64,000 bases of DNA from Planctomycetota bacterium (GTDB taxonomy: Bacteria > Planctomycetota > UBA1135 > UBA2386): contig JBCCGH010000003.1 in assembly GCA_039029375.1 (NCBI GenBank), positions 63,375 to 127,374 of the forward strand. The letters are read 5' to 3'. Positions 1-64,000 of this stretch are shown here, one piece after another. Both the position numbers and the translations under genes were made by a program. The notes beneath the pieces are model-generated. The model did not search any database. It saw only the letters and a program-made list of their open reading frames with translations, and was not told where the DNA came from. Position 1 is the first letter of the stretch. The number at the start of each line of letters is the position of its first letter.

Positions 1-236
1 TCGCGGTCGATGGCCCAGGCGGACAAGTCGACCTCCTCGACCTCGAGGCCGCGCTGACGAAGCTCGCCAGTGTGAGTGAGCGCTACGTGCGAATCCTCGA
101 GCTGCGCTACTTCGGCGGGATGAGCCTCGACGAGGTCGCGAACACGCTCGGGGTCGGTAGAACGCTCGTCGTCTACGAGTGGAGCCTAGCCAAAGCGTGG
201 CTCGCCACCGAACTCGCAGACTTGGGCACGCCGTAA
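1..236 (+). CDS. ECF-type sigma-70 factor, C-terminal fragment (gene begins upstream of window)
   Basis: Frame-3 translation reads ...ILELRYFGGMSLDEVANTLGVGRTLVVYEWSLAKAWLATELADLGTP, with stop TAA at 234-236. This is a region-4 HTH with the same ...W..A.AWL tail as the sigma at 36146-36673. Confidence 0.75.
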   Translation, partial: AVDGPGGQVDLLDLEAALTKLASVSERYVRILELRYFGGMSLDEVANTLGVGRTLVVYEWSLAKAWLATELADLGTP

Positions 237-598
237 GGCCGCGCCACGCACATCATCGAGCCGGGGTCGTCGAGATCGTCGACCACTCGCGCCGGGAGAC
301 CTGGTTGACCGCGAAGCGGCACGGCCAGTGGGCCGCAGGCTTTCACCCCGCGGGGTGACCGAGACCGACTTCGCGGCGCTGACGGGGCTGCAAGCCGACA
401 GGCGACAGCTTGGAACTGCCGGTGGAAGCGGAGTCTCGCACCTTGACATGAGCCCCGGGGTCACGAGCCCTTTCGCAGGACGGCAATATGCTCCATCTCT
501 TTCTTGGAAATCAGCGACCGCGATCCGTGCGGCTGATGCGGAGTCGGGTGGCAGCGGGATTCCCCCGCCTCTCCGTTTCAAACCCAACCCGGATTCCA

Positions 599-1435
599 AT
601 GAAACTCCAACTCGTTCCAGTTCTGGCCCTCTTGCTTCCGGCGCTGCCGCTCGCGGGGCAGTCGATCTCGACGAACAAGTCCGACTACGTCGTCGGCGAG
701 CACGTCGCCGTCTCATTCACAGGTTCGACGTCGCCACGCGATTGGGTCGGCATCTTCCCCACCGGCGCCCCCCATGCGCCGGGTCATGTCTACTGGCGAT
801 ACACGAATGGGACGACGAGCGCGACTGCCTCGGTGGTCCCGGGCGGGACGATTCGCTTCCTGCCATTCAGCGTCCCACAGGGCTATTACGACGTCCGTCT
901 CTACGCCGACGATGGGTACGCCGAACTCGCCAGAACGACCATCCATGTCGTGTCTGGCGCGGAATCCCCGGTCCCGCCGCCTGTGGCCGACCTGACCGTC
1001 ATGACGTTCAACATTTGGCGCGGCGCGACCCTCGGAGGAGGAGGAGCCGGAGAGCAGGCTGTCGTGGACGCGATCGCGAAGGCGGGCGCGGACGTGATCG
1101 CCCTGCAGGAAGTCAACGACGCGACGCAGCTCCAGACGTTGGCCGCGCTACTGCGCGCGAAGCCCGGCTACAGCGGGCTTCACGTCTCCAGCGAAGCCGA
1201 TGTTCTCAGCCGGTTCCCGATCGTCGACACCTACACCGCCGGCCTGGCGGGCTACGGCGTCAAGATCGAGTTGTCGCCCGGCTCGCACATCCGGTTCTTC
1301 AACAGCCACCTCACGCACACTTCCTACGGCCCCTACACCGTCCGCGATGGCGGCACGGTGGCTCAGGCCCTCGCGGGTGAGGGAAGCACCCGTCTCCCTG
1401 AAATCCAGGCAATCTTGTCGATATTGGTCGACTAG
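599..1435 (+). CDS. Secreted endonuclease/exonuclease/phosphatase (EEP) family protein, N-terminal half, ended by an in-frame TAG
   Basis: Signal peptide MKLQLVPVLALLLPALPLAGQ begins at ATG 599. EEP-type strands are LTVMTFNIW and ADVIALQEV. The ORF stops at TAG 1433-1435, in the same frame as the next ORF. Confidence 0.7.
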   Translation: MKLQLVPVLALLLPALPLAGQSISTNKSDYVVGEHVAVSFTGSTSPRDWVGIFPTGAPHAPGHVYWRYTNGTTSATASVVPGGTIRFLPFSVPQGYYDVRLYADDGYAELARTTIHVVSGAESPVPPPVADLTVMTFNIWRGATLGGGGAGEQAVVDAIAKAGADVIALQEVNDATQLQTLAALLRAKPGYSGLHVSSEADVLSRFPIVDTYTAGLAGYGVKIELSPGSHIRFFNSHLTHTSYGPYTVRDGGTVAQALAGEGSTRLPEIQAILSILVD

Positions 1436-1441
1436 CCCGCG

Positions 1442-3259
1442 ATGGAGCCCGGCCTGCCGACGTTCCTGGCCGGCGACCACAACTGCCCGTCGCATCTGGA
1501 CTGGGTTGCCGCGAATGCCAACCAGAACTTTGGCGTGTCGGTGCCATGGCCCGTCTCGATGGCTCTCGAAGCCGCGGGTTTCAGGGACATGTACCGCGAG
1601 GTCCACAGCGACCCCTCCCAAGAGCGCGGCTTCACGTGGAGCCCCGGCTACCCCAAGGGAAGACTCGAGTTGGATGAAGTCCACGATCGCATCGACATGA
1701 TCTACTTCCGACCAGGCGGCGGGCAGCCCTACTCGGCCATCCAGGCCTACACGATGGACGAGAGCCCGTGGCCGAGCGATCACGGTGCCGTCGTGGCCAG
1801 TGTGCTCGCCGCAAGCCAAACCGCATCTGAGTGCCCAGTCTTCCTAACGGCGGTGCACACGCCTCACGGCAGTTCCGGTTGGGGCGGCACGCAAACCAGG
1901 ATGGTCGACGTCAATGGCGACAAAAACGTCGACTATGTGTTCCCTAGCGACAACAACATCTGGGTGAGGCTGTCCAACGGCGACGGGACCTTCCAAGGCG
2001 TCATCAGCAACCCCCACGGGGGCACGGGTTGGGCCGGCTCAGAAGCCAGGATGGCCGACGTCAGCGGTGACGGGAACGCCGACTTCGTCTACACCGACGA
2101 CTCGGCCCTCTACGTGCGGATCTCGAACGGTGACGGGACGTTCCAGACCGTCGTTCAAGACGCCCACATCGGTTCGGGCTGGGGCGGCACGGGGGCGATG
2201 CTTGCCGACGTCAATGGCGACGATGACGTCGACTATGTTTACTCCGCGGACCGGGACCTCTGGGTTCGGCTGTCCAACGGCGACGGGACCTTCCAGGCTG
2301 CCATCCAGAACCCGCATGTCGGCTCGCCCTGGAGTGGCACAAACTCGAAGATGGCCGACGTCAACGGCGACAAGAATGCAGACTTCGTCTACACCGGCAG
2401 TGAGGCCCTCTTCGTGCGGCTCTCGAACGGTGACGGGACGTTCCAGACCGTCGTTACAAGCTCCCACGTCGGTTCGGGTTGGGGCGGCACGAGCGTGCGG
2501 CTCGCCGACGTCAATGGCGACAAAAACGTCGACTGGGTGTTCGCCAGCGACGTCGACATCTGGGTGAGGCTGTCGAATGACGACGGGACCTTCCAAAGCG
2601 TCATCCGTAACCCCCACGAGGGCACGGGTTGGTTCGGCCCGGGCACGAAGATGGCCGACGTGAACGGCGATGGGAGTGCAGACTACGTCTACACCGGTCT
2701 CGACACCCTCTACGTTCGGTTGTCCAGCAGTGACGGGACGTTCGCAGCCGCCCACGAATACCCCCACATCGGTTCGGGCTGGAATGACGCCATGATGGCC
2801 GACATCAATGGCGATGGGAGAGCCGACTACGTCCACGCCGGCGATTCCCTCCTGAGCGTGCGCCTGTCGGCGACGGCGGCCGCGCTGCCGTATGGCACGG
2901 GCAAGGCCGGAACCATGGGCATCCCGGTGCTGTCCACCGTCGTGGCGCCCGCGGCGGGAGCGACCGCCGACTTGACCATCACGAACGGTCGCGCCGGCGA
3001 CGTCCCCGTCTTGTTCCTGGGAGCGACCCAGGTCAGTCTGCCGTTCGATGGTGGGACGCTCCTCGTGCAGCCTCTCGTCGTGCTGCCGATGCTGACGTTT
3101 GATTCCACCGGCACGTCGTCGCTGCCGCTGTCCGTTCCCTCTGGATCGTTCTGTGCCAGCCTCTTCTGGCAGGCACTGTTCGTCGACAACGGCAGTGGCG
3201 CGACCGGAGCGCTCAGGACTGCGCAGACCAACGGTCTGCAGTGGTTGATCGGCGGCTGA
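1442..3259 (+). CDS. EEP C-terminal half fused to a 7x FG-GAP/VCBS-like repeat beta-propeller and the shared C-terminal domain
   Basis: It starts two codons after the TAG. It continues the EEP fold (FLAGDHNCPSH ... WPSDHGAVV). Seven repeats of about 50 aa follow (ADVNGDxxxDYVY...WVRLSNGDGTFQ). It ends with the recurrent domain ...LFWQALFVDNG...GLQWLIGG. Confidence 0.8.
   Translation: MEPGLPTFLAGDHNCPSHLDWVAANANQNFGVSVPWPVSMALEAAGFRDMYREVHSDPSQERGFTWSPGYPKGRLELDEVHDRIDMIYFRPGGGQPYSAIQAYTMDESPWPSDHGAVVASVLAASQTASECPVFLTAVHTPHGSSGWGGTQTRMVDVNGDKNVDYVFPSDNNIWVRLSNGDGTFQGVISNPHGGTGWAGSEARMADVSGDGNADFVYTDDSALYVRISNGDGTFQTVVQDAHIGSGWGGTGAMLADVNGDDDVDYVYSADRDLWVRLSNGDGTFQAAIQNPHVGSPWSGTNSKMADVNGDKNADFVYTGSEALFVRLSNGDGTFQTVVTSSHVGSGWGGTSVRLADVNGDKNVDWVFASDVDIWVRLSNDDGTFQSVIRNPHEGTGWFGPGTKMADVNGDGSADYVYTGLDTLYVRLSSSDGTFAAAHEYPHIGSGWNDAMMADINGDGRADYVHAGDSLLSVRLSATAAALPYGTGKAGTMGIPVLSTVVAPAAGATADLTITNGRAGDVPVLFLGATQVSLPFDGGTLLVQPLVVLPMLTFDSTGTSSLPLSVPSGSFCASLFWQALFVDNGSGATGALRTAQTNGLQWLIGG
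1855..2875 (+). repeat. Coding tandem repeat, 7 x ~150 bp, with an alternating two-subtype (~300 bp) higher-order pattern
   Basis: Units 1 and 5 are near-identical at DNA level (gtcaatggcgacaaaaacgtcgact...atctgggtgaggctgtc). Units 2 and 4 are likewise near-identical (gacttcgtctacacc...gtgcggmtctcgaacggtgacgggacgttccagaccgtcgtt). Confidence 0.85.
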
Positions 3260-3319
3260 TCCATCCCGAGCCGTCGGGGCGGAGTACGCTCTCGGCGCCC
3301 GCCGTCGCGCAGCCCCTCC

Positions 3320-4088
3320 GGCTCGGTCACCAAGCCAAGCCGTGGCCAGGGCCCACTCGCGCACGCCAAGCGTGCGCCCGACACACAGGGCCTTGGCCAC
3401 CTCGTCGTCGGCAATCCCCGGCTACGAGGTAGGTTGCACCGTCGCGATCGACAACGACCCAAAGACGAGTCGCAAGCGGCACGCTGCGCCGGGTCAATGC
3501 CCCGCACGAGGCGCTCCCGTGCAGAGAATCTCGGTTGCGACGCCAACCGCCGTGTGGGTGAAGTCGAGCCGCCGCCACTGTGGGCCGCTGGCGGTCACCG
3601 TCGGCACGGTCGCGCTACCGGTCTCGGCGATGAACTCGGACTCCCCGACCAGCGGCGTCGCGCCGCAGGCCAGCCCGCCGGTGGGCTCGACGTGGAGCAC
3701 GCCCTGCACCAACCCTGATGCGGTCGCGGTTGAAACCGACATCAGGTAGCCCCCGCTTAACTTGGCGGCCAAGTTGAGCGGCGGGTTCGGACGCCGGAAT
3801 GACGGCTGCAAATCGTTCAAACGCCCATTCCAGAGCGGTGTCCGGACCGTACTTGAGCAGTCGCGCGCGGCGATAGCCCCCGCCCAGCAGTGAGCTGCCG
3901 CTGACGGCGAAGCCGCCGTCCAAGGTCCGGGTCGCCTTGGTCGCCGACACCGGGAACGTGCGTGCGATCGGGCCCTGCGGCACTCCGCCGCCGCCGAACT
4001 CGAGGAGCACCGGAAACAGATCGTTGAGGTGGCCTGACGACTTCTTAGCTCGACAGGGTTGCGCAGAGTGTGATGGTTGTCGAGCCAT
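3320..4088 (-). pseudogene. Unresolved minus-strand coding region needing at least 2 frame changes; the 3' part resembles ECF sigma region 4
   Basis: High third-position GC supports coding in frame A (about 4050-3780: LNDLFPVLLEFGGGGVPQGPIARTFPVSATKATRTLDGGF...). It then supports frame B (3740-3530: MSVSTATASGLVQGVLHVEPTGGLACG...). The segment 3416-3332 reads IADDEVAKALCVGRTLGVREWALATAWL, like the sigma tail at 102-236. It is preceded in another frame by ...ATYLVAG, across a GGGG run at 3416-3419. Confidence 0.3.
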
Positions 4089-4188
4089 GCGCGGGAGCAA
4101 CCACGCACTTTTTCTCCCCAAACTTGGCAGACCCGGCTCCGGCCTTTCGCTTTAGGGCTCCGTCAAACCAGGAGCCCGCGACCACGCC

Positions 4189-5871
4189 ATGCGACGATTC
4201 TTGATCCTGGCAGCGCTGCTGCCCGCTGCCTGCGCCGTGCCCACCCAGAGTGCCGCTGACGCCGACCGCACCGCGGCGGCGCCGGCCAACCTCTTCCCCG
4301 GCCTGGAGGGCGCGCACCGGCGGATCGCGGCGACCGCGGCCGCGCAGCCGTGGTTCGACCAAGGACTGATCCTCACCTACGGCTTCAACCACGACGAGGC
4401 CGTCCGGTCCTTCCAGGCCGCCGCGGCGAAGGACGCCACCTGCGCCATGGCGGCCTGGGGCGAGGCGTACGCACTGGGCCCCAACATCAACCTGCCGATG
4501 GAGGATCCCGAAGTCGCGGCCCAAGCCCACGCCGCCGCACAGCGGGCCTACGACCTGCGGCAACACGAGTCGGACGCCAATCGCGCGCTGATCGAGGCGC
4601 TGGTGCACCGCTACGACGCCGAGGCACCCGCCGAGCGCGCGCACCTGGACCAGGCCTACGCCGAGGCCATGCGCGACGTCTGGCAGCAGTTCCCCCGCGA
4701 TCCCGACGTCGGCGCGCTCTACGCCGAATCCCTGCTCGACCTACACCCATGGGAGACCTGGACCAAAGACGGCCAGCCCATGGACAACATCCTCGAGGTG
4801 CGCGCCGTGCTCGAGCGCGTGATGGAGCTCGCCGAGGACCACCCGCTGGCGAACCACCTCTACATCCACGCGATGGAGGCCTCGCCGTGGCCGGAGCTGG
4901 CCGAGCCGTCGGCCGACCGGCTGCGCGCCATGTTCCCTGGCGCCGGACACCTCGTGCACATGCCGGCGCACATCTACATCAACGTTGGCCGCTACCGCGA
5001 CGCCGAAGAGGCCAACCGCCTGGCGATCGGCGCCGACCGCGCTTACTTCGACAAGGTCGGGCCGCAGGGGATCTACGAGTTCTACCGCGCCCACAACCAC
5101 CACTTCCGCGTCTACGCCGCGATGTTCGGCGGCCGTCGGGACGTCGCCGTGCAGTCGGCCCGCGATCTGGTCGCCGACCTGCCGCCGTCGCTGCTCGAAG
5201 GCATGCCGGGGCTCGTCGACGGCTTCTTGGCCGTGCCGCTCCACGCCATGATCCGTTTCGGACAATGGCAAGACGTGCTCGACGAGCCGTATCCCGAGGG
5301 TGAGTATCCAATCGCGCAGGCGTTGTGGCACTACGCCCACGGCATTGCCTTGGCCGCCACGGGCAAAGTCGACGACGCGCGCGCCGCGCAGGCCAAGTTT
5401 GCGGCCGCCGCCGACGCGGTGCCGGAAGACGCGGTCATCGGCATCAACCCCGCACCGCCGGTGATCGAGGTCGCCCGGCACATGCTCGCCGGCGAGATCC
5501 TCTACCGGGCTGGCGATTTCGACGCGGCCTTTGACGAGCTCAACGAGGCCGTGCGCCGCGAGGACGCGCTGCGCTACGACGAGCCGTCGCCGTGGATGCA
5601 GCCCGTGCGCCACGCGCTCGGCGCGCTCCTGCTCGAGCAGCACCGCATCGCCGAGGCCGAGGCCGTCTACCAAGAGGACCTCGAGCGGCACCGCGAGAAT
5701 GGCTGGGCGCTGCATGGCTTGGCCGAGTGCCGGCGCCAGCGCGGCGCCGACGCCGAGGCCGAGGCCCTCGAGGCGCGCTACCGCCGCGCGTTTGCGGCGG
5801 CCGACATCGACCTGGCCGCGTCGTGCTTCTGCCGCGTGGCGGCGGGCGCGGCGGCGCCGGCCTGTGAATGA
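4189..5871 (+). CDS. TPR-like helical-repeat lipoprotein of unknown function
   Basis: The signal peptide has a lipobox-like MRRFLILAALLPAAC. The protein is long and helical and Ala/Leu-rich, with TPR-like segments (FNHDEAVRSFQAAAAKDATCAMAAWGEAY ...ILYRAGDFDAAFDELNEAV). Confidence 0.6.
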   Translation: MRRFLILAALLPAACAVPTQSAADADRTAAAPANLFPGLEGAHRRIAATAAAQPWFDQGLILTYGFNHDEAVRSFQAAAAKDATCAMAAWGEAYALGPNINLPMEDPEVAAQAHAAAQRAYDLRQHESDANRALIEALVHRYDAEAPAERAHLDQAYAEAMRDVWQQFPRDPDVGALYAESLLDLHPWETWTKDGQPMDNILEVRAVLERVMELAEDHPLANHLYIHAMEASPWPELAEPSADRLRAMFPGAGHLVHMPAHIYINVGRYRDAEEANRLAIGADRAYFDKVGPQGIYEFYRAHNHHFRVYAAMFGGRRDVAVQSARDLVADLPPSLLEGMPGLVDGFLAVPLHAMIRFGQWQDVLDEPYPEGEYPIAQALWHYAHGIALAATGKVDDARAAQAKFAAAADAVPEDAVIGINPAPPVIEVARHMLAGEILYRAGDFDAAFDELNEAVRREDALRYDEPSPWMQPVRHALGALLLEQHRIAEAEAVYQEDLERHRENGWALHGLAECRRQRGADAEAEALEARYRRAFAAADIDLAASCFCRVAAGAAAPACE

Positions 5872-5903
5872 GGGGGCCTGTGAGTGCGGGGCGCGCGCTC
5901 AGC

Positions 5904-10528
<4,625 letters not shown>

Positions 10529-10532
<4 letters not shown>

Positions 10533-13500
10533 GCGTCGCGCTCCGGATCGGCACCGCCGGGACGTCCTCTGCCGCCGCTCCGCACGCGCCGCTCACGGCG
10601 GCGTCGCATCGACTCGCGCCGGCTCTTGGCGTCCTCACGGCGCGCCTCGGCTTCCTTCGCGCGCACCTCGGCCGACGCTCCGCTGCCGGCGTCGCCCAGG
10701 GCCTCGGCGAGCGCCCGGACCGTCGGATGGCGAAACAGCTGCACCATGGAGAGCGAGCGGCCCAGCGCGGTCTCAAGCTCACCGCGCAGGCGGACCATCA
10801 GCAGCGAGTTGCCGCCCAGCTCGAAGAAGTTGTCGTCGATCCCGACTTGCTCGGCGCCCAGCGCCTTGGCCCAGAGCGTGGCGATCTGCTGCTCCAGCTC
10901 GGTGCTCGGCGGCGCGCGGTCGCCGGCGCTCGCGGTCGCGGACTCGGTGGGCGCCGGTAGCGCCGCGCGATCGATCTTGCCGTTGCGGGTCAAAGGGAAC
11001 GACTCCAGGAAGACAAACGAGGCGGGGATCATGTAGTCCGGCAACCGCTCGGCGCAGAACGCGCGGAGCTCTGCCGGCGACACCGCCGAGGACTCGGCGG
11101 CGGCGATGCAGTAGCCGACGAGGCGCTGCTCGCCCGGCACGTCGCCGCGCAACAACACCAGGGACTCGCGCACGGCGTCGTGCCGGCGCATCACCGCCTC
11201 GATCTCGCCCAGCTCGATGCGGAAGCCGCGGACCTTCACTTGATGGTCGATGCGGCCGAGGAATTCGATCTGACCGTCGGGCCGCCAGCGGACCAAGTCG
11301 CCGGTCCGGTAGAGCTTGGCCGTCGAGTCCGACGCGAACGGGTGCGACACAAAGCGCTCGGCGGTCAGGTCCGGCCGCCGGTGGTAGCCGCGCGCGAGAC
11401 TGTCGCCGCCCACCCACAGCTCGCCGGGAACGCCGACGGGCACGGGCTCGCCGCGCGGGTCGACGATGTAGACCTGCACGTTGTCGATCGGCCGGCCGAT
11501 CGGTGGCGCGCTGCCCGCGCTCGCCTCGGCGGCGCCGCCAGGCGGCACGGTCGTGCTCGTCGACACCACCGAGCTCTCGCTGGGGCCATAGTGATTGATC
11601 AGCTCGTAGGGCAAGTCGGCCGGGGGCGGCCGATGCAGCTTGTCGCCGCCAGTCAGCATGGCCCGCAGCGACAACCCGGATGGCTGCGGCAGCTGCAGGA
11701 CCAGCTCGGCGAGCGGCGTCGGCAGGAAGCACACGGTCACCCGTTCGGCGGCGAGCCAGGCCAGCAACGCCTCGGGCGCCGCGCGGGTCTCTTCGTCGGG
11801 CAGGCGCACACTGGCGCCGGCGGTGAAGTACGGCCACAGCTCCCACACCGACGCGTCGAAGGCGAGACCCGCCACCTGCGTGGCGCGGTCGGCCGCGGTG
11901 ACGGAGTACACCCGCTGGTGCCAAGCGACCAGGTTCATGAGCCCACGGTGCGGGATCTGCACGCCCTTGGGCCGGCCGGTCGAGCCCGACGTGAAGATCA
12001 CGTAGGCGAGGTGCTCGGCGCTGGTGACAAGCTCGGGGTCGCCGTCGCCCTGCCCGCTCCAGGCGGCGGCGTCGCGGTCCACCACCAGGACCTGGGCACG
12101 GGTCGTCTGTGGCAACCGCGGCAGCACGCTCTCCTGCGTCAGCAACACCGGCACCTCGGCGTCCTCCAGCATCATCGCCTGGCGCTCGGCGGGGTTGCCG
12201 GGGTCGAGCGGCACGTACGCGCCCCCCGCCTTCAAGATCGCCAGCAGCGCCGTCACCATCTCGAGCGTGCGTTCCATGCACACCGCGACAAGCACGTCCG
12301 GCCCGACGCCCAAAGAGCGGAGATGGTGGGCGAGGCGGTTGGCGTCTCGGTTCCACTCGGCGTAGCTGATGCTGCCCGCCGGCGACGCCACCGCCAACGC
12401 GTCCGGTGTCGCCGCCACCTGCGCCTCGACCAGCTGCTGCACGCACACATCGCGTGGAAACGCGCGGTCGGTGGCGTTCCACTCGACCAGCACCTGGCGC
12501 CGTTCGGCGTCGGTCAGCAGCGGCAGGCTCGCGATCGACTGATCCGGGTCCGCGGCGATGCCGCGCAGCAGCTGCTCGTAGTGACCGAGGATGCGATCGA
12601 TCGTCGAGGGATCGAAAAGGTCTGCCGAATACTCGATGGCCGACTCCATGCCGCCACCGGCCGCATCGTCCAAACGCCATAGGAAGAGCGCCAGGTCGAC
12701 CTTCGTCGTGCCACTGTGGACATCCCACGGCTCCAACACGCGCGCCGGCTCGAGGCCGGGGAGCTGTAGCTTGGGCCGCGGTTCGGCCGGCAGGTCGAAC
12801 ATCACCTGAAACAGCGGGTTGACGCTCTGGTCGCGCTCGGGTCGCAGCGCGTCGACGACGAGCTCGAACGGCACGTCGCTGTTGTCGTAGGCGGCGAGCG
12901 ACACGTCGCGCATCCGGCGCAGCAGCTCGCGAAACGTCGGCGCCCCCGAGAGGTCGGCGCGCAGCACGATGGTGTTGACGAAGAAACCGATCAGCCCCGT
13001 CAGCTCGGCGCGATCCCGCCGCGCGATCGGCGAGCCGATCGGTAGGTCTTCTTGGTCGCCGTAGCGCGACAACAGCGCCGCGAACGCGGCGAGGAACAGC
13101 ATGAACGGCGTGGCACCCTCGCGCTGCGCCAGCTCGATCAGCGGCTGGGTGAGCGAGGCATCGAGGCGGTGGTGGGCGAAGCCGCCGCGCAGGCTGGGCT
13201 GCGCCTGCCGCGGTCGATCGAGGGGCAGCTGGACCGTCGGCAGCGGGCCGCGCAGCTGCTCCCGCCAAAAACCCAGCTGGCGCTGGACGTCGGCGCCCTC
13301 GACCCAGCCGCGCTGCCACGCGGCGTAGTCCGCGTATTGGATCGGCAGTTCAGCCAGCGAGCGCCCGCCCGCCTCGACGCCGACCCGCGGGCCGTAGTCG
13401 GCGGCGAGCTCGTCAAACAACACGCCGAGCGCCGCGGCCTCGGAGATGGAGTGATGCATGCACACCCACAGGACGTGCTCGCGGTCCTGGAGGCGAAACA

Positions 13501-13984
13501 GCGTGGCGCGCCACAACGGCCCCTGCGCCAGGTCGAACGGCCGTTGGGCGTCGTCTTGGACGGCGGCCCGCACGCGCTCCCAGCGGCTGGCCGCCGGCTC
13601 GGCGCCAAGATCGACGACGGGCAGCGATGGTGCGGCCACGGCCTCCGCGGCGGCGATCACCTGCACCGGGTGGCCGTCGCGCACGGCCAGCGTCGTGCGT
13701 AGCACGTCGTGCCGCGCCACCACCGTCGCGAGCGCGGCGCGCAGGGCCGCGACGTCGAGGGGGCCTCGCAGCGGCACGGCGCCGGGCACGTTGAAGACCG
13801 GCGTGCCGGCCGCCATCTGCTCCAAAAACCAAACGCGCTCCTGGGCATACGAGAGCGGTGCCGGACCGGGATCCGCGCGCTTTGGGATGCGCGTCTCGGT
13901 TGCCGGCAGGCCCTCCTTGCCGAGGAGCGATTGCAGCAGCTGCCGCTTCTTCGCGGATAGCTGAAGCTTCGACGGGCGTGCCAT
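10529..13984 (-). CDS. Nonribosomal peptide synthetase module, C-A-T
   Basis: The C domain has the variant core MHHSISEAAA, where HHxxxDG is expected. A-domain cores: LAYVIFTSGSTGRPKGV, NHYGPSE, GELWVGGDSLARGY, YRTGDLVRW, VKVRGFRIELGEIE, NGKIDR. T domain: FFELGGNSL. The start taken is ATG 13984 (MARPSKLQL...); 14014 is an alternative. Confidence 0.95.
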
Positions 13985-14311
13985 GGTGGGAAAGAAGCAT
14001 CGATAAGGTAGCACGGGGGTGCCGACCCGCGACCTTTCCGATCAAACTGCCGGTCTCACCGAGCACTGGCGGGGCGCCCGTTTCGAGGGCGCGCGGCACG
14101 ACCGCCGCGGCGCGCGAATCCCGCGATGCCGCCGGGTTGCCGGGGACGGGGCGCCGGCCGCCCCAGCCTCGGGGCCCGGCGGCTTGAGCGCCCGCCGCGG
14201 GCCGATGGCGCACGGCGCAGAATCCGCCGCCCACGAACCCGTCCTCCCGGCGACATCGCGGGTTTGCCGCCCCTAACGGTCGCCGAATCGGGAGTAGACT
14301 GTCCCAGACGC

Positions 14312-15688
14312 ATGACCACACCGCATCCCTACGAGGCCCAGAAGCGCGAGAACGACGCCAAGGTGCTCGCCGCCGAGCGTGCCGGCAGCGGCGTAGTCGA
14401 CGGTTGGCCCATGCACGCCGTGTTCGAGTTCACCGGCGCGTGCAACCTCCACTGCTTCATGTGCGGCTTCGAGATGCTGCGCGACGAGCTCCGCGACAAG
14501 GGCCAGACGCGCTTCACCTTGCCGATCGACATGTTTCGGCTCGTGGTGGAGCGCGCCTTCCCTCACATCCGCACGGTCAACCCGACCCTCGGCGGCGAGC
14601 CCCTCGTGCTGCCCTACTTCGACGAGCTGCTCGAAGCCGTGGCGCATTACGGCTGCAAGCTCGAGATGTTCACCAATGGTATGCTCCTGCGCGGCGAGCG
14701 AATGGAGAAGATGCTGCCACACGTCGCGCGGCTCACGGTGTCCTTCGACGGCGCCACCAAGGCCACGTTCGAGCACATCCGCACCGGCGCCAACTTCGAG
14801 CAGGTCGTGGACAACGTCGCACAGTTTGCGCGCCGACGCCGCGGGCTGGGCCTGCGCGATCAGCTGAAGTTCTGCTTCAACGTCGTGCTCATGCGCGAGA
14901 ACGTGCGCGAGCTGCCGGCCATTGTCGATCTGGCCGCGGCGCACGACGTCGAGTTCGTGTCGGCGTGCTACATCATCGAGACCGACCCCAGCCTGCGCGG
15001 CTCGCTGCCGACCCACTGTCCGGCGGAAACCAACGCGGCTCTGGCCGAGGCACGCGCGCGGGCCAAGGCCCATGGGATCGAGATCGAGTTCCCCGAGCCC
15101 CTCCCGGAAGACGCGCCGCCGCCGGCCGCAGCCGCGCCCCGGTCCGAGCCCCGGTCCGAGCCCCGGTCCGAGCCCCAATCCGAGCCCCAATCCGAGCCAC
15201 CGTCGACCAAGACAGCCGCCGCGACCAAGGCCGCCGCCCCAGAGGCCGCGCCAACCGCAGTGCCCACGGCGACGCCCGCCGAATTCCCAGCACCACCCGC
15301 CGAATTCGTCGTGCCCGAGCCCGCCTGCGCAGCCCCGGACGCGGGCGCCGTCGAGGAGCCGGCGCCGCGGCCGATGGCCCAACCCGCGGATTGGCGCGGC
15401 AAGTACTACTGCGACATGCCGTGGCGCCGCGTCTTCGTCGGGCTCGGCGGCGAGGTCTTCCCCTGCTGTGGGCCCGATCGGCCGATCCTCGGCAACGCGT
15501 TCGAGCAGGACTTCCAGACGATCTGGAACGGCGAAGAGTACCGCCGCCTACGCGAGGGGCTCTTCACCGGCAACCTGACGGACTACTGCGCCAAGTGTCC
15601 CTACCTGCAGAAGGCGGGGATGCTTCCGTATCAAGAACGTACGGAGCCGCGACAAAAACCGCCGGATTCGGCCGTCGCGGCGGAGTAA
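14312..15688 (+). CDS. Radical SAM protein with C-terminal SPASM/twitch-like Cys motifs and an internal Pro/Ala/Glu-rich insertion
   Basis: CxxxCxxC cluster: FTGACNLHCFMCGF. It has a TIM-barrel-type radical SAM core. The C-terminus reads YYCDMPW...FPCCGP...DYCAKCPY. A low-complexity linker of about 95 aa (PRSEPRSEPRSEPQSEPQSEP...) lies between the core and the Cys-rich tail. The start taken is ATG 14312. Confidence 0.85.
   Translation: MTTPHPYEAQKRENDAKVLAAERAGSGVVDGWPMHAVFEFTGACNLHCFMCGFEMLRDELRDKGQTRFTLPIDMFRLVVERAFPHIRTVNPTLGGEPLVLPYFDELLEAVAHYGCKLEMFTNGMLLRGERMEKMLPHVARLTVSFDGATKATFEHIRTGANFEQVVDNVAQFARRRRGLGLRDQLKFCFNVVLMRENVRELPAIVDLAAAHDVEFVSACYIIETDPSLRGSLPTHCPAETNAALAEARARAKAHGIEIEFPEPLPEDAPPPAAAAPRSEPRSEPRSEPQSEPQSEPPSTKTAAATKAAAPEAAPTAVPTATPAEFPAPPAEFVVPEPACAAPDAGAVEEPAPRPMAQPADWRGKYYCDMPWRRVFVGLGGEVFPCCGPDRPILGNAFEQDFQTIWNGEEYRRLREGLFTGNLTDYCAKCPYLQKAGMLPYQERTEPRQKPPDSAVAAE
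15137..15196 (+). repeat. 12-nt tandem repeat x5 inside the radical-SAM gene (encodes PRSE/PQSE x5)
   Basis: ccccggtccgag occurs 3 times, followed by ccccaatccgag twice, in frame. Confidence 0.95.
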
Positions 15689-15788
15689 GCGCGCGGCGCC
15701 GCGACCGTTCCGCCGCATTCGGCCCAACCGCCTGGGCCAAGGCCGGGGGTCGATTCGAATCCGGTGGTTTTTGTCGCGGCTCCGTACG
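15638..15788. mobile_element. Inverted-repeat element B (33-bp arms, 85-nt spacer), MITE-like or a very long hairpin
   Basis: The left arm at 15638-15670 is cgtacggagccgcgacaaaaaccgccggattcg. The right arm at 15756-15788 is its reverse complement with 1 mismatch. The left arm lies inside the last codons of the radical-SAM ORF (stop at 15686-15688). Partial copies of the arm are at 59112-59145 and 61378-61408. Confidence 0.6.
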
Positions 15789-15794
15789 GCCGGA

Positions 15795-16127
15795 TCAATG
15801 CAGGTCGGCGAGGACGCTGTACTTCTCGGCGAGCAGGTAGTAGAAGGTCACCCGCGACTTGCGATTATCCGCCGACATGGTCTTGCAGACGTCTTCGATC
15901 GCCGCGTCGAGATCGGCGTCGGACTCGCTGCGGTTGAGCTTCTTCTTGAGCCAGCTCTCGCGAACGCGCTCGAGCTCGCTCTTGTCGGAGCACGACACGA
16001 GGGCGGCGTCGCCGTTCGGGTTCTGAAGTGCGATCCCCAGGTGCTTGACGATACCGGCCACCGCTGCCTCGTCGGCGTCGGGACGATAGGACTGGACCTT
16101 GGGAAGGAAATCTGCTGCGGATGCCAT
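15795..16127 (-). CDS. DUF2853-family small protein
   Basis: A 110-aa protein. SDKSELERVRESWLKKKL and RKSRVTFYYLLAEKY match my recollection of the DUF2853 consensus (SD..ELE.VK..FL.KKLGL ... YY.L.K.F). Confidence 0.6.
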   Translation of the reverse strand: MASAADFLPKVQSYRPDADEAAVAGIVKHLGIALQNPNGDAALVSCSDKSELERVRESWLKKKLNRSESDADLDAAIEDVCKTMSADNRKSRVTFYYLLAEKYSVLADLH

Positions 16128-16192
16128 AGGGCTACCGTTCTATCGGAAATGGGAACGAACGGCCGCGATCCTAGGGGCGGGCGGCGCCCATT

Positions 16193-16272
16193 CCAGACAA
16201 ACAACGGCCCAGACCAACACGAGCCCAGACAAACAACGGCCCAGACCAACACGAGCCCAGACCAACATGAGC
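16193..16272. repeat. Intergenic 32-nt tandem repeat, 2.5 copies
   Basis: ccagacaaacaacggcccagaccaacacgagc occurs at 16193-16224 and 16225-16256, then a partial ccagaccaacatgagc. Confidence 0.9.
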
Positions 16273-16523
16273 TACGACGACTCGGCGCGCGACCACGCCG
16301 AGGGCTCACCATCGTCCTCGTCGAGCGTAACGTGGATGACGTTGGGGTGGCAGCAGACGGGACAGTCCTCGACGTACCGCTGCGAGGCGCCTGCCGCCAC
16401 GTCGATGGGCACCACGATCTCCTCGCCGCACGAGTCACAGATGTAGCTCGCCGTGAACACGGCGCGAGGATACCCGATGGAGCGGCCGAGCCCGCCACCA
16501 GCGGCCACCGGCGTATAGTGCAC
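16272..16523 (-). CDS. CPXCG-motif cysteine-rich (zinc-ribbon-like) small protein
   Basis: ...YICDSCGEEIVVPIDVAAGASQRYVEDCPVCCHPNVIHVTLDEDDGE. This is a CxxC ... CPxCC pair with an acidic tail. The likely true start is GTG 16460 (62 aa), because 16523 would leave 2 nt to the divergent kinase gene. Confidence 0.6.
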   Translation of the reverse strand: MHYTPVAAGGGLGRSIGYPRAVFTASYICDSCGEEIVVPIDVAAGASQRYVEDCPVCCHPNVIHVTLDEDDGEPSAWSRAESS

Positions 16524-16525
16524 CT

Positions 16526-17698
16526 ATGACGGCGCCGGCGGCGCAAACCCCCAATCGGTCCATGGAGCTCTCGGCTCTGTTTGCGGCCACGGTGCTCGTC
16601 GCCGCGGCGCCGGCGCTGGTGCGTTATGCGGCGCCGACGCTGGCCTACGGGACGCTAGTGACGGCGGTGGCACTTCAGTGCGTTCTCGGCACCTTCGTCT
16701 TTCCCTCGGTCGAACGCCACCGCCCCCGGCACCTCCCCTACCTCGCGACCCAAACCGCGTTGGCGCTGGCGATCATCTACCTGGCGCGCAGCTACGGTCC
16801 GGTCCCGATCATCCTGATCCCGCTCGCCGCCCAGGCGGGCCTGCTGCTCGAGTGGCGCGGCGCGATGGTCTTCGCGGTCACGCTGACCCTGCTGAAGAGC
16901 GCCCTCAATCTGGCCCTCGGCGCCGATCTCGACTGGCTCCTGGTGTGGACGCTGACCGCCGGCACCGGCGTTTTCTTTGGGGTGCTCTTTGCCCAGGTGA
17001 TCCGCGACGTGCGCCGCTCGCAGGCCGAAGTCGAACGACTCAATCGCGATCTCTCCGCCGCCAACGAACGCCTCCAAGACACCGCGCGTCACACCGCGTC
17101 GCTCGCCGCGGCGGAGGAACGCAACCGGCTGGCACGCGAAATCCACGACAGCGTCGGCCACGCGCTGACGACGCTGCGGGTACAGCTCGACGCCGCCGGC
17201 CAGGTACTGAGCCAAGACCCCGACCGCGCCCGCGACCTGATCGACAAAGCGCACACGGTCGCCGGGCAAGGCCTGGACGAAGTCCGCCGGGCGGTCGCCG
17301 CCATGCGTGCCGAGCCCGTGCCACGCGAGCTGGCGACAGCGCTCACCGAGTTGGTCGAACGAGCGCGACAGACCGGCCTCCACGTCCAGCTCGACGTCGA
17401 CGGCGCACCACGACCGCTGGCGCCGGAGATCTACACCACGCTGTACCGCACCGCGCAGGAAGGACTCACCAACGTGCGCAAGCACGGCGCCAACGGCACC
17501 GCCCGGCTCTCGTTGACGTTGACCCCGGAGCGGGCCCGGCTCGCTCTGCGCAATGCCGCCGAAGCGAATGGCGCGGCCCCGCCCAGCGGCTTCGGCCTCC
17601 TCGGCCTGCGCGAGCGCGCCGAGTTCGTCGGCGGCTCGCTGCAGGCGCGGCGCGACGGTGACGAGTTCGTGCTCGACCTCGAGGTGCCGCTCCAGTGA
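16526..17698 (+). CDS. Membrane sensor histidine kinase, HisKA_3 (NarX/DesK-like) type
   Basis: The N-terminal 160 aa are hydrophobic with several TM segments. A coiled coil follows, then the H-box EERNRLAREIHDSVGHALT and an HATPase_c region (GLTNVRKH ... GFGLLGLRERA). The 3' end overlaps the response regulator by 4 nt. Confidence 0.9.
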   Translation: MTAPAAQTPNRSMELSALFAATVLVAAAPALVRYAAPTLAYGTLVTAVALQCVLGTFVFPSVERHRPRHLPYLATQTALALAIIYLARSYGPVPIILIPLAAQAGLLLEWRGAMVFAVTLTLLKSALNLALGADLDWLLVWTLTAGTGVFFGVLFAQVIRDVRRSQAEVERLNRDLSAANERLQDTARHTASLAAAEERNRLAREIHDSVGHALTTLRVQLDAAGQVLSQDPDRARDLIDKAHTVAGQGLDEVRRAVAAMRAEPVPRELATALTELVERARQTGLHVQLDVDGAPRPLAPEIYTTLYRTAQEGLTNVRKHGANGTARLSLTLTPERARLALRNAAEANGAAPPSGFGLLGLRERAEFVGGSLQARRDGDEFVLDLEVPLQ

Positions 17699-18378
17699 CG
17701 GACCAGATCCGCGTGCTGCTCGTCGACGATCAGCCGCTGCTGCGCGAGGGTCTGCGACTCCTGTTCGAGCTGCAGTCCGACTTCGAGGTCGTCGGCGAAG
17801 CGGGCGATGGCGCCGAGGCGCTGCTGCGGCTCGAGGCCGCCACGGCCGTCGACGTCGTGCTGATGGACGTCCAGATGCCGGGCGTCGATGGCGTCGAGGG
17901 GACCCGGCAACTCCGCGCGCGGTTTCCCGACGTGCAGGTCATCATCCTGACAACCTTCGACGACGACGAGTACGTGTTCGAAGGGCTCCGCGCCGGCGCC
18001 TGCGGCTACCTGCTCAAGGACGTCTCGTCCGAGCGCCTCTTCGAGGCGACCCGCGCCGCCGCCCGCGGCGAGAGCTTTCTGCAGCCGTCGATCGCCGCCA
18101 AAGTGGTGGCCGAGCTGAGCCGCCTCAGCGAGCCCACGACGCAGCGCGCCGCCGCCAACGCCGAGCTCGAGGCGCCGCTCAGCGACCGCGAGCTGGAGAT
18201 CCTCGGGCACCTGGCCGCCGGCCACAGCAACCGGCAAATCGCGGCGCACGTGTTCTTGAGTGAGGGCACCGTCAAGAACCACATCACCGCCATCTTGGCC
18301 AAACTGGGCGTCCGCGATCGCCAGGCAGCGGTGGCGGCGGCGCGAGAACGGCGCCTGCTCCCGCCGGGCGGCAGTTAG
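17695..18378 (+). CDS. Response regulator, NarL/FixJ family (REC + LuxR-type HTH)
   Basis: REC domain: IRVLLVDDQPLLREGL, DVVLMDVQMPGVDG. C-terminus: LSDRELEILGHLAAGHSNRQIAAHVFLSEGTVKNHITAILAKLGV. Confidence 0.95.
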   Translation: MTDQIRVLLVDDQPLLREGLRLLFELQSDFEVVGEAGDGAEALLRLEAATAVDVVLMDVQMPGVDGVEGTRQLRARFPDVQVIILTTFDDDEYVFEGLRAGACGYLLKDVSSERLFEATRAAARGESFLQPSIAAKVVAELSRLSEPTTQRAAANAELEAPLSDRELEILGHLAAGHSNRQIAAHVFLSEGTVKNHITAILAKLGVRDRQAAVAAARERRLLPPGGS

Positions 18379-18561
18379 TGGTGTGGCGTGCTCTAGTGTT
18401 GCGTGTCGGAAGTTCGTCACAGATGTCGACGGCCCTCTGCGCCGCTCGCGGCGTTGCGTCTCCTCGACTTGTCCACCAACAAGCCCTGCGTCGACAGCGC
18501 CTTGCGAGCGGCACACATGGCTCGCCGACTTACGCAACCAACTTCCGACACACAACACTAG
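18376..18561. mobile_element. MITE-like palindromic element A, copy 1
   Basis: Imperfect terminal inverted repeats are ctagtgttgcgtgtcggaagtt and aacttccgacacacaacactag. The core is about 80 % identical to 30216-30384. The element begins in the TAG stop of the response regulator and ends 5 nt before ATG 18566. Confidence 0.75.
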
Positions 18562-18565
18562 TGAC

Positions 18566-19807
18566 ATGATGACGCCAAGGCCTCCTCGATCACCCAGCTG
18601 GCGCTCCACCGTCCTCGCGGTCGTGATCGGGCTGCCAGCAGCCGCGCAAGACAACGCCACCACCCGACCATGGCTGGAGCTCACGCCCCCTTGTGCGCCG
18701 GGCGCCAAGGCACCCGAGCTGTCCGGGCGCGGCACCGACGTGGTGCTGAGCTGGATCGAGCCGGCAGTCGGCGCCGGCGACGAGCCGCGCCACGCGCTGC
18801 GGTTTGCGCGCCTCGAGGACACTGGCTGGGGCCCCGCGACCACGATCGCCGAGGGCCACCGCTGGTTCGTCAACTGGGCCGACCTCCCGGCCGTGATCGA
18901 CGGCCAAGACGGTGCCATGCTCGCGCACTGGCTGCAACGGCTCGAAACACGGCACGCCTACGCCGTGGAACTCGCGCGCTCCGACGACCGCGGCAAGACG
19001 TGGCGGCGCGTTGGCCGACTGCACGACGACAAGACCCAGCAGCAGCACGGCTTCGTGTCGATGCTGGCGGTCGAGTCACACTTTGTCGCCCTATGGCTCG
19101 ACGGCCGCGCGCGCGACGCGGATCCCAGCGCGCCGGTGATGCAGCTCCGCGCGACCCGCATCGACGACGCCGCGCGGCCGAGCCAAGTCGTCGACGGCGA
19201 CGTTTGCTCGTGCTGCCAGACGTCGGCCGTCCTGACCGACACCGGCGTCGTGGCGGTCTACCGCGACCACGACGCCGGCGAGATTCGCGACATCTCCGTC
19301 GTGCACGCGGCCACGCCTTGGAGCAAGCCCAAGCCGGTGCACCGCGACGGCTGGGAGTTCCCCGGCTGCCCCGTGAACGGTCCGGCGCTGGCCACGGACG
19401 GGCATCGCTTGGCCGCGGCGTGGTACACCGCGGCAGAAAGCAAGCCGCGCGTGCTGGTCGCGTTCGCGCCCTCGCCGACAACGGCGTTTGATGCCCCCAT
19501 CGTGATCGACCACCAGAATCCGGTGGGCCGCGTCGACGTGGCGTGGGTCCCGGACGGTGCGGTCGTCAGCTGGCTGGCGCGCGACGGCGAGGACGCCGCG
19601 CTGCGCTTGCGTCGCGCGAGCCCTGACGGCAACCTCGGGGAGCCGCTGACGATCGGCCGCACCAGCCCCGGCCGCGGCAGCGGGTTTCCGCGCCTCGCGC
19701 GCAGCGGCGACCGCCTCGTGATCGTGTGGCAGGGCGAGGGCGAGGGGCTACCGCTGCGCACGGCGATCGTGTCGATCGGGGCGCTGCCGAAGCCGTTGCC
19801 GCGCTGA
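18566..19807 (+). CDS. Secreted BNR/Asp-box (sialidase-like beta-propeller) protein
   Basis: Signal-like N-terminus: MMTPRPPRSPSWRSTVLAVVIGLPAAAQ. Asp-box: SDDRGKTW. It has a repetitive beta-strand-rich sequence. Confidence 0.6.
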   Translation: MMTPRPPRSPSWRSTVLAVVIGLPAAAQDNATTRPWLELTPPCAPGAKAPELSGRGTDVVLSWIEPAVGAGDEPRHALRFARLEDTGWGPATTIAEGHRWFVNWADLPAVIDGQDGAMLAHWLQRLETRHAYAVELARSDDRGKTWRRVGRLHDDKTQQQHGFVSMLAVESHFVALWLDGRARDADPSAPVMQLRATRIDDAARPSQVVDGDVCSCCQTSAVLTDTGVVAVYRDHDAGEIRDISVVHAATPWSKPKPVHRDGWEFPGCPVNGPALATDGHRLAAAWYTAAESKPRVLVAFAPSPTTAFDAPIVIDHQNPVGRVDVAWVPDGAVVSWLARDGEDAALRLRRASPDGNLGEPLTIGRTSPGRGSGFPRLARSGDRLVIVWQGEGEGLPLRTAIVSIGALPKPLPR

Positions 19808-19964
19808 ACCTCCGCACGAGGATGCGGTGATTCGCGGGCGCCCCTCGGTGGGCGGGACACTCAAGTAGAGTCTGGCCTCGGTCGCATTTTGGTTCCGGTC
19901 GAAGCCCAGACCCGCGCCTATAGGGTGCCACTCCGCCGACCACGCCGCCCCCCTTGGTACCACG

Positions 19965-21053
19965 ATGAAGCCAGCCGTATTCATTGCAACAGCGTTCACG
20001 ATCTCCGCGTCAGCACTGGCGCAACCCATCATCATCGTCGACCAGAGCGGTGGTCCGGGTGCCCAGTTCACCGACCTACCGCCTGCGGTCGCGGCCGCCC
20101 CCCCGCGCGCCATCCTGCAAGTTCGTGCGGGTCAGTATTCAGCGTTCACGACCAACAAACCTCTACGCGTGCTCGGTGAGCCCGGCGTGCAGATCGTCGG
20201 CGTCCCCGTGGTGCGTCGCCTGCCGAAGGGTGAGCAGTTTGTGCTCCGCGGCATGCACGCCTCTCCGACGTTGTGGCGTAACCAAGGTCACATCCATCTG
20301 GAGGACGTGTCCTTCGGCCTCGTGGACATCGATGCCTGCGCGCACGTCAGCGTCACCGCAGGCGGCCAGGGGATCATCCGTGCCACCGACAGCTCCGTGG
20401 TTCTGAGCAACGTCACCGGGTGCGGTCAGCCGGGCTGCTTACTTGTGCTCGTGCCCCTCTTCGGGGGAGAGGCGTTGCGGATCACACGCAGCCAGGTCGT
20501 TGCTGCGGGCGGCTCCTATACGGGAGGCAACGGGACCTACTCCGGCGGTGAGGCCATCCTGCTCAACAGCGGTCGGCTGACCATCACCGACCAGACCCGG
20601 GTGCAGGCTGGCCAAGGCGGCCCCCCGAGCTATGGGATCCCCGCCATCGTGGCCAACAACGGTGAGCTGATCGTGGATCCCGGCGCCGTCCTCGCCCCCA
20701 CCGAGTCCTCCCCACCCGTGATTGGTGGGGCGTCGCTCACCTCGGCCGCGGTCGCCTACCTCGAGATGGACGCTTCGGCGGCGCAGCTCGCGTCCACGCT
20801 GCACGCTCCGGCCGGTCAGCAAGGGTTCGTGCTCGCGAGCGCCCCAACGCCACCCATCCCGTTGCCGATCATGGACTTGTGGGTTGATCCGTTGCACGTC
20901 GTCATCGCGGGAGGCACCGTACCAGCCAGCGGCATGCTCACCGGCTCGGTGTCGGTGCCGCCAGTCGCTCCCGGGACGGTGGTCGCGACCCAAGCGGTCG
21001 TCTTGGGTTCAGCTCCGTCGCTGTCCAATCCCGTCGTCACCCGGGTGGAGTAG
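19965..21053 (+). CDS. Secreted parallel-beta-helix-like protein with the shared C-terminal domain (paralog 1 of 3)
   Basis: Signal peptide: MKPAVFIATAFTISASALAQ. The segment IIIVDQSGGPGAQFTDLPPAVAAAPPRAILQVRAGQY is shared with the genes at 59489 and 62551. The C-terminus is ...PIPLPIMDLWVDP...ATQAVVLG.... Confidence 0.7.
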   Translation: MKPAVFIATAFTISASALAQPIIIVDQSGGPGAQFTDLPPAVAAAPPRAILQVRAGQYSAFTTNKPLRVLGEPGVQIVGVPVVRRLPKGEQFVLRGMHASPTLWRNQGHIHLEDVSFGLVDIDACAHVSVTAGGQGIIRATDSSVVLSNVTGCGQPGCLLVLVPLFGGEALRITRSQVVAAGGSYTGGNGTYSGGEAILLNSGRLTITDQTRVQAGQGGPPSYGIPAIVANNGELIVDPGAVLAPTESSPPVIGGASLTSAAVAYLEMDASAAQLASTLHAPAGQQGFVLASAPTPPIPLPIMDLWVDPLHVVIAGGTVPASGMLTGSVSVPPVAPGTVVATQAVVLGSAPSLSNPVVTRVE

Positions 21054-21179
21054 CCTCACCCGCCAGACGCACATCGATCTCGGAGCGCAAGCCAACCCCA
21101 GGTCACGCCCAAACATGACCCGGACGTGACCTGCCCGGTCGTCGCCCTGGCCTAACCTCGGCCCCCGCGAGGCCAAGCC

Positions 21180-22694
21180 ATGACTGACCGAACGATGCTC
21201 TCCCGCCGCCGCTTCTCCCAGCTCCTGGCCGGCGCCGCCGCCGCCGGGTGGCTCGAACTCCCCTACGCCGCCCGCCTGCTGGGCCGCCGGACCAACCGCC
21301 TCAGCTGGCGCGCCCACCGCACCGCTGGCGCCGAGGGGGTCTGGGCCCTCGACGACATCGACGGCGAGATCCCCGCCGACCTCCATGGCACCCTCTACCG
21401 CACGGCGCCGGGCGAGTCCGAGCGCTTTGGCGTGACGTTCCAGCACTTGTTCGACGGCGACGCCTACCTCAGCGGCTACAGCTTTCGCGACGGCAAGGTG
21501 ACGCTGCGCGCGGGCTTTCTCGACCAGCCCCGACGCCTGCGGGAGCAAGAGGCTGGCAAAATGCTCTACTCCGAGTTCGGCACCGCGACCCCGGACGGCA
21601 ACGGCCGCGACGGCAAGAACCAGCCAAGCGTCAACGTCATCCCCTGGGACGGCCGCCTCCTCGGCCTTTCCGAAGGCGGTCACCCGACCGCGATCGATCC
21701 GGCGACGCTACGCACGCAGGGCGGCTGGGACTTCCACGGCACGTTGCCCCAGCAGCACTCGTTCACCGCGCACCCCAAGTTCGATCCCGCGACCGGCCTC
21801 GGCTACTGCTACGGCATCGTGCAGGGCCCCGGGATGGCGCTCCGCGTCTACCGTATGGAGCGCGACGGCACGCTGACCAACCTGTTCAGCCTGCCGCAAC
21901 GCGGCTACTTCATGGTGCACGACATGATGCTCACGGCGGAGCACATCGTGTTCTTGGTCCCGCCGGTGACATTCGACCTCGGCCAGCTGATGAACGGCGA
22001 GGGCACGATCGGCGACTGCCTGCGGTACGCCGAGGACCGGCCGTTGCGGGTGCTCGTGATGCGCAAAGACGGCGAGGGCGTGGCCGACGAGATCGACCTG
22101 GACGCGGGCATGGTGTTTCATCACGGCAACGCGCGCCTGGACAGCGACCAGCTCATCCTCGACTCGCTGCTCTCCCCCAGCGGCGACGTGCTGAAGTTTC
22201 TGCATGCCTGGGCCGCCGACAAGATGCCGCGAGGGCAGCCGGTGCAGGCGACGCGGTTGACGATCGACCTGGCCAAGGGTGAGCTGGCGAGCCGCGATGT
22301 GTTCGCCGAGCAAGAGGAGTTCCCGCGCTTTGACGAGCGGCACACCGGCACGGAGGCCCGCTACCTCTACGCCGCGGGGCAGCCGCCGAAGGACGACGGC
22401 ATGGCGTTCCAGGCGTTGGTCCGGCACGACCGGCGCGAGGGTACGGACGAGGCGCGCCGCGTCGCCGCGCACCAGACCGTGGCCGAGCCGGTGTTCGTCC
22501 CGCGGAACGCGGATGCGGCGGAAGGCGACGGCTGGCTGCTGCAGCTAGGCTACGACGGACGTCGCGACCAGACGTTCCTCGACGTCGTCGACGCCGGCAC
22601 GCTGGACCGCGCAGCGCGCGTGTGGACCGGCACGCACATCCCGCTCGGCTTCCACGGCACCTTCGCGCCCGACCTGTTCGTCGCGGCGGAGTAG
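21180..22694 (+). CDS. Carotenoid cleavage oxygenase (RPE65/CCO) family protein, Tat-signal-like N-terminus
   Basis: The N-terminus LSRRRFSQLLAGAAAAG is twin-arginine-like. The conserved His contexts are HPKFDP, MVHDMM, FHHGNA and GFHGTF. Confidence 0.85.
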   Translation: MTDRTMLSRRRFSQLLAGAAAAGWLELPYAARLLGRRTNRLSWRAHRTAGAEGVWALDDIDGEIPADLHGTLYRTAPGESERFGVTFQHLFDGDAYLSGYSFRDGKVTLRAGFLDQPRRLREQEAGKMLYSEFGTATPDGNGRDGKNQPSVNVIPWDGRLLGLSEGGHPTAIDPATLRTQGGWDFHGTLPQQHSFTAHPKFDPATGLGYCYGIVQGPGMALRVYRMERDGTLTNLFSLPQRGYFMVHDMMLTAEHIVFLVPPVTFDLGQLMNGEGTIGDCLRYAEDRPLRVLVMRKDGEGVADEIDLDAGMVFHHGNARLDSDQLILDSLLSPSGDVLKFLHAWAADKMPRGQPVQATRLTIDLAKGELASRDVFAEQEEFPRFDERHTGTEARYLYAAGQPPKDDGMAFQALVRHDRREGTDEARRVAAHQTVAEPVFVPRNADAAEGDGWLLQLGYDGRRDQTFLDVVDAGTLDRAARVWTGTHIPLGFHGTFAPDLFVAAE

Positions 22695-22714
22695 CGGTGC
22701 CGCCGCGCGGCGGG

Positions 22715-23539
22715 CTACAGGTAGTCGAAGCGCTGCATCAGCTCGCCGCAGACTTCCTCGATCACGGCGACGTCTGCCTCGGACAGCTCGCGCTGCCAGC
22801 GACCACGCGAGCTCTCCGGCGTTGGCGCGGTGCCGTGCGTGCGGAAGGGCCCGCCGGTCTCGAGTGCGCGCTCAACCCACTTGTGCCATTCGAGCCCGAG
22901 GAACGCGAGGACCTGCTCGATGTGGTGCCGAGGCTCGGCCACGGTGTCCTCGTAACGCATGACTAGCGGGTTCGCCACGCGCTCCAGCAGCCCGGCGTAG
23001 AGCGTCGACCAGGAGCGCGCCAACACCGGCGCGGTCAAGTCGATGAGCTCGGGGTAGTTCGCCTTGATGTTGTCGCGCTTGGCGTATGCACGCCACGAGC
23101 AGAGGACGTCGCGCGGGTCGCGGACGAGGATCAGGTAGCGGTAGTCCGGCCAGAGGTTCATGGCCGTGAGCGCCGCGCGCGGGTCCGGCAGCTTGTCGCC
23201 AAACCAGCGGTACTTCTTCTTCGGAAACAGCTCGCGGTAGAAGTCCTCGGCCGCCTCCTTGGTGCGCCCGGTAAACACCTTGGCGATCGCCGGCTGATGG
23301 TGCTCGCCCACGATGCCGCGCATGTGCACGTCCTCGCGGGTCACGAAGTGACCGATGCGCGTTTCCGGCACGTTCACCAGCTCCACGCAGAAGTGGAGGA
23401 AGTCGAAGACGCGCGCCTCGTTGGACAGTGCGATCTCGGGATGCTCGCGGAGCACCTCGTACAGCCACGTCGACCCGCAACGGCCGGAGCCGAGGATCAA
23501 GAAGAGCGAGGCGTTGGGACGGTCGGAGGCCGCGGGCAT
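22715..23539 (-). CDS. Sulfotransferase family protein
   Basis: 5'-PSB-like loop: LILGSGRCGSTWLYEVL. A later RDPRDV segment is 3'-PB-like. The ATG at 23539 lies 19 nt after the stop of the upstream GTPase-kinase gene. Confidence 0.7.
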   Translation of the reverse strand: MPAASDRPNASLFLILGSGRCGSTWLYEVLREHPEIALSNEARVFDFLHFCVELVNVPETRIGHFVTREDVHMRGIVGEHHQPAIAKVFTGRTKEAAEDFYRELFPKKKYRWFGDKLPDPRAALTAMNLWPDYRYLILVRDPRDVLCSWRAYAKRDNIKANYPELIDLTAPVLARSWSTLYAGLLERVANPLVMRYEDTVAEPRHHIEQVLAFLGLEWHKWVERALETGGPFRTHGTAPTPESSRGRWQRELSEADVAVIEEVCGELMQRFDYL

Positions 23540-23558
23540 GCTGCGCAAAGAGTAAGGC

Positions 23559-25223
23559 TCAGTCCTGCACGCTCGCCACCATGGATCGGGGCGGCATGAC
23601 CGGCTCGAAGGGGATCGAGAGCGAGAAACGCGTCCATTCGCCTTCTTCGGACTCGACCCAAACTTGCCCACCGTGACCGAGCGCGACCTCGCGCACGATG
23701 TGCAGGCCGAGACCCGTGCCGCTGACACAGCCGGTGTTGCTACCGCGCTCAAAGCGCTTGAACAACCGCGGCAGATCCTCGGCCGGGATGCCGATCCCGT
23801 TGTCCTCGACCTCGAACACGTGCTGATCGCCTTCGGCTCGGTGTCGCACCGAGATCCGCGGCCGGCGCTCGGGATGCGTGTACTGCAGCGCGTTGCCGAC
23901 CAGATTCATGAACGCCTTGCTCAGCGCCCAGGTATCGGCGGCGATGGTCGGCAACGGCTCGATCCGGCAGCAGACGTCCTTTTGATCGATCTCGAAGCGG
24001 AGCGTGCGCACGACGTCCGCGACGATCAGCGTGGCGTCGGTCTCCTGGAAATGCAGCTGCACGCCATCGTCGTCTAGTCGCGAGCTATCGAGCAGCTCGT
24101 GCACGAGCTTCTCCATCTGCTGGATCGCCAGGAGACCGTTGTCCACGGCGTCGTGCCCGCGCTTCTCGAGCTCGCCAAAGAGCCCCTGCCGCAGCGAGGA
24201 CAGCATCAGCTTGACGACCGAGAGCGGCCGGTTGAGGTCGTGCACCGTGTTCTGCGCGATCTCGACCAGCTCACGGTTGCGACGCTCCAGCAACCCCTTG
24301 TAGCGATCCAGCTCGCCGAAGTGCTCGGCAAGCTCGACGTTCGTCCGGATCACATCGTCGAGCAGCCGCTCCGGGTCTTCGTCGACGGGATCGGTCGCGA
24401 CCTCGGTCCCGTCGGGAGCGGCGAAGAGCTCGGGGTTGAGGTCGTCGTCACTCAACACCTCGGGCTCCGGCTGGTCGGCCTTCTTGCCGTCGGACAGCCA
24501 GTCGGGCACGGTCACCTGGACCTTGCCGCTGTCGCCGTCGCCACGGTCGTCGCGGCCCTGATCGTGCAGCTCCCAGAGCTTGGCGCGCGCACCCTCGGCG
24601 ACCGTCTCCGGCGCGGCGCCGCGGCGCCCGAGCCCGTACTGCAGCACCTTCGATTCGACGATCTGGCCAGCGGCGTGCACGAACGTCTCAAACACGCCGT
24701 GCCCCTCGCGCGCCACACTCGGAAACGAGGACACTCCCTCGCGCCAAGCAAACGCCTCGTCGAGCTCACCCTCGGGCAGGATGTCGTCCAGATCGCGCTT
24801 GTTGTACTGCAGGACGATCGGCGTGGTCTCCGGGTCGAGACCGTTCGACGACAGATTCTCTTTGAGGCTCAGCAGCGACTGTTGGTTCTCTTCGAGCCGG
24901 CTGCGTTGGCTATCAACGACGAACACCACGGCATCCGCGCCCTGCAACACGTAGCGGCGCATCCGCTTGTACTTGGGCTGCCCCGGCACGGTGAAGCCCT
25001 GGATGCGGATCTTGAAGGTCTCGATCTGGCCGAGATCGATCGGCAGAAAGTCGAAGAGCAGCGTCGAGTCGTCCTCGGTGTTGATCGAGACGAGCTGCAC
25101 CTCGTCCTTGGGGCACAACACGGTGTGCACGTGCTGGAGGGATGTGGTCTTCCCGCCCATGCCGACGCCGTAGTACACCAGCTTGGCGCAGATCGTCTTG
25201 TCTGCGAGATTGATGAATCCCAT
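23559..25223 (-). CDS. MglA-like small GTPase fused to a histidine kinase (HisKA + HATPase_c)
   Basis: The N-terminal 190 aa are collinear with MglA. Matching segments are MGFINLADKTICAKLVYYGVGMGGKTT (P-loop), DSTLLFDFLP (switch I), TVPGQ (switch II), YNKRD and SVAREGHGV. A coiled coil follows. The H-box is VHDLNRPLSVV, the N-box is NLVGNALQYT, and the G-boxes are VEDNGIGIP and GTGLGLHIV. Confidence 0.85.
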   Translation of the reverse strand: MGFINLADKTICAKLVYYGVGMGGKTTSLQHVHTVLCPKDEVQLVSINTEDDSTLLFDFLPIDLGQIETFKIRIQGFTVPGQPKYKRMRRYVLQGADAVVFVVDSQRSRLEENQQSLLSLKENLSSNGLDPETTPIVLQYNKRDLDDILPEGELDEAFAWREGVSSFPSVAREGHGVFETFVHAAGQIVESKVLQYGLGRRGAAPETVAEGARAKLWELHDQGRDDRGDGDSGKVQVTVPDWLSDGKKADQPEPEVLSDDDLNPELFAAPDGTEVATDPVDEDPERLLDDVIRTNVELAEHFGELDRYKGLLERRNRELVEIAQNTVHDLNRPLSVVKLMLSSLRQGLFGELEKRGHDAVDNGLLAIQQMEKLVHELLDSSRLDDDGVQLHFQETDATLIVADVVRTLRFEIDQKDVCCRIEPLPTIAADTWALSKAFMNLVGNALQYTHPERRPRISVRHRAEGDQHVFEVEDNGIGIPAEDLPRLFKRFERGSNTGCVSGTGLGLHIVREVALGHGGQVWVESEEGEWTRFSLSIPFEPVMPPRSMVASVQD

Positions 25224-25366
25224 CGATTCGCTCCCGGGCAGGCGTCCCGCAACCGGCGCATGCCCTGCCTATCCATCGGCTGACCAAGCGAGGCGGCTTG
25301 GGCTCCTGCGCGACGGTCGATCGGTGTCGGGTTTCGCAACAGCGCCGGGCGAGTCGGCCGATCGCC

Positions 25367-26725
25367 CTACCTGGGCTCTCCCGTCGGCGCCGTGGCCTCC
25401 ACGGGAGCGACCGGCGCCCGCGGCACCAGGACGAAGACACCCGTTCGGTCGGACGCCTGCGCCGCTTCGAGCGCGGCCAGCACAGCCTCGCCCGGCACAC
25501 CTCGCGCCAAGGCCTCGGGGTCGTCGGGCCAGCGACGCAGCGCCGCGATCGCCAGCGCCCGGGCCAACGGCTGCAGGGCCCGGGGGTGCACTGTAGCGCC
25601 GGGGACCGCCACCAGCGGCGCCCCGAGCTGCCGCGCAAGGCGCGCCCGGGCCGCCTCGATCTCGGCGGCGCCCGGCGGATCTCGCCGCAGATCGGCGACG
25701 AACTCCGCCAACTCAGCGCGCACCGCGTCCGGCTGGTCGCCGTCGCGAGCCCGGCGATAGACCAGTGCCACCGGGTCGAGCAATGGGTCATAGCGCATCG
25801 GCGGGCAGTCGGCCCAGAACTCGTGCCCGCGGGCAGCTCCCAGCGCCTTCACGGCGCGCGCCCGCACCAGCTCCATCGCCAGCCAGAATGCCGGCAGGCT
25901 GGCATCCTCGGGCTCCGGCGACCGCCACGCGTGGACGGCGTACGGGGCGGCCACACGTCGATGGTCACGCACGGTCGGCGCTCTAGACGAGCGGACGTGC
26001 CGCGCCACGCTCGGGCACGGCCCCCGGGGCCCTTCGAGCTCGCTGAACATCCGATCGACGGTCGCCTCGAGCGCCGCCACCGAGCGCCCGCCAACCAGAA
26101 CGAGCGTGGCGCAGCGCGGCTGCAGGGCGGCGCGCAGGTGCTGCCGCAGCCAGCCAGCGTCGACCACTTCGATGTCGGCGACCGTACCGTGCACCGGCCG
26201 CGCGGCGCCCCGCCCGGCGAGGAGGCCGGCCCGCGCCAGGTTGAGCAAGATTGGCCCAGGGATGAGCTCACTCTCGTCATCGGCGCGGAGGGCGGCGCGC
26301 CAGCGCGCCCGCTCGAGCAGATCGTCATCGCTGCGTTGCGCCAAACGCAACAGTTCGACGAGCGCCGCGAGCGACGCCGCACCACTGGGATCCGGCCCCG
26401 TGCGCGACAGCAAGATCGCCGGCTCGGACACTTCGACCAACGCCACGGGCGTGGCTCCGCTCGGCGCGTCGGGCGCGGGTTCGGCCAACAGGCGCAGCGC
26501 TTCGCCGACCATAGCCGCCGCCCCGGCCGCCCCGTCAGGATCGTGCTGCGCCCCGACGCCCAACGCCAACACCACGCAAGCCCCGCGCGCGTTCGGCATC
26601 GACACGCAGCGCGCGGTGAGCCCGTGATCCAGCGTGCGCACCTTGCCCGCGACGGGCGCCGACTGCGCCGCGCCGTTCGCCGCTACCAGCGCGGCGAGAC
26701 CGAGCCCCCACCACCATGCCCTCAT
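25367..26725 (-). CDS. Secreted M16 (pitrilysin)-like peptidase homolog lacking the HxxEH zinc motif
   Basis: Signal peptide: MRAWWWGLGLAALVAANGAAQ. The N-terminal M16-like pattern is ...LALGVGAQHDPDGAAGAAAMVGEAL, where HxxEH would be expected. The protein is about 450 aa. The 5' end overlaps the ABC gene by 4 nt. Confidence 0.45.
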   Translation of the reverse strand: MRAWWWGLGLAALVAANGAAQSAPVAGKVRTLDHGLTARCVSMPNARGACVVLALGVGAQHDPDGAAGAAAMVGEALRLLAEPAPDAPSGATPVALVEVSEPAILLSRTGPDPSGAASLAALVELLRLAQRSDDDLLERARWRAALRADDESELIPGPILLNLARAGLLAGRGAARPVHGTVADIEVVDAGWLRQHLRAALQPRCATLVLVGGRSVAALEATVDRMFSELEGPRGPCPSVARHVRSSRAPTVRDHRRVAAPYAVHAWRSPEPEDASLPAFWLAMELVRARAVKALGAARGHEFWADCPPMRYDPLLDPVALVYRRARDGDQPDAVRAELAEFVADLRRDPPGAAEIEAARARLARQLGAPLVAVPGATVHPRALQPLARALAIAALRRWPDDPEALARGVPGEAVLAALEAAQASDRTGVFVLVPRAPVAPVEATAPTGEPR

Positions 26726-28059
26726 CCCGCTACCGCGACTTGTCGGCCGCGCTCCAGTCGAATCATTCGGTCGGCGCAGGCCTCGGCCAGCCCGACGTCG
26801 TGCGTGATCAACACACAGGCCGCGCCGCTCGTCTGCAGCACCGCCAACAACAGCGCGACGACGCCAACCGCGGTGGCCCGATCGAGGGACGCGGTCGGTT
26901 CATCGAGGATCAAGATCTCGGGCCGCACCGCCAAGGCGCGCAAGAGCGCGGCGCGACGGCGCTCCCCGCCCGATAACGCGGCGGCGGGGCGCGCCAGATG
27001 CGCGGACGTCAGGTGCAGCTGCGCCGCGGTCGCATCGAGGTCGAAGCCCGGCACCGCGACCTCACGTACCAACGCGCCGACGGGCACACCGGGAGTCAAT
27101 GAGGCAAACGCGTCTTGAAACAGCAGTTGCACTGCAGCGCGCGGGGCCGGCCGCTCGACCTTGCCCGTGGTTGGACGCAGGTGCTGCGCCAGCAGCTTGG
27201 CGAGCGTGGTCTTGCCCGCGCCGGATGGCCCCACCACGGCCACCACTTCGCCGGCAGCGAGCGTCAGGTCGAGGTCGCGCAGAATCCAGTGGCGCCCGCC
27301 GATCCGCCGGCCGAGGCCGTAGCACCGCAGCACGGCGCGAGCGGTCGGGGCGCGTCGCTCGCGGCTGGGCCAGGGCGGCAGGGCCGGGGCGCCCGCGACA
27401 AAGACCCCGCCACTGGTGAAGTGCAGGGGCGTGGCGGCCAGCGCGCGGACGACGGCGTGGTCGTGCGTCGCCACAAGGACAGCAGTGCCGTGCAGGCGCC
27501 GCACCGCCGCGAGCGCGTCGAGCACGCGCTTGGCGATCGCGTCGTCGAGACCCGCGGTTGGCTCATCGGCGATCAACAGCGCCGGACGGCGCAGCATGGC
27601 GGCGGCGAGGGAGCAGCGCTGGGCCTGCCCACCGGAGATCTGATGCGGATACCGCCGCATCAGCAGACGGGGCTCGGCGATCCCGACGTCCGCCAGCGCC
27701 TGCGCGACGTCCACGCGGGCGCGGCGACTGGCGATCGCCAGCTGCTCGCCCAGGCGCACCAGCGGATCGAAGGCGCTCGGAGCGTCCTGCGGCGCGATGG
27801 CCACGTGGTTGCGCAGCAGCTCCCGCAGCCCGGCACCCGCCGGCAGGGCGTCTCCCAGACAGTGCACTTCACCGCGGATCCCCAGCCCTGGATCCAGGCG
27901 AAACAACCCCCGAAGTACACTGGTCTTCCCGCAACCCGAGGGACCGAGCAGGGCCGCGGCTCCGCCGGGATCGAGCGCCAGCTCCGGGACTTCCGCTCGC
28001 ATCGCCGGGACGCGCTCCACGGCGAAGCCGCGTAGGCTCAGGACGGGCTCGGCGGCCAC
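26722..28059 (-). CDS. ABC transporter ATP-binding protein with two fused nucleotide-binding domains
   Basis: Walker A motifs: GPSGCGKTS and GPSGAGKTT. Signature motifs: ISGGQAQRCSLA and LSGGERRRAALL. Walker B motifs: LLIADEPTAGLD and ILILDEPTASLD. Confidence 0.85.
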   Translation of the reverse strand: MAAEPVLSLRGFAVERVPAMRAEVPELALDPGGAAALLGPSGCGKTSVLRGLFRLDPGLGIRGEVHCLGDALPAGAGLRELLRNHVAIAPQDAPSAFDPLVRLGEQLAIASRRARVDVAQALADVGIAEPRLLMRRYPHQISGGQAQRCSLAAAMLRRPALLIADEPTAGLDDAIAKRVLDALAAVRRLHGTAVLVATHDHAVVRALAATPLHFTSGGVFVAGAPALPPWPSRERRAPTARAVLRCYGLGRRIGGRHWILRDLDLTLAAGEVVAVVGPSGAGKTTLAKLLAQHLRPTTGKVERPAPRAAVQLLFQDAFASLTPGVPVGALVREVAVPGFDLDATAAQLHLTSAHLARPAAALSGGERRRAALLRALAVRPEILILDEPTASLDRATAVGVVALLLAVLQTSGAACVLITHDVGLAEACADRMIRLERGRQVAVAG

Positions 28060-28168
28060 GGCGTCGAGGCGCGACCACGCCGCGCGGGGTTTCGGCAGGT
28101 TGAGCTCGGCACTCGGCTTGCTGGAGCGTATGGGTAACCGCTTCCTGCACCTCGCAGACTACATAGCC

Positions 28169-29320
28169 ATGATCCGGACCGCCATCACCGTCGCGATCGC
28201 CTGCGCCGTCATCAGCGGCGCCCCGGCCCGAGCTCAGGAGGGCGGCTCGGGCACTCCACTCGATGCACTGCACGAGGCCTACCAGCAGGAGCGCCTCAAG
28301 CTGCTGCAGGGCAGCGCCGGCTTCGAGGCGATGCGGGAGCTCACCGAGGGCTTTGTCACCAAGCTGGCGAAGTTCGTGGCCGAGGACGCCAAGGGCACCG
28401 ATCGCCACAACGGGCGGCTCATGCTCGTCGACTACCGGCTGAGCCTCGGCCAGCGCGAGCAAGCGACGGAGGCGCTGCTCGAGCTCGACGCCGAGTCGGC
28501 GCCGGCGTTGGCGCTCGCCGGCGCCGCCGAGTTTGCCAAATACCTCGACCTGCAAGAAACACGCGCCGCGTGGATCGAGGCGGCGCTGGCCAAGAAGGAG
28601 TCGTTTGAGAATCGCATGGCGCTGGGCATGCACCTCATGACACGCCTAGAGGAGATCGAGCAGGGCGAGGCGGTGTTTGCCGCGGCGTTCGCGGCGGCCG
28701 GCGACGACGAGGCGCGCGCCCGGGTCCGCTGGTACCAGGCCGCGGCGCTCCGCGAACGCGAGGACCTCGGCGAAGACGACTACGAGACCGCGCTCAAGGA
28801 GCTGGCCGAGGAGTTCCCGGACACGCGCTTTGGCGACATCGCCACCGACCGGCTCCTCGCCCGCATGCTCAAGCCCGGCGCCGACGCCATCGGTCTGGCG
28901 GCGCGGGCCCTCGACGGCAGCGAAGTGCGGTTGAGCGGTCTCACCGGCAAGGTCGTGCTCCTCGACTTCTGGGCCACCTGGTGTGGCCCTTGTCGCGACG
29001 TCATGCCGGCGCTCCGTGAGCTCTACACGGAGCACCACGAGCGGGGCCTCGAGGTGATCAGCATCGCCATGGACCCGGACGTCGACGCGGTGCGCCGCCT
29101 CGTCGCCGAGCAGAAGATGGAGTGGCCGGTCATCTGCGATGGCGACGGCCCCATGTCCGAGCCAGCCCTGCGCTGGGCGGTCGACGGCCCACCGCGGATG
29201 GTGCTGATCGGCCGCGATGGCAAGATCGCCGAGCTGCGCCTGTTTCCCTACGACCCGACCGGCCTCGAGCGGGCACGGGCCGCGATCGACACGGCGCTGG
29301 CACAGGACGCGGGTCAGTAG
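28169..29320 (+). CDS. TlpA-family thiol:disulfide oxidoreductase with N-terminal helical (TPR-like) domain
   Basis: Signal peptide MIRTAITVAIACAVISGAPARAQ (ATG 28169; 28130 is an alternative). The thioredoxin fold carries LLDFWATWCGPCR. Confidence 0.8.
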   Translation: MIRTAITVAIACAVISGAPARAQEGGSGTPLDALHEAYQQERLKLLQGSAGFEAMRELTEGFVTKLAKFVAEDAKGTDRHNGRLMLVDYRLSLGQREQATEALLELDAESAPALALAGAAEFAKYLDLQETRAAWIEAALAKKESFENRMALGMHLMTRLEEIEQGEAVFAAAFAAAGDDEARARVRWYQAAALREREDLGEDDYETALKELAEEFPDTRFGDIATDRLLARMLKPGADAIGLAARALDGSEVRLSGLTGKVVLLDFWATWCGPCRDVMPALRELYTEHHERGLEVISIAMDPDVDAVRRLVAEQKMEWPVICDGDGPMSEPALRWAVDGPPRMVLIGRDGKIAELRLFPYDPTGLERARAAIDTALAQDAGQ

Positions 29321-29331
29321 CGGGATCGCGC

Positions 29332-30219
29332 GTGAAGCCTGCTGACGAACGCACGGCCCGCTTCTGGGAGGCGAGCCACGCCGCAGACTGCGCCGCCGAT
29401 GCGTTTCTCGAGCATCCGGTCATCCAAGCGTACTTGTCGCTGCGCGCCTACGGCAGCACGCGAGCGCATCTGGACGTCGCGATCGACGAGCTGCGCCAGC
29501 GCACCGCCCCTGGCGCGCGGATCCTGTCGGTCGGCTGTGGCGCCGCCAACAAGGAGCGGGTGATCTGCCGCGCGCTGCCCGACCGCCAGATGTTCGGCGT
29601 GGACGTCGCGCGGCAGACACTCGCTCGCACCGCCGAGGAGTGCCGGGCCGAGGGCATTGACAACCTCACGCTGGACTACGGCGACTTCAACGCGCTCGAC
29701 CTCGAGCCCGCGTCGTTTGACGCGATCCTTGGGCTTGGTGCGATCCACCACGTTGAGAACCTGGAGAGCTTTTGGACGCAGTGCCGGAGCGCGCTGCGGC
29801 CGGCCGGGTTCGTGCTCGCGCAGGAGTATGTCGGGCCGAGCCGCTTCCAATGGACGGACGCGCAGATCGCGCACGGCAACCGCGTGCTCGCTGACCTCGT
29901 ACCGCGCGCGCTTCAGGTGCATCACACCGAGGTCCAGCGGGTCGTCCTCGCGGAGATCATCGCCGCCGACCCCTCCGAGGCAGTGCGCTCCGAGGAGTTG
30001 CTGTCGACGTGCACGGCCGCCGGCCTGCGCCTGGACGCGCATCACGGCGCGGGCTGCGGCCTACTGCTGCCGGTCCTGTGGGACCAAGTACACGCCTTCG
30101 ACCCGCACGATTGGGACCACAATCATGTGCTGTTCCAGCTGTTCGCTGCCGAAGCCCAGCTCATCGACGACGGCGTCGTGGGCGACTGCTACGCGATGTT
30201 CTCAGCCGTCCCGGCCTAG
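29332..30219 (+). CDS. Class I SAM-dependent methyltransferase
   Basis: Motif I is RILSVGCGAANKE, followed by FDAILGLGAIHHV. The GTG start at 29332 lies 12 nt after the upstream stop. The stop TAG at 30217-30219 lies in the terminus of MITE A copy 2. Confidence 0.75.
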   Translation: MKPADERTARFWEASHAADCAADAFLEHPVIQAYLSLRAYGSTRAHLDVAIDELRQRTAPGARILSVGCGAANKERVICRALPDRQMFGVDVARQTLARTAEECRAEGIDNLTLDYGDFNALDLEPASFDAILGLGAIHHVENLESFWTQCRSALRPAGFVLAQEYVGPSRFQWTDAQIAHGNRVLADLVPRALQVHHTEVQRVVLAEIIAADPSEAVRSEELLSTCTAAGLRLDAHHGAGCGLLLPVLWDQVHAFDPHDWDHNHVLFQLFAAEAQLIDDGVVGDCYAMFSAVPA

Positions 30220-30384
30220 TGGTGTGTCTCCGAAGTTCGTCACATATGGCGCCGGCCCTCCGCGCCGTTCGCTGCGTTGTGTCGCCTCAACTTGTCCACC
30301 AACAAGCCCTGCGGCGACAACGCCTTGCGAACGACACAGATTCCTCGCCGACTTATGCAACGAACTTCGGAGACACACCACTAG
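30216..30384. mobile_element. MITE-like palindromic element A, copy 2 (complete, 169 bp)
   Basis: Perfect 25-nt terminal inverted repeats: ctagtggtgtgtctccgaagttcgt ... acgaacttcggagacacaccactag. The element fills the whole gap between two convergent genes. Both stop codons are the TAG of the terminal CTAGs. Confidence 0.85.
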
Positions 30385-31058
30385 CACGACACGAGCCAAG
30401 CGATACCGACCACGATCGACACGGTGCCGACGGCGACCATCAGCCGCGGCACCGCCCGATCACCACAGGAGCGCACCAGCCAGCCGATCGCACCGCCGAA
30501 CCCGGTCATGATCGCGACGCTGGCAGCGAGGTAGCTGCCGATGAAGACCGCGGCGTCCGGTGGGGCCATCGCCAGCGACGGGATGACGGCCCAGAAGTGA
30601 CCCGCGCCGGCGAGACCGTGCAGCACGCCAACGCCAAACGCAGCGTGGCGGTGACCGTGCGGGGGAGCGGCGGGCCCGTGTGCATCGCCATCATGCCGAT
30701 GCTCGGGGTGGTGCACGTGGAGATGCACGTGCTCGCCCTCGCCGTGCGAATGCGCGTGGTCGTGCACGACCAGCCCCCGCGCCCGGCGCAACGCCGTCAA
30801 GCCGATCACGATGAGCACGACACCGACCAGGCGCTCCGCCCATCCCGATGCGATCTCGACGTCGGTGAACGACAGCGCCGTTTGCCCCAGCAGACCGAGC
30901 AGCGCCACGCCGAGGCCGTGGCCCAAACCCCACAGGGCACCGATGGCCGACGGGCGCAGGCGACGGGGCGCGCCGACGGCCAAGGGGGCCACGCCGGCCA
31001 GATGATCCGGGCCGGTCATCACGTGGGCAGCGCCGGCGAGGAGTCCCTGGACGATCAT
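30381..31058 (-). CDS. HupE/UreJ- or NicO-like nickel/cobalt transporter with a His-rich loop
   Basis: The N-terminal motif AAHVMTGPDHLAG is the H-x5-DH type. There are about 6 hydrophobic segments. The central loop is HDHAHSHGEGEHVHLHVHHPEHRHDGDAHG.... Confidence 0.55.
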   Translation of the reverse strand: MIVQGLLAGAAHVMTGPDHLAGVAPLAVGAPRRLRPSAIGALWGLGHGLGVALLGLLGQTALSFTDVEIASGWAERLVGVVLIVIGLTALRRARGLVVHDHAHSHGEGEHVHLHVHHPEHRHDGDAHGPAAPPHGHRHAAFGVGVLHGLAGAGHFWAVIPSLAMAPPDAAVFIGSYLAASVAIMTGFGGAIGWLVRSCGDRAVPRLMVAVGTVSIVVGIAWLVSC

Positions 31059-31273
31059 GCGTTCACCGCCGCCGATCGTACCGGATGCGGACTCCACAAC
31101 AACGGCGACGACGCGGGCCCCGTTCCGGGCCTACGACCAGGGCCAAACGGCCGCGGCCGCGAGCGCTGCAACAGCGTCCCGCGGCCGCGCGGGGCCTGCC
31201 CATCGGTCACCCGATGGAACAGGCCCCCCTGATGCCAAGACGCCCTCCCCGCGAGGGCGCCGGTGCACACCGG

Positions 31274-32527
31274 TCACTTGAAGTTCTTCATCAAGAACTT
31301 CCGGTAGAGCAGCACCTCGCCCTTGTCGTCGATGTGGACGCGGGTCTTGTCGCCCGCGAGGTGGTCCTTGTCGACGACGGCGTAGTAGACGTGGCCGATT
31401 TCGTCGCTGGCCTTCACCAGGATGGCGACCTGGATCTCGCTCATGTCCTCCTTCATGAAGCGATCGATCGCCCAGCGCCAGCTCTCGCGCCGCTCCCAGG
31501 CGTGCATCGGGATGTGCATCGCGAGCACTTCCTCCTTGCTGTGCTTCTTCTTCCACGCCTTTTCGACCAAAGCCAGGATCGCGGCCTTATCGCCACCGTT
31601 GTAGAGGTCCTTGGGCGTGGTGTTCTTCTCGAGGATCTGGGTCTCCATGCTCGCCTGGGTCTGCGCGACGAGCTTCTCCGAAGCCTTGTGGGCCTTGCGG
31701 AGACGCTTCACCTCGGCATTGCCGGGATCGAGCAGCTCCAGCTGCTGCAGGTAGAGCTCGGTCCGGGCGAACGACTGCTGGATCCCACCGGCCGTGAACG
31801 GCCGGGTATCGCCGCGCTCTTTGGCGAGCTCCACCAGTCGCTCGACCTGGCCGAACTCCCACTCGACCTGACCAGGCAGCTGCGGGATGACCTTCTGCGC
31901 CTCGTCGCGGAACTTCTGCAGCTTGTAGTCAAAGCTCCGGATCGCGTTGTTCATGTTGGTGCCAACGTGTTGCCCCAGCACTCCGGCGTAGCGCTCTGCC
32001 ATCGCGTCGCGGCACTTGACCAGCTCGGGCATCTTGCTGACCGTGTCGATCGCCCGCTGCGCGTACTTCGCGTTGGTCGTCGGCTCGTGGATCATCCTCT
32101 CGAGCGCCTGGAGCTGCTTGGCGTCCTCTTCGATCGAGCCGGCGGCAGCCTCGGCAGCCTGGGCCTGGCCAGCCTGCGCGGCTTGAAACACCTGCTGGGC
32201 GGCAAGCAGCTCGGAGGCCCGATTCGCCGCTCGCTGCTGGAGCGCCTTGACAGCGTCGTCGTCCGCCGGCAACTGCGCCAAGCGCGACAGCACGTTGTTG
32301 AGCTTCTGGCCCGCCCAATTGACCTCGTTGAGCGCGGCTTGCAGCTCGTGGGGTGCCATCGACGCCGCGTTCTTGGCCTTCTCGGTCAGCTTCGGGACGT
32401 TCTTGTCGACGTCCTTCATGTAGTACTCGGCGTCGGCGAGCGGGCGCTGCAGGGATGGCGCGGCCTGGAGGGTGGTGACGGCGAGGAAGAGTGCTGTGGC
32501 GATCGCGACGAGGGTGATCAGTTGCAT
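31274..32527 (-). CDS. Secreted hypothetical protein, Lys/Gln/Ala-rich and helical
   Basis: Signal peptide: MQLITLVAIATALFLAVTTLQA. I recognise no domain. It is visibly more A/T- and Lys-rich than its neighbours (...KAWKKKHSKEEV..., ends ...LLYRKFLMKNFK). Confidence 0.55.
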   Translation of the reverse strand: MQLITLVAIATALFLAVTTLQAAPSLQRPLADAEYYMKDVDKNVPKLTEKAKNAASMAPHELQAALNEVNWAGQKLNNVLSRLAQLPADDDAVKALQQRAANRASELLAAQQVFQAAQAGQAQAAEAAAGSIEEDAKQLQALERMIHEPTTNAKYAQRAIDTVSKMPELVKCRDAMAERYAGVLGQHVGTNMNNAIRSFDYKLQKFRDEAQKVIPQLPGQVEWEFGQVERLVELAKERGDTRPFTAGGIQQSFARTELYLQQLELLDPGNAEVKRLRKAHKASEKLVAQTQASMETQILEKNTTPKDLYNGGDKAAILALVEKAWKKKHSKEEVLAMHIPMHAWERRESWRWAIDRFMKEDMSEIQVAILVKASDEIGHVYYAVVDKDHLAGDKTRVHIDDKGEVLLYRKFLMKNFK

Positions 32528-32835
32528 CGTTCGGGTCTCCGGTTTCGGTCGGGAGCAGGCGAAAAGGCCTGCCCTGCCCGTCCCGCGAGAAGGCCGGCTG
32601 AAACACGCAAACGGTCTCTGAGAAATCTTCTGGCTCTGGGCGGGGCCAGCGCGAAGCGCGGGCCACTGCGACCCATCGGCCCGGTCCTGGGTGTCACCCA
32701 TGTACTCGGGTCGCCACCCCGGACGCCCACCTTCATTCCCCAACTCCCGATGCCGGGGCGGCTCCGCCCCCATCCCCGAGAATTCCGCAGCTTCCATTGC
32801 GTGTTCCGCCTCGGGATTTCGCGGGTCCCAGCAAC

Positions 32836-33258
32836 ATGGCACCCATCAGCTACCAAACCGTTCAGCGTCTCATCACCCAAGAGCAAGTCGACGGCCGCAC
32901 CCTGCACGTCGTCTTCACCTGCCCGGTCTCGGGCCACACCGTCCCGGCGACGAGCACGATCAACGCTCCCCCAACCGCCTCGGATCAGGTGAAGCACCGG
33001 GCCAAGCGCGCCTTTCTGCAATCCGTCCGCGGCCCCATCGCCAACGCCATCCGGCAGGCCTTTGGTTACAGCACGCTGGGCCGAATGGCCGGTGACGTCG
33101 CCAGTCAGGTCGCCTACTCGACCACGTCCGCCCGCTCGACCATGGCCTTCTCCGACACCCAGAAGCAGGCCGCGGCCCTGGACGCGTTTCGCAAGGTCGA
33201 GAGCCAGTTCGTATGGAGCGAAGAGAACGGGGGCTTCGTCGCGACTGCCGGCCAATGA
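32836..33258 (+). CDS. Hypothetical small protein
   Basis: ATG at 32836 (MAPISYQTVQRLITQEQVDG...). Third-position GC is consistent with coding. It ends 28 nt upstream of the kinase gene. No motif was recognised. Confidence 0.4.
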   Translation: MAPISYQTVQRLITQEQVDGRTLHVVFTCPVSGHTVPATSTINAPPTASDQVKHRAKRAFLQSVRGPIANAIRQAFGYSTLGRMAGDVASQVAYSTTSARSTMAFSDTQKQAAALDAFRKVESQFVWSEENGGFVATAGQ

Positions 33259-33286
33259 CGAGACCCGCGCGCTACATTGACGGCTG

Positions 33287-36112
33287 ATGGCAGCCCCCCA
33301 CACGCGCGTGGCCGCGGTCTTCCTCGAAGCCCGATCGCTGGGCGATGACCGCCGTGCCCAGTTCCTGGACCAAGCATGCGTCGCCAATGCGACGCTCCGT
33401 GCCGAAGTCGAGGAGCTCCTCGGTTGGGACCGCACGCGCGCGCCGTTCGACACGCCGATCGATATCCGGTGGGACGCGGTCCACACCGGCGCGGACGGGC
33501 CGCCAGTCCCGACCCGCATCGGCCCCTACGACATCGTCAACGTTCTCGGCACCGGCGGCATGGGCACGGTGTACCGCGCGCGCCAGTCCAATCCCGCGCG
33601 CGACGTGGCCCTCAAGGTGATGCGACCGGGCCTGACGACGCCGTCGCTGGCGCGGCGGTTCGCCATCGAGGCCGACGCCCTCGGCCGCCTGCAGCACGCG
33701 GGGATCGCCCAGATCTACGAGGCGGGCACCGCGGACGACGGTCACGGCCCGCAGCCGTTCTTCGCCATGGAGCTCGTCGAGGGCGACGTGCTCACCAGGT
33801 ACGCCGAACGCCAGAGGCTCGATACGCGCGCGCGGCTCGAGCTGCTGGCCAAGATCGCTCGCGCGGTGCACCACGCGCACCAGAAAGGCGTCGTGCACCG
33901 CGATCTGAAGCCGAGCAACATCCTGGTGACCGCCGCCGGCGAGCCGAAGATCCTCGACTTCGGTGTGGCCCGAGTCACCGACGCGGACGTGGAGGCCGTC
34001 ACGCGGCAAACCGATGCCGGCCAGCTCATCGGCACGCTGCCATACATGAGCCCGGAGCAGGTCGCTGGCACGCCCGACGCAATCGACATCCGCTCCGACG
34101 TCTATGCCCTCGGCGTCATCGGTTATGAGCTCCTCGTCGGCGTGCTGCCGATCGACATCCGCGGCAAGCCCCTGCCCGAGGCGGCGCGCACGATCCAAGA
34201 AGACGTGCCGACTCGACTCAGCTCGGTGGCCCGCACCTACCGAGGCGACATCGACACGATCATCGCCAAGGCCCTCGAGAAGGAACGTCAACGGCGCTAT
34301 CAATCCGCCGACGAGTTGGCCGACGACGTCGAGCGCTTTCTCAAGCACGAGACCATCTCCGCACGGCCACCGACGCTGGGCTATCAAGCGGCGGTCTTCG
34401 CACGCCGCCACAAGGGGCTGGTGGCGGGGCTCGCCGGGGTGGTCATCGCGCTGGCGGGCGGCACGGTGACCAGCACCGCCCTTTACCTGAAGGCCGAAGA
34501 TCAACGCATCGAGGCCGAGCTGAAGCGCGGTGAGGCGGAGACCGCCCGCGCCGCCGAAGAGCGCGCCCGCAACGCGGCCGATGCGGCCCGCGTCGAGGCC
34601 GAGCGGCAGTCGAAGATCGCGCAATCCGTCAACCGCTATCTGACCCATGACCTGATCGCGTCGGTGTCGCCGTCGAGCAACCCGACGATGCGCGAAGTGG
34701 TCGAGGCCGCCGCTGCGAGCCTCGACGAACGGTTCCCCGACGATCCCGCCATCGAGGGCTCGGTGCGCGCGGCGATCGGCCGTACGTTCAAGCGACTCGG
34801 TGACTACGAGAAGGCCGAGCAACATCTGCGGGCGTCGGTCGACGGCCTCATCGCCAGCCTCGGCCCCGAGCACCTCGAGACGGTGCTGGCGATGAACAAC
34901 CTGGGCCTGCTGTATGTGAACCAGCGGCGCCACACGGAAGCCAAGGCGCTGTTGGAACCCGCGGTCGAAGTCGCGGAGCGCGACCTTCCCGCGGATCACC
35001 CCGAGATGCCGACGCTGCTCATGAACCTCGGCGCCGCGTACTCGGGGCTGGGCGAGTTTGCCGAGGCGATGCCGGTGCTGGAACGCGCGCTCGAGCTCGT
35101 GCTGGCGCTGTTCGGTGAGGACAGCGTGGAGACGAGCCGCGCCATGGCAAACCTGGCTTCGGCCGCTGGGCGGGCCGGCGACCGAGACCGGGCGCGCGAG
35201 CTGTTTGAGAAGTGCCTCGCCATCGACCGCTCGCTGTTTGGCGACGACCACTCCGAAACCATCACCGACCTCAACAACCTCGGCGGCTTCTACCTCGACG
35301 AGGGCGACTACGACCGGGCCCGCCCCATGCTCGAGGAAGCGGTGGCGCGGGGCCGCCGGGTGTTCGGCGATCGGCACCCGCTACAGCTGCGGATGCGCGG
35401 CAATCTCGCCAGCATGTACAGCGAGCTCGGCGAGGATGCCCGGGCGGTCGCCATTTACGAGGAGCTCGTCGAGATCAGCCGCGACAGCCTCGGCCCGGAC
35501 GCGGCCATGACCCATTCGCTGATGAACAACCTGGCCGGCACCTACGCCGACTTGGATCGACACGACGAGGCAGAGGCCGCCTACGTCGCGGTGCTCGAAT
35601 CGCGCCGGCGCACGCTCGGTGAGGACCACGTGCAGACCCTGCTGTCGGCGAACAACCTCGGCGCGCACTACCGCAAGCAGGGCGATCTCGACCGCGCTGA
35701 GCCCCTCCTCACCAACGCGAGCGCAGGCTTCGAGCAACGCCTTGGCCCCGACCACCGCCGCACGCTGAGCGCCAAGTCCAACCTCGGCGCCCTGCTGGCG
35801 GACCGCGGTCGTTACGACGAAGCGGCCTCGCTCCTGTCCGGCCTGCTGCCGCCGACGCTGGAAGCGTGGCCCGCGGACCACTGGTATCCGGCCCTGGTGC
35901 GCGCCCGGCTCGGCGTGGCGCTGACCGGCCAGCGCCGATTCAAGGACGCCAAGCGCGAGCTGCTACAGGCCCACGACATCCTCGATGCAGCCCTCGGGAC
36001 CGACCACGACCGCACGGTCCAATGCCGCGGGCACATCGTCTCGCTCTACGAGACCTGGGGGCAGCCCGACGCGGCGGCCCAATGGAGAGAGCGAGGCTCC
36101 GCGCCGCGCTAG
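33287..36112 (+). CDS. Ser/Thr protein kinase with TM segment and C-terminal TPR repeats
   Basis: Kinase motifs: GTGGMGTVY, VALK, HRDLKPSNIL, DFG, PYMSPEQ. TM segment: LVAGLAGVVIALAGGTV. About 8 TPR_10/12-like repeats follow (...MNNLGLLYVNQRRHTEAK...). Confidence 0.95.
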   Translation: MAAPHTRVAAVFLEARSLGDDRRAQFLDQACVANATLRAEVEELLGWDRTRAPFDTPIDIRWDAVHTGADGPPVPTRIGPYDIVNVLGTGGMGTVYRARQSNPARDVALKVMRPGLTTPSLARRFAIEADALGRLQHAGIAQIYEAGTADDGHGPQPFFAMELVEGDVLTRYAERQRLDTRARLELLAKIARAVHHAHQKGVVHRDLKPSNILVTAAGEPKILDFGVARVTDADVEAVTRQTDAGQLIGTLPYMSPEQVAGTPDAIDIRSDVYALGVIGYELLVGVLPIDIRGKPLPEAARTIQEDVPTRLSSVARTYRGDIDTIIAKALEKERQRRYQSADELADDVERFLKHETISARPPTLGYQAAVFARRHKGLVAGLAGVVIALAGGTVTSTALYLKAEDQRIEAELKRGEAETARAAEERARNAADAARVEAERQSKIAQSVNRYLTHDLIASVSPSSNPTMREVVEAAAASLDERFPDDPAIEGSVRAAIGRTFKRLGDYEKAEQHLRASVDGLIASLGPEHLETVLAMNNLGLLYVNQRRHTEAKALLEPAVEVAERDLPADHPEMPTLLMNLGAAYSGLGEFAEAMPVLERALELVLALFGEDSVETSRAMANLASAAGRAGDRDRARELFEKCLAIDRSLFGDDHSETITDLNNLGGFYLDEGDYDRARPMLEEAVARGRRVFGDRHPLQLRMRGNLASMYSELGEDARAVAIYEELVEISRDSLGPDAAMTHSLMNNLAGTYADLDRHDEAEAAYVAVLESRRRTLGEDHVQTLLSANNLGAHYRKQGDLDRAEPLLTNASAGFEQRLGPDHRRTLSAKSNLGALLADRGRYDEAASLLSGLLPPTLEAWPADHWYPALVRARLGVALTGQRRFKDAKRELLQAHDILDAALGTDHDRTVQCRGHIVSLYETWGQPDAAAQWRERGSAPR

Positions 36113-36145
36113 TTCGCACGACCATTGGCGCTGTATGCTGCGCCC

Positions 36146-36673
36146 ATGACCGGGGCCAACGATCCCCTGCTCGAGACCAGGCTCTACGACGAGCTCCGAC
36201 GGATCGCGGCGGGCCACCTCGGCCGAGAACGCGACGACCACACGCTCCAGCCCACGGCGCTGGTGCACGAGGCGTGGGTCAAGCTCGCCAAGCAGCACGA
36301 CGCGCAGATCAACGGTCCGTCCCACTTCTGCGCCGTCGCCAGCCAGGCCATGCGGCGCATCTTGGTCGATCACGCGCGGGGCAGGCACGCGGACAAGCGC
36401 GGCGCGGGCGCCGACCGAGTGACGCTCGCCGCGGTCGACGGTGACGATCTCGCGTCGGGCGCCAACGACCAGCCCGAAGTCCTCGCGCTCGACGGCGCCC
36501 TCGACAAGCTGGCGGCCGTCAGCCGGCGGCAGGCCAAGGTCGTCGAGATGCGCTTCTTTGGCGGGATGAAGATCGAGGAGATCGCCGACGTTCTGGGGGT
36601 CTCGACGCGCACCGTTGACGGCGATTGGCGCGTTGCCCGCGCGTGGCTGCAGCGTGAGATGCATCGCGCCTGA
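36146..36673 (+). CDS. ECF-type sigma-70 factor (kinase-associated, TIGR02999-like)
   Basis: LYDELRRIAAGHLGRERDDHTLQPTALVHEAWVKL; RRILVDHARGRHADKRG; VVEMRFFGGMKIEEIADVLGVSTRTVDGDWRVARAWL. It lies 34 nt downstream of the TPR kinase. Confidence 0.85.
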   Translation: MTGANDPLLETRLYDELRRIAAGHLGRERDDHTLQPTALVHEAWVKLAKQHDAQINGPSHFCAVASQAMRRILVDHARGRHADKRGAGADRVTLAAVDGDDLASGANDQPEVLALDGALDKLAAVSRRQAKVVEMRFFGGMKIEEIADVLGVSTRTVDGDWRVARAWLQREMHRA

Positions 36674-36719
36674 GCGGAGGTCGCCGGCCGCCCAGAGCCC
36701 CCATCGCCACCTAGCAGAG

Positions 36720-37889
36720 CTAGTGATCCAGTGCCCGGGCGGCGCGGACCGTCAGCATTGATGTGCCGATAGTCGGGATCCCGGGCGTGGCGGTAGGCGG
36801 AGCGGCTCTTGCGTGCGTCGCCATACATCTCACCGCCGCGGACGACGCGCCGCCGATTCTTCGATCCCAGCCGCAGCCCGTCCCGTGGACGCCAGGGCAG
36901 CGTGTAGGGGCCGAACGCGTCTTGGCACCACTCGGCCAGGTTGCCCGCCATTCCGTGCAGGCCAAACGCGTTCGCCTCAAACCGATGGACCGGCGCCGAC
37001 ATGTCGACGTAACCATCGGACCACGGCTCACACACGAAGATCGCGCCGCCGGGAACTTCGGCGAGCGCCGCGTCGGCAAGGTTCACGGCGCCCCGCAGCG
37101 AGTCGCGCTGCGCGCCGGTCCACCATGGCGTCTGTGTCCCGGCCCGCACGGCATACTCCCATTGGCACTCGGTCGGCAGCCCAAGGCCAGCCCGCGCGAG
37201 GATGCGCGTGGCCTCGTCCCAGCTGAGGCTATCGACGGGTGTGATCGCGGCGACCTCTGGATCAAACACGTGCGCGGATGGATCTCGCCCGGCGACGCGG
37301 CGCCACTGCGGCCGCGTCGTCTCATACTTACCGATGAAGAACGGCTCGAGCTCGACTGGATGCACGGGCTGCTGGGAGGGCCAGGCGAGGGGGTCGTAGC
37401 CAGGTGCTTCGGGACGGTTCCCAAGCCGAATGCGCTCGGCCGCCTGGGCCCGCACCACGATCGTCGTCAGCAGGACGACGAGCACGAGCGTCACGACCCC
37501 GGAGAGCGCGGCCGCTGTGCCGCGATTCCGGCGCACCCAGCGCACCAGCTCGGCCGCCGGCCCGGATCGGTGCGCGCGCATCGCGCGCCCCTCTAGGAAC
37601 GCGCGAACATCGCTCGCGATGGCGTCGGCCCGCACGCGCTCGTCGGCGGATTGCGCGCGCCCCCGCAAGGCGAGCAACGCCGGATCACGCGTTCCACTCG
37701 CAGCGAGAAGGGCCCCGACGAGCGGCACAGACGTAGCGACTCCGCCAGCCCTGGGTGCTGCGCACATAGAGCCGCGAAGTGGGTACTGTCGTCGGGCCGA
37801 TGCTCGGCGGCGAACTGACAGAAGACCGACTCCGCCGCCGAGAAGGAGGTGAAGTCCGGCGGGGCTGTCATGGGGCCCACTCTTGCCAC
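36720..37889 (-). pseudogene. Kinase-less, frame-disrupted paralog of the kinase-FGE receptor (TM + SUMF1/FGE-type domain)
   Basis: The N-terminal 45 aa are in frame 0 (MTAPPDFTSF...FAALCAQHPGLAESLR). The middle is in frame 1: juxtamembrane DVRAFLEGRAMRAHRSG...WVRRNRGTAA, a TM segment, then an FGE domain (CQWEYAVRAG...GLHGMAGNLAEWCQD...VVRGGEMYG...SAYRHARDP). The last 12 aa return to frame 0 (MLTVRAARALDH, stop at 36720), matching the paralog tail YGLRAARAL. The kinase core is absent. Confidence 0.6.
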
Positions 37890-37939
37890 GAGCCCGTAGC
37901 GTGCGCAACCCCTGTGCGGTCCCGCGGCGCGTGGCCGCG

Positions 37940-40840
37940 TCAGGGGTTCAGCACCCAGACGATGCCGTTGGAGACGTCGAACGTTCCCACCCCACTCGAG
38001 GGCGTCGTCAGCGCCTGCAAGGCCACGCGCGCGCCGGCCAGTGCCGGGTTGTTCGGGAGCGGGAGCGCGGTCTGCCAGCTGCCCGCGGCCGGGATCGCCG
38101 CCAGCGCGTAGAACGCCTGGATCGCGTCGAAGTAGATCGGCAGGCCGGCAAACGACAGGATGGATGGCGCCGGCAGCCCGACGATCACCACGGCGGCCGA
38201 GCCGGCAACCGGCGCGTTGCCCTGCAGCCCGACGGTTTGTCCGATGATCGGGTCACCCGTCGTCAGCGTCGGCGCCGGGCCCACGCCGCGAGTGCCCCCC
38301 GGGTGGACCGGCGTCGCGACGGCGCCGACATCCAACCGAAACAGCTCGGTCCCGGTCGAGCCGTCGTCCGCGGCCAGCAGTGCGCCCCCGCGATAGCCCA
38401 CAGCCGCGTGCGCGTCGGCCGCGCGCCGCAGGGCCTCGCCGGCGCCTGAGCCGGGCCCGGGCTGCAGATCCACGGCGAGCTGGGTGCCGGCCACCGTGCC
38501 ATCGGTCAGCCACACCTCTCGACCCTTCGCATCGTCCGCCGCGGTGAACAGCAGAGTCGCGTTGCCGAGCCGCGCGAAATCCGCCGGCTGTGACGAGGCC
38601 GGGCCCGGTCGCAGCTCAGCGAACAACGCGGTCCCCGCCGGCGTCCCGTCGCTGCGCCACAGCTCTGATCCGGTCACGGTCTCGCGACCCGAGAACCACA
38701 AGTGATCCGCAAACAGGACCATCTCGTTCATGCTGCCCGTCGTGCTATGGTCGACCGCCAGGACCGTGCCCGCGGTCGTTCCGTCGCTGACCCAGATCTC
38801 CCGCCCGACCACGTCGTTGCGAGCGGTAAACCAAAGGCGATCGTTCCAGGCGACCAGATCTTGGGGCGCGGCGTGATTCGGGCACGTGTAGTACGGGTAG
38901 CCGCAGTAGCTGAACCCGGGATAGATGTCCTTCACCAGCCGCGTACCGGCCGCCGTGCCATCCGTCACCCACAGCTCCGCCCGTTCAAACCCGCCGAAGA
39001 ACCCCGGCACCAGCTGCGCGAAGAACACGTCGGCGCCGACGCGGGTGAAGTCCGTACCGAGCACCCCCGGCGAACCAGACGTCACGGCCACGGTTCCCAA
39101 CGCGGTGCCGTCGGTCCTCCAGATCTTGGCCTGGGGATCGGCGGCCGAGAACCAAACCTCACCGTCCACCGCCGACAGACCCTGCGGGTCGGAGCCAATC
39201 GAGCCGGGCAGAAGGTCGACCAACAGGCGTGTGCCGGCAGTGGTCCCGTTCGTGACCCACAGCTCGCTCCCGCTCGCCGACGTCGTGGCCGCAAACACCA
39301 CCAGGTTGCCCACCCGCGTCATCTGGCTCGGCTCCGAACTCGTCGGTCCGGGCTCGAGATCGAGCAGCATGCTCGTGCCCGCCGCGGTGCCGTCGGTCAC
39401 CCAGAGCTCGCGGCCCGCCGCGAGAGTCCGGGCCGAGAACAGCGTCCGATCGAGAAGATCGCAGGCATCCCGCGGGTCGCTGCCGACCGGTGATTCGGGC
39501 ACCAGGTTCGCAAACAGCCGCGTCCCGCCGACCGTGCCGTCGGTCTCCCAGACTTCGAAGCCGGCCGTCACGCTACGCCCGCGGAAGAACACGCGGCCGG
39601 ACGTTGGCGAGCGATAGAACCCGCGCGGCCGTGGGCTCGGGCCGGTGAACGAGTGCAACAACGCCGTACCGGCGGTGGTCCCGTCGCTGACCCAAAGTTG
39701 TCCTGTGGAGCCACCGTCATCCAGCGAGAACACCGCGCGGCCACCCGGGAGCTCCGCGGCCTCGCCCTGCATCATGCGCACGGTGCCGGTGCCGGGGTCG
39801 AGGTCGAAGATCGACTGGGTGCCGGCGGCCGTTCCGTCCGTGGCCCACAGCTCGGTGGAACCAAACGACCAGAACACCGCGCGGTTGCCCGCCGGATGCA
39901 CTGCCCACGGCGTCGGCGCGGCCGTGGGCACAGCCATGGTTCCCGCAACCGTCGCGTCGGTGACCCACAACCTCTGATCGCCATGGAACACGATCTGGTT
40001 GCCGATCGCCGCGCGCAGGTCCAGGCGGCCACCACTACCGGTGCCCGGCCGGGTGTCCGCCAGCAGCTCCAGCTGGTCGACGTCCAACCAGTAGGGCTCG
40101 CGCCCTACGCCGAAGGTCGAGTTGTGGAGAACCAGACGATCGTTGAGGACCAAGAGGTCCGTCACGCTCTGCCGCGCCGAGCCCGCGACCGCGGGCTCGG
40201 TCCCCGCGGGCGTGCCGTCCGTCCGCCATAGCGCGCACCCTCGGACCCCGTCACAGGCACGGAAGTAGATCTGCCCCTGAAACTCGGTGAAGTCGGAGGG
40301 GCTGCTCGGCCCGCTGCCCGCCACGATTTGCGCCAGCGGTCGGGGGTTCGTTCCGGCCACATCCACAATCCACGGCTCCAAACCGCTGACGCCGTCGCTG
40401 CCCGAGAAGACGATCGAGTTGCCGAAGGGGGCGATTTCTTCGATGTCCGTGCGGCCGGAGACCCCCGGCAACGGCACCGGACGCGTGCCCGCCACCGTGC
40501 CGTCCGACATGAAGAGCGTGCGGTCGCCCGACGGATCCGCCAACGCCGAGAACCACAAGTGGCCGGCGTGATACACCAGGTTCTCCGGCATCGACCACCC
40601 GCGCGAATAGATGTCGATCGCGGTCACCGCGCGGGTCGCCAGATCGATGACGGCCAGCTCCTGACCGATGCTCGGAAACTGCGCCGAGCAGAACAGCAAT
40701 CCCCCGCCTTCGGCGAAGAACTGCGGGCTCGACGACTGAACCACGAAGCCGGGCTCGAGATCGCCGAGGCTGGTCGCCACTTGGGCGGGCACAGCGGGCA
40801 AGCACGGGAGGAGAACGGCTAGGACAAGGCGTGAGGACAT
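37940..40840 (-). CDS. Secreted ELWxxDGT-repeat protein with the shared C-terminal domain
   Basis: Signal peptide MSSRLVLAVLLPCLPAVPAQ begins at ATG 40840. About 15 repeats contain ELW(V/R/K)(T/S)DGT.AGT (ELWVTDGTAAGT, ELWRSDGTPAGT and so on). The C-terminus is ...LPLPNNPALAGARVALQALT.... Confidence 0.85.
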   Translation of the reverse strand: MSSRLVLAVLLPCLPAVPAQVATSLGDLEPGFVVQSSSPQFFAEGGGLLFCSAQFPSIGQELAVIDLATRAVTAIDIYSRGWSMPENLVYHAGHLWFSALADPSGDRTLFMSDGTVAGTRPVPLPGVSGRTDIEEIAPFGNSIVFSGSDGVSGLEPWIVDVAGTNPRPLAQIVAGSGPSSPSDFTEFQGQIYFRACDGVRGCALWRTDGTPAGTEPAVAGSARQSVTDLLVLNDRLVLHNSTFGVGREPYWLDVDQLELLADTRPGTGSGGRLDLRAAIGNQIVFHGDQRLWVTDATVAGTMAVPTAAPTPWAVHPAGNRAVFWSFGSTELWATDGTAAGTQSIFDLDPGTGTVRMMQGEAAELPGGRAVFSLDDGGSTGQLWVSDGTTAGTALLHSFTGPSPRPRGFYRSPTSGRVFFRGRSVTAGFEVWETDGTVGGTRLFANLVPESPVGSDPRDACDLLDRTLFSARTLAAGRELWVTDGTAAGTSMLLDLEPGPTSSEPSQMTRVGNLVVFAATTSASGSELWVTNGTTAGTRLLVDLLPGSIGSDPQGLSAVDGEVWFSAADPQAKIWRTDGTALGTVAVTSGSPGVLGTDFTRVGADVFFAQLVPGFFGGFERAELWVTDGTAAGTRLVKDIYPGFSYCGYPYYTCPNHAAPQDLVAWNDRLWFTARNDVVGREIWVSDGTTAGTVLAVDHSTTGSMNEMVLFADHLWFSGRETVTGSELWRSDGTPAGTALFAELRPGPASSQPADFARLGNATLLFTAADDAKGREVWLTDGTVAGTQLAVDLQPGPGSGAGEALRRAADAHAAVGYRGGALLAADDGSTGTELFRLDVGAVATPVHPGGTRGVGPAPTLTTGDPIIGQTVGLQGNAPVAGSAAVVIVGLPAPSILSFAGLPIYFDAIQAFYALAAIPAAGSWQTALPLPNNPALAGARVALQALTTPSSGVGTFDVSNGIVWVLNP

Positions 40841-40968
40841 AGCGAGCGTGGGGCGACGACCGTCGACCGGATCATGGTAGCCCGGCAACCAGGGGCGGCG
40901 CGCCGCTGCGCCGATCGCCGCACGCCTGGAGGCGGTTCCCAGGACGCCACGATCTCGCCCGGCTCCGG

Positions 40969-41490
40969 CTACCCCCCGATCACCAGATGCTGACCGTTGG
41001 AGAACACCGCCCCGAGGGGGTTGGCGGTCGGCACCAGCGCGACGCCCTGCAGGTAGAGGTCCGCACCGATCAACCCCGGATGGGTCAGCCGAAACGAGAC
41101 AGAAGGGGCTGCACCGAGACCCGGTGCCGCAACGCGGCCATCGACCGCCCTCGGGGCGCGCTCCTTCTCCGTCGCGGACGACGGCGGGACCAGAGTACGG
41201 GCCACGCCCCTCCCGGGGAACCCCCACGCCGGCGGAGCAAGTCAGCCCGAGAGTTGGCCGCCGGTCGCAGCACGAAGCATCCGCGCTGCCGACGAGGAAC
41301 GCGTCCCAGCTCGTGAAGGCGGCGCAGCTCGTGCCCGGGAACGTGAACGGCAGGGCGCCAAACAGGCCGGTCGTGTCACTCGCGCCCAGCACCGCCACCA
41401 CCGGCGCCGAGGCGCCGAGGTCCCGTGCGAGCCGCCCCACGGCGCTGGCGACTTCTGGTCCGGCAAGGTCACCGGGCCGAAGTCCCAGCG
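40969..41490 (-). pseudogene. Orphan, frameshifted copy of the shared C-terminal domain
   Basis: One frame at 41490-41270 reads ...APVVAVLGASDTTGLFGALPFTFPGTSCAAFTSWDAFLVG. A second frame at 41200-40969 reads ...SVSFRLTHPGLIGADLYLQGVALVPTANPLGAVFSNGQHLVIGG then stop. Both parts align to the C-terminus of 1442-3259. There is no signal peptide or N-terminal domain. Confidence 0.55.
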
Positions 41491-41513
41491 CTCGTCACCG
41501 CGCGATCCGAGCC

Positions 41514-42638
41514 TCACCCACCGGCGCCGGGGGTGGACGGCGAATCTTCACGCGCCGCCGCCGGACACAGCGCGCGCGCTGCCATGTAGAGGGTGACCAA
41601 CGCGCCTTCGGCGACCATGATCGACAGCGCCGGCGCGGCCAGGAGGGCGTCCACGTCACCGCCGCCGCAACCGCGCTGCAGGATCAGAGCGCCCACGTAG
41701 AAAACCAGCAGGGCCGCTGGCGTGACGCGCGCGCGGCGCCCCATGTGCGCTCCAACCGCGAGAACCAGCCGCAGCGCGCCGAGTCCGGCGAGCGCGATCA
41801 ACGGCACCTGCAGCCAGGCCGAATGCGGCAGTAGACGCTCGCAAACGACGCCGTCGAACGGCGCCGTCCCGCCCATCGCCACGCTGCTGACGCCGCCGGC
41901 CGCACCGAGCACGATCACGGTCAGCACGACCCACGGCAGCACGCGGGACTGCATCGCCACGGTGGGGACCGGCCGGCCGGGGCAGCGTCGCACCGCGCGC
42001 GCTCCCAGCAACAGGGTGACGGCCAACGCCAACAGCAGGCCAAACCCGGGCACCAGCAGGTAGATGCCCGCCCGCGGCCCGCAGGCGACCGCCAAGCCCA
42101 AGCCCGCCCCGACGGCCAGCGCCGACACCGCCGCCACCAACAGGCGCCGCAGGCCGCGGTGCTGGGCGATCAGCACCGGGAAGCCCATCAAGACCAGGGT
42201 CGCGAGCCCGCCAAACGCGGCGACCGGCGTGGCGGCCCGCAACACGTAGCCATCGGCTCCCGCCGGTGGCAGCGCCGCCAGCGCGAGGCACGCGAAGAGC
42301 GCAGTCAGGCGCCCCCGCGTCATCAGCACCGTGAGATAGAGCAGCCCAGTCACGACGAGCAACCCGAGCACGGCGGCGCGGCGCGCCTGCGGCAGGAGCT
42401 CGCGGCTGGCGGGCGCCCCCGCCTTGATCGCGTCTCGCGGCACCGCGGCGCCGTAATACGACACCAGGGCGCTGCCCACGGCGTCGGCCGACGGCGCCTC
42501 GAGAGCGCGCGCCAACGCCTCGGGCTCGCCGAGCCGCGGCGGCTGATCGATCCCTACGCCACCAACCAGGGCGGGCAGCAAGAGGATCGCCAGCGTCAGG
42601 GCAGCGCCCCAAACGCGGCGCGAGACAGCGCCGCTCAT
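41514..42638 (-). CDS. Polytopic membrane protein of unknown function
   Basis: About 9 hydrophobic segments (AALTLAILLLPALVGGV, VLGLLVVTGLLYLTVLM, IYLLVPGFGLLLALAVTLLLG and so on). The ATG at 42638 lies 23 nt after the ridA stop. Confidence 0.55.
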   Translation of the reverse strand: MSGAVSRRVWGAALTLAILLLPALVGGVGIDQPPRLGEPEALARALEAPSADAVGSALVSYYGAAVPRDAIKAGAPASRELLPQARRAAVLGLLVVTGLLYLTVLMTRGRLTALFACLALAALPPAGADGYVLRAATPVAAFGGLATLVLMGFPVLIAQHRGLRRLLVAAVSALAVGAGLGLAVACGPRAGIYLLVPGFGLLLALAVTLLLGARAVRRCPGRPVPTVAMQSRVLPWVVLTVIVLGAAGGVSSVAMGGTAPFDGVVCERLLPHSAWLQVPLIALAGLGALRLVLAVGAHMGRRARVTPAALLVFYVGALILQRGCGGGDVDALLAAPALSIMVAEGALVTLYMAARALCPAAAREDSPSTPGAGG

Positions 42639-42660
42639 CGGCAAGGCCGCTCCGTGGCGC

Positions 42661-43056
42661 TCAGCGCAGAGCGATGCAATCGATCTCGACCAGACCGTTC
42701 TTCGGCAGAGTCTTGACCGCGAGCGCCGCACGGGCGGGTTTCACGCCGGGAAAGAACTCGGCGTACACCTCGTTGACGGCGACGAAGTCCGCCATGTCGG
42801 CGAGATACACCGTCGTGCGCACGACGCGATCCATGCTCGTGCCGGCCGCCTCGAGCACCGCGCCGAGGTTGGTCAGGGCGCGGCGGGCCTGCTCGGCGGC
42901 GGTTGCTCCCACCATCTCGTTGGTCGTCGGGTCGAGGGCGACTTGACCGGAGCAGAACACCAGGTCACCGGCGACGATGGCCTGGTTGTAGGGCCCAATG
43001 GCCTTGGGGGCGGCGTCGGTGTTGATCGCTTTCTGAGTCACGGCAGCTCCTCGCAA
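42661..43056 (-). CDS. ridA: RidA/YjgF/TdcF family reactive-intermediate deaminase
   Basis: APKAIGPYNQAIVAGDLVFCSGQVALDP ... RTTVYLADMADFVAVNEVYAEFF...PARAALAVKTLPKNGLVEIDCIA. Confidence 0.9.
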   Translation of the reverse strand: MRGAAVTQKAINTDAAPKAIGPYNQAIVAGDLVFCSGQVALDPTTNEMVGATAAEQARRALTNLGAVLEAAGTSMDRVVRTTVYLADMADFVAVNEVYAEFFPGVKPARAALAVKTLPKNGLVEIDCIALR

Positions 43057-43074
43057 GACGCGGCGGGATGAAGA

Positions 43075-43578
43075 TCAAGAGGCGGGACGAGGCGGAGCCT
43101 GCTCGGTCAAACGCTGCCGCAGCCGCGCCTCGACCTCGGGCGAGAGAAAGTCCGAGACATCGCCGCCATTGCGCACGATGTCCTTGATGAGGGTCGACGA
43201 GATGTACGAGTAGCGAGCACTGGGCATCACGAACACCGTCTCGACCTCGTCATTGAGGTGGCGGTTGGTCAGCGCCATCTGGTACTCGTACTCAAAGTCG
43301 GAGGCCGTGCGCAGACCGCGCAGGACGATGCGGTGACCTTCGCGCCGGCAGTAGTCGACGACGAGGCCGCGGAACGCGACGACGGACACGCGCGGCGAGT
43401 CCGGCAGCGCCAGGCGCAGCAGCTCCAAGCGCTCGTCGAGGGAAAACACCGTGCGCTTGGAGATGTTCTCGGCGGCGGCCACGGTCACGGAATCGAAGAT
43501 CTCGAGCGCGCGCTCGACCAAGTCCAGGTGGCCGCGCGTGACCGGATCGAAGCTGCCTGGATAAAGCGCGGACGCCAT
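43075..43578 (-). CDS. coaD: Phosphopantetheine adenylyltransferase
   Basis: ALYPGSFDPVTRGHLDLVERA ... VVRGLRTASDFEYEYQMALTNRHL ... ISSTLIKDI. The start is ATG 43578. Confidence 0.92.
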   Translation of the reverse strand: MASALYPGSFDPVTRGHLDLVERALEIFDSVTVAAAENISKRTVFSLDERLELLRLALPDSPRVSVVAFRGLVVDYCRREGHRIVLRGLRTASDFEYEYQMALTNRHLNDEVETVFVMPSARYSYISSTLIKDIVRNGGDVSDFLSPEVEARLRQRLTEQAPPRPAS

Positions 43579-43652
43579 GGCGCTTCGATCGTAACCGTCT
43601 GACGCTGCGAGGCACGGAGACATTGGGGCCGGCGACGCGCGGCCGCCGCGTC

Positions 43653-45833
43653 ATGCCGCCCGCCTCTCCCAGCCGCCTCCTGGTGCTCGCCGCGCTCGCC
43701 GCGGCGGCGGGCGTGATCACCGTGCGGATGGGCGGGCTCGTGGCTGCCGCTGGTGTTTGCACCGCGGTGGTCGGCGTGACGGTCTGGGCGCGGCGGGCGG
43801 GTCCGCTGCTGGTCGCCGTGCCGGCGGCGCTGGGCGCGATCACCCCGCCCCCGGCCGCCGTGGCGTGGCCGCCGCCGGGACCGGTCGCGATCGACGGCCG
43901 CGTCCTCGCCGGCGTGGTCCGCGACCCCCGCTCGGCCACGGCGAGAGTTCGCCTGGCGCCGACCGGCGGGGCGCCGTGGTTTTGGTGCGAGGTGGGTGGC
44001 GAGCTGCCGGTGCTCCCCGGGGACCGGGTGCACGGCATCGCGCGGCTGGGGCCGCAGCCGCATCGCCGCCGTGCCGACCGGCCCCCCGTGGTGCGCGCGC
44101 AAGCCGGGGCGCTGCATCGCGAAGCCGGCGGGCCGTCCATCGCGCGCCTCGCCGACGCCTGCCGACTGCGCCTCCAGGCCGAGCTCCTCGCCCGGGTCCC
44201 CGGCACCTCCGGGCTGCTGCTTTGTCACCTAGTGCTCGGCCGCGGGCCGCCGTTGCCGCAAGACTTGGTCGACGCGCATCGGGACAGTGGGCTGGCCCAC
44301 CTCCTCGCGGTCAGCGGCGCCCATGCCAGCATGCTGGGACTCTTGCTCGGCCTCGGCTACGCGCACACCGCGCGGCGCTCGCCGGCACACAGTCGCGGGC
44401 ACCGCCGATTCTGTGCCGCGTTCCTCATCCTCTACGGCCTGATCACCGGCCTCGAGCCACCGGTGCTGCGGGCCGTCGTCGCGTTTTGTGCCGTGGCGCA
44501 GCTGCGCGCGCGCGGCCGACGCGCCACGGTGACCGCGGCGCTGGCGCTCCCGGCTCTGCTCACCGCGCTGCTGGTGCCGGACGATCTGCTGTCGCCCAGC
44601 TTCTGCCTGAGCTATGCCGCAGTGATCGGCCTCGCCCTGGGCGGGGCGTTTCGAGCCGAGAGCTGGACGGGACGTTGGCTCGCCACACCGCTGCGCAGCT
44701 CGATGTGGGCGTCGCTGTTGACGGCACCTCTGACCCTCGTCTACTTCGGTCAGCTGGCCCCCTGGGCCGTCGCCGGCACACCGCTGCTCGCCCCGCTGGT
44801 CGGCCTCATGCTGGCCGGAGGCATCGTGGTCGCCATCCTCGGCCTGGTGCTACCCGTCGTCGCCGATGTGGGCGCCCTGCCACTCGGTGCGGCGACCCAA
44901 GTCTACGGTTGGGCCGTCGGCGCCTTCGCCGCTCTGCCCGGAGCCCCCGTGCTCGCCCACTGCCAACCACCGTTGGGCGCACTGCTCGGCTTGGGCCTGA
45001 TCGGCGCTGCGGCGATCGCCGCTCGCCCGCGGCGTAGCACCGTGGCCGCACTGTGTGTGGCGTGGAGCACCGCGCACTTTGCACCGGCGCCAGCGCCTCC
45101 GCTCGGCCTGACCTTGCTGTCGGTCGGCCACGGCCAAAGCGCACTCGCAACCCTGCCCGGCGGCGTCACGGTGCTCGTCGACTGCGGCAGTCTGGGCAAC
45201 CCGCGACGCGCGGCACGGGCCGCCGCCACGGCGCTGCTGCCGCGGCGCAGGCTCGATTGGCTGCTGATCACGCACGCCGACTTCGATCACGTCGGCAGCG
45301 TGCCGTCGCTCCTGCGCCAAGTGGCCATCCGTCACGCTGTACTGCCCACTGAGGTGGCGGCGGGGCCGGCCGGCCGCGCGTTGCGGCAGAGCGGCACGAC
45401 CGTGTTGAGCCTGCGGGCCGGCCAACGCGCCACCCCGGCACCAGGCATTCTCGCGTTTCGCCCCGCCGCGGCCGACGCCGCTGGCGCCAACGACCGCGGC
45501 CTGTGGGTGCGGCTGTCGCTCGAGGGCTTCGCCGTCTGGTTGCCCGGCGACGCCGAAGAACCGGGCGTGGCGGCCTGGCTGCGCGCGGTGCGGCAACCGA
45601 ATGCCGACGTGCTCGTGCTGCCACACCACGGCCGCGCGCACGCCCTCGCCGCCGACTTGCTGCGGGCGGTGCGGCCACGCCTCGCTCTGGTCTCCAATCG
45701 CGAAACGACCGCCAGCGCACAAGCTGCGGTCGCGCGCCAGCTCGGGGTGGCGGTGCTTGAGACGGGCCAGACCGGCGACATCGTCGTCCGCGGCGATCGG
45801 GTCGAGACCGAGATCCGCGCGCTGCCTTGGTGA
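43653..45833 (+). CDS. comEC: ComEC/Rec2-family DNA internalization protein with C-terminal metallo-beta-lactamase domain
   Basis: The protein has many TM segments. Competence-domain motif: SGLAHLLAVSGAHASMLG. MBL part: LTLLSVGHGQSALATLPGG...VLVDCG ... LLITHADFDHVG ... VLPHHG. The start is ATG 43653; an upstream TTG at 43623 is also possible. Confidence 0.85.
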   Translation: MPPASPSRLLVLAALAAAAGVITVRMGGLVAAAGVCTAVVGVTVWARRAGPLLVAVPAALGAITPPPAAVAWPPPGPVAIDGRVLAGVVRDPRSATARVRLAPTGGAPWFWCEVGGELPVLPGDRVHGIARLGPQPHRRRADRPPVVRAQAGALHREAGGPSIARLADACRLRLQAELLARVPGTSGLLLCHLVLGRGPPLPQDLVDAHRDSGLAHLLAVSGAHASMLGLLLGLGYAHTARRSPAHSRGHRRFCAAFLILYGLITGLEPPVLRAVVAFCAVAQLRARGRRATVTAALALPALLTALLVPDDLLSPSFCLSYAAVIGLALGGAFRAESWTGRWLATPLRSSMWASLLTAPLTLVYFGQLAPWAVAGTPLLAPLVGLMLAGGIVVAILGLVLPVVADVGALPLGAATQVYGWAVGAFAALPGAPVLAHCQPPLGALLGLGLIGAAAIAARPRRSTVAALCVAWSTAHFAPAPAPPLGLTLLSVGHGQSALATLPGGVTVLVDCGSLGNPRRAARAAATALLPRRRLDWLLITHADFDHVGSVPSLLRQVAIRHAVLPTEVAAGPAGRALRQSGTTVLSLRAGQRATPAPGILAFRPAAADAAGANDRGLWVRLSLEGFAVWLPGDAEEPGVAAWLRAVRQPNADVLVLPHHGRAHALAADLLRAVRPRLALVSNRETTASAQAAVARQLGVAVLETGQTGDIVVRGDRVETEIRALPW

Positions 45834-45917
45834 GTTCGGCGCATCCCGCCCCACCGCCTACACTGACGCGAGTGCAAAACCTGGGACGGCACGCACAACT
45901 CGAGGAAACTGCTCAAC

Positions 45918-47378
45918 GTGAAACCAAATCCACGCGCCCACGGGATGGCGATGCTCGGCCTGCTCGGGCTGTGGGTCGCGGGAGCCCCATCCCTCCGCGC
46001 CCAGACCAAGCGACCCAACGTGCTGCTGCTAATGGCGGACGACCTAGGCTTTGGCGATACCGGCTACAACGGCCACAAGGTGCTGCAAACGCCACACCTT
46101 GACGCCATGAGCAGAGAAGGCGTCCGCTTCGATCGCTTCTACGCCGCGTCACCGGTCTGCAGCCCAACGCGTGCGTCGTGCCTCACCGGCCGCCACGGTG
46201 CGCGCAGCGGCGTGCTGCGCACCGCGGCGCCGTACTTGCCGCCGGACGAAATCTGCCTCGCCACGATTCTCCGCGACCAAGGCTACGTGACCGGGCATTT
46301 CGGCAAGTGGCACCTGGGGGCGTTCCAAGCCGCGGAGAACGGCAAGCAGCGCCGCACGTGCACGCCCGACCAGCACGGGTTTGACGAGTGGTTTAGCACC
46401 GAGCGCTACGTGCCGACGTTCGACCCGCACGATGCGGCCGAGGACATCGACCTCATCGAGGCCACCGCGTCCGAAGGCCCCGCGGACTCGCGGTATCGCC
46501 ACAATGGTCGCGAGGTCGAGGAACCGCTCAAGGGCGACGACAGCCGCATCGTCATGGACCGCACCCTGTCGTTCATCAATCGCGCCGCCGCCGACTCGCG
46601 CCCGTTCTTCGCCGCAGTCTGGTTTCACTCACCCCATGCGCCCATCACCGGGGCGCCGGAGTTCTTGCGCCACTACCCCGACCGCTGTCAGGGTGAGCAG
46701 CACTACTTCGCGTGCGTCTCCGGGCTCGACGCGCAGGTCGGCCGGCTGCGCGCGGCACTGCAATCGCTGGGCGTGGACCGCGACACGATGCTGTGGTTCT
46801 GCTCGGACAACGGTCCCGAGGGCATGCCCGGGCCCAAGCGCCGACTGCGCGGGAGCACCGGCGGCTTGCGGGGCCGCAAGCGCTCGCTCTACGAAGGCGG
46901 GATCCGAGTCCCCGCTCTGCTGTGCTGGCCGGCGGCCTTCGCGACGCCGCGGGTGATCGAGAGCCCGGCCGTCACCAGCGATTTCTTTCCGACCGTGCTC
47001 GACGCGATCGGGGTGCCGCTGCCCGGCAATCGCATCTACGACGGCGTCAGCCTGATGCCCCTGTTACGCGGGGAGACCAGCAAGCGAGGCCGACCGATCG
47101 CCTTCCACCACCGCTGGCAAGACGCGCTCTGCGGCTCCCGCTTCAAAGTCGTGCGCAATCGGCGCGGCAAGCGGCACATGTCCGACAACGGGTCGGTGCC
47201 GTTCGCCGAGTGGGAGCTCTACGACCTGAGCAGCGACCCGTTCGAGACCACCAACGTCGCGCACGAGTATCGCGAGCGCCTGTTGGCCATGCGTACCGAG
47301 CTCCTGGCCTGGCGCAGCTCTCTGGCCTCGGGCTTCGAGGACGGCACCGAGCCGCCTCGGCCACCGCAGCATCGCTAG
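45918..47378 (+). CDS. Cys-type sulfatase (arylsulfatase family)
   Basis: PNVLLLMADDLGFGDTGYNGH; FGly target motif SPVCSPTRASCLTGR; GKWHLG; NGPE. The signal peptide is MAMLGLLGLWVAGAPSLRAQ. The stop TAG at 47376-47378 lies in a CTAG at the edge of MITE A copy 3. Confidence 0.92.
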   Translation: MKPNPRAHGMAMLGLLGLWVAGAPSLRAQTKRPNVLLLMADDLGFGDTGYNGHKVLQTPHLDAMSREGVRFDRFYAASPVCSPTRASCLTGRHGARSGVLRTAAPYLPPDEICLATILRDQGYVTGHFGKWHLGAFQAAENGKQRRTCTPDQHGFDEWFSTERYVPTFDPHDAAEDIDLIEATASEGPADSRYRHNGREVEEPLKGDDSRIVMDRTLSFINRAAADSRPFFAAVWFHSPHAPITGAPEFLRHYPDRCQGEQHYFACVSGLDAQVGRLRAALQSLGVDRDTMLWFCSDNGPEGMPGPKRRLRGSTGGLRGRKRSLYEGGIRVPALLCWPAAFATPRVIESPAVTSDFFPTVLDAIGVPLPGNRIYDGVSLMPLLRGETSKRGRPIAFHHRWQDALCGSRFKVVRNRRGKRHMSDNGSVPFAEWELYDLSSDPFETTNVAHEYRERLLAMRTELLAWRSSLASGFEDGTEPPRPPQHR

Positions 47379-47490
47379 AGGACCGGCGAGGAATCTGTGT
47401 CGTTCGCATCGCGCAGTCGCCGCCAGGCTTGTTGGTGGACGAGTTGAGGCGACGCGACATGCGCCCACTCGACGCTGAACAGGCGGGTCG
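47375..47490. mobile_element. MITE-like element A, copy 3 (inverted orientation, truncated, lacks the terminal inverted repeats)
   Basis: cggcgaggaatctgtgtcgttcgca ... gcttgttggtggacgagttgaggcgac matches the reverse complement of the core of 30216-30384. It starts at CTAG 47375-47378. Confidence 0.6.
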
Positions 47491-47573
47491 CTCGACCTCG
47501 GGCTCGGCGGCAGCTGGGCTCCTGCCTCAGGTCGAACGCGCCGGCGCTGGTCCGGCCACGGAAACGGCGTAGC

Positions 47574-47594
47574 GCGGGCAAGAAACCCGCTTTT
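47574..47594 (+). terminator. Weak rho-independent terminator candidate
   Basis: gcggg-caagaaa-cccgc followed by tttt. The stem is only 5 bp. Confidence 0.3.
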
Positions 47595-47676
47595 CGCCTT
47601 CGGTTCCGTCTCGCCCCCGCGATCGGAATAGAGTCGACCTAACGCGGGAGGCCCAAGTCGTCACCTTGGACAATCA

Positions 47677-49866
47677 ATGATGGAGCAAGACCGACCCCTC
47701 CGGCCGCAGGCGCGGCCGAATCTCGCATTCCCCCTGGCGCTGGCGCTGGCGATCCCCCTCGCCAGCACAGCAGCAGTCGCACAGCGGAATCACATCGCCA
47801 ACTCGCACCCGACCGGGATCGAGGTCGACGCCGGTGGCGTCGCCTACTTCGCGGCCTCGCAGGAAGCGACGGGCGCCGAGCTGTGGCGGTCGGACGGCAC
47901 ACCCGGGGGCACGGTGATGGTCGCGGACCTGGAGCCCGGGCCGCGCGGCTCCTATCCCGACGACATCACCCCCACGCCAGGCGACACGTTCCTCACGGCG
48001 AGCACAGCACGGCTCGGACGCGAGCTCTACGCCACCGACGGGACGCGGACGCGGCTGGTCCGGGACATCGAGGACCAAGCGGGCTCGGATCCACGCGACC
48101 TCACGCCGGTGGGCAACCTGCTGTTCTTCACCGCGTACGAGGAGGATCACGGGCGCGAGCTCTGGGTGACCGACGGCACGACCCCCAACACGGTGCGCAT
48201 TGAAATCGTACCGGGCAAGAGCGGTGCTTCGCCCCATCACCTCACCGCGCTCGGCTCGAGGCTGATCTTCGCGGCGACCGACCGCACTGGCGACACCGAG
48301 ATCTGGACCGCCAACGGAACGCCCGCCGGGCTCCGGCGCCTCGCCGACATCCATCCGGCGGAGAGCTCGCGCCCGAGTGACCTGGTGAAGTTCCGCGGCG
48401 AGGTCTACTTCGCGGCGACGTCGCTCACGCGCGGCCGCGAGCTGTGGAAAACCGACGGCACCCCGGCCGGCACCATGATGGCCGCGGATGTGCTCCCCGG
48501 CACGGCGGGCTCCGACCCCGACCAGCTGGTGCCCGGCCCGACGCACCTCGCGTTCACGGCCTGGCTCCCGGGCGCGGGCCGCGAGCTGTTTGAGATGGAC
48601 GTCACCGGCACGGTCAGGCTGCTGAGCAACTTCATGGCCGGGGAGACCCTGTCCAACCTGACCGCCAACCCGGCCCCCAGCGCGCCGATGAGCCCCCGGT
48701 TCTGGTGCACGGTCGACGAGCCAGGCTTTGGGCACGAGCCGTGGCAGATCATCAGCGGGGCCGCCCCGACCCCAGTGGTCGACTTGCAGCCGGGCAACCT
48801 GGACTCACACCCGACCAACCTGACGCCGTTGGGCGACGCGCTGGTCTTTCGCGCCGACGGTGGCGGCGTGGGGTCGGAGCTGTGGTGCTCCAACGGCGTC
48901 GTGACCAGTCTCGTCGCCGACATCCGGACCGGCCTGGGGCCCAAGGGCCCGAAGAGCTCGGACGCAGCACGGCTCACGTCCGGCGCGCCGGGCGAGTTCT
49001 GGTTTGCGGCCGAGAGCGAGTGCGCCGGCATCGAGCTGTGGAAGACGGACGGCCACCGCGCCTGGATGGTGCGTGACATCGATCCCGGCGTGCCGCTGCC
49101 GCAGCTCGACGCGGTGACGCAACGGCGTGGCGTGTCGCTGTGCCTGACGGACGCGCCGGCACTGGTGCCGGGGCTGTTTGGGGTCAGTGGTGGCATCCCG
49201 CCGGTCCCGCTGAGCGTGCCCACGGTCCGCGGGGCGATCATGATCGACATCTTCACGCCCGGAGCAGCGGTGTTCGTCCCGTTCGTCACCGACGGCGGCG
49301 GCAACGCGCAGGCGAATGTGGGGTTCCCAACCCAGGCACAGGGCTTTCTCGGTCCGTTGGCGTGGCAGGCCTTTGCGCTCGAGACCGGGTCGTCGCCGTG
49401 CGCGGTGAGCGAAGGCGCTGAGCGTGCAGGGGCCGACGGCGACGCGGCCACCGAGGTCGTCGTCTGCAGTAGCAACATCACGTGCACGCTCGTGGGGGGT
49501 GGGCCCACGCCGGACGGCGCAATCGTCAGCGGGACCGGCAGCGCCTGTGACGACACGGGGCGGTACATCATCGAGATCCGCCGCGTCGACGTGACCGGTC
49601 GCCCGGCCCATCTCGTCGCCGTTCGCATCAAGCCCAGCGGCGAGATGGTCCTCCTCGACCCCAGCGAAATCGACCAGGGCGACCCCATCGTGCCCATCCG
49701 CTCGGGCCAATCGCTCCGGCTGCACGGCTTCGTGAATCTCTACACGGCGGTCAACCCCGACGACCCACTCAGCGGGGCGGACGCGATCGGGCTGCTGCTG
49801 TTCGACGAGCCGCCGGCACAATCCGAGCTCTCCGTGTGCGCGCTGGTGTGGCGCTCCTACTGCTGA
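47677..49866 (+). CDS. Secreted ELWxxDGT-repeat protein 2, with an internal copy of the shared domain and an extra C-terminal region
   Basis: Signal-like N-terminus: LAFPLALALAIPLASTAAVAQ. Repeats: ELWRSDGTPGGT, ELWVTDGTTPNT, EIWTANGTPAGL, ELWKTDGTPAGT, ELWCSNGV, ELWKTDGHRAW. The shared-domain-like segment is at about 49129-49416. About 150 further aa end in ...CALVWRSYC. Confidence 0.85.
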   Translation: MMEQDRPLRPQARPNLAFPLALALAIPLASTAAVAQRNHIANSHPTGIEVDAGGVAYFAASQEATGAELWRSDGTPGGTVMVADLEPGPRGSYPDDITPTPGDTFLTASTARLGRELYATDGTRTRLVRDIEDQAGSDPRDLTPVGNLLFFTAYEEDHGRELWVTDGTTPNTVRIEIVPGKSGASPHHLTALGSRLIFAATDRTGDTEIWTANGTPAGLRRLADIHPAESSRPSDLVKFRGEVYFAATSLTRGRELWKTDGTPAGTMMAADVLPGTAGSDPDQLVPGPTHLAFTAWLPGAGRELFEMDVTGTVRLLSNFMAGETLSNLTANPAPSAPMSPRFWCTVDEPGFGHEPWQIISGAAPTPVVDLQPGNLDSHPTNLTPLGDALVFRADGGGVGSELWCSNGVVTSLVADIRTGLGPKGPKSSDAARLTSGAPGEFWFAAESECAGIELWKTDGHRAWMVRDIDPGVPLPQLDAVTQRRGVSLCLTDAPALVPGLFGVSGGIPPVPLSVPTVRGAIMIDIFTPGAAVFVPFVTDGGGNAQANVGFPTQAQGFLGPLAWQAFALETGSSPCAVSEGAERAGADGDAATEVVVCSSNITCTLVGGGPTPDGAIVSGTGSACDDTGRYIIEIRRVDVTGRPAHLVAVRIKPSGEMVLLDPSEIDQGDPIVPIRSGQSLRLHGFVNLYTAVNPDDPLSGADAIGLLLFDEPPAQSELSVCALVWRSYC

Positions 49867-49876
49867 ACGGCACCCC

Positions 49877-52621
49877 ATGAGCGACGCATCGCGGCGCGTG
49901 GCCGTCGACCTGCCGGTCGCCCTTGAGGAGGAGCTCGATCGTGTCCTCGCCGCGGACCCGGACAGCCAGTTCGCGGAACTCGATCGACTATGCGGCAGTC
50001 ACCCCGCCCACGCGCCGTCCATCCGCGCGCGGTTCGCGGACTGCCAGACCTTGGTGCGCCACCTCGACGGCCTCGGTGAGTCGCTGGGTGGCCCGCCGCA
50101 GACGATCGGCCCCTATCGCGTCCTCGATGCACTCGGCGAAGGCGCCATGGGCGACGTCTACCTCGCCGAGCAACGCGAGCCGGTCGTGCATCGCGTGGCG
50201 ATCAAAGTGATGAAGCTCGGCATGGACTCGCGCCGGTTCTTGGCGCGCTTCAACGCCGAACGGCAAGCCCTGGCGCTGATGGAGCACGACTACATCGCCA
50301 AGGTGCTCAACGCCGGGGCCACGGACCGCGGCCGCCCGTACCTGGTGATGGAGTACGTGAAGGGCGTGCCGCTCACCGAGTATTGCGACGCGCAACGCCT
50401 GTCCGTGCGCGAGCGCGTGCAGCTCATACGACAAGTCTGCGCCGGCGTGCAACACGCGCACCAGAAGGGGGTCATCCACCGCGACCTGAAGCCGAGCAAC
50501 ATCTTGGTGACCGTGCAGGGTGACCAGGCCGTGCCCAAGATCATCGACTTTGGCCTCGCGCGAGCCGCCGACCATCGCCTGGCGCGCGGCACGCTGCTGA
50601 CCGAAGAGGGCCACTGGATCGGCACGCTGCCCTACATGAGCCCGGAGCAGGCCGGCACCACGCGGCTCGACATCGATACACGGGCCGATGTGTACGCGCT
50701 CGGGGTCCTGCTCTACGAGCTACTCACCGGCGACCTGCCGCTGCGCCCGGACGACCCGAGCGACTTCGACCGAGTGGAGATGGCGCGACGCATCCGCGAA
50801 GAAGAGCCGGCCAAGCCCAGCTCGCGCGTCGCACACCTCGGCCAGGGGGCGCCCGGCAATGCAACGGCCAGCGCGCTCGCAACGAAGCGGCGCTGCACGC
50901 CGCAAGCCCTGCAACGCCAGCTGCGCGGCGACCTCAACTGGATCACGCTGAAGGCTCTCGAGAAAGACCGCACGCGGCGCTTCGAATCCGCCGACGCCCT
51001 GGCCGCGGCGCTTGGCCACTACCTGCGCGACGAGCCGGTCGGCGTCGGCCCGCCCGCCCGCTGGGGCCGAGTGGTCAAGTTCGTCCGCCGCAACCGGACC
51101 GGCGTGATCGCGGCCGGGCTGCTGGCGGCGACGGTCGTGACCGGTGGCGTCGGCATGACGGTGATTGCCGCGGATCGCGCGCGGGTGCTGCGCGACTACC
51201 GCAACCTCACGATCGGCGGCAAGCTCGATGAGCTCGCGTCGCGAGCGGCAGCCGCGCACCCGCCATGGCCCGATCAGACATCGGAGCTCGGCGAGCTCGT
51301 CGCGACCGCAGAGGAGCTCGTCGCGCAACGAACGACGCTGGAAACCGCGATCGCCGGGTTGCGGCGCGGCCACCAGGGCCCGGAGGGCACCACGCGCCCG
51401 CCGCGCCGCGGTGCCTACGGTGAGAGCGCGCGCCGGGCCAAGCTGGCGCAACTCGTGCAGAAGCTGGACTTCGAGCTCGCCGAGTACGCCGGCGAGCTCC
51501 CCGCCGCGGTGCTGCGCGCCGAGCGCGCGGAGCGCGACCGCATCGCCGACGTCGAGGCCGCGCTGCGCGTGCGCGCGGCCGAATCGGCGCGGGTCGAGCG
51601 GCCCGACGCGGACCTGCAGTTCTTGCACGACCGCCTGGAGAACCTGCTGGGACGCCTGCGCGTGGTGCACGGCGAGCTGCTGCCAGACCTGCGCTGGCGC
51701 CTCGACTGGTCGCGGCGAATCCGCGCCGAGTCGGTCGACGCCTACCGTGACGCCTGGGCGCAGGCGCGCCGCGAGGTGGAGCAGACGCCAGCTTATCGGG
51801 GACTCACGCTCGCGCCACAGATCGGGTTGGTGCCCCTGGGCGCCGACCCCGACAGCGGGCTCCAGGAGTTCGCGCACCGGGCGTCGGGGACGGTCCCGAC
51901 ACGCGGTGCGGGCAGCCGCCTCGAGCTCAACCAAGAGCACGGCATCGTGTTCGTGCTGCTGCCGCCTGGCGTCGTCCACTTCGGCCGCGGCAAGAGCTCC
52001 GACCCCACCCGGCCGCCGCCGCACGGACGCTACGACGCGCTCGAGATCGAGGCGGTGTTGATGGCCAAGCACGAGCTGAGCCGAGCGCAGTGGGCCCGGC
52101 TGGCGCGCGGCCGGTCCGGCCTACAGCTCCGCGAGACCGCCGCCGATCTCCGCAACCGATCGGGGAAGCAGCTTGCCAAGCCAATGAACGTCGTGAGCTG
52201 GTTTGCTGCCGTGCGCCTCCTGGACGAGTATGGGCTGACCCTCCCGCGCGAGGCCGAATGGGAGTACGCCTGCAAGGCCGGCCGGGAGACGCGGTGGCAC
52301 TACGGGGACGACACCGTGACCCTTCAAGACGCGGCGAACGTGCGCTTCGACGGCATGGGAAGCAGGCGCCCTCTGCTACCGGTCTTCGCGCCGCTGCGGC
52401 CCAATGCCTTTGGCCTCCTGCACATGCACGGCAACGTCTGGGAGTGGTGCCGAGACCTCCGCGGCGAACCCACCGGTGACCATCGGGCGCTGCGCGGGGG
52501 CTCTTGGCAGCGGCCGCCGGGTGTCGCCGAGACGACGTATCGCAACAGCGCGACCCCAGACGTCGTCGTGCGCGAGTATGGACTGCGCGCCGCGCGCGCG
52601 TTGCGGCCGGAGTCGCGGTGA
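49877..52621 (+). CDS. Receptor Ser/Thr protein kinase with TM, long coiled coil and C-terminal SUMF1/FGE-type domain
   Basis: Kinase motifs: GEGAMGDVY, VAIK, HRDLKPSNIL, DFG, PYMSPEQ. TM segment: VIAAGLLAATVVTGGVGMTVIAA. A helical region of about 300 aa follows. FGE domain: EWEYACKAG...GLLHMHGNVWEWCRD...LRGGSW...YRNS...YGLRAARAL. The start lies 10 nt after the ELW gene stop. Confidence 0.92.
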   Translation: MSDASRRVAVDLPVALEEELDRVLAADPDSQFAELDRLCGSHPAHAPSIRARFADCQTLVRHLDGLGESLGGPPQTIGPYRVLDALGEGAMGDVYLAEQREPVVHRVAIKVMKLGMDSRRFLARFNAERQALALMEHDYIAKVLNAGATDRGRPYLVMEYVKGVPLTEYCDAQRLSVRERVQLIRQVCAGVQHAHQKGVIHRDLKPSNILVTVQGDQAVPKIIDFGLARAADHRLARGTLLTEEGHWIGTLPYMSPEQAGTTRLDIDTRADVYALGVLLYELLTGDLPLRPDDPSDFDRVEMARRIREEEPAKPSSRVAHLGQGAPGNATASALATKRRCTPQALQRQLRGDLNWITLKALEKDRTRRFESADALAAALGHYLRDEPVGVGPPARWGRVVKFVRRNRTGVIAAGLLAATVVTGGVGMTVIAADRARVLRDYRNLTIGGKLDELASRAAAAHPPWPDQTSELGELVATAEELVAQRTTLETAIAGLRRGHQGPEGTTRPPRRGAYGESARRAKLAQLVQKLDFELAEYAGELPAAVLRAERAERDRIADVEAALRVRAAESARVERPDADLQFLHDRLENLLGRLRVVHGELLPDLRWRLDWSRRIRAESVDAYRDAWAQARREVEQTPAYRGLTLAPQIGLVPLGADPDSGLQEFAHRASGTVPTRGAGSRLELNQEHGIVFVLLPPGVVHFGRGKSSDPTRPPPHGRYDALEIEAVLMAKHELSRAQWARLARGRSGLQLRETAADLRNRSGKQLAKPMNVVSWFAAVRLLDEYGLTLPREAEWEYACKAGRETRWHYGDDTVTLQDAANVRFDGMGSRRPLLPVFAPLRPNAFGLLHMHGNVWEWCRDLRGEPTGDHRALRGGSWQRPPGVAETTYRNSATPDVVVREYGLRAARALRPESR

Positions 52622-52637
52622 ATGCGACTCATCGAGC

Positions 52638-53258
52638 TCACGGATCCAGCGATACACCGCGCCGCCGCAGCGCCTTGCTGAGCTCCTGGATCGCCTGGCC
52701 GTACATCATCCGCGCCGCGTCCTCGCTCGGCCGACCGGTCTCCCGCGCGACCTCGCTCCACGTGCAGCCCGCGTAGTGCCGCAGCAGCACGAGCTCGCGG
52801 TGCTCGGGCTTGAGGTCGGCCAGACCGAGCTCGACCAGGTCGCGTTCCTCGGCAGCGGCCACGAAGTCGCCGGGTGCCGGCCCGCGGTCGCGCACTGTGG
52901 CCGCCAAGTCCGACTCGGCGTCCGAGCCTTCGCCCGGCGCGCTGCGGCGGCTCCGTTTCGCGGCGTCCGCGCGCCGTGCCAGGTCCGCAACTTGCCGCTC
53001 GGCAAGACACGCGAGCCAATGGATCAGGCTGCCTTCGCCTTCACAGTCAAAGCGATCAAAGCCGCGGACCGCACGGGCGAACGTCTCCTGCAGGACGTCG
53101 CCCGAGTCCATCCACTCGCGCAGCGCCGGGCCCATGCGCGCCCGGACAATCGCGCGCACGCGGTCGTAGTAGCGCTCGACCAATCCGTCGAGCGCGTCGC
53201 GGTCACCAGCCTGCGAGCGACGCAGGAGGTCGAGGGTGGTCTGCAGCGAGGTTGCCAT
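52638..53258 (-). CDS. ECF-type sigma-70 factor
   Basis: The start is ATG 53258 (MATSLQTTLDLLRRSQAGDRDALDGLVERYYDRV). Region 2 reads VLQETFARAVRGFDRF. Region 4 reads ELVLLRHYAGCTWSEVARETGRPSEDAARMMYGQAIQEL. Confidence 0.8.
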   Translation of the reverse strand: MATSLQTTLDLLRRSQAGDRDALDGLVERYYDRVRAIVRARMGPALREWMDSGDVLQETFARAVRGFDRFDCEGEGSLIHWLACLAERQVADLARRADAAKRSRRSAPGEGSDAESDLAATVRDRGPAPGDFVAAAEERDLVELGLADLKPEHRELVLLRHYAGCTWSEVARETGRPSEDAARMMYGQAIQELSKALRRRGVSLDP

Positions 53259-53272
53259 GCCGCCACGCCCGC

Positions 53273-54082
53273 CTACACCCCCGCCTCGCCGGGCCCGCGC
53301 CCGGGCGCCAGCGCGCCGCCCGAGCCCTGCAGAGCTCGGAACAGCAGGCCGAGCTCGTCGGCCAGATCGTCCGCCGTCGTCACCGTTTCGCGCAGATGTC
53401 GCTCGATCGCGACGCGTAGCAGCCCGCGCGCTTCGGTGAGCAACGGGCTCACCGTCGAAGCCGATAAACCGAGCCCTTCGGCCAACTCGGCGATGGAGTG
53501 CCGCTTCGCGCGCTCGCCCGGCTCCGCGGCGATGCCGTAGAACAGCCGCAGCGCCACCCCGCGTCGCGCCCTGGTACGCTCGACCTGATCCAGCGAAAAC
53601 TGCAGCACGGTGTGCGCCCACAGGTGCAGCTCGTGCTCCCCCATCGCGGTGTCCGCCGGTTCCTCGACCAGCGGCGCCGCCCCGTCCACCCGGCTCCCCC
53701 GCAGCCGCTCGCGGGCAAAGTTGCGCACGAACCCCGTCAAGAACGGGCGAAAACGCCGACCGCGATCGGCGGCGGTCAACCGGTCGCGTCGCTCGAACAG
53801 ATAGGTCCAGAATTCACGCGCCGCATCGTCGGCGTCGGGGCAACGCAACAGCCGCAGCAGGTTGCGCACGAACGGCTCATAAGCGCGCGCGAACCACTCC
53901 CACGTCTCGCCAGCTTCACCGGCCGACGAGCTGTCGAGCCGCTCGAGGCGGGACCAACGCGTGGGCAGCGAATCCAAGAACGCTTCTTTTTCGGGCAAGG
54001 TCCGGTGAACGCCGGACAGAGACGGGTGGAGCCGCCGGCGCCGGCCGGAGGGTGGGCGAAGACGGCGCGGCTCCGTGACCAT
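53273..54082 (-). CDS. Sigma-70-family (ECF-like) protein, divergent
   Basis: Region-2-like FRPFLTGFVRNFARERL. Region-4-like HSIAELAEGLGLSASTVSPLLTEARGLL. It lies 14 nt upstream of the sigma at 53258. The start is uncertain. Confidence 0.5.
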   Translation of the reverse strand: MVTEPRRLRPPSGRRRRLHPSLSGVHRTLPEKEAFLDSLPTRWSRLERLDSSSAGEAGETWEWFARAYEPFVRNLLRLLRCPDADDAAREFWTYLFERRDRLTAADRGRRFRPFLTGFVRNFARERLRGSRVDGAAPLVEEPADTAMGEHELHLWAHTVLQFSLDQVERTRARRGVALRLFYGIAAEPGERAKRHSIAELAEGLGLSASTVSPLLTEARGLLRVAIERHLRETVTTADDLADELGLLFRALQGSGGALAPGRGPGEAGV

Positions 54083-54106
54083 TCCCTAAAACCAAGGCAA
54101 CTTAAC

Positions 54107-55225
54107 ATGCATTTGACCTCCCGGGTCATCGTTTCGACGCTGCTCTGCGCGACTGTCGCCAGTGCCCAGGCCCGCGGCCTGTTCCTACTGGACCGCTCCG
54201 GCTCCATGCTCGGCACGCCCTGCACCGAGTCGGCGAATCAGGCTAAGGCCGATATTGCCGCGTTCTTCGCCACGTTCCCCACCGGCTTCGCGACCGTGCG
54301 CGACTTCAACGGCACCACCGGCGTGCAAACGCTGGGCGGGACCACGTGGCACAACAACGCCACCGACGCGCAGAACGCGGTCGACACGGCGTCCGCATGC
54401 AGTGGCTCAACCCCGCTGGCGGACGCGATCTGCGATTCCACGACGGCGCTGCTGGTCGTAGGCGCGGCCGACGACTGCTGGATGTACATCTACAGCGATG
54501 GCGGCGAGAACACGAGCACGATGGCGTGCGCCGGCCCCTGCGCGCAAAACTGGGACACGGGCTCGTGTGATTTGGATCTGTTCGGCGGTGCCGAAGACTA
54601 CTTGCCGGGCGACGCCAGCCTGTTGGGTTGCCCCAGCATCGCCGGCCCCGACCCGTCGTGGCAGCAGAAGTGCTGCGCGGCGATCGACTCGGTCCTGCTC
54701 GGCCCCTGCGACTTCGTGCTCAATGTCTACAAGTTCGGTGCCTTCGCGGAAGTCGCCGCGCCGGACCCCGGCTTCGCCTTCCTCGAATCGGCGTCGCGCG
54801 CCAGTGGTGGCGTCGTCGTGTCGGTGGGCCTCGGCAAGGCCCCGGGCGCCGCGCTCAAGGTCTCCTCGGTCGGTTGTCGCAACTCGAGCGGCCTGCTGCC
54901 CCTGTTGATCCCGACGGGCGTGCCGAAGCTCGGCACCCTCTTCAACATGTCACTGAGCGCCGGCAGACTCGACCGCTACATCGCGCTCGGCGTGAAGGAA
55001 CTGTCGCCCGGCGTCAAGCTCGACCCGTTTGGCGGCACGGGCTGCGTGCTCGCAGTGCAGCCGATGCTGATCTTCCCGCGCGGCCTACTGCCGCTGCCGA
55101 TCCCGTCGAACCCGGCGTTCATCGGCGCCGACCTCCTGTATCAAGGCATCGCCATCGACCCGACGTTCCGCGAGCGGCCGCCGCTCATCACCAGCAACTT
55201 GCTGACCGCCACCATCCAGCGGTGA
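54107..55225 (+). CDS. Secreted von Willebrand factor A-like, Cys-rich protein with the shared C-terminal domain
   Basis: Signal peptide: MHLTSRVIVSTLLCATVASAQA. MIDAS-like motif: LFLLDRSGSM ... YSDGGEN. The C-terminus is ...LPLPIPSNPAFIGADLLYQGIAIDP.... Confidence 0.75.
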   Translation: MHLTSRVIVSTLLCATVASAQARGLFLLDRSGSMLGTPCTESANQAKADIAAFFATFPTGFATVRDFNGTTGVQTLGGTTWHNNATDAQNAVDTASACSGSTPLADAICDSTTALLVVGAADDCWMYIYSDGGENTSTMACAGPCAQNWDTGSCDLDLFGGAEDYLPGDASLLGCPSIAGPDPSWQQKCCAAIDSVLLGPCDFVLNVYKFGAFAEVAAPDPGFAFLESASRASGGVVVSVGLGKAPGAALKVSSVGCRNSSGLLPLLIPTGVPKLGTLFNMSLSAGRLDRYIALGVKELSPGVKLDPFGGTGCVLAVQPMLIFPRGLLPLPIPSNPAFIGADLLYQGIAIDPTFRERPPLITSNLLTATIQR

Positions 55226-55243
55226 GCGACTGGCAACGCCTGC

Positions 55244-55860
55244 CTACTGGCTCGTGTGCCAAGACAACGCGTTGCTGACCCAGAACGTCGCCAGGTCTGG
55301 CTCGACGGCCAGAAACTGACCGAAGTAGGTCTGGCCTAGCGGAAACCGCGACGGGACTTGGAAAGGGACCCGCACCGTGCCGGTCGACGGCACGGTGTAG
55401 GGGCCCATGTTGAGCGCCGGCCGGCCGAGGATGGATCCCGGCAAGAACGGCTGTAGCGGCACGAGCGTCGCGTCATAGGCGAGCACCAACACCGCCAAGC
55501 TGCCGGGCGCCGCATCGAGCTCGAAGTCGATCGTGCCGCCGCGCGCCGAGGTGCCAAGCAGGTCCGCAGCCGCTGGCGTCGCGCCGGGATCGAACGCGTT
55601 GGACGAGCCCGATCTCGCGACGACCGGCTGGCCCGCAGGGCTGCCGGACGAGCTGCCGGCCAACTGCCCACCGCGGAGGTCGGCCGTGGACTGCTCGGAG
55701 AGCACCATCCCATGGCCGCCAGGCAAGCGGGGGTAGCACCCCGACAGCCAGATGCCGCCGTCCCACCCGTGATCATCGTGTTCAACGCGATCAGTGACGA
55801 GCGTCTGGCATGGGCGGCGGCAAGAACGAACGATGCGCACAGCAGCCTGCCGAGGAACAT
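55244..55860 (-). CDS. Small secreted protein consisting mainly of the shared C-terminal domain; the signal peptide is in a different frame (probable 1-nt frameshift)
   Basis: The main frame (55840-55244) ends ...LVLAYDATLVPLQPFLPGSILG...FPLGQTYFGQFLAVEP.... ATG 55860 opens MFLGRLLCASFVLAAAHA in another frame. One extra C near 55805-55812 would join the two as ...AAAHAQTLVTD.... Confidence 0.5.
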
Positions 55861-56025
55861 CACGACCTCGTCGTACCCGGCGCCGCGGCGGGGCGAGGCC
55901 CGCGGCGCGTTCTCCGTGTGTTCACCGAGACGGCCGTGAACGCGACGGGAATCCGGGAAACCTCGGATCACCTTGCCGTCGTGCAAGGGCCGAGCGCCGC
56001 CGGGCGGCGCCCAACGGCGGGCTGA

Positions 56026-57132
56026 CTACTTGAGCTTCTCCCAGTAGTCCTCGGGCATGTCGTGCGCGATCTTCAGCGCACCGTTCGCGCCGCCGTAGAT
56101 CGGCTCCTCGATCCGCATCACCTTGCCGCCGCCGAGGTCCCGCTTCATGCAGTCCTCGATCGCGCGGTCCAGGCCCTTGATCAGCGAGCCACCGCCCGCG
56201 AGCAAGACGCGCTGGCGCAGCCGCTCCTGGAACTCCGGGTCGAACGACGAGATCAGCGTGTTGATGCCGTCGACGATCGGCTGCACCAGGATGTTGCAGG
56301 CGTTGCGGATGTGCTCCGACAGATCAAACTCGGTCGGCTTGCCGTTCACCGGCAGCTCGACCATGCACCGCTCGCCGGCCTCGCCGAGGTACGAGTAGCG
56401 CTCCTTGATGTCCTTGATCATCTGCACGGTGTACTGCGCGCCCGTGCAGTGCTCGGTGATCAGCTTGGCCAGCTCCTTGTCGACCGCATCGCCGGCGGCC
56501 GTCGTGGTGATCTGGTCGGTCTCCTCCGGCATGGTGCCGTGCATCCGGCACAAGTCGGTGGTGCCGGCGCCGATGTCCACGACCAGCACGTCCTCGAGCA
56601 TGTCGAGGCCGTAGGCGACCGCGAACGGCTCACTGCACAACATCACCGAATCGACCGTCTCACGCGCCGCCTCGATGATCGCCTCCTTGTTGCGAATCGA
56701 GGCCTGCGCCGGCGCGCCGATCACGCAGTAGACGAGCTCGTCCTTGCGCGCCTTGGCCATGTCGATCGCCGCGCTAATCAAGTCGCGCGCCGCCTTCACG
56801 TTCCGCTGCGCTTCCGCGTCGGCCGAGCCGTTGTCGCTGTGCTTCAGAACGCCGTGCTGCAGCGGCTGGTAGTAGTCGAGCGATAGACGCTTTTCCATCG
56901 CCTCCTTGCCGTACAGCACATCCTTGCGCAGCAGCTTGCGGCTAACCACGTCCTTGGGATAACCGACGACCGAGAACATCGATTCGCGCACGCCGTTACT
57001 CGCGGAGACCGCGGTGCGCGACGTGCCAAGATCCATACCGATGTAGAGGACGCCGTGATCTTTCTGCGTCGCATCCGGGGCGGTGGCGGGTGCTCCCATG
57101 CCCGAGTCTTCCATGTCTTCCATGTTCTCCAT
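56026..57132 (-). CDS. MamK-like actin-family ATPase
   Basis: GMDLGTSRTAVSASNG; SVVGYPKDVVS; YYQPLQHGVL; VIGAPAQAS; LVVDIGAGTTDLC; VLLAGGGSLIKGLDRAIE; ends ...MPEDYWEKLK. It is collinear with MamK as I remember it. A GGGAGA RBS lies 8 nt upstream. Confidence 0.8.
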   Translation of the reverse strand: MENMEDMEDSGMGAPATAPDATQKDHGVLYIGMDLGTSRTAVSASNGVRESMFSVVGYPKDVVSRKLLRKDVLYGKEAMEKRLSLDYYQPLQHGVLKHSDNGSADAEAQRNVKAARDLISAAIDMAKARKDELVYCVIGAPAQASIRNKEAIIEAARETVDSVMLCSEPFAVAYGLDMLEDVLVVDIGAGTTDLCRMHGTMPEETDQITTTAAGDAVDKELAKLITEHCTGAQYTVQMIKDIKERYSYLGEAGERCMVELPVNGKPTEFDLSEHIRNACNILVQPIVDGINTLISSFDPEFQERLRQRVLLAGGGSLIKGLDRAIEDCMKRDLGGGKVMRIEEPIYGGANGALKIAHDMPEDYWEKLK

Positions 57133-57194
57133 GGTTCTAGGTCTCCCTCAACGCTTGCTTTCTTGAGTTCTACTGACGGGCCACCCACCTGAGT

Positions 57195-57998
57195 TCACGA
57201 AGGCGCCGCCTCCGTCTCGCCCTTTTGGAGCGCCAAATTCGCCTTGAAGAGGTCAGACATCAGCTCCCGCTTCCGCTCGACGTGGCCGTCGCCTTCGTCC
57301 AAACCTTGGACGTCGCGGTAAATCGAGGAGATGCCGGGGTCGACGTCCTTCAGGCTCGCCACCTGGACCAGCTTCTTCTCGGTGGTGGCCAACGAGCTGG
57401 TGAGCTTGGCGATGCGCCGCTGGAGGCGTTCAACCTCGCTGTCTTGCGCCGCCGTGTGGGCCTCCATCGTCGCCTTGCGCTGGTTGCCGACCAGGTCCAT
57501 GACCAGCGCCAGCGTCTGCTCGCGCAGGGTTGGCAGGTCGGCGCTATCGGAGTTGGCGAGCTCGGTGAAGAGCTCCTGGACGCGCATGGCGATCTCGACG
57601 TTCTCGCCCTCGTGCTGGGCCCGAAAATCCAGCTCGCCTTCGGCCAAGCGCTCGCGCAGCGCCTGCTTCTGCTCCTCGAGCTCGCGACGCATCGTGTCGA
57701 GCTCGCCCTCGACCGCTTGCTTCTGCTTGAGCGCCTCGTCGCGCGAACGCACCAGCTCCTTGTTGCTCTTCAGCAGCCGCAGGAACTCCTCGGTGGTCTC
57801 GCCGGCAATCTGGGCACGGTCCAGCCCCATGAGCTTGTGCCGCAGGCTGCGGTGAACCGCCTCCTCCATGAGCGCCACGATGCGGTCCAGGCCAACGACG
57901 CGAACGTTGTTGACGCCGCGCTTCTTCAGCTGGTCGACCGAAGTGCTGTAGGCGAGCTTCTTGACCGTCTCGCGCAGGCTCTTGCCGATCGTACCCAT
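57195..57998 (-). CDS. Coiled-coil protein of unknown function
   Basis: A 267-aa protein with long heptad-like stretches (EALKQKQAVEGELDTMRRELEEQKQALRERLAEGE; EVERLQRRIAKLTSSLATTEKKLVQV). The ATG directly abuts the stop of the upstream ATPase gene. Confidence 0.7.
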   Translation of the reverse strand: MGTIGKSLRETVKKLAYSTSVDQLKKRGVNNVRVVGLDRIVALMEEAVHRSLRHKLMGLDRAQIAGETTEEFLRLLKSNKELVRSRDEALKQKQAVEGELDTMRRELEEQKQALRERLAEGELDFRAQHEGENVEIAMRVQELFTELANSDSADLPTLREQTLALVMDLVGNQRKATMEAHTAAQDSEVERLQRRIAKLTSSLATTEKKLVQVASLKDVDPGISSIYRDVQGLDEGDGHVERKRELMSDLFKANLALQKGETEAAPS

Positions 57999-58763
57999 CT
58001 AGAAGTCCTCTTCGCTGGCGAACCGAGGGTCGACGTCCGGGTTCAGGCCGCGCACCTCGGTGACAAACGTGCCGAGCACGTTGGCGCCGAGGTCACTCAG
58101 ATTCTTGATCGCCTCTCGCGTTAGCGACTTCGACGAATGCTCGAGCCGAACCACCACCAAACTGCCGTCGGCCCGCGCGGCCATCACGCTGGCATCGGTC
58201 GCGGGTAGGGCAGGGGGGGTGTCGACGATCACGTACTGGAAGCGCTCCTTGAGACGGGCGAACAGCTCCTCGATCCGAGGCGCGGTGATCAGCTCAGAGG
58301 GGCCGGTCAGCCGCGTTCCCGCCCCCATGATGGAGAGGTTGCGCAGCCCCGACTCCCGGATCGCCCGCTCCAGCCCGACGCGTCCCAACAGAACGTCGGA
58401 CAACCCGGCCTCAGGGTTGAGGTTCAAGTGATTCTCCACGGAGGGCGCCCGCAGGTCGCCATCGACGAGGAGAGCCGGCATGCGCTCCAGCTCGGCGAAC
58501 GCCAACGCCAGGTTGATGGCGGTGATCGTCTTCCCCTCGTTGCGAATCGCCGAGGTGATCACGAGGCTCTTGGAGGCGCCGTCGGGGTTCATCGCCTCGA
58601 GCTTGTTCCGGAGGCTGCGGAACTGCTCGGCGCGGAAACCGGCGGGATCGTGCACCATGACCACGAACGGGTGCACGGCACGGTCCACCACGAGGAGCAT
58701 GTCCTCGCTGACCTGGACTTCGACCTGCTCGTCGTCGGGTTTGCGCGACCGGAATACCGGCAT
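57999..58763 (-). CDS. BY-kinase-like (CpsD/Wzc catalytic-domain type) P-loop ATPase lacking a C-terminal Tyr cluster
   Basis: Walker A is VITSAIRNEGKT, Walker A' is ALLVDGDLRAPS and Walker B is YVIVDTPP. The C-terminus ...GLNPDVDPRFASEEDF has no tyrosines. There is no TM segment. Confidence 0.8.
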   Translation of the reverse strand: MPVFRSRKPDDEQVEVQVSEDMLLVVDRAVHPFVVMVHDPAGFRAEQFRSLRNKLEAMNPDGASKSLVITSAIRNEGKTITAINLALAFAELERMPALLVDGDLRAPSVENHLNLNPEAGLSDVLLGRVGLERAIRESGLRNLSIMGAGTRLTGPSELITAPRIEELFARLKERFQYVIVDTPPALPATDASVMAARADGSLVVVRLEHSSKSLTREAIKNLSDLGANVLGTFVTEVRGLNPDVDPRFASEEDF

Positions 58764-59111
58764 GAAAAGCGACCTCGGGGCGCCTGACCCCGGTCAAGGT
58801 ATCGGAACAAACCGGGCCCGAGCCCCTGCCGTGGGGCCCAAAAGGCGGGGGAGCGTGGCGATGGCGCGGCCGGAGTGCGGCCGTGTGGCCCACCCAAACC
58901 ACCGTTCCGACCCCAACTCTTACCGGGCCGCGGCGGCTAGCGCAACCGGGTCAGGCGCACGCAGGCCCCTTGCCGAGGCGGACTTGGCGCCGTCCGGGGG
59001 TCCCCGACCGACGGCTCAGGGGGCCCCCCGACGCCAGGCCGCCTGCGACCGCAGAGGGCGGTCCGACAACCGCTTCCTGGGCCCTGGTTGCCGAGGTGGC
59101 AGGCCGCGCGA

Positions 59112-59145
59112 AAGCGGTGGTTTTTGTCGCGGCACCGTACGGCCG
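59112..59145. repeat. Partial copy of inverted-repeat element B (right-arm orientation)
   Basis: cggtggtttttgtcgcggcaccgtacggccg matches 15761-15791 with 1 mismatch. Confidence 0.8.
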
Positions 59146-59169
59146 TTTCCGAATTCGGGATCGACGCCG

Positions 59170-59180
59170 CCCCCCCCCCC
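59170..59180. repeat. Poly-C homopolymer (11 nt) in a divergent intergenic region
   Basis: The tract c(11) lies between the start of the ATPase/coiled-coil/actin operon (58763, minus strand) and GTG 59204 (plus strand). Confidence 0.9.
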
Positions 59181-59203
59181 TCAACCGATCCAAGGAAACT
59201 CCA

Positions 59204-60637
59204 GTGAAGCGCTGGTTGCCCCGGTTCCCTGCACGCAGTGCGCGCGTCTCGGCGACGGTCGCGTCGGCCTTGCTGCTCGGCGTCGTCGCCGTCGCGCAAG
59301 ACCCTCCGCTGCGCACGATCCCGAACTTGGTCATGCGGCCCCAGCTCGGCCACCCCAAGTACCGACTCGTGTGGGTACGCAGTGGGTACAGCGGAACAGA
59401 GAACAGCGTCCCGTCGCCGCACCGCACGAGCGAGAGGTCTATGAGCGGCCACGCGCCGCTCGCACGAACCAACGCCTACAATGCCGCCATGCCCCACCGT
59501 GTTTGCAGCTCTCTCATCGCGCTGCTGACCGCAGCAACGGCCCACGCACAGACGACCTGGATCGTCGCCGAGGGCGGCGGTCCCGGCGTCGAGTTCCGCC
59601 GCATCCAGGACGCGCTGGACGAGGCAGCGGACGGCGACACCATTGTGGTCCGCGCGGGGAGCTACCCCGAGTTCAGGCTCAGCACGAGCAAGGGCGTCCT
59701 GATTGCCGGCGAACCCGGCGCCATCGTTGGCACCGCGGGTGGTGTGTTCTTCGAGGTCACCGATCTCGTCGCGGGCCGCACGTTCTCGATGCGCAACCTC
59801 TCCTTTACCGCCGGCGCCACGCAGATCCTGTTCCAGGACTGCGCCGGACAGGTCTACGTGGAGAAGGTCGACGTCTTCCAAGCCACGGTGTCGAACTCGT
59901 TCGCCATCAACAACTGCGCGCAGATCTCGCTGACCCAAGTCGCCACGACCGGGCTGCCCGCCATGAGGGTGACCAACAGCAAGGTAGTCTTCGCCGACTG
60001 CCGAATCCGGGCGACGCCGTGGCTCACGACCTTCCCCGCCCTCACCGTCACCAACTCCGAGACGACCATGGTCGACGGCCTCTTTGCCGGCGGCTCCTCG
60101 TCCTTTGCCACGCCCCCAGCGGCGGCGATCCACATGAGCGGCGGCACCCTGACGCTGGCGGGTCGCAACACCTCGGTGACGGCCGGATCGCCGGGCACAC
60201 CGACGCCCACGCCAGCCGTGCTTGCCACCGGTGGCGAGGTGTTCATCGATCCAGCGGTGACCCTGGTGAGCCAGGGCGGTGCGGCGCCGATCAGCGGCGG
60301 TGCCGCAGTCACCAGGGGGCCGATCGCCTCGGTGCGCGCGGATGGACTCCAGTCGCAGGGGACGTGGCAGCTCGACCTCCACGCCCCGACGGGCAGCCCC
60401 TTCTGCCTGTTCGCCAGCCTGCCGCGCCCGGCGCTCGCGAGCCCTTGGGGCGCGGTCTGGTTTGACCTGAGGCTGCACGCCGTGCTGGCCTGCGGCGCGG
60501 TCGGGCCGAACGACCAGTTCCAGATGTCGGTGCCCCTGCCGATGCTGCCGCGGGCCGTGCCCCTCGTCGCGCAGGCGGCCGTCGTCACGCCGGTCGGGCC
60601 GCAGATCTCAACGCCATCGGTCGACATCGTCGAGTAG
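59204..60637 (+). CDS. Secreted parallel-beta-helix-like protein with the shared C-terminal domain (paralog 2 of 3), with an N-terminal extension
   Basis: The paralog-equivalent start is ATG 59489 (MPHRVCSSLIALLTAATAHAQTTWIVAEGGGPGVEF...GDTIVVRAGSY). However, 59204-59488 is open in the same frame and has high third-position GC. An AAGGA RBS precedes GTG 59204. The extension carries its own signal-like VKRWLPRFPARSARVSATVASALLLGVVAVAQ. Confidence 0.65.
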   Translation: MKRWLPRFPARSARVSATVASALLLGVVAVAQDPPLRTIPNLVMRPQLGHPKYRLVWVRSGYSGTENSVPSPHRTSERSMSGHAPLARTNAYNAAMPHRVCSSLIALLTAATAHAQTTWIVAEGGGPGVEFRRIQDALDEAADGDTIVVRAGSYPEFRLSTSKGVLIAGEPGAIVGTAGGVFFEVTDLVAGRTFSMRNLSFTAGATQILFQDCAGQVYVEKVDVFQATVSNSFAINNCAQISLTQVATTGLPAMRVTNSKVVFADCRIRATPWLTTFPALTVTNSETTMVDGLFAGGSSSFATPPAAAIHMSGGTLTLAGRNTSVTAGSPGTPTPTPAVLATGGEVFIDPAVTLVSQGGAAPISGGAAVTRGPIASVRADGLQSQGTWQLDLHAPTGSPFCLFASLPRPALASPWGAVWFDLRLHAVLACGAVGPNDQFQMSVPLPMLPRAVPLVAQAAVVTPVGPQISTPSVDIVE

Positions 60638-60733
60638 CGCGCCGATCCACGGCAGTCGTCGCAACATCGTGACCCGTCAATTTGTCGACGCTCCGCGCGA
60701 CAGGAAACACCGGCCATCGCCTACGATCCGCGC

Positions 60734-61063
60734 GTGAACCGTCAGAAGCGAGCGATGCGTCGATCCCTACCGTCCCTCATGGCTTTGGGCCTCGTGAGTC
60801 TGGGCCTCTTCACGCTGCCCAGCTGCGTCTTCACCAACACCGTCATCCCCCTCGATACCGACGTGCAGAGCACGGATCTCGGCACCAAGGTCGGCGAGGC
60901 CAGCAACCAAAGCGTCGCCTGGCTCGTGGCGTGGGGTGATGGCGGCATGCAGGCGGCGGCCAAGGAAGGCGGCATCACGACAATGAAGCACGCCGACCTG
61001 CGCGTGCTCAACGTGCTGTTCGGGCTCTACACCCGCACCACCACGATCGTGTACGGAAACTAG
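60734..61063 (+). CDS. TRL-like small lipoprotein
   Basis: Lipobox: GLFTLPSC. The C-terminus ...GGITTMKHADLRVLNVLFGLYTRTTTIVYGN is typical of the TRL-like family as I recall it. Confidence 0.6.
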   Translation: MNRQKRAMRRSLPSLMALGLVSLGLFTLPSCVFTNTVIPLDTDVQSTDLGTKVGEASNQSVAWLVAWGDGGMQAAAKEGGITTMKHADLRVLNVLFGLYTRTTTIVYGN

Positions 61064-61066
61064 GCC

Positions 61067-61372
61067 GTGCGTCGCTTCCTCGGCCTTGGACTCCTCGCGT
61101 GCGTCGCTGTACTCCCGAGCTGCGGTTTCGTGTACACGCACGTGACCGAACCCTTGGACGTCAACCTCAACGAAACTCCCGTCTTTGCCGGCGAAGGCGC
61201 CCAGGGCGACACCAAACAAATCCGCTACCAGGTGTCGATCGAGTGGGACCGCAACGGCATCGGCGACATCGCCAAGCAGCACGGCCTCACCACGGTGCAC
61301 TACGCCGACCTGACCACGCTGACCGTGCTCGGCATCTGGAACCAGCGCTTCGTGACCGTCTACGGCGAGTAG
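61067..61372 (+). CDS. TRL-like small lipoprotein (tandem paralog)
   Basis: Lipobox: AVLPSC. The C-terminus is ...HGLTTVHYADLTTLTVLGIWNQRFVTVYGE. It starts 3 nt after the previous stop. Confidence 0.6.
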   Translation: MRRFLGLGLLACVAVLPSCGFVYTHVTEPLDVNLNETPVFAGEGAQGDTKQIRYQVSIEWDRNGIGDIAKQHGLTTVHYADLTTLTVLGIWNQRFVTVYGE

Positions 61373-61377
61373 TGATG

Positions 61378-61408
61378 CGGCCGTACGGTGCCGCGTTCAA
61401 CCGACCGG
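61378..61408. repeat. Degenerate copy of inverted-repeat element B (left-arm orientation)
   Basis: cggccgtacggtgccgcg is the exact reverse complement of 59128-59145. The following ttcaaccgaccgg resembles ...aaaaccgccgg of the 15638 arm. Confidence 0.6.
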
Positions 61409-62551
61409 CGGGCCGTCGAGCACCAGCACCAGCGGCGGCGTGAGCTCGAGCGCGCTGCCGGCGAGCACCACGCCCTGGAACGCAAACGGAGTCCCGCGCG
61501 GATAGATCGCGCTAATGGGCAGTGAGAGATCGAGCACGCCGCTCGGTGGCACCGTGCCAAACGGCAGCGCGACGTGCAGGCTCGGATCGATCCACAGGGC
61601 GCCGAACGGCAGGGCGATCGGCGTGTGGGGAAGGCTCGCCAGGAGCACCGCTGAGGCGCCCACCGGGCCATGCAGCGACCACGACAGGACGCCACCGGGC
61701 GGGGCCGTGTCGCCGACGAGGGCCGCGATCGGCCGCGTGGTGAATGGTGCCGCAATCCCGCCAGTCTCGACCACCGCCGGATCCAAAACGATCGCGCCGC
61801 CGAACGCCCGAATCGCCGGCGCTTGGAACGAGCAGCCGAACGTCGTCGACTCTTGCGAGCCGCCAATGAGCTCGGTGACCGGCCCCGTCGCGACCAAACT
61901 CGAATCGGTGAGATCGACCGCGGGCTGCGTCGCTGCGAGCTGCGCGCAGGGCAGTACTTGCAGGATGCCTGGCGCACCGCGCAGCACGCTGTCGACCACC
62001 GTGATCGAGGAGCGGTTCGCCACGAGAGCCGGGTGCGAACTTGGCACCAGCAGCTGGGTGGCCTCCAGATCGACGCCGTTGAGCACCAGGTTGCTCGCCG
62101 ACGCCGTGATCCCGGTCGGCGAGCGCAGACGGCTGTCGTGCACGCTCACCTGCGCACTGCGGATGACGGAGACCGCTCGATCCCGCACCGTATCGGTCCG
62201 CATGCCGTCGATGAGCACCGGGCCCGCCGAGTCGATCACCGTGATCGGCGCGTCGAGCCCGCGGAGCACGACGCGCTGTCCGGCAGGCAAACCTCGCACG
62301 GCGATGGAGAACTCGAACTGCGGCACCCCGCCGTCGCCGAGCACGGTGAGAGCTTTGGTGATGACAGCCGGGTCGTAAGCACCGGGGCGCACCAGGATCG
62401 TGTCACCCGCGGCAGCCACGTTGACCGCTTCGGCGAACTCGGTGAACTGCACTCCGGGCCCCCCGCCAGCAGCGACGACCCACGTCTGTTGTGCAACCAC
62501 TGGGAGGGCGAACAGCGCCAAGGCGCACGGGAGCAGCAGAGCGCGGAGCAT
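61397..62551 (-). CDS. Secreted parallel-beta-helix-like protein with the shared C-terminal domain (paralog 3 of 3)
   Basis: Signal peptide: MLRALLLPCALALFALPVVAQ. The segment QTWVVAAGGGPGVQFTEFAEAVNVAAAGDTILVRPGAY is shared with the paralogs. The C-terminus is ...LLASLPHTPIALPFGALWIDP...FAFQGVVLAG.... Confidence 0.75.
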   Translation of the reverse strand: MLRALLLPCALALFALPVVAQQTWVVAAGGGPGVQFTEFAEAVNVAAAGDTILVRPGAYDPAVITKALTVLGDGGVPQFEFSIAVRGLPAGQRVVLRGLDAPITVIDSAGPVLIDGMRTDTVRDRAVSVIRSAQVSVHDSRLRSPTGITASASNLVLNGVDLEATQLLVPSSHPALVANRSSITVVDSVLRGAPGILQVLPCAQLAATQPAVDLTDSSLVATGPVTELIGGSQESTTFGCSFQAPAIRAFGGAIVLDPAVVETGGIAAPFTTRPIAALVGDTAPPGGVLSWSLHGPVGASAVLLASLPHTPIALPFGALWIDPSLHVALPFGTVPPSGVLDLSLPISAIYPRGTPFAFQGVVLAGSALELTPPLVLVLDGPPVG

Positions 62552-62657
62552 GACCAGGCCATGTTAGAGGAGCGGCCATTGCGCCTCACGTTCCTAGTGG
62601 AGAAGGCTTTCGAGAAGGGCGAGCTCCCGCCCCACGGGGTAGCGTTCGCGTCAGAAG

Positions 62658-64000
62658 ATGACGACCCGAACGACCAACCGCGCCATCGCGATCATCGCCT
62701 GGCAGCTCCTCGCTTCTGCCATGTGCCAGGACGCCCCGCCGCGGCTCGTGCCGCCGTCCGCGTTCACGGCACCCGCCGGACTGGAGGTCCGAGTTTGGGC
62801 GACGAGCCCGCAACTCGAGAACCCGACCAACATCGACATTGATCAGCGCGGTCGGATCTGGGTAACCGAGGGTGTCAACTATCGCGGCAAGAGCCAACGA
62901 CGGCCCGAGGGCGACCGCGTCGTCGTCCTCCAGGACAGCGATGGCGATGGGCGCGCCGACCAGAGCCACGTCTTCGTGCAAGACCCGCAGCTCATCTCAC
63001 CGCTTGGCATCGCGGTGTTCGACAACGTCGTCGTGGTCTCCCAGCCACCGCACATGCTGGTCTACACTGACATCGACCGCGACCTGAAGTTCGATCCCGC
63101 CGTCGACGCGCGTGAGGAGCGACTCACCGGCTTCCAAGGCCAGAACCACGACCACAGCCTGCACTCTGTCACCGCGGGCCCGGACGGACTGTGGTATTGG
63201 AACTCCGGCAACTGCGGCGCCATCTTCACCGACCGCTCGGGCAAGACATTCCGCATTACGAGCTCGTACATGGATCCGCGCGACGTCGCCGGGTCGCGCA
63301 GTGATGACGGGCACGTGTACGTCGGCGGCTTCACGGCGCGCATGCAGCCAGACGGCCGCGACGTCGAGATCATCGGCTTCAACTACCGCAACAGCTACGA
63401 GCAGGTAGTGACGTCGTTCGGCGACGTCTTCCACAGCGACAACGACGATCCGCCGGCGTGTCGCGTCACCCACGTGCTCGAATATGGCAACGCCGGCTTC
63501 AGCTCACGCGATGGGCAACGCGCATGGCGCGCCGACCAGCGCCCCGGGCAAACCGTGCCCACTGCCCAATGGCGCCAGGAGGATCCCGGGGTGATGCCGG
63601 CTGGCGACATCTACGGCGGCGGGTCACCGACCGGCGTGGCCTTCTACGAGAACGGTGCGCTGGGCGAACGGTGGCGCGGCACGTTGCTCGCCTGCGAACC
63701 GGGCCGCAACACGATCTTCGGCTACCAGCCCGTGCGCGATGGCGCCGGGTTCAAGCTGGACCGCTTCGACTGGCTGACCACCAACGCCGAGGGCGAATTC
63801 ACCGGCTCGGACTTCACCGGCGGCCGATGGGATGGCCAACTTCACACGCAATTCAGGCCCGCGGATGTCGCGGTGGGACCAGACGGCGCGATCTACGTGG
63901 CAGACTGGTTCGACGGTCGCGTCGGTGGCCATCAGACGCTCGACGACGCACGCTCCGGCACGATCTACCGCGTGGCTCCGAAGGGCTTCGTGGCCCAAGT
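62658..64000 (+). CDS. PVC-type putative membrane-bound dehydrogenase-domain protein, N-terminal part (runs off window)
   Basis: Manual translation from ATG 62658 gives MTTRTTNRAIAIIAWQLLASAMC..., then GLEVRVWATSPQLENPTNIDIDQRGRIWVTEGVNYRG...DRVVVLQDSDGDGRAD...GPDGAIYVADW. The frame stays open to position 64000. It is absent from the ORF track because it has no stop in the window. Confidence 0.6.
   Translation, partial: MTTRTTNRAIAIIAWQLLASAMCQDAPPRLVPPSAFTAPAGLEVRVWATSPQLENPTNIDIDQRGRIWVTEGVNYRGKSQRRPEGDRVVVLQDSDGDGRADQSHVFVQDPQLISPLGIAVFDNVVVVSQPPHMLVYTDIDRDLKFDPAVDAREERLTGFQGQNHDHSLHSVTAGPDGLWYWNSGNCGAIFTDRSGKTFRITSSYMDPRDVAGSRSDDGHVYVGGFTARMQPDGRDVEIIGFNYRNSYEQVVTSFGDVFHSDNDDPPACRVTHVLEYGNAGFSSRDGQRAWRADQRPGQTVPTAQWRQEDPGVMPAGDIYGGGSPTGVAFYENGALGERWRGTLLACEPGRNTIFGYQPVRDGAGFKLDRFDWLTTNAEGEFTGSDFTGGRWDGQLHTQFRPADVAVGPDGAIYVADWFDGRVGGHQTLDDARSGTIYRVAPKGFVAQ

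Follow-up and report, generated by a model that had tools for sequence, protein, structure and literature searches.

Can a Ras-like nucleotide switch act on a two-component kinase from within the same bacterial polypeptide? Small Ras-like GTPases and two-component phosphorelays are the two great switches of cell signalling, but to our knowledge they meet only indirectly in bacteria. Such indirect meetings include the action of Frz and RomR on MglA, and the little-understood conservons of actinobacteria. The question is raised here by a gene of an uncultured planctomycete, found in a 64-kb stretch of DNA (the window) at positions 23559..25223 on the minus strand, which starts with ATG and encodes 554 amino acids. 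An initial reading, made from the sequence alone, saw in its product an MglA-type GTPase fused to a histidine kinase and knew of no characterised example. A full-text literature search, with most subscription journals outside its coverage, agrees in that it returned no publication describing this architecture.

In the following sections, we describe the domains of the protein, the family to which it belongs and its relation to known signalling systems, and weigh what the fusion might do. All features listed lie on the minus strand. Residue counts refer to an alignment of 120 homologues with 50-68% identity, here called the family.

Domain structure of the fusion protein

The fusion itself is borne out by Pfam domains, by a full-length alignment to MglA and by a complete kinase core, and the motifs quoted in the sequence-only reading are all found where expected. 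Pfam matches Arf at residues 65-159 (31.6 bits, cutoff 22.3), HisKA at residues 321-385 (35.7 bits, 9.1e-9) and HATPase_c at residues 433-540 (99 bits, E = 2.8e-28); no Pfam domain besides Arf/Ras, HisKA and HATPase_c is present, including GAF and COR. In the full-length AF2 model the single domains are well folded and, by Foldseek, comprise an MglA fold plus an HK853-like core; the pTM is 0.43, and neither the domains nor the tether motif described below are docked with confidence. No transmembrane segment is detected (Kyte-Doolittle, maximum 19-residue mean 0.95), and the protein is predicted to be soluble. A Shine-Dalgarno-like GGGAG lies 7 nt 5′ of the ATG. We regard the protein as a genuine MglA-type G domain joined to a HisKA/HATPase_c kinase that has its full set of catalytic residues.

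The MglA-type G domain comprises residues 1-195 (24639..25223). Residues 1-190 align end to end with Myxococcus xanthus MglA (5ymx/6h17; E = 5e-45, ~42% identity), as had been proposed, and with Thermus thermophilus MglA (3t12) at 2.5e-44; the next-best matches after MglA are Arl8 and Arf, and these are weak (~1e-4 to 1e-5). Foldseek comparisons with MglA structures give TM scores of 0.83-0.85 at 39-43% identity. The P-loop or G1 motif, GVGMGGKTT, is at residues 19-27 (25143..25169), and its G19, G21, G23, G24, K25 and T26 are kept in all family sequences that cover those positions. The G3/switch II motif TVPGQ with the catalytic Gln82 (residues 78-82; 24978..24992) and the G4 motif NKRD for guanine specificity (residues 141-144; 24792..24803) are each found in 120/120 homologues, and an SVA motif is located at residues 169-171. 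All residues required for binding of GTP and Mg2+, as well as the catalytic Gln, can thus be recognised by alignment. The G2/switch I segment DDST (residues 51-54; 25062..25073) aligns with TDRT of MglA. T54 is invariant, and Ser53 takes the place of the intrinsic arginine finger of MglA, R53. This substitution, already suspected from the sequence alone, extends to the entire family, where position 53 is Ser in 83, Ala in 36 and Gln in one of the 120 homologues, and Arg in none. Because Gln82 is invariant, GTP hydrolysis presumably still matters in this G domain.

The G domain is followed by a conserved helical extension (residues 196-226; 24546..24638; consensus YGLGR...VAEGAR.KLWE), defined by the alignment and by AF2, which models helices at residues 198-201 and 205-226. 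L198, V208, A209, L216 and D221 are invariant in this extension, and Y196 and W217 nearly so. The next ~57 residues (227-283; 24375..24545) form an acidic tether with 17 Asp/Glu against 4 Lys/Arg, which is predicted to be disordered (pLDDT <50 over residues 228-279) and which varies widely in length, the longest homologue insertions exceeding 200 alignment columns. Amid this otherwise unalignable linker lies one island of conservation, EVLSDDDLNPELF (residues 255-267; 24423..24461), with the family consensus EVLSDxELxxxL. The sequence-only reading had placed a coiled coil between the GTPase and the kinase. This holds in part: a long helix (residues 284-345) does continue into the DHp domain in the AF2 model, but what directly follows the G domain and its extension is the disordered acidic stretch. 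Direct mechanical hard-wiring of the two halves is weakened as an idea, since the tether is disordered, variable in length and devoid of a rigid coiled coil.

The kinase core extends over residues 284-540 and is complete, as first described. Its N, G1, F and G2 boxes are present and invariant. Its pre-DHp helix and DHp (HisKA) four-helix-bundle element (residues 284-385; 24069..24374) are delineated by AF2 (helices 284-345 and 354-385), Pfam and alignment to HK853 of Thermotoga maritima. This class I HisKA kinase is the best match to the DHp and CA domains in both sequence and structure (E ~1e-25, TM 0.67-0.68), and the phospho-acceptor His and the N, G1, F and G2 boxes of the two kinases can be aligned. 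The H-box HDLNRPL (residues 328-334; 24222..24242) corresponds to HELRTPL of HK853, and His328, the predicted phospho-acceptor, is invariant in the family and aligns with H260. The ATP-binding HATPase_c domain (residues 393-540; 23604..24047) contains the N box at residues 440-448, DNGIGI at 474-479 and GTGLGL at 502-507; invariant in the family are N440, N444, D474-N-G-x-G478, R490, F491 and G502-x-G-L-G-L507.

HisKA kinases carry an E/D-x-x-T/N motif after the His, in which Thr or Asn at H+4 serves phosphatase activity. The fusion kinase has the acidic residue of this motif (D329), but Arg332 occupies the site of the phosphatase residue Thr264 of HK853, and position 332 is Arg in 107, Lys in 12 and Ser in one of the 120 homologues, so that the H-box reads HDLN(R/K)P in the family. 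Arg or Lys in place of Thr or Asn suggests a weak or altered phosphatase activity and a kinase-biased enzyme. Further differences from HK853 are that the latter has a periplasmic sensor where the fusion has a G domain, and that no RR468-like regulator adjoins the fusion gene.

Conservation and candidate partners

More than 120 full-length homologues have this architecture, and 109 species-level genomes contain relatives; the labels of the 80 related loci that we kept are Planctomycetota or unclassified. An automated JGI label, 'signal transduction histidine kinase / SRP receptor subunit beta', already names both domains. A singular oddity can therefore be rejected in favour of a large conserved family. 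The size of this family also disposes of the concern, voiced in the sequence-only reading, that a frameshift near 24600-24700 might have joined two separate genes, one for MglA and one for a kinase, and of an assembly chimera as the cause. Apart from the unusual architecture nothing speaks for such an artefact, which we regard as excluded: the same continuous open reading frame is kept in more than 120 independent homologues from many assemblies and sources and across the 109 genomes, GC3 is 0.87 throughout (measured over the enclosing stop-to-stop frame), and the suspected junction corresponds to residues ~175-208, a conserved segment in which K192 and L198 are invariant and Y196 nearly so.

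The closest G domains outside the family belong to a sister architecture, MglA-GAF-HisKA-HATPase_c (MglA-GAF-HK), with 52-57% identity and 206-219 bits to the fusion G domain, against 157 bits for the stand-alone MglA of M. xanthus. This sister family has 529 matches at E<=1e-20, in Planctomycetota and in Acidobacteriota/Thermoanaerobaculia. Like the fusion family, its members have a Group-1-like MglA domain from residue 1 and a C-terminal HisKA kinase. They differ in having a GAF domain between GTPase and kinase, in keeping the arginine finger (102/103, against never in the fusion family) and in a canonical H-box, HEL.TPL, with Thr at H+4 where the fusion family has Arg or Lys. Between their kinase cores and that of the window protein, identity is only 24-33%. 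None of the three kinds of MglA-GAF-HK locus inspected has an adjacent MglB or response regulator gene.

The same is true of the fusion gene, for which the initial reading had noted neither an adjacent MglB/Roadblock gene nor a cognate response regulator. Pfam detects no MglB/Roadblock protein (Robl_LC7) and no unpaired receiver within ±10 kb. A phmmer search with M. xanthus MglB, a query validated beforehand, found no MglB in the whole window or in the 80 related loci, although a single query sequence could miss a very divergent Roadblock protein. The sole receiver in the window belongs to a NarL-type regulator, which forms a pair with a HisKA_3 kinase (16457-18378), and receivers occur within ±10 kb in only 2/80 related loci. 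An orphan kinase of this kind may still have a distal partner.

Relationship to known signalling systems

Group 1 MglA proteins are single-domain GTPases of ~195 amino acids with a cognate MglB GAP encoded within a few genes; they bind GTP, undergo GAP-stimulated hydrolysis and show a nucleotide-dependent 'screw' movement of strand beta2 as their switch (Wuichet & Sogaard-Andersen 2014). Their G3 signature is TVPGQ, with Thr for the canonical Asp and with the catalytic Gln, and the GTPase activity of Group 1 MglA and of its paralogue SofG depends on R53, which is stated to be conserved throughout Group 1 (PMC4316618). The fusion protein shares with them the Ras-like P-loop G domain, the G2 Thr, TVPGQ, NKRD, G5 and the beta2 segment, present in the fusion as 'TLxFDFLP'. 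It differs in having Ser or Ala instead of R53, in its length of 554 amino acids with a kinase attached, in the lack of a nearby MglB and in its host phylum. The 2014 MglA survey does not name Planctomycetota in its main text (PMC4316618).

An independent precedent for coupling of this kind is provided by the actinobacterial conservon or AGPS, which consists of the histidine kinase CvnA, the Roadblock protein CvnB, CvnC and the Group 2 GTPase CvnD, with or without the GAF protein CvnF (PMC4316618, PMC13343842). Here, too, an MglA-family GTPase and a histidine kinase form a single signalling unit, whose locus has no response regulator dedicated to it, and the CvnF accessory resembles the GAF domain of the MglA-GAF-HK family. 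However, conservon components are separate proteins from a four-gene cvnA-cvnB-cvnC-cvnD operon, whereas the fusion is one polypeptide. The conservon GTPase has GTPGQ and NxFD in place of the Group 1-type TVPGQ and NKRD; CvnA sits in the membrane and carries HAMP or NIT domains, in contrast to the soluble fusion protein; and Roadblock and CvnC are obligatory in conservons, while the fusion gene is flanked by genes for an ABC ATPase, an M16-like protein and a sulfotransferase instead of either. In Roco proteins such as LRRK2 (Roc-COR-kinase), a Ras-like G domain is thought to regulate a protein kinase in the same chain, and GTPase activity depends on dimerisation. The concept of a Ras-like G domain and a protein kinase in one chain is common to both, but the fusion protein has no COR domain by Pfam, its kinase is a GHKL-fold histidine kinase and not a Ser/Thr kinase, and its G domain is of the MglA and not the Roc type.

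Proposed function and alternative explanations

It is plausible that the GTP/GDP state of the G domain controls phosphorelay output, as the sequence-only reading had suggested. The account that we favour, if tentatively, is that the fusion gene product is a cytoplasmic, soluble, orphan sensor histidine kinase with the MglA-type GTPase domain as its only input switch. The G domain would cycle between GTP and GDP, slowly by itself or helped by an arginine supplied in trans from a GAP or from the partner kinase subunit. In one nucleotide state, the G domain and its C-terminal helix, possibly together with the EVLSDxEL motif of the tether, may bind the DHp/CA domains in cis or in trans and so alter autophosphorylation of His328, and the phosphoryl group would then pass to a response regulator whose gene lies at another genomic site. 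Given the length and disorder of the tether, reversible docking appears likelier than a piston or a coiled-coil relay.

Several observations point towards this input role. The G domain stands at the N-terminal position of a sensor, and the protein has no other sensor domain or transmembrane segment. Both catalytic sets are under strong purifying selection among the 120 homologues. The fusion is old and stable, as judged from its 109 species-level genomes and from the spread of the sister architecture over two phyla, whose MglA-GAF-HK proteins also contain the closest outside G domains. The structure model, with its MglA fold and HK853-like core, and the precedent of the conservon, which couples an MglA-family GTPase with a histidine kinase (PMC4316618, PMC13343842), are in keeping with it. 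Against an input role, the disordered tether, far longer in some homologues than the ~57 residues here, offers no obvious allosteric path; no GAP, GEF or response regulator can be assigned from gene neighbourhoods; loss of the arginine finger could mean that the G domain has stopped cycling; and the direction of control, from GTPase to kinase or from kinase to GTPase, is not readable from sequence.

The same tether lends itself to a different arrangement, in which the GTP-form of the G domain tethers the kinase to a landmark or partner complex, so that control of the phosphorelay would be spatial and not allosteric. In Myxococcus, MglA-GTP binds polar and motility-machine effectors. A long, flexible, variable and acidic tether would suit a 'kinase on a leash', and most of the 150 best MglA-like representatives combine an N-terminal G domain with long tails of low complexity or with other modules, as if the G domain served generally as a targeting head. 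A cluster of FHA, PilM and pilin-like genes also lies ~3 kb downstream of the kinase gene in one sub-lineage (4/80 loci, plus L081/L082). However, these pilus-like genes are confined to that lineage and are missing from the window, neither an effector of MglA nor a landmark protein was identified, and the high conservation of the sequence that directly follows the G domain and precedes the DHp domain hints at intramolecular contacts. We consider such a localising role somewhat unlikely.

The lack of an adjacent response regulator, in 78/80 loci and in the window, could instead mean that signals flow in reverse, with the fused G domain as the output and no response regulator involved. Nucleotide exchange, hydrolysis or effector binding by the G domain would then be regulated by autophosphorylation of the kinase or by binding of ATP to its CA domain. 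The conservon would be the model, as it also lacks a response regulator, its GTPase is the proposed output (PMC4316618) and the target of CvnA phosphorylation is still unknown (PMC13343842). The co-occurrence of arginine finger loss with gain of Arg/Lys at H+4, where the sister family keeps both R53 and Thr, fits this direction as well. Yet a kinase without a sensor of its own would have nothing to report unless regulated by a partner protein, the DHp domain is a normal HisKA domain whose surfaces resemble those of HK853, as is typical where a kinase works with a response regulator, and orphan kinases are common; reverse flow thus seems unlikely to us. A further reading is that the G domain is locked in the GTP-bound form and, no longer a switch driven by GAP and GEF, has a structural or dimerising role or senses the guanine-nucleotide pool. 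The arginine missing from all 120 homologues, given the requirement for R53 in Group 1 MglA and SofG (PMC4316618), and the lack of a nearby MglB are in keeping with this. This, too, is distinctly unlikely: Gln82 and the entire switch II are invariant, which is unexpected if hydrolysis is irrelevant, and in MglA Groups 2-5, where this Arg is missing as well, cycling with the help of MglB-type GAPs is still assumed (PMC4316618).

A more elaborate variant, which we regard as highly improbable, would make GTP hydrolysis and His phosphorylation coupled activities of one reciprocal unit. In this case the Arg-less G domain would dock on the DHp domain beside His328 within a homodimer, and R332 (the Arg/Lys at H+4), or an Arg of the partner subunit, would be the missing arginine finger. 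The pointer to it is the one correlated pair, R53 to Ser/Ala together with Thr to Arg/Lys at H+4, against R53 and Thr in MglA-GAF-HK. If true, the protein would be a bacterial histidine kinase counterpart of Roco/LRRK2, with a G protein activated by dimerisation.

If the favoured input role is correct, the fusion would wire G-protein signalling straight to the phosphorelay in one soluble protein. More generally, a widely conserved single polypeptide with both modules would be evidence, of the Rosetta-stone kind, for joint action of MglA-type GTPases and histidine kinases. At ~60 kDa it would provide a compact soluble system in which nucleotide state and His autophosphorylation can be directly measured against each other, and comparison of the Arg-less clade with its Arg-bearing sister clade offers a natural experiment on the arginine finger of MglA. 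Our view of how either module works individually is unchanged, and both domains had already been labelled by automated pipelines.

Neighbouring genes

Downstream of the fusion gene lies a sulfotransferase gene (22715..23539; 274 amino acids; Sulfotransfer_3, 5.5e-20; Sulfotransfer_1, 4.4e-13), whose ATG at 23539 is exactly 19 nt past the kinase stop, the distance originally given. Its product has a P-loop-like GSGRCGST near the N-terminus, as expected of a PAPS 5′-phosphosulfate-binding loop. No terminator-like site was found between the two genes on the minus strand, and they are probably co-transcribed in the window genome. However, none of the 80 related loci has a sulfotransferase homologue (phmmer, E<1e-3), and in 63 of these the sequence downstream extends for at least 1.5 kb. 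The sulfotransferase was therefore rejected as a conserved partner (0/63 testable loci), and it should not be counted as part of the system because the adjacency is specific to this genome. A link to type IV pili was likewise rejected, as the FHA/PilM/pilin-like cluster is confined to its one sub-lineage. No PATAN protein was found adjacent to the fusion gene in the window, and Pfam gave nothing informative for several other conserved neighbour clusters.

Two upstream genes are conserved. The more distant one (26722..28059; 445 amino acids) encodes an ATPase in which two ABC domains (Pfam ABC_tran x2, E = 1.2e-49) occur without a membrane domain, and for which no NCBIfam equivalog reaches its cutoff; a tandem ABC ATPase is present upstream in 56 related loci. 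The nearer one (25367..26725; 452 amino acids) encodes a divergent, secreted M16 (pitrilysin)-like protein; in 54 related loci it likewise lies upstream of the kinase gene and shares its strand. Its distance to the kinase gene is 39-271 nt (median 68), and translational coupling was rejected on account of these gaps. The putative region of its zinc motif, placed by eye, reads GAAAMVGEAL, without HxxEH. The assignment to M16 rests on the profile of this neighbour's own family, which matches the zinc peptidase 3amj with E = 6.5e-12, and on Peptidase_M16_C, which is matched by 8/24 members of that family.

Domain structure of the MglA-kinase fusion

The MglA-kinase fusion is encoded on the reverse strand by a 554-codon ORF (23559-25223) with an ATG start and a GGGAG element 7 nt before it; GC3 over the stop-to-stop frame containing this ORF is 0.87. 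Three Pfam domains pass their curated cutoffs, namely Arf at residues 65-159 (31.6 bits against a cutoff of 22.3), HisKA at 321-385 and HATPase_c at 433-540 (99 bits). This domain search had been proposed by an earlier sequence-only reading, which described the first 190 residues as collinear with MglA and, beyond a linker, a complete HisKA/HATPase_c kinase. Both descriptions hold, and all the motifs it named are found, in the order and at the positions it gave. In a search against all PDB sequences, M. xanthus MglA is an end-to-end match of residues 1-190 (E ~5e-45), followed by T. thermophilus MglA (E=2.5e-44), whereas the next-best matches, Arl8 and Arf, reach only ~1e-4 to 1e-5. The N-terminal domain is therefore specifically MglA-like, and not generically Ras-like.

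An AlphaFold2 model of the protein, for which 36 family sequences were aligned, averages 75 in pLDDT. Its G domain matches solved MglA structures with TM scores of 0.83-0.85 at 39-43% identity, and its kinase part matches the cytoplasmic core of HK853, a class I HisKA kinase of Thermotoga maritima, with TM scores of 0.67-0.68. No hydrophobic segment is present (the Kyte-Doolittle 19-residue mean peaks at 0.95), which indicates that the fusion protein is cytoplasmic and soluble.

The catalytic residues of the kinase core are invariant among homologues: His328, N440, N444, DNGxG (474-478), R490, F491 and GxGLGL (502-507). The H-box reads HDLN(R/K)P across the family, and Arg332, the fourth residue after the phospho-acceptor histidine (H+4), aligns with the phosphatase-critical Thr264 of HK853 (HELRTPL); this position is R in 107 homologues, K in 12 and S in one.

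In the region between the two domains, a conserved helical segment (residues 196-226) extends the G domain. The following stretch, residues 227-283, is acidic (17 D/E against 4 K/R) and predicted to be disordered (pLDDT <50), with homologue insertions that differ greatly in length and a single conserved island, EVLSDxELxxxL, at query residues 255-267. Residues 284-345 then form one long helix running into DHp helix 1. The linker had been described as a coiled coil; given the disordered, acidic and variable 227-283 stretch, that description fits only its last part, the 284-345 helix. As modelled, the GTPase is predicted to be tethered to the kinase and not rigidly coupled to it.

Conservation of the fusion

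A search of 5.8 billion proteins for the same architecture, also proposed by the sequence-only reading, returned more than 120 full-length homologues at 50-68% identity and 96-100% coverage, a range that excludes entries whose alignment is split by a long linker insertion. They derive mostly from MAGs labelled Planctomycetota. Kinase domains are present in 120 of 120, and a precomputed Arf match in nearly all. Scanning a single genome for each GTDB species finds relatives in 109 genomes, and the 80 loci kept for neighbourhood comparison (44-70% identity) are labelled Planctomycetota or its subgroups, or are unclassified ('bacterium', 'uncultured bacterium').

A frameshift merging two genes had been suspected at 24600-24700. 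This region (residues ~175-208) lies within a conserved stretch, with K192 and L198 invariant and Y196 almost invariant. That stretch, together with the continuous homologues and the spread over genomes, rules out a frameshift or chimera with near certainty.

Signature of the G domain

Among 120 homologues, the P-loop GxGxGGKT is found in every covering sequence; Thr54, TVPGQ (78-82) and NKRD (141-144) are invariant, and the G5 motif Ser-Val-Ala (169-171) nearly so. Position 53 aligns with R53, the intrinsic arginine finger of MglA. It had been read as Ser in the window protein, which the alignment bears out, and it is Ser in 83 homologues, Ala in 36, Gln in one and Arg in none. Group 1 MglA proteins are defined by TVPGQ together with this Arg, and Groups 2-5 by GTPGQ with Thr (Wuichet and Sogaard-Andersen, PMC4316618). 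By these criteria, the presence of TVPGQ and the absence of the Arg mark what is, judged from the alignment, a Group-1-like MglA domain from which the arginine finger has been specifically lost and in which the catalytic Gln has been kept. The fusion is not a Group 1 MglA in the strict sense, because it lacks the arginine finger, contains more than one domain and is encoded without an MglB gene nearby.

The wider family and its sister proteins

A G-domain HMMER search of 1.84 billion cluster representatives gave 5714 matches. In nearly all of the best 150 the MglA-like domain starts at residue 1 and another 100-700 residues come after it, and 17 of these 150 have a histidine-kinase C-terminus. 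Within the same 150, the kinase fusions outside the window family are MglA-GAF-HisKA-HATPase_c proteins (MglA-GAF-HK) of ~700-760 aa, one MglA-GAF-PAS-HK of 934 aa and a small number of shorter MglA-HK proteins whose residue 53 is Thr or Gln. The MglA-GAF-HK family, studied here as proteins P0132-P0143 and P0277-P0388 and loci L083-L086, has 529 members at E<=1e-20 from Planctomycetota and Acidobacteriota (Thermoanaerobaculia).

The arginine finger is present in 102 of 103 MglA-GAF-HK proteins, and their H-box is the canonical HEL.TPL with Thr at H+4. Since this sister family keeps both residues, the window family is, by sequence comparison, apparently derived in two co-varying respects, R53 to S/A and H+4 T to R/K. 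Across the two families, loss of the arginine finger is paired with HDLNRP (H-box at 24222-24242, reverse strand), and its retention with HELxTP. Among the best 150 of the 5714 matches, the closest G domains outside the window family are those of MglA-GAF-HK (52-57% identity, 206-219 bits), against 157 bits for the stand-alone M. xanthus MglA, which hints that the fused forms share an origin. With only 24-33% identity between them, the kinase cores of the two families are too divergent to settle this question.

No adjacent MglB or receiver genes were found at three MglA-GAF-HK loci from different assemblies; the fourth listed locus is near-identical to one of these. In Planctomycetota the MglA-GAF-HK gene adjoins dnaA-dnaN-dciA-gyrB, and in a Thermoanaerobaculales MAG it adjoins a gene for a PATAN/DUF4388 protein. 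The PATAN domain has earlier been linked to MglA/MglB neighbourhoods.

More than 100 clusters at 50% identity (P0144-P0270) combine a Group-1-like MglA, with DRT, TVPGQ and NKRD intact, with a C-terminal tail of 100-400 E/P/A/K-rich residues without Pfam domains. The family thus seems to consist only in part of 'single-domain' MglA proteins.

Gene neighbourhood

As had been noted, a sulfotransferase gene (274 aa, reverse strand) begins 19 nt past the kinase stop, with its ATG at 23539, and the interval between the two genes carries no terminator-like site on that strand. A sulfotransferase homologue occurs at none of the 80 related loci, 63 of which include 1.5 kb or more of sequence downstream; this neighbour is incidental. 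Downstream genes vary by lineage, encoding an ECF sigma factor, bPH_2 membrane proteins or an uncharacterised secreted protein. At locus L081 (12249-21683) two genes for bPH_2 membrane proteins come after the kinase gene, and FHA/YscD-like, PilM, TPR and prepilin-like (N_methyl) genes come next. The same cluster, which by its domains would be type IV pilus/T2SS-like, is found at L082, L007, L014, L016 and L032, all of one sub-lineage, and is absent from the window. In Myxococcus, pili are controlled by MglA.

The upstream side is more constant. A gene for an ATPase with two ABC domains and no permease (26722-28059, reverse strand) lies upstream of the kinase gene, on its strand, in 56 loci, and one for a divergent secreted M16/pitrilysin-like protein (25367-26725, reverse strand) in 54; a divergently transcribed redoxin gene precedes both. 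The M16-like family profile matches the zinc peptidase 3amj (E=6.5e-12); the signal-peptide-bearing window protein has no direct Pfam match, and no HxxEH motif was seen at the expected place. From the M16-like stop to the kinase start there are 39-271 nt (median 68; 143 nt in the window), an arrangement compatible with co-transcription.

This block is embedded in broader housekeeping synteny (ComEC, coaD, RidA), displaced in the window by ~13 kb of inserted genes. Relative to L081, the insertion spans ~29300-41500, between the redoxin gene and the conserved uncharacterised/RidA/coaD/ComEC genes (41514-45833). It holds genes for a SAM methyltransferase (29122-30219) and a Ser/Thr kinase-TPR protein (33281-36112), the latter with an ECF sigma factor gene (36113-36673) immediately after it, as well as for an 1184-aa protein with no Pfam match (37940-41494).

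The earlier observation that no MglB or response regulator is adjacent was extended. Pfam detects no Roadblock/MglB domain among the window neighbours, and phmmer with M. xanthus MglB as query finds none in the window or the 80 loci. The sole receiver domain in the window is that of a NarL-type regulator whose partner is a HisKA_3 kinase (16457-18378), and receivers lie within 10 kb of the kinase gene at only two of the 80 loci; the kinase is therefore an orphan.

Possible roles of the G domain

Our preferred reading, which we hold tentatively, is that the G domain may be an input switch whose nucleotide state governs autophosphorylation, with output to a distal response regulator. This reading builds on the soluble MglA fold, the retained nucleotide-binding residues and catalytic Gln, the intact histidine-kinase core and the flexible tether. 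The G domain would be the input module of the kinase, because it sits where a sensor would be expected and the protein has no other; its nucleotide state would set autophosphorylation through reversible docking on the DHp/CA core, and the kinase would signal to a response regulator encoded elsewhere. On this reading the missing Arg would mean that hydrolysis is intrinsically slow or uses an arginine provided in trans, and the invariant Gln argues that hydrolysis is still in use. The sequence-only interpretation as a whole is partly supported, and the coupling of GTP/GDP state to phosphorelay output that it proposed is plausible.

The same parts can be read in other ways. With the kinase on a leash, the G domain could be a localisation head, which we consider unlikely, and a reversed flow of the kind proposed for conservons, with the G domain as the output, is a good deal less probable. 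A locked or pool-sensing pseudo-switch is slightly more doubtful again. That the fusion is an artefact is hardly conceivable.

Comparison with known systems

The closest characterised system is the actinobacterial conservon (AGPS), whose histidine kinase, Roadblock protein, probable GEF and MglA-Group-2 GTPase are made as separate polypeptides; the kinase can be stimulated by a GAF accessory protein, and its phosphorylation target is still unknown (PMC4316618; PMC13343842). In contrast to the conservon, the fusion has no four-gene operon, its G3 motif is not of the Group 2 type and its host is not an actinomycetotal one. It is best regarded as a new, fused variant of two known module types, belonging to neither the conservon nor Group 1 MglA. 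The sequence-only reading knew of no characterised example, and our full-text literature searches likewise gave no description of an MglA-kinase fusion. In the 2014 survey, Ras-superfamily GTPases were identified as proteins of a single domain, and a GTPase-kinase fusion is described nowhere in it (PMC4316618). Both domains are already flagged by automated annotation, and databases therefore show the architecture; the new elements are that these proteins form a family, that its signature lacks both the Arg and the T, that it has a sister family and that its genes stand in an orphan context. Known from architecture and conservation alone, the fusion joins a G-protein switch to a two-component kinase in a natural protein that is widespread and uncharacterised.

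Other features of the window

A divergent actin-fold protein (56026-57147, reverse strand; MreB_Mbl 69 bits, Salactin 39 bits) is encoded two genes from a ParA-like AAA_31 ATPase (57999-58793, reverse strand), and the pair may be a cytoskeletal or segregation module. Genes of sulfur-ester metabolism are dispersed over the window: a Ser/Thr protein kinase fused to an FGE-sulfatase (formylglycine-generating-enzyme-like) domain (49736-52621, forward strand), a nearby sulfatase (45867-47378, forward strand) and the sulfotransferase (22715-23539), which is convergent with an RPE65-type carotenoid oxygenase gene (21180-22694, forward strand). An NRPS module (C-A-PCP; 10529-14041, reverse strand) adjoins a radical SAM/SPASM enzyme gene (14012-15688, forward strand), and a 1563-codon ORF occupies 5904-10592 on the reverse strand.

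Follow-up and report, generated by a model that had tools for sequence, protein, structure and literature searches.

REPs are imperfect palindromes of 20-40 nt that are linked to RAYTs of the IS200/IS605 type and are not known to carry long terminal inverted repeats (TIRs) or CTAG junctions. REP/BIME palindromes are intergenic, lie at gene 3′ ends and can stabilize mRNA. RUP is a 107-bp non-coding element whose TIRs are like those of IS630-Spn1; its insertion site is TA, and it is thought to depend on mobilization in trans (PMC2229807). The Correia/NEMIS elements of Neisseria are MITEs of ~100-160 bp that form long transcript hairpins, are often located at gene ends and are co-transcribed (PMC2229807). 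With respect to target choice, IS630 is known to insert into the TA of 5′-CTAG-3′ (Tenzen & Ohtsubo 1991, as cited in PMC6811581), and IS870 and ISMt1 insert at CTAG, with the target TAG acting as a stop codon (PMC13630536).

Here, we analysed a 64-kb stretch of DNA (the window) from a Planctomycetota MAG (proteins MEM7198912-MEM7198956, locus tags AAF628_); an actinobacterial origin was rejected. The host organism is represented in one sample only, as judged from protein clusters of one member, and its closest relatives share about 60-66% protein identity with it. The window contains a palindromic, non-coding element of 169 bp and 70% GC, which we interpret, with a probability of roughly 0.85, as a non-autonomous MITE derived from, and mobilizable in trans by, an IS630-family (IS630/Tc1/mariner superfamily) DDE transposase. 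The element is ordinary biology and opens no new mechanism; it would give a poorly studied phylum a MITE family that had not been described before and that is clearly affiliated with IS630.

Copy 2 of the element (30216-30384, both terminal CTAGs counted in) is intact and has perfect 25-nt TIRs, as an initial sequence-only reading of the window had proposed. The left TIR (CTAGTGGTGTGTCTCCGAAGTTCGT, 30216-30240, plus strand) agrees with the 22-nt consensus of the termini retrieved below at 21 of 22 positions, and its exact reverse complement forms the right TIR (30360-30384, minus strand). The fit between two convergent genes is exact: copy 2 spans the whole gap, and both stop codons lie inside its terminal CTAGs, in agreement with the initial description. 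To the left, a SAM-dependent methyltransferase gene (29332-30219, plus strand; 295 aa, with Pfam methyltransferase domains) ends in the TAG at 30217-30219, inside the CTAG at 30216-30219, and the NCBI/Logan gene call P0001, 100% identical to this protein, has the same end. To the right, the minus-strand gene for MEM7198932.1 (30381-31058), a membrane protein containing a His-rich loop, is backed as coding by the GC3 phase and stops at the CTA at 30381-30383, inside the CTAG at 30381-30384. The sequence-only reading held that the termini supply these stops; their position within the terminal CTAGs stands, but the C-terminus of the methyltransferase is in register with 10 homologues that lack the element, falling within 1-2 residues of their ends. 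The stops pre-existed, and the element preserves them. When the translations of the six open frames from the two intact copies were concatenated and searched against proteins, nothing was returned at E <= 10.

Copy 1 (18393-18561) is likewise intact at 169 bp and aligns to copy 2 without gaps over 169 nt at 85% identity, a value higher than the initial estimate of about 80%; its TIRs have 2 mismatches in 25 positions. It is preceded by a partial extra terminus of 17 nt (TAGTGGTGTGGCGTGCT, 18376-18392, plus strand), the first 10 nt of which are the same as the copy-2 terminus. This extra terminus, at the left end described earlier as doubled, was probably left by a previous insertion, as a remnant or footprint, or by aberrant repair. 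The gene upstream encodes a LuxR-type response regulator (17695-18378, plus strand; Pfam Response_reg and GerE) whose start codon is uncertain; an exact look-up of its 227-aa and 221-aa versions gave no match. Its TAG stop (18376-18378) sits in the extra terminus, outside the CTAG of copy 1 itself, and the former delineation of copy 1 as 18376-18561, beginning in that stop, was corrected. Downstream, the annotated ATG of AAF628_01570 (MEM7198923.1, 18566-19807, plus strand) is found at 18566, 4 nt past the right end of copy 1 instead of the 5 nt originally given.

Copy 3 (47384-47459, minus strand) is an internal fragment without TIRs that corresponds to element positions of about 60-135 and, over 70 nt, shares 90% identity with copy 2. 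It is inverted and truncated, as first described, but it begins 5 nt after the CTAG (47375-47378, plus strand) that holds the TAG stop of a sulfatase gene and not within it. This arrangement would be consistent with insertion at the sulfatase stop followed by the loss of ~30 nt of terminus. The three copies counted initially comprise 2 intact copies and 1 fragment in 72.7 kb, all three at unrelated gene contexts. A two-copy profile (nhmmer) detected no further copies, neither in the window nor in an additional 8.7 kb upstream of it, and the 15% divergence between the two known intact copies speaks against a recent burst. We also considered the MITE copies as the borders of an extra block of ~11 kb, in the manner of a composite transposon, and rejected this arrangement since no copy is present at the right edge.

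The affiliation of the element was indicated by its termini. The pattern CTAGTGKTGYGTSTCSGAAGTT, searched against JGI metagenomes, recurred in 15 loci, and an inverted partner was present in at least 11 of them; nine partners were located at 143-222 bp, one at about 85 bp, and those in two full-length insertion sequences (IS) at ~1.19 kb. Both IS are bounded by CTAG. One of them (L019:2034-3225, 1192 bp) encodes a transposase with DDE_3 and HTH_32 domains that scores 182 bits against NCBIfam NF033545, ‘IS630 family transposase’ (cutoff 100); homologues of this protein from MAGs of Actinomycetota and Solirubrobacteraceae bear the name IS630 family transposase. The transposase of the other (L028) is 74% identical to that of L019, the NF033545 score being that of L019. 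Furthermore, a single 2.7-Mb contig carries two 1195-bp IS copies, which occupy separate sites and are both flanked by CTAG. The element termini match the ends of L019, L028, L039 and L040, which are IS from other organisms, at 20-21 of the first 22 nt, and no similarity between the element interior and the retrieved IS was detected past the terminal 21-23 nt. C-TAG was read at all termini examined, even at partners that fell outside the selection imposed by the search pattern, as TA duplication in CTAG by an element with G...C ends would predict. Sister MITEs with the same ends occupy different sites: L023 and L033 are 93.5% identical with differing flanks, and L026 and L024 are 80% identical across samples. 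IS630 relatives on Streptomyces plasmids are about 43% identical, and their ends differ. These matches to CTAG-bounded IS with an NF033545 transposase uphold the initial proposal of an IS630/Tc1-type MITE that targets CTAG. Transposases flanked by matching inverted repeats were found in metagenomes (L019, L028); in the host, tblastn with the retrieved transposase gave nothing in the 64-kb window, and no IS630 transposase is present in the 8.7 kb of extra sequence (L049).

In the mechanism that we propose, the transposase would bind terminal repeats of about 22-25 nt (GTGGTGTGTCTCSGAAGTT...), excise the element and paste it into the TA of a 5′-CTAG-3′ target, duplicating the TA. At the left end of copy 2, the C and the TA would represent target and duplication, and the element proper would begin at G30219. 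An element proper that starts with G and ends with C would re-form CTAG at both junctions, rebuilding the TAG stop of the left gene and the mirror-image CTA of the convergent right gene, and such stop-codon insertions would alter no protein. The empty site of copy 2 would have been GCCGTCCCGGC-CTAG-CACGACACG, with one CTAG common to the two convergent genes as overlapping stops, and the reconstructed empty junctions would read GCCGTCCCGGCCTAGCACGACACGAGCC for copy 2 and GGTGTGGCGTGCTCTAGTGACATGATGACG for copy 1. An autonomous partner would be predicted to carry GTGGTGTGTCTC...GAAGTT ends (GTGGTG...GAAGTT). The same junctions could also be parsed as a 4-bp target duplication, which would make the element a MITE of another family, for example an IS5-family derivative like MITEPsy1; C-TA-[G...C]-TA-G and CTAG-[...]-CTAG are indistinguishable from sequence alone, and duplication of CTAG or YTAA is reported for MITEPsy1, whose ends are IS5-like (PMC3189936). 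However, the full-length elements with these termini encode an IS630-family and not an IS5-family transposase, and the termini are unlike the MITEPsy1 repeat GGAAGGTCTGAAAAAGCC, which makes a MITE of such another family very improbable.

Under the IS630-type mechanism, gene-disrupting insertions would be lost and harmless, putatively neutral ones would survive, with copies piling up at gene ends. CTAG is rare in the 70% GC window, with 28 occurrences in 64 kb, and about 40-45% of the CTAGs at which insertion would be tolerable are stop codons, as estimated from a rough gene map with several unknowns; surviving copies would therefore gather at gene ends. Stops of coding-like ORFs coincided with 10 of 26 termini compared with 10 of 106 background CTAG orientations (Fisher one-sided P = 0.0008), in a test that demands coding-like codon-position GC in addition to an open frame. 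Scored by open-frame length alone, the counts were 11/26 and 37/106 (P = 0.31); this version of the test is crude because GC-rich DNA often contains long open frames that do not code. Both ends of the L019 IS fall on the stops of convergent genes, two full-length IS copies in one genome lie away from stops, and an unoccupied CTAG (L033:2479) is the common stop of convergent ORFs. The stop association is partial and is explained by target choice together with the survival of harmless insertions: stops come to stand at element ends because of CTAG/TA targeting, the G...C ends and the loss of gene-breaking insertions. The family offers a clean illustration of how a CTAG target and G...C ends make stop codons safe landing sites in GC-rich DNA, including those shared by convergent genes.

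The element is not ancestral at the copy 2 site. In the relative locus L037, the 72-nt spacer that follows the methyltransferase orthologue has no match to the element, and in a second relative 18 nt separate the orthologue from the following called gene, a distance taken from gene calls; this absence in relatives is weak evidence of mobility. Copy 2 is located exactly where synteny with the relatives stops, and in the Logan assembly made from the same run each intact copy contains a contig break, with 38 nt from the centre of copy 2 in neither contig. These two observations could be taken to favour an ancient conserved intergenic regulatory region, or a palindrome assembly artefact, over an insertion. 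However, the 169-bp unit recurs at three unrelated loci, the independent Logan assembly reproduces both halves of copy 2, and the termini are those of a mobile IS family; together with the spacers of the two relatives, these results leave a conserved region or an artefact with next to no probability. We did not retain the Logan breaks as a sign of many copies, since hairpins and other repeats also break contigs, for example at 33898-33923 of the window. Searches with the core pattern GTCCACCAACAAGCCNNGCGNCGAC returned 0 matches in GTDB representative genomes and 0 in JGI metagenomes, and blastn of the unit against PLSDB plasmids gave no match. The 17 loci hit by a looser pattern (ACTNGTCCACCAACAAGCC) were discarded, as all of them come from unrelated phyla and match over 19-23 nt by chance. 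For annotation, insertions of this kind explain intergenic palindromes, assembly breaks and odd 5′-UTR replacements in GC-rich MAGs.

Copy 2 folds as a whole into a single hairpin (-93.6 kcal/mol, z = -10.9), with 0 of 200 shuffles folding as well, and copy 1 forms a hairpin of -88 kcal/mol (z = -9.8). The small hairpin that the sequence-only reading placed in the conserved core was observed at the apex of the copy-2 fold (CTTGT-CCACCA-ACAAG, 30291-30306); by alignment and fold it belongs to the most conserved core, of which 15 nt (GTCCACCAACAAGCC) are identical in all three copies in the alignment. That reading had further suggested an RNA or terminator module, a possibility for which the subsequent scans gave no support. 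There were 0 terminator-like sites at either intact copy on both strands, with no U-tract and no T run in the flanks CACGACACG and GCCGGGACG; the promoter scan identified no promoter-like sites at the element; and Rfam 15 gave 0 matches at the gathering score in the whole window. The best sub-threshold Rfam match in a search at E <= 1, mir-1397, reached 17.8 bits against a cutoff of 70 (E = 0.46) and is attributed to chance. Moreover, no tRNA or tmRNA was detected in the window. We take the long hairpin to be a by-product of the inverted repeats and not a selected RNA.

Among the points that count against our main reading are four complementary two-arm differences between copies 1 and 2 (positions 7/163, 13/157, 16/154 and 65/105). 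They have a P of about 1e-4 in a simulation of independent substitution and would not be expected if a MITE simply decayed neutrally. By analogy with what is described for Correia/NEMIS and REP elements, the hairpin, whatever its origin, might have been domesticated and kept for an RNA or DNA role, for example as a bidirectional 3′-end stabilizer or a transcription barrier between convergent genes. Domestication would account for the maintained arm symmetry and the double changes, and would suit the very stable folds of both intact copies, the location at gene 3′ ends, the arms of the MITEs being more symmetric than those of full-length IS, and a core that is the best conserved part and persists in the TIR-less fragment. 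Conversely, three of the four double changes are inside the TIRs bound by the transposase, positions 7 and 16 vary family-wide, and well-preserved arm pairs of short elements share the same state there. Pairing in the interior is poor (47/84 mirror pairs), copy 1 lies upstream of a gene start and not solely at a 3′ end, and arm-to-arm conversion of a palindrome would give the same signal without any function. Given also that the signal comes from two sequences and that the terminator, promoter and Rfam searches were negative, we consider domestication unlikely. Less likely still is a broader version in which short IS630-lineage derivatives are non-neutral, preferentially occupying and kept at shared convergent-stop CTAGs, with arm symmetry actively maintained, as the concerted two-arm changes suggest, and the hairpin separating or insulating converging transcripts; if true, this would amount to a transposon-delivered bidirectional 3′-end module spread across phyla.

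As a MITE of IS630 descent, the element shares with REP/BIME sequences the form of an intergenic palindrome at a gene 3′ end, but its termini match IS630-type elements. Like Correia/NEMIS, it is a short TIR-bearing MITE, with a long hairpin and a gene-end location in common; in contrast, it has no sequence similarity to them, its termini relate to another IS family, and it has no promoter-like site. RNase III processing and IHF-site motifs are described for Correia elements. The likeness to RUP and IS630-Spn1 lies in a short non-coding element whose TIRs resemble those of an IS630-family IS. However, there is no sequence similarity to RUP, which belongs to another phylum, and the present element, at 169 bp and 70% GC, has CTAG strictly at all of its junctions and is strongly associated with stop codons; RUP is known in about 108 copies compared with 2-3 here. 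Insertion at CTAG is shared with IS630 of Shigella, IS870 of Agrobacterium and ISMt1 of Mycobacterium, which are autonomous, unlike the non-coding element described here. The transposase of L019 ends in its own TGA, 40 nt inside the IS end, whereas the transposase ORF of IS870 itself stops at the TAG; at the present locus, it is the flanking host genes, left and right, that stop at the TAGs.

Copy 2 of the element (30216-30384) is 169 bp long, and its first 25 nt are the exact reverse complement of its last 25 nt. The unit as a whole forms an imperfect palindrome, and its predicted fold is one hairpin at -93.6 kcal/mol (shuffle mean -47, z = -10.9). BLAST of this unit within the window returned copy 1 (18393-18561), which is full-length, ungapped and 85% identical to copy 2, and copy 3, a 70-nt internal match in inverted orientation (47384-47453, 90% identical to copy 2), with nothing beyond these two; a profile search of the window agreed and moved the right limit of copy 3, which is without either terminal inverted repeat (TIR), to 47459. 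No copy was detected in the 8.7 kb further upstream. A second small repeat family, which may be another MITE, has a unit of about 153 bp at 15638-15790, bounded by 33-nt inverted arms that match at 97% (CGTACGGAGCCGCGACAAAAACCGCCGGATTCG and its reverse complement), and a third, solo arm at 59109-59145 (92%). Tandem repeats of about 300 bp also lie inside the gene of a VCBS-repeat protein (1859-2841).

In Logan, an independent assembly of run SRR22824298, contig _134304 corresponds to window 18534-30305, starting inside copy 1 and ending inside copy 2, and contig _255342 starts at 30344, leaving 38 nt at the centre of copy 2 in neither contig. These breaks are consistent with a repeat or hairpin splitting the assembly graph; because the same contigs also break elsewhere, we discounted them as evidence of copy number. 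The Logan contig junction at 33898-33923 coincides with a paralogous segment common to two large genes (33866-34150 versus 50447-50740, 72% identical).

A search of the JGI metagenomes using CTAGTGKTGYGTSTCSGAAGTT, a degenerate form of the terminus, yielded 15 loci, at least 11 of which carried an inverted partner terminus. Short elements with the shared termini measured 143 bp (L022, L026), 146 bp (L024), 165 bp (L031), 169 bp (L023, L033), 176 bp (L032) and 222 bp (L030), and the full-length ones were 1192 bp (L019:2034-3225) and about 1194 bp (L028). The 382-aa product of the L019 element contains the domains HTH_32, HTH_29 and DDE_3, and with the NCBIfam equivalog model NF033545 ('IS630 family transposase', cutoff 100 bits) it scored 182 bits; the L028 transposase is 74% identical to this protein. 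The L019 transposase has more than 1,700 homologues, and those that carry a name are annotated as IS630 family transposases of Actinomycetota and Solirubrobacteraceae MAGs. Furthermore, two 1195-bp IS copies (L039, L040) with the same termini and CTAG at both ends occupy separate sites in one 2.7-Mb contig. Sister MITEs with the shared termini likewise occupy distinct sites: L023 and L033 share 93.5% identity and have unlike flanks, and L026 and L024 are 80% identical and come from different samples. In its interior the window element resembles neither the retrieved IS elements nor most of the sister MITEs. Given that its termini are shared with transposase-coding IS elements and with sister MITEs at different sites, the ends of the window element are those of a genuine and mobile lineage of IS630, which supports the IS630-type transposon proposed in the sequence-only reading.

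IS630 inserts at the TA of 5'-CTAG-3', as stated in a passage of PMC6811581 citing Tenzen & Ohtsubo 1991, and the TAG within the CTAG target had previously been recognised to act as a stop codon in the case of IS870 and ISMt1 (PMC13630536). We observed C-TAG at every terminus examined, including partner ends that lay outside the selection by the search pattern. Given TA duplication, the element proper would start with G and end with C; insertion into C-TA-G would then produce CTA-G...C-TAG and thus regenerate CTAG at both junctions, the left junction restoring the TAG stop and the right one its mirror.

The left CTAG of copy 2 ends a plus-strand class I SAM methyltransferase gene (Pfam), and P0001, a database protein from a Planctomycetota MAG that is 100% identical to the methyltransferase (295 aa), terminates at exactly the same TAG. 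The right CTAG of copy 2 ends the minus-strand ORF 30381-31058, which the annotation of this MAG lists as MEM7198932.1 (225 aa) and whose codon-position GC profile is consistent with coding sequence; the element therefore does span the whole gap between two real convergent genes, as had been noticed from the sequence. MEM7198932.1 is hydrophobic, spans the membrane several times and has a His-rich loop (HDHAHSHGEGEHVHLHVHHPEHRH...). It carries the name 'hydantoin utilization protein A' and has no match in Pfam or NCBIfam; it looks more like a metal transporter, and the database name is probably wrong.

What had been noticed from the sequence was confirmed, with minor corrections for copies 1 and 3. 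The left CTAG of copy 1 (18393) is no gene stop; the stop of the response regulator (Response_reg and GerE domains; 18376-18378), in a TTAG context, is inside a 17-nt partial extra terminus directly before copy 1 (18376-18392), the first 10 nt of which (TAGTGGTGTG) equal the copy 2 terminus. This partial terminus may be what a previous round of insertion and excision, or aberrant repair, left behind. At the right end of copy 1, the annotated ATG of MEM7198923.1 (18566) is 4 nt away. The copy 3 fragment starts 5 nt past the CTAG containing the sulfatase stop. Nor is the methyltransferase stop supplied by the terminus, as had been suggested: because the C-terminus of the window methyltransferase is in register with ten homologues, to within 1-2 residues, its stop is native, preserved rather than supplied by the element.

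Across the loci, 10 of 26 element termini form the stop of a long ORF whose codon-position GC resembles that of coding sequence; for the remaining CTAG orientations at these loci the figure is 10 of 106 (odds ratio 6, one-sided Fisher P = 0.0008). A cruder test by open-frame length alone was not significant. The window (69.7% GC) holds only 28 CTAGs, and sorting by hand the 24 outside the two intact copies gave about 6-7 stops, about 9 intragenic sites and about 8 intergenic or unclear ones. By this hand classification, stops make up roughly 40-45% of the non-disruptive window CTAGs, close to their share among elements. Known target specificity together with loss of disruptive insertions suffices to explain the pattern. 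Stop-codon placement thus follows from known IS630 CTAG targeting, bearing out the earlier explanation for accumulation at TAG stops. An insertion need not fall at a stop: L039 and L040 lie elsewhere.

Two elements have both ends on the stops of convergent genes, namely copy 2 and the L019 IS (Ga0335072_10077148). The latter shares the geometry of copy 2, its left CTAG being the stop of a plus-strand ABC ATPase (499-2037) and its right CTAG that of the minus-strand ORF 3222-3689. This arrangement implies that, before insertion, the two genes met at a single common CTAG. A natural example of such an empty site is L033:2479, where an unoccupied CTAG terminates long coding-like ORFs on each strand.

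The collections searched contained no close relative of the host organism; the window protein clusters are single-member, and identity to the next homologues of the methyltransferase is 60-66%. Two distant relatives keep the upstream synteny (ABC ATPase, thioredoxin-like, methyltransferase). In one of them (L037), the 72-nt spacer after the methyltransferase had no match to the element profile; in the other, judged from gene coordinates only, the next called gene begins 18 nt past the methyltransferase. The alternative that the copy 2 gap is an ancient conserved region would predict the same sequence at these positions, and the spacers, lacking either a match or room, argue against it, short of proving an empty site. 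L-PSP, CTP_transf_like and ComEC genes closely follow the methyltransferase in both relatives, directly (18 nt) in one and with a single 349-aa gene in between in the other; their position in the window is about 42661-45833. The window therefore carries an extra block of about 11 kb, from 30385 to about 41500. The left edge of this block coincides exactly with copy 2, and no MITE copy was found at its right edge.

A comparison of copies 1 and 2 shows 25 differing positions, with four cases in which both arms changed in a complementary way (G·C to T·A at 7/163, C·G to G·C at 13/157 and at 16/154, T·A to C·G at 65/105). In simulations with 25 random substitutions, the probability of at least four such changes was about 1e-4. 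With two copies compared, the paired changes may stem from correction of one arm by the other within the palindrome, from descent of the copies from different symmetric masters, or from selection for the hairpin. A functional hairpin under selection, a minority explanation, would account for the paired changes; however, three of the four fall inside the TIRs, and positions 7 and 16 also vary among elements of the wider family. Both arms agree at these positions in the well-preserved short elements (L030, L031 and both window copies), and in the full-length L039 and L040 the arms differ at four positions. The suggestion of an RNA or terminator module found no support: Rfam at gathering score returned no family anywhere in the window, its sole sub-threshold match being attributable to chance, no tRNA genes were found, and neither intact copy has a terminator-like or promoter-like site.

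The conserved core was absent from 185,579 representative genomes and the JGI metagenomes, and a looser core pattern gave chance 19-23-nt matches only. A plasmid search with the element returned no match, and its translation had no similar protein in a collection of 5.8 billion sequences. Collectively, these results define a new family of IS630-type MITE, carried by a Planctomycetota MAG, and the system nearest to it in kind is RUP with IS630-Spn1 (PMC2229807).

Follow-up and report, generated by a model that had tools for sequence, protein, structure and literature searches.

An ELWxxDGT propeller protein and a receptor kinase with an FGE-like ectodomain as a possible two-gene signalling unit in a Planctomycetota bacterium

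Results

An ELW protein gene followed by a receptor kinase gene

The 64-kb stretch of Planctomycetota DNA analysed here (the window) contains a gene for a secreted ELWxxDGT-repeat protein (ELW2) directly followed by a gene for a receptor Ser/Thr kinase whose ectodomain has the FGE fold. These two genes, referred to as pair 2, are both intact and may well encode a signalling unit in which the ELW propeller is accessory to the FGE-sensor kinase, a reading that we hold tentatively. The components of pair 2 are as follows.

47677..49866, plus strand: ELW2, secreted ELWxxDGT-repeat protein of 729 aa (TIGR04534 match, N-terminal hydrophobic segment, AF2 model)
49877..52621, plus strand: kinase-FGE gene, receptor Ser/Thr kinase of 914 aa (Pkinase and PF03781 matches, TM prediction, AF2 model)
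50114-50797, plus strand: Hanks kinase domain of the kinase-FGE gene (Pkinase, residues 80-307, E 3.4e-42)
51101-51157, plus strand: TM helix of the kinase-FGE gene (single hydrophobic segment, residues 409-427)
~51167-51790, plus strand: helical stalk of the kinase-FGE gene (roughly 200 residues)
~51950-52597, plus strand: FGE-fold ectodomain of the kinase-FGE gene (PF03781, residues 692-907, E 4.5e-25)

The kinase-FGE gene starts 10 nt 3' of the ELW2 stop codon. Its product consists of a pre-kinase leader, a Hanks kinase domain, a TM helix, a helical stalk and an FGE-fold ectodomain that is predicted to be non-catalytic, so that the order of kinase, TM segment, coiled coil and FGE domain given by an earlier, sequence-only reading of this DNA holds, as does the helical nature of the stalk. 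The kinase motifs are all intact (GEGAMGDV for GxGxxG, VAIK, HRDLKPSN, DFG and SPE), and the domain is predicted to be a catalytically competent Hanks-type kinase. The TM helix is the only one in the protein and is directly preceded by the sequence RRNR. With the kinase N-terminal to this single helix, the predicted topology places the FGE-type domain outside the cytoplasm as a C-terminal sensor, in agreement with the location that had been proposed for it. The AF2 model has a pLDDT of 83, and a Foldseek search with the ectodomain returned FGE structures (E about 1e-11, TMt about 0.6) as well as TvpA, pFGE and PvdO. An NCBI MAG protein matches the whole sequence with 100% identity. Its leader, Hanks kinase, single TM helix and extracytoplasmic sensor resemble those of Xanthomonas citri PknS (PknS/EcfK) and Vibrio parahaemolyticus PknT (PknT/EcfP), but unlike in PknS and PknT the sensor is an FGE fold on a long helical stalk and not a TPR domain.

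The TIGR04534 model, which describes a repeat unit of ~47 residues, has a curated cut-off of 65 bits. In a profile search of the window ORFs, ELW2 scored 315.9 bits (E 2e-96, 7 scored repeats) and the second ELW protein of the window, ELW1, scored 454.8 bits (E 8e-140, 12 repeats), so both lie far above the cut-off and contain the tandem ~47-residue repeats of the family; the sequence-only reading had located both genes correctly. The N terminus of ELW2 contains a hydrophobic segment (residues 16-34) followed by AVA-Q, a predicted signal peptide, and the protein is predicted to be exported. Its AF2 model has a pLDDT >90 across most of residues 40-330 and is all-beta with the strands in fours, and residues ~40-475 are modelled as a roughly 9-bladed β-propeller. 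A C-terminal domain of 250 aa without an assigned fold follows and ends in SYC. The best Foldseek matches of the repeat region are the propellers of sortilin Vps10p and LRP6 (E about 1e-9 to 1e-10). Like the sortilin Vps10p and LRP6 YWTD propellers, which bind ligands, the repeat region is modelled as a large multi-bladed propeller, but with identities of 9-12% and TM-scores of 0.2-0.38 this is a likeness of fold class and not of homology or shared function.

The ectodomain lacks the catalytic cysteines of FGE

Two further features lie upstream of ELW2.

45918-47378, upstream of ELW2: Cys-type sulfatase with a CSPTR motif, seen in the sequence
47574..47594, plus strand: GC-rich hairpin followed by TTTT, terminator-like, between the sulfatase gene and ELW2 (direct reading)

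The FGE domains of both pairs belong to PF03781 and share the family and overall fold of human SUMF1 and the FGEs of Streptomyces coelicolor and Thermomonospora curvata. Unlike in catalytic FGEs, the positions of human Cys336 and Cys341 are occupied in the pair-2 ectodomain by Arg and Ala, which leaves no Cu(I) site. The corresponding pair-1 segment, RGGEMYGDARKSRSAYR, has no cysteine, so neither ectodomain of the window carries the two catalytic Cu(I)-binding cysteines of SUMF1-type FGE. Among 42 aligned relatives, a cysteine is found at the first catalytic position in none and at the second in two. Since both catalytic cysteines are missing, the ectodomain should only be able to bind, and we consider it a predicted binding module and not a maturase, as the sequence-only reading had suspected. 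Its best PDB sequence match is TvpA of Treponema denticola, a non-catalytic protein of the FGE fold to which a binding role is ascribed (PMC5758913). As in TvpA, human pFGE/SUMF2, PvdO and PorK/GldK, the fold is kept, the cysteine pair is lost and the location is extracytoplasmic (by prediction). Unlike in TvpA-type binders, the domain is fused through its stalk to a transmembrane kinase, and the window holds no diversity-generating retroelement (DGR).

Two other roles for the domain are hard to reconcile with these observations. The CSPTR sulfatase, correctly noted before, together with the PF03781 match and FGE-like fold, had left room for a genuine formylglycine-generating enzyme that matures its neighbour, but we consider this highly improbable. 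Besides the replaced cysteines, which are missing subfamily-wide, its predicted position on the outer side of the cytoplasmic membrane does not suit an enzyme for unfolded cytoplasmic sulfatases. No sulfatase gene (PF00884) is present across the 12 close-relative kinase-FGE loci, and a sulfatase adjoins kinase-FGE and ELW genes only in the window. The hairpin, which is unique within the window, would in addition split the sulfatase gene and ELW2 into two transcription units; a consensus terminator scanner was silent on it because it is followed by only 4 T residues. Given the non-catalytic ectodomain, the 12 sulfatase-free loci and the hairpin, the link to the sulfatase that the earlier reading had left open can be dropped. 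We likewise give very little credence to the kinase-FGE gene being a DGR target with a hypermutated lectin surface, like TvpA or some cyanobacterial kinase-CLec proteins. TvpA is itself a DGR variable protein, and one class of DGR targets does join an FGE-sulfatase domain with a kinase domain (PMC5758913). Against this, when the 3' 540 nt of each FGE gene were compared with the whole window, nothing resembling a template repeat appeared (best match 35 nt), and Pfam scans of its ORFs revealed no reverse transcriptase. A 3' variable repeat with a matching template repeat and a nearby reverse transcriptase was not found within the 64 kb.

Pair 1 contains a decayed kinase-FGE gene

The second pair lies on the opposite strand.

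37940..40840, minus strand: ELW1, secreted ELWxxDGT-repeat protein of 966 aa with 12-16 repeats (TIGR04534)
36720..37889, minus strand: decayed kinase-FGE gene (three-frame translation, PF03781 E 3.6e-27)

The ELW1 gene is intact. A custom HMM of the repeat scored 16 units in the protein, its N terminus is signal-peptide-like and its C-terminal domain differs from that of ELW2. The neighbouring FGE gene is a decayed kinase-FGE gene and not a kinase-less paralog: the kinase and stalk have been deleted and there are two frame changes. From the ATG at 37889 it encodes a family-type leader, which matches an HMM built from family N-termini (12.5 bits), in a frame that closes at about 37593. A second frame encodes a juxtamembrane tail that aligns to residues 366-458 of three relatives (P0065, P0066 and P0075), a TM segment (37453-37509) and the FGE core (36757-37392). 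By direct reading, the frame changes again at about 36750 and the last 9 codons, VRAARALDH and the stop, are back in the first frame. Three-frame translation and domain searches did not find a kinase catalytic domain, a helical stalk or the first FGE strands.

The sequence-only reading had described 37889-36720 as an FGE paralog and pair 1 as the mirror image of pair 2. The stretch is not one ORF, because the start at 37889 and the stop at 36720 share the frame that is already closed at about 37593, and the FGE domain is encoded by a different ORF (36370-37908) without a stop at 36720. With ELW1 whole and its partner gene decayed, pair 1 is not a mirror image of pair 2. To call the pairs duplicated also overstates their likeness: identity is only 32% between the two FGE domains and 30-35% between the two ELW proteins, and the pair-1 FGE domain has closer matches among other MAG proteins (40-45%) than in pair 2. 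We read pair 1 as an old second occurrence of the ELW and kinase-FGE arrangement that was derived independently and in which the kinase-FGE gene has decayed.

Sigma factor genes around the two pairs

ECF sigma genes border both FGE genes, and one of them follows a further kinase gene.

33287..36112, plus strand: kinase-TPR gene, receptor Ser/Thr kinase (Pkinase E 5e-40, TPR_12 E 2e-69, TM residues 377-399)
36125..36673, plus strand: ECF1, ECF43-type sigma (PF07638 E 5.5e-49, TIGR02999 E 9e-57)
52638..53258, minus strand: ECF2, ECF sigma (Sigma70_r2, Sigma70_r4, PF07638 E 3e-12)

ECF1 converges with the decayed FGE gene and ECF2 with the kinase-FGE gene of pair 2, where the stop codons are 16 nt apart. 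The sequence-only reading had seen this facing arrangement correctly, but the weight it placed on it is not warranted: none of the 34 other kinase-FGE loci analysed shows the convergent geometry. Sigma genes that adjoin a kinase-FGE gene elsewhere share its strand, lying immediately upstream of it in four loci (L010, L167, L172 and L173) and downstream in one (L009). In L173 and L010, the upstream sigmas carry the sequence LQTTELVHEA. These relatives thus resemble ECF43-associated kinases, which are encoded next to sigmas with a QTTA-type Thr.

ECF1 itself lies 12 nt 3' of the kinase-TPR gene on the same strand, a position absent from the earlier reading, and the same pair of sigma and kinase-TPR genes is found in L082. 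With 191.9 bits against a TIGR02999 cut-off of 126 and a Thr at the ECF43 phospho-site of its sigma2.2 region (LQPTALVHEA), ECF1 is of the ECF43 type, for which the sigma2.2 consensus is QTTA with Thr as the phospho-site (PMC13147305). The kinase-TPR protein is likely its cognate kinase. Its TPR repeats are predicted to be extracytoplasmic because they are placed C-terminal to the TM helix, and, as with PknS, the gene stands beside an ECF43-type sigma (33287-36673). The sigma2.2 region of ECF2 (DVLQETF) is of the canonical acidic kind; ECF2 is TIGR02984-like but below the cut-off and is not of the ECF43 type. Unlike ECF43-associated kinases, the pair-2 kinase has no co-directional sigma gene, and a secreted propeller gene stands in operon-like spacing with it instead.

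ELW and kinase-FGE genes in other genomes

Both families are very large, with at least 8000 scored matches for the kinase-FGE query, the top-listed of which are almost all kinase-FGE fusions, and >5900 matches for ELW. Kinase-FGE genes also form tandem arrays (L007, L168 and L170). The sequence-only reading had proposed the ELW protein as partner of the ectodomain, with genomic adjacency as a check, and this expectation fails at the level of the family. In 22 distant species-representative loci, none of the 26 kinase-FGE genes has an ELW gene within 10 kb, and only 1 of 80 ELW loci contains an FGE-domain ORF, 8 kb away. The putative operon of ELW2 with a receptor kinase is not the usual setting of ELW genes.

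Among the closest relatives, the pairing does recur, though in few loci. In 2 of 12 loci an ELW gene adjoins a kinase-FGE gene: in L081 it is downstream of the kinase with a 4-nt overlap, and in L168 it sits between two kinase-FGE genes with a 48 nt gap. A third locus, L084, has an ELW gene 3 kb from the kinase-FGE gene. ELW2 and the L081 protein align collinearly along 634 residues with 34% identity and share the C-terminal SYC. The remaining 9 loci contain no ELW gene, and what adjoins the kinase-FGE gene there varies (sigma genes, unknown 340-aa proteins, Kelch, FG-GAP and DUF7948 proteins). Taking the window and the 12 loci together (285 kb), four of five ELW genes directly adjoin a kinase-FGE gene. 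In each of the four cases the two genes share a strand and either overlap or are at most 50 nt apart. The window itself was picked for this pairing; for adjacency outside it, P ranges from 0.007 to 0.15 according to which density of ELW genes is assumed, and the enrichment has a P of 0.15-0.39 where ELW genes make up 1-2% of genes, a soft estimate since the density in these genomes is assumed. As judged from gene order, the data support only a lineage-restricted, non-obligate linkage.

Discussion

In the mechanism that we propose for pair 2, the FGE-like domain would sense an extracytoplasmic ligand, with the putatively co-expressed ELW propeller as an accessory that either binds this domain or captures ligand for it as a co-receptor. 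The binding event may alter dimerization mediated by the stalk and so change autophosphorylation of the kinase. The output would be phosphorylation of cytoplasmic targets, which in kinase-FGE relatives may often include an ECF43-type sigma encoded directly upstream, a co-directional sigma that the pair-2 gene itself lacks. The accessory role is suggested by the operon-like spacing (10 nt in the window, and the short overlap and gap in L081 and L168), by recurrence of the pairing with altered gene order (L081, L168 and L084) and by the structural match of the ELW2 model to ligand-binding propellers. A sigma output is consistent with the LQTTELVHEA sigmas of L173 and L010 and with the activation of ECF43 sigmas by cognate Hanks kinases (PMC13147305, PMC7826278). 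Retention of ELW1 beside a decayed kinase gene argues against an obligate partnership.

It is quite possible that the genes are chance neighbours from two large, expanded Planctomycetota families with no functional coupling. The size of both families, the tandem arrays, the lack of association at the family level, the mostly different neighbours in close relatives and the higher P range all fit this explanation. It accounts less readily for four of five ELW genes in 285 kb adjoining a kinase-FGE gene on the same strand and in close spacing, for two independent pairs inside one 64-kb window and for a pairing that survives inversion of the gene order with collinear ELW orthologs. Coupling need not involve binding either, as the ELW propeller could be a surface or secreted effector, such as an adhesin or glycan binder, that is co-expressed with or regulated by the kinase; we think this distinctly unlikely. 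ELW genes do lie directly downstream of Ser/Thr kinases with other or no ectodomains (L143, L161 and L096), so the recurring link may be to kinases generally and not to the FGE domain. A kinase-ECF pair adjoins an ELW gene in L086 and lies about 4 kb from one in L120, ELW homologs carry varied anchoring or sorting tails (T9SS, SLH, dockerin, cadherin) as surface proteins do, and ELW1 persists without its kinase. On the other hand, kinase adjacency (immediate in 3 of 80 ELW loci, within 10 kb in 6 of 80) is not clearly above chance for kinase-rich genomes, and the present data do not separate a co-regulated effector from direct binding.

Returning to the proposed signalling unit, the pair-2 kinase belongs to a familiar kind of receptor, and the propeller is its possible, lineage-restricted accessory. 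As the pairing is found in only a few relatives and the kinase of the second copy has decayed, we regard it as a modest lead and not as a new system. The stronger claim, that secreted ELWxxDGT propellers are dedicated co-receptors or ligand-presenting partners of kinases with degenerate FGE/C-type-lectin domains in one lineage of Planctomycetota, seems to us unlikely. If true, it would describe a bacterial two-component receptor of the 'propeller plus lectin-kinase' kind and provide a first function for TIGR04534 proteins and for the very common kinase-FGE fusions.

Few receptor-kinase architectures are commoner in Planctomycetota MAGs than the kinase-FGE fusion, and ELWxxDGT proteins are abundant across many phyla. 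The literature searched contained no mention of the ELWxxDGT (TIGR04534) repeat, and we know of no ligand or function for either family. The practical value of the analysis is a testable hypothesis and a corrected annotation: the ectodomain is predicted to be non-catalytic, the second copy has decayed and ECF1 goes with another kinase. If the operon pairing proved reproducible, both families would become open to experiment, through binding assays and phospho-signalling to ECF sigmas.

The pair-2 propeller protein and receptor kinase

Pair 2 consists of an exported propeller protein and an intact receptor kinase with operon-like spacing. The sequence-only reading had proposed this layout, and it is borne out by the TIGR04534, Pkinase and PF03781 matches and by a gap of 10 nt between the two genes.

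Genes of pair 2
47677-49866, + strand: ELW2, secreted ELWxxDGT-repeat protein (TIGR04534, E = 2e-96)
49877-52621, + strand: kinase-FGE, 914 aa; Pkinase, residues 80-307; PF03781 (FGE-sulfatase), residues 692-907

The kinase motifs are all intact (GEGAMGDV, VAIK, HRDLKPSN, DFG and SPE), and RRNR lies just before the one hydrophobic helix (residues 409-427). Signal-peptide-like segments are present at the N termini of both ELW2 and its pair-1 counterpart, ELW1. A MAG contig at NCBI encodes proteins 100% identical to both pair-2 products; the ELW2 match is named 'ELWxxDGT repeat protein' and labelled Planctomycetota bacterium, the kinase match 'bifunctional serine/threonine-protein kinase/formylglycine-generating enzyme family protein'. 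The window has a G+C content of ~70%. Comparison of the regions preceding ELW1, ELW2, the kinase genes and the sigma genes revealed no common ECF-type promoter or shared 9-mers, and no sigma-70 promoter or terminator in 47300-53400 scored above shuffles.

Residues 40-475 of ELW2 form about nine four-stranded blades in an AF2 model based on a 36-sequence alignment, with pLDDT >90 for most of residues 40-330. Foldseek matches this model to the large ligand-binding propellers of sortilin Vps10p, LRP6/LRP2 and GH74. The C-terminal 250 residues have no Pfam match, and their AF2 model is not confident. A Cys-containing C-terminal region of ~250 aa is common to ELW2 (window 49117-49866) and its likely ortholog in L081, a comparison locus from another genome (10000-10708). 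ELW1 and the ELW protein of locus L084 have in common a C-terminal module unlike that of ELW2.

The FGE-fold ectodomain

The sensor of the pair-2 kinase is a Cys-less FGE fold on a helical stalk. In the AF2 model of residues 431-914 (pLDDT 83), ~200 residues of long helices are followed by the FGE fold, which Foldseek matches to FGEs, TvpA, pFGE and PvdO (TMt ~0.6). The Cu(I) ligands of human FGE, C336 and C341, align by phmmer to Arg and Ala in the window kinase. Cys occupies the first position in none of 42 aligned kinase-FGE ectodomains and the second in two; an alignment of the C-terminal 300 residues of the kinases gives RGGSF…ARSA.R as the subfamily consensus in this region. The best PDB sequence match of the ectodomain is TvpA, a C-lectin protein of the FGE type that lacks FGly activity and is seen as a binding module (PMC5758913). 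The missing Cys pair and this best match therefore support the earlier proposal of a non-enzymatic, ligand-binding ectodomain.

A link to the CSPTR sulfatase upstream of pair 2 had been kept as a caveat and is now dropped. The sulfatase itself is real, yet the Cys pair is absent from the window kinase and its subfamily, which rules out a true FGE acting in sulfatase maturation; a terminator-like hairpin (47574-47594) separates the gene from ELW2, and the related loci fetched by homolog look-up contain no sulfatase gene.

Because TvpA was the best PDB match, a DGR target was also considered. It was ruled out for the window, in which neither FGE 3' end has a template-like repeat. A 558-aa radical SAM/SPASM gene (14012-15685) was rejected as an anaerobic sulfatase maturase, having no anSME match in NCBIfam. 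It adjoins a minus-strand hybrid pair of an NRPS (C-A-PCP, 10532-14041) and a PKS (KS-AT-KR-ACP, 5907-10592), the three genes lying within 5907-15685.

A decayed kinase-FGE gene in pair 1

Pair 1 had been described as the mirror image of pair 2, with an FGE gene at 37889-36720. This stretch is not a continuous ORF and is instead a degraded kinase-FGE gene.

Genes of pair 1
37940-40840, - strand: ELW1, secreted ELWxxDGT-repeat protein (TIGR04534, E = 8e-140)
37889-36720, - strand: remnant of a kinase-FGE gene

The start codon at 37889 is in frame with the stop at 36720, but this frame is closed at ~37593. Its first part encodes a family-typical pre-kinase leader (…ALCAQHPGLAESLR), to which an HMM built on the N-termini of the family gives 12.5 bits. 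The kinase catalytic domain is wholly absent. The FGE domain lies in a second frame (ORF 36370-37908) that reads on beyond 36720; this frame carries a post-kinase juxtamembrane tail, aligning to residues 366-458 of the homologous kinases P0065, P0066 and P0075, followed by a TM helix and the core of an FGE domain without the helical stalk and first FGE strands. The last nine codons (VRAARALDH*) match the family C-terminus and are again in the first frame. Because of these two frame changes and two internal deletions, the gene is a pseudogene or remnant. An assembly error could possibly account for the single-base shifts, but it leaves the deletions unexplained. At most, an internal start at 37770 could yield a kinase-less anchored fragment of the decayed gene.

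The two pairs had also been described as duplicated. They are old paralogs and not the product of a recent duplication: they share 32% identity in the FGE domains and 30-35% in the ELW proteins, and the pair-1 FGE core has its nearer relatives in other MAGs (40-45%), not in pair 2. On the same strand, 670 nt upstream of ELW1, lies a gene (41514-42731, -) whose 405-aa product matches no Pfam family and is predicted to have about nine TM segments.

ECF sigma factors

Both kinase-FGE genes had been described as facing an ECF sigma gene.

Sigma factors and the associated kinase
33287-36112, + strand: kinase-TPR gene, encoding a TM helix and then TPR repeats; ends 12 nt before ECF1
36125-36673, + strand: ECF1, PF07638/TIGR02999 sigma
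52638-53258, - strand: ECF2, with the canonical acidic sigma2.2 region DVLQETF
53273-54082, - strand: sigma-like gene directly upstream of ECF2, with weak Sigma70_r2 and HTH matches (TIGR02937, E = 6e-7, under cut-off)

ECF1 reads LQPTALVHEA and so has the QTTA-motif Thr of ECF43 sigmas, which is phosphorylated by cognate Hanks kinases (PMC13147305, PMC7826278). The interval 33287-36673 (+) is a separate operon in which a receptor Ser/Thr kinase precedes an ECF43-type sigma. The same pair occurs in locus L082, there with the sigma first, and the kinase-TPR protein has a layout like that of X. citri PknS from the PknS/EcfK system. That ECF1 and the decayed FGE gene converge is thus incidental. 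ECF2 and the sigma-like gene, on their sequences, would form a tandem sigma pair.

None of the other kinase-FGE loci examined, 34 in all, shows convergent kinase-FGE and sigma genes, so the facing geometry does not hold up as a feature of the family. Sigma genes adjoining kinase-FGE genes were all co-directional, directly upstream in L167, L172, L173 and L010 and downstream in L009; those of L173 and L010 read LQTTELVHEA. The pair-2 kinase-FGE gene is without an obvious cognate sigma.

The window begins inside another ECF1-like sigma gene (3-233, +; E = 3e-17 to ECF1), and an FG-GAP repeat protein (six repeats, E = 1e-42) is encoded ~1.2 kb downstream (1436-3256, +). Further along, an MreB/actin-like ATPase homolog (56029-57147, -; PF06723, E = 3e-19) is followed by two small same-strand ORFs, one with an AAA_31 (ParA-like) domain.

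Adjacency of ELW and kinase-FGE genes in other genomes

Adjacency was examined in three ways, by an ectodomain profile search of genome contigs, an ELW-unit metagenome search and close-homolog look-ups. ELW genes were detected with a repeat HMM built from the window, which finds all 80 loci of an independent ELW set. The contig search with the ectodomain alignment returned 80 loci, with 26 kinase-FGE fusion ORFs in 22 of them, and no ELW ORF lay within 10 kb of these, even at E ≤ 10. Searching metagenomes with ELW2 as a single protein gave no matches; a single-unit ELW alignment gave 80 ELW loci (948 kb in total), of which six contained kinases and just one an FGE-domain ORF, 8 kb off. The close-homolog set comprises all 12 look-ups, nine of which align at 37-42% identity across 86% or more of the query (P0002, P0022, P0033 and P0056 have lower query coverage, or no figure). 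In L081, the ELW gene lies downstream of the kinase and overlaps its stop codon; its product is collinear with ELW2 over 634 residues (34% identity), and both end in …SYC. In L168, an 18-repeat ELW gene is flanked by two kinase-FGE genes and ends 48 nt before the second of them. In L084, the ELW gene is 3 kb from the kinase-FGE gene, and a Kelch propeller gene separates the two. The remaining nine loci have no ELW gene.

The adjacency expected from the sequence-only reading thus fails at the family level (0/22 kinase-FGE loci, 1/80 ELW loci) and is found in some close relatives (L081 and L168). The principal alternative is that members of two expanded families lie side by side by chance. It sits well with the family-level counts, but in the window and the 12 close-relative loci together four of five ELW genes directly adjoin a kinase-FGE gene on the same strand, and for the 34 loci outside the window the chance of at least two adjacent cases is P = 0.007-0.15, according to the ELW gene density that is assumed. 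A third reading is that the two genes are co-regulated and their products do not bind directly. These data suggest, and do not prove, that the two genes are linked recurrently and in either order in some close relatives; this is no family-level rule.

Kinases with other ectodomains are likewise followed by ELW genes in some loci, so the linkage may concern receptor kinases as a whole. Such signal-peptide ELW genes lie directly downstream of Ser/Thr kinases without an FGE domain in L143 (3-6297), L161 (6587-11077) and L096 (854-7461); one of these kinases has a TolB/PD40-like C-terminal region.

The generalisation that a kinase-FGE gene always adjoins a big secreted propeller fits some close relatives. 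Distant loci show other kinases, PP2C, a recombinase or a transaldolase, and it was therefore not adopted. Three close relatives encode a Kelch protein of 991 aa (L084, 10783-13758), an FG-GAP protein of 972 aa (L169, 2875-5793) and a DUF7948 protein of 886 aa (L171, 7328-9988) beside the kinase-FGE gene; these hint at a looser pattern of a kinase with a big extracytoplasmic repeat protein, which fails in distant loci. Tandem arrays of two or three kinase-FGE paralogs occur in several Planctomycetota MAGs (L168 1-12883, L170 6701-13246, L007 500-11935), with a serine recombinase gene between the paralogs of L007.

Proposed signalling by pair 2

In the proposed mechanism, the lectin-like FGE-fold domain would sense a ligand, with the ELW propeller as its accessory or partner. 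The stalk would then control kinase autophosphorylation, and the output may reach cytoplasmic substrates such as ECF sigmas. ELWxxDGT is not mentioned in the literature searched, so the ELW and kinase-FGE pairing is unreported, yet every component is of a known kind. With co-directional sigmas beside kinase-FGE genes in relatives, the family thus belongs within the known class of ECF-linked Hanks kinases.

What the first reader, a model, noticed from the sequence alone, without database searches (positions are those of the whole stretch)
56026..58763. BY-kinase/MinD-like ATPase + coiled-coil protein + MamK-like actin operon with no magnetosome context
A minus-strand operon runs from 58763 to 56026.

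Gene 1 has the CpsD/Wzc-type P-loop set (Walker A NEGKT, A' LLVDGDLRAP, B YVIVDTPP). It ends ...PRFASEEDF with no Tyr cluster. No membrane activator gene is adjacent.

The stop of gene 1 (57999-58001) directly abuts the ATG (57996-57998) of gene 2, a 267-aa coiled-coil protein.

Gene 3 has its own GGGAGA RBS. It is an actin-fold ATPase whose motifs follow MamK rather than MreB as I remember them (GMDLGTSRTAV, VVGYPKDV, YQPLQHGVL, VDIGAGTTDLC, LLAGGGSLIKGL, ...PEDYWEKL).

None of the other magnetosome gene types (CDF transporters, HtrA-like proteases, MamA-like TPR, MamI/L/Q) is in the 64 kb.

A filament former, a coiled-coil adaptor and a deviant P-loop ATPase together follow the logic of positioning or segregation machines such as ParMRC, MamK-MamJ and PomXYZ. 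I cannot assign this trio to a described system.
Basis: partly seen in the sequence, partly recalled or inferred. Interest (0 to 1): 0.85.

Follow-up and report, generated by a model that had tools for sequence, protein, structure and literature searches.

The report
Conserved actin–adaptor–ATPase operon in Planctomycetota
A MamK-type bacterial actin, probably the "saltatorellin" of the shape-shifting, FtsZ-less Saltatorellus/OM190 planctomycetes, is encoded in a conserved three-gene operon with an uncharacterised coiled-coil partner and a tyrosine-kinase-like ATPase, which gives concrete candidates for what controls this orphan cytoskeleton.

Summary
Three minus-strand genes at 58763-56026 encode a BY-kinase-type P-loop ATPase (254 aa), an all-helical coiled-coil protein of no known family (267 aa) and a MamK-family actin (368 aa).

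There are no magnetosome genes and no polysaccharide export genes in the 64 kb.

The trio is not an accident. Of 71 species-level genomes with enough upstream sequence, 66 keep the same three genes in the same order, while the flanking genes differ. The three genes diverge congruently (r 0.83-0.86).

The deeper core is the coiled-coil gene plus the actin. That pair persists without the ATPase in lineages where actin identity falls to 50-65%. In five loci a degenerate GGDEF domain fused to the coiled-coil protein's C-terminal module replaces the ATPase and the protein's N-terminal part.

BeeR loci (80 examined) have neither partner.

The actin is not new as a protein. It is very probably the orthologue of "saltatorellin", a MamK-like actin shown to form filaments heterologously in a 2019 preprint; its partners were not described there.

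Best reading: a chromosomal actin filament with a dedicated adaptor and an exchangeable nucleotide-dependent input module. Its cellular role is inferred, not shown.

The parts
57999..58763 (-). g1: cytoplasmic BY-kinase-type P-loop ATPase (254 aa). It has Walker A (A71-T79, SAIRNEGKT), Walker A' (LLVDGDLRAP), Walker B (YVIVDTPP) and the ExxRxxR ring-interface motif (E46-R52). It has no C-terminal Tyr cluster and no transmembrane segment.
   Evidence: NCBIfam TIGR01007 126.6 bits (cutoff 108) and Pfam AAA_31. Best PDB matches are CapB, BceF, VpsO, Etk and Wzc (E 4e-28 to 1e-17); MinD reaches only 41 bits. Motif conservation in 63 orthologues. Maximum Kyte-Doolittle hydropathy over 19 residues is 1.31.
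57195..57998 (-). g2: coiled-coil partner protein (267 aa) of an undescribed family. It has a conserved N-module (about residues 8-60), a variable-length central coiled coil (one predicted helix, 37-148) and a conserved C-module (about residues 185-259, with the motif ..RRIxKLxxxLxxTE..GIxSIYRxVQGL..K..LM..IFxANLxLQ).
   Evidence: No Pfam, NCBIfam or PADLOC family. 191 homologues, all hypothetical. AlphaFold2 pLDDT 73.9, all-helical. No Foldseek PDB hit at E < 1. The profile against PDB gives only compositional apolipoprotein matches to the central region. Module conservation.
56026..57132 (-). g3: MamK-family actin-like ATPase (368 aa), a probable saltatorellin orthologue. It has a variable acidic N-terminal extension (residues 1-23) ahead of the invariant KDHGVLYIGMDLGTS. 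The phosphate-1 (DLGTS), phosphate-2 (DIGAGTTD), adenosine (GGGS) and catalytic SEPF motifs are invariant.
   Evidence: NCBIfam NF040964 MamK 409.7 bits (cutoff 400); BeeR 202.9 (cutoff 530); MreB 59-68 (cutoffs 293-366). PDB MamK 5ljw 262 bits, BeeR 8r2n 127 bits. Invariant columns. NJ tree. Saltatorellin link.
57133..57194 (-). 62-nt g2-g3 spacer containing a GAGGGAGA Shine-Dalgarno-like element 9 nt upstream of the g3 ATG.
   Evidence: Read directly from the sequence.
55995..56019 (-). GC-rich hairpin (11-bp stem) immediately after the g3 stop codon, with no T tract. It is a possible end of the transcription unit.
   Evidence: RNA fold of 55960-56030 gives -37.3 kcal/mol, z = -1.89, with 8 of 200 shuffles folding as well. 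The terminator scan did not pick it up. Weak evidence.

Best explanation
This is a self-contained chromosomal operon for an actin-based cytoskeletal system. It belongs to the Saltatorellus/OM190 lineage of Planctomycetota, which is FtsZ-less, has about 70% GC and is non-magnetotactic.

The actin (g3) is a MamK-family, saltatorellin-type protein that polymerises with ATP into filaments. The coiled-coil protein (g2) is its dedicated partner, an adaptor or regulator. Its conserved terminal modules are held apart by a coiled-coil spacer of variable length. The BY-kinase-type ATPase (g1) is translationally coupled to g2 and supplies a nucleotide-dependent regulatory input. It could work by tyrosine phosphorylation of g2, of g3 or of its own single tail tyrosine, or as an ATP-driven oligomeric switch. 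A sister sub-clade uses a degenerate GGDEF domain fused to the g2 C-module in its place.

Shown here: gene content, motif integrity, conserved order, co-divergence, the modular swap, and the absence of magnetosome and polysaccharide contexts.

Taken from the literature: filament formation by the S. ferox homologue.

Inferred: physical contacts between g2 and the actin and between g1 and g2; the direction of regulation; and the cellular role. The role is most plausibly cell-shape change, budding/fission or intracellular positioning in cells that also keep MreB.
For: (1) Family assignments come.

(2) 410 species-level genomes encode a close relative of the actin. Of 71 retrieved loci with at least 1.75 kb upstream, 66 have g1-g2-g3 colinear on one strand with short spacers (median 36 and 72 nt between aligned ends), and 5 have the variant.

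(3) None of the window's flanking genes is conserved in any locus. The neighbours that recur elsewhere (hutH/hutU, HAD hydrolase, secretin, ExbBD, TPR) are absent from the window. The trio is therefore the only constant unit.

(4) Pairwise distance matrices of the three genes correlate at r = 0.83-0.86 over 55 taxa.

(5) A g2-like gene lies directly upstream of the actin, without g1, in more distant lineages. These are L165 (E 1.5e-49), L168 (3.5e-42), L161 (a 168-aa mini version that keeps only the N- and C-modules, 2e-25) and L163 (2e-17).

(6) In L073, L074, L078 and L079 a degenerate GGDEF domain (Pfam E 1e-13 to 1e-16 in the two scored) is fused to the coiled coil plus the g2 C-module, and g1 is absent.

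(7) The actin's ATP-binding and catalytic motifs are invariant across 23 orthologues at 75% mean identity.

(8) In g1 the Walker A, A' and B motifs and ExxRxxR are conserved in all 63 orthologues.

(9) The S. ferox MamK-like actin forms filaments in E. coli and in an M. gryphiswaldense delta-mamK strain. The isolates lack FtsZ and keep MreB (bioRxiv 10.1101/817700).

(10) Lineage link. The Saltatorellus clade has 70% GC (PMC11032199) and the window has 0.70. The isolates fall in SILVA OM190. The CL500-15 MAG L061 carries the trio, and CL500-15 is in OM190 (PMC5607371). The cloning primer encodes ...YWEQLK*, which is the consensus C-terminus of this clade.
Against: No physical interaction, localisation or phenotype data exist for g1 or g2.

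I also do not know whether the three isolates carry g1 and g2.

Some related actins have neither partner (L162, L164, L167), so the actin can work without them.

The g2 N-module is retained where g1 is absent, so no part of g2 can be assigned as a g1 docking site.

g1 passes the BY-kinase domain model, so an independent role in polysaccharide regulation elsewhere in the genome cannot be excluded from 64 kb.

Part of the conserved synteny reflects shared ancestry within one lineage. The loci are 80 species of one clade, not 80 independent events.
Confidence: 0.62

Rival explanations
1. The operon is a fragment or relic of a magnetosome gene cluster. The actin would be a true MamK that positions magnetosomes, with the other mam genes lying elsewhere in the genome.
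For: The actin scores just above the NCBIfam MamK cutoff (409.7 against 400). Its closest solved relative is magnetosome MamK. Metagenomic studies suggest that magnetotactic bacteria may exist in Planctomycetes (PMC12748827).
Against: The 64 kb contains no CDF transporter, HtrA/PDZ protease, MamA, MamI/L/Q or similar gene, and the Pfam-scanned flanking genes of related loci show none either. On the NJ tree the clade sits apart from the branch holding AMB-1 MamK, AMB-1 MamK-like and the fosmid MamK CAX83788, at 40% identity. The family occurs in 410 species genomes. The cultured Saltatorellus-clade isolates carrying the homologue are not described as magnetotactic.
Confidence: 0.02
2. g1 is an ordinary BY-kinase that regulates exopolysaccharide synthesis or export. 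On this view its position next to the actin genes reflects inherited gene order and no shared function.
For: g1 passes the BY-kinase domain model TIGR01007 and most resembles CapB, BceF, VpsO and Wzc. OM190 members are often associated with particles or exopolymer (PMC5607371).
Against: The window has no Wzz/CapA-type activator, Wza, Wzb/Cps phosphatase, flippase, polymerase or glycosyltransferase. The tyrosine cluster is absent. The g1 stop abuts the g2 start. The g1-g2-g3 order survives in 66 of 71 loci while all other neighbours change. g1 co-diverges with g2 and g3. Where g1 is missing, another signalling domain is fused to g2 in its place.
Confidence: 0.06
3. The genes form a type II (ParMRC-like) DNA segregation system. 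The actin would push DNA apart, g2 would be the ParR-like centromere-binding adaptor, and g1 an accessory ATPase.
For: The operon logic is similar: an adaptor gene next to a filament-forming actin. MamK-family filaments are cytomotive (background cited).
Against: g2 shows no ribbon-helix-helix or HTH domain by Pfam, NCBIfam, AlphaFold2 or Foldseek. No iterated centromere-like repeats lie upstream of, or between, the genes. ParM and Alp7A models score far below cutoff. The loci are chromosomal, on contigs of 2-8 Mb.
Confidence: 0.07
4. The actin and g2 are a pair, but g1 acts as a ParA/MinD-style ATP-dependent dimer that patterns them on the nucleoid or membrane, in a PomXYZ- or MinCDE-like positioning system. 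It would not act as a kinase.
For: g1 belongs to the same P-loop superfamily, with weak MinD and ParA hits.
Against: The deviant Walker A signature lysine is missing (SAIRNEGKT against SGKGGVGKT). There is no C-terminal amphipathic membrane-targeting helix. MinD and ParA models score 21-46 bits against cutoffs of 180-213. The BY-kinase-specific A' DxDxR motif and the ExxRxxR ring motif are conserved instead.
Confidence: 0.08

Closest known systems
Saltatorellin (MamK-like actin of Saltatorellus ferox Poly30, Engelhardtia mirabilis Pla133 and Rohdeia mirabilis Pla163; Wiegand et al. 2019, bioRxiv 10.1101/817700)
   Same: It is a MamK-like actin in a non-magnetotactic, FtsZ-less, roughly 70% GC planctomycetal lineage (SILVA OM190). 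The C-terminus encoded by the published primer (...YWEQLK*) equals this clade's consensus, and the N-terminus has the same MTD-type acidic extension. Heterologous filament formation has been shown.
   Different: The preprint describes only the actin; its text contains no mention of a tyrosine kinase or a coiled-coil partner. I could not compare the S. ferox sequence or locus directly, so orthology, and the presence of g1 and g2 in the isolates, are probable but unverified.
MamK with its partners (MamJ, MamY and McaA/McaB in Magnetospirillum; Mad coiled-coil proteins and Mad28 in deep-branching magnetotactic bacteria, PMC12748827)
   Same: Same actin family (40% identity to AMB-1 MamK; NCBIfam MamK cutoff passed). 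The logic is also the same: an actin filament working with coiled-coil or adaptor proteins encoded nearby.
   Different: There is no magnetosome gene cluster and a different branch of the family tree. g2 matches no NCBIfam or Pfam family, so no relationship to a catalogued magnetosome protein was detected. No BY-kinase-type ATPase is part of the described magnetoskeleton, to my knowledge.
BeeR (Verrucomicrobiota three-stranded tubular actin, PMC11929497; PDB 8r2n)
   Same: It is a MamK-related actin of the PVC superphylum, found in non-magnetotactic bacteria, with a disordered N-terminal extension and unknown function.
   Different: Identity is only 30%, and the BeeR model scores 202.9 against a cutoff of 530. 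None of 80 BeeR loci has a g1- or g2-like gene within 8 kb.
Firmicute-type BY-kinases (CapB/CapA, PtkA/TkmA) and Wzc/Etk
   Same: g1 has the catalytic domain with Walker A, A' and B, and the ExxRxxR oligomerisation motif. Like CapB and PtkA it is a stand-alone cytoplasmic protein. From my own knowledge, PtkA is known to use alternative cytoplasmic modulators (MinD, SalA).
   Different: g1 has no C-terminal tyrosine cluster (none in the window's copy, one in most orthologues), no adjacent transmembrane activator and no polysaccharide locus. Its conserved partner is a soluble coiled-coil protein followed by an actin.
ParMRC, AlfAB and Alp7AR type II partition systems
   Same: They are small operons that pair an actin-like filament former with a dedicated adaptor gene.
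   Different: Here the adaptor lies upstream and is a long coiled coil with no detectable DNA-binding fold. There are no centromere repeats, the loci are chromosomal, and the actin is not of the ParM or Alp families.

Membership tests
MamK family (NCBIfam NF040964) | Whole-protein HMM score at or above the curated cutoff (400 bits) | tested here: met
   409.7 bits, E 8e-123, model positions 1-330 of 335. This is only just above the cutoff.
MamK (magnetosome actin, in the functional sense) | Encoded within or beside a magnetosome gene cluster (mamAB-type genes) | tested here: not met
   No mam-type domains in any credible gene of the 64 kb, nor among the Pfam-scanned flanking genes of related loci.
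MamK (magnetosome actin, in the functional sense) | Groups phylogenetically with MamK proteins of magnetotactic bacteria | tested here: not met
   On the NJ tree the window's clade is separate from the branch holding AMB-1 MamK, AMB-1 MamK-like (P0347) and CAX83788 (P0280). Identity to AMB-1 MamK is 40%. There is no bootstrap, so deep branch order is unreliable.
Saltatorellin | Orthology to the S. ferox Poly30 MamK-like protein | tested here: inconclusive
   The S. ferox sequence could not be retrieved. The primer-encoded C-terminus YWEQLK* matches the clade consensus (25 of 120 exact; the window has YWEKLK). GC content and OM190 affiliation are consistent.
Saltatorellin | Forms filaments | not testable with these tools
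   Shown only for the S. ferox protein in heterologous hosts. Here the nucleotide-binding and catalytic motifs are invariant.
MreB | HMM score above the curated cutoff (TIGR00904 365.75; PRK13927 293) | tested here: not met
   59.4 and 68.1 bits. PDB MreB matches are 47 bits or less.
BeeR (NCBIfam NF053558) | HMM score above the cutoff (530) | tested here: not met
   202.9 bits; 30% identity to 8r2n.
BY-kinase (bacterial tyrosine kinase) | Catalytic domain with Walker A, A' (DxDxR) and B motifs; domain HMM above cutoff | tested here: met
   TIGR01007 scores 126.6 against 108. The motifs are conserved in all 63 orthologues.
BY-kinase (bacterial tyrosine kinase) | ExxRxxR motif of the oligomeric ring interface | tested here: met
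   EQFRSLR at residues 46-52, with E, R and R conserved in the orthologues. That this motif forms the ring interface comes from my own knowledge of the CapB, Etk and Wzc structures.
BY-kinase (bacterial tyrosine kinase) | C-terminal tyrosine cluster for autophosphorylation | tested here: not met
   The last 25 residues of the window's copy contain no Tyr. Among 63 orthologues, 54 have one Tyr, 7 have two and 2 have none.
BY-kinase (bacterial tyrosine kinase) | Transmembrane activator (a fused Wzz-like domain or an adjacent CapA/TkmA-type gene) and a polysaccharide locus | tested here: not met
   g1 has no transmembrane segment. The adjacent gene is a soluble coiled coil. There are no Wzz, Wza or glycosyltransferase genes in the window.
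BY-kinase (bacterial tyrosine kinase) | Tyrosine kinase activity | not testable with these tools
   Needs a biochemical assay.
ParA/MinD ATPases | Deviant Walker A with the signature lysine (xKGGxxK[ST]); HMM above cutoff | tested here: not met
   SAIRNEGKT lacks the signature Lys. minD_arch scores 45.8 against 201.75, minD_bact 39.7 against 212.9 and ParA_partition 21 against 180.
ParMRC-type partition system | ParM/Alp-type actin, a DNA-binding adaptor and centromere repeats | tested here: not met
   ParM scores 15.8 against 417. g2 has no DNA-binding domain. No iterons were found.

The most novel reading that the evidence does not exclude
The trio is the control module of the saltatorellin cytoskeleton that drives shape-shifting, pseudopod-like protrusion and the switch between budding and fission in FtsZ-less Saltatorellus/OM190 bacteria. 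The coiled-coil protein would couple actin filaments to a cellular site. A BY-kinase that has lost its autophosphorylation cluster would regulate a bacterial actin or its adaptor by tyrosine phosphorylation. In a sister lineage a degenerate GGDEF domain, fused to the adaptor in place of g1, would provide the input instead. This would be the first case of bacterial actin dynamics under kinase or second-messenger control.
Probability: 0.15. Interest if true: 0.9.

Novelty: new variant of a known kind. Interest (0 to 1): 0.6.

Why it matters
Saltatorellin and BeeR are MamK-related actins of the PVC superphylum that form filaments but have no known partners or function. The saltatorellin lineage is the one reported to change shape, crawl, fuse and divide without FtsZ.

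Two things make the question of what this actin does experimentally approachable. First, the actin is locked in an operon with a dedicated, previously unrecognised coiled-coil protein across lineages whose actins are only 50-65% identical to the window's. Second, the upstream input is modular: a BY-kinase-type ATPase or a degenerate GGDEF domain.

This yields two named candidate partners, defined conserved modules to mutate, and a natural 'domain swap' experiment.

It also extends the repertoire of BY-kinase-like ATPases beyond polysaccharide control, and it defines a new protein family (the g2 family, currently without any model in Pfam or NCBIfam).

It does not reveal a new kind of machine. 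Actin-plus-adaptor operons are a known design.

Tried and rejected
(1) BeeR connection. I rebuilt BeeR residues 35-384 from the PDB alignment, fetched 80 BeeR loci and searched them with g1 and g2 HMMs. There were no hits, so the idea was rejected.

(2) 'Rosetta stone' fusions. The 500-1232-aa proteins with a C-terminal MamK-like actin (P0244-P0260) have N-terminal coiled coils and acidic linkers, but none matches g1 or g2. This gave no support.

(3) The g2 N-module as a g1-specific docking site. Rejected, because the N-module persists in loci that lack g1.

(4) Fold search with the g2 model. Only generic coiled coils came back (Smc, Vipp1) at E > 1. The profile against PDB and Pfam gave only compositional apolipoprotein hits.

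(5) Anti-phage defence system. There were no meaningful PADLOC hits.

(6) Centromere-like repeats, sigma-70 promoters and canonical terminators. None exceeded chance.

(7) rRNA, tRNA or other RNA markers to place the window taxonomically. None were found.

(8) The S. ferox saltatorellin gene itself.

(9) AlphaFold complex prediction by the linker trick. I did not attempt it. The tool returns no PAE or contacts, and it accepts only window sequences or database proteins, so the result could not have been interpreted.

Full report
THE OBSERVATION

The three minus-strand ORFs exist exactly as described: g1 at 57999-58763 (254 aa), g2 at 57195-57998 (267 aa) and g3 at 56026-57132 (368 aa). In this 70% GC window they have the third-position GC of genuine genes (0.88-0.92). 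The g1 TAG stop abuts the g2 ATG in the same frame. A GAGGGAGA element sits 9 nt before the g3 ATG. A GC-rich hairpin follows the g3 stop.

WHAT THE THREE PROTEINS ARE

g3 matches the NCBIfam MamK subfamily model at 409.7 bits, just above its cutoff of 400. It falls far below the cutoffs for BeeR (202.9 against 530) and for MreB, FtsA, PilM and ParM. Its best solved relative is Magnetospirillum MamK (262 bits). BeeR follows at 127 bits and MreB at 47 or less. NCBI already labels this exact protein 'MAG: MamK family actin-like protein [Planctomycetota bacterium]'.

g1 passes the BY-kinase catalytic-domain model (TIGR01007, 126.6 against 108). It most resembles the stand-alone cytoplasmic kinases CapB, BceF and VpsO and the kinase domains of Etk and Wzc. 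It keeps Walker A, A' and B and the ExxRxxR motif. It has no tyrosine cluster: the window's tail has no Tyr, and most orthologues have exactly one, in a conserved R-L-A-Y context. It lacks the ParA/MinD signature lysine, and MinD/ParA models score far below cutoff, so the 'MinD-like' label does not fit.

g2 matches nothing in Pfam, NCBIfam or PADLOC. AlphaFold2 (pLDDT 74) predicts an all-helical protein with one continuous 112-residue helix. Neither Foldseek nor a profile search of PDB sequences finds anything beyond generic or compositional coiled-coil matches. None of the three proteins has a transmembrane segment.

CONTEXT IN THE WINDOW

I scanned every credible gene of the 64 kb against Pfam. 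There are no magnetosome-type genes and no Wzz, Wza, Wzx, Wzy or glycosyltransferase genes. The neighbourhood holds Ser/Thr kinases, ECF sigma factors, a sulfatase, a PKS-NRPS pair and secreted proteins of unknown family. That content is typical of Planctomycetota. No iterated centromere-like repeats flank the operon.

IS THE TRIO REAL?

A scan of one genome per species found relatives of the actin in 410 genomes, and I examined the best 80 loci.

- Of the 71 loci with at least 1.75 kb upstream of the actin, 66 carry g1, g2 and g3 in the same order and strand, with short spacers.
- Median identities to the window are 59% for g1, 48% for g2 and 72% for g3.
- None of the window's other genes is conserved in any of these loci.
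- The neighbours that recur in other lineages are hutH/hutU upstream and, convergent downstream, a HAD hydrolase, a secretin, ExbB/ExbD and TPR proteins. All are absent from this window.
- The trio is therefore the only constant unit. Its three genes diverge congruently, with distance-matrix correlations of 0.83-0.86.

One caution applies: these loci belong to one lineage, so they are not independent events.

THE DEEPER CORE AND THE MODULAR INPUT

First, five loci lack g1. In four of them (L073, L074, L078, L079) the gene upstream of the actin is an ORF of 342-462 aa (the longest is probably over-extended at its start). It consists of an N-terminal GGDEF domain with a degenerate active-site motif, then a coiled coil, then the conserved C-terminal module of g2.

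Second, I sampled actins only 50-65% identical to the window's. A g2-like gene lies directly upstream of the actin, without any g1, in L165, L168, L163 and L161. In L161 it is a 168-residue 'mini' version that keeps only the conserved N- and C-modules. Three other sampled loci have neither partner.

The evolutionary core is thus the g2-actin pair. g1, or alternatively a GGDEF domain, is an add-on input. The g2 N-module is retained where g1 is absent, so I withdrew my interim idea that it is the g1 docking site.

RELATION TO OTHER ACTINS

An exhaustive HMMER search of 1.84 billion cluster representatives found 1,048 relatives, 176 of them at E < 1e-30. On a neighbour-joining tree the window's protein sits in a tight Planctomycetota clade. 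That clade lies inside the broad MamK-like radiation. It is separate from the branch holding AMB-1 MamK, the AMB-1 MamK-like protein and a fosmid-derived 'Magnetosome protein MamK'. BeeR and MreB lie outside. The tree has no support values, so only the clade separation should be trusted.

I tested whether BeeR, a published orphan actin of Verrucomicrobiota, shares the partners. None of 80 BeeR loci has a g1- or g2-like gene within 8 kb.

THE LITERATURE LINK THAT CHANGES THE NOVELTY CALL

A 2019 preprint (bioRxiv 10.1101/817700) describes 'saltatorellin'. It is a MamK-like actin of Saltatorellus ferox, Engelhardtia mirabilis and Rohdeia mirabilis. These bacteria change shape, crawl, fuse, and divide by either budding or fission. 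They lack FtsZ but keep MreB. An mCherry fusion forms filaments in E. coli and in an M. gryphiswaldense mamK mutant.

Several lines tie the window to this clade:

- Its GC is 70%, as reported for Saltatorellus genomes (PMC11032199).
- The isolates fall in SILVA class OM190 (preprint Table S6). One trio-bearing locus, L061, comes from a MAG labelled CL500-15, a clade assigned to OM190 (PMC5607371).
- Several loci carry 'Brocadiaceae' labels. I read these as misassignments, since published phylogenies disagree on where the Saltatorellus clade sits relative to Brocadiales.
- The published reverse primer encodes ...YWEQLK*, the consensus C-terminus of this clade. The forward primer encodes an MTD-type acidic N-terminus like those seen here.

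I could not obtain the S. ferox sequence, so orthology is probable, not proven. The preprint's text mentions neither a tyrosine kinase nor a coiled-coil partner. The only other paper in the library that uses the name adds nothing on partners.

MECHANISM

Shown here: intact ATP-binding and catalytic motifs in the actin; an intact BY-kinase catalytic and oligomerisation apparatus without the autophosphorylation cluster in g1; a two-module coiled-coil protein that stays with the actin; translational abutment of g1 and g2; and substitution of g1 by a degenerate GGDEF domain.

Inferred: g2 binds the filament through its conserved modules, with the C-module as prime candidate because it survives every rearrangement. 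It then links or regulates the filament. g1 supplies an ATP-dependent input, either as a tyrosine kinase acting on g2, on the actin or on its own single tail tyrosine, or as an oligomeric switch. g2 may replace the missing membrane activator.

The cellular role (shape change, division or positioning) is speculation guided by the biology of the cultured relatives.

I give the general model a confidence of 0.62. The rivals score 0.02 (magnetosome relic), 0.06 (ordinary polysaccharide BY-kinase with incidental linkage), 0.07 (ParMRC-like DNA segregation) and 0.08 (ParA/MinD-style patterning).

VERDICT

The actin is a known, named, partly characterised protein family member. The operon design, an actin plus an adaptor, is a known kind. 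What is new is the identity of the partners, the new g2 family, the modular BY-kinase/GGDEF input, and a BY-kinase-like ATPase recruited to a cytoskeletal operon. I rate it a new variant of a known kind, with interest 0.6.

Noticed in passing
window 23559-25223 (-): A histidine kinase (HisKA + HATPase_c) with an N-terminal Arf/small-GTPase-like domain (Pfam Arf 31.6 bits). This is an unusual sensor architecture.
   Followed up: no
window 49877-52621 (+) and 33287-36673 (+): A Ser/Thr kinase fused to an FGE-sulfatase (formylglycine-generating-enzyme-like) domain. A second Ser/Thr kinase with a long TPR array is followed directly by an ECF sigma factor.
   Followed up: no
window 5904-15688: A PKS (KS-AT-KR-ACP, 1542 aa) and an NRPS (C-A-T, 1161 aa) lie in tandem on the minus strand, next to a divergent radical SAM/SPASM enzyme. 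This is probably a small hybrid biosynthetic cluster.
   Followed up: no
window 58883-60637 (+) and 61397-62551 (-); also 60734-61372 (+): Two paralogous secreted proteins of no known family share a 'TW(I/V)VAxGGGPGVxF...GDTI(V/L)VRxGxY' N-terminal region. They bracket two tandem TRL-like small proteins immediately upstream of the operon. None of these genes is conserved next to the trio in other genomes.
   Followed up: partly
window 57106-57123 (-): A perfect 9-nt tandem duplication (ATGGAAGAC twice) lies at the 5' end of the actin gene and encodes MED-MED within the variable acidic N-terminal extension. It suggests the extension's length evolves by slippage.
   Followed up: no
P0244-P0260, not in the window: A family of 500-1232-aa proteins from AT-rich uncultured organisms. 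Each has an N-terminal coiled coil ('KKDRFREWTKSLGE..'), a very long acidic or Pro-rich low-complexity linker, a basic patch and a C-terminal MamK-like actin domain (45-49% identical to the window's). In effect these are actins with a built-in MamJ-like tail. They do not match g1 or g2.
   Followed up: partly
P0280 (CAX83788.1): An FtsZ (Tubulin + FtsZ_C) domain fused to a MamK actin domain in a single 768-aa protein, annotated 'Magnetosome protein MamK' from an uncultured bacterium.
   Followed up: no
L161:2498-13056 (MAG labelled Nitrosomonadaceae): The 168-aa mini g2 and its actin (50% identical to the window's) lie inside a longer same-strand run of unannotated genes. The run includes a 546-aa protein and one of more than 2123 aa, so this may be a larger, different actin-associated system. 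The taxonomic label may be a binning error.
   Followed up: no
L001:9080-16995 and about 30-50 other loci: A convergent cluster of a HAD hydrolase, an approximately 850-aa secretin, ExbB/ExbD and TPR proteins lies immediately downstream of the trio in many genomes of the clade. It is missing from this window. I cannot say whether this is just conserved gene order or a functional neighbour.
   Followed up: partly
L162:6001-8303: In a more distant Planctomycetes MamK-like locus (42% identity) the actin has no g2 and is followed by an FHA-domain protein. This is another possible link between phospho-signalling and an actin.
   Followed up: no
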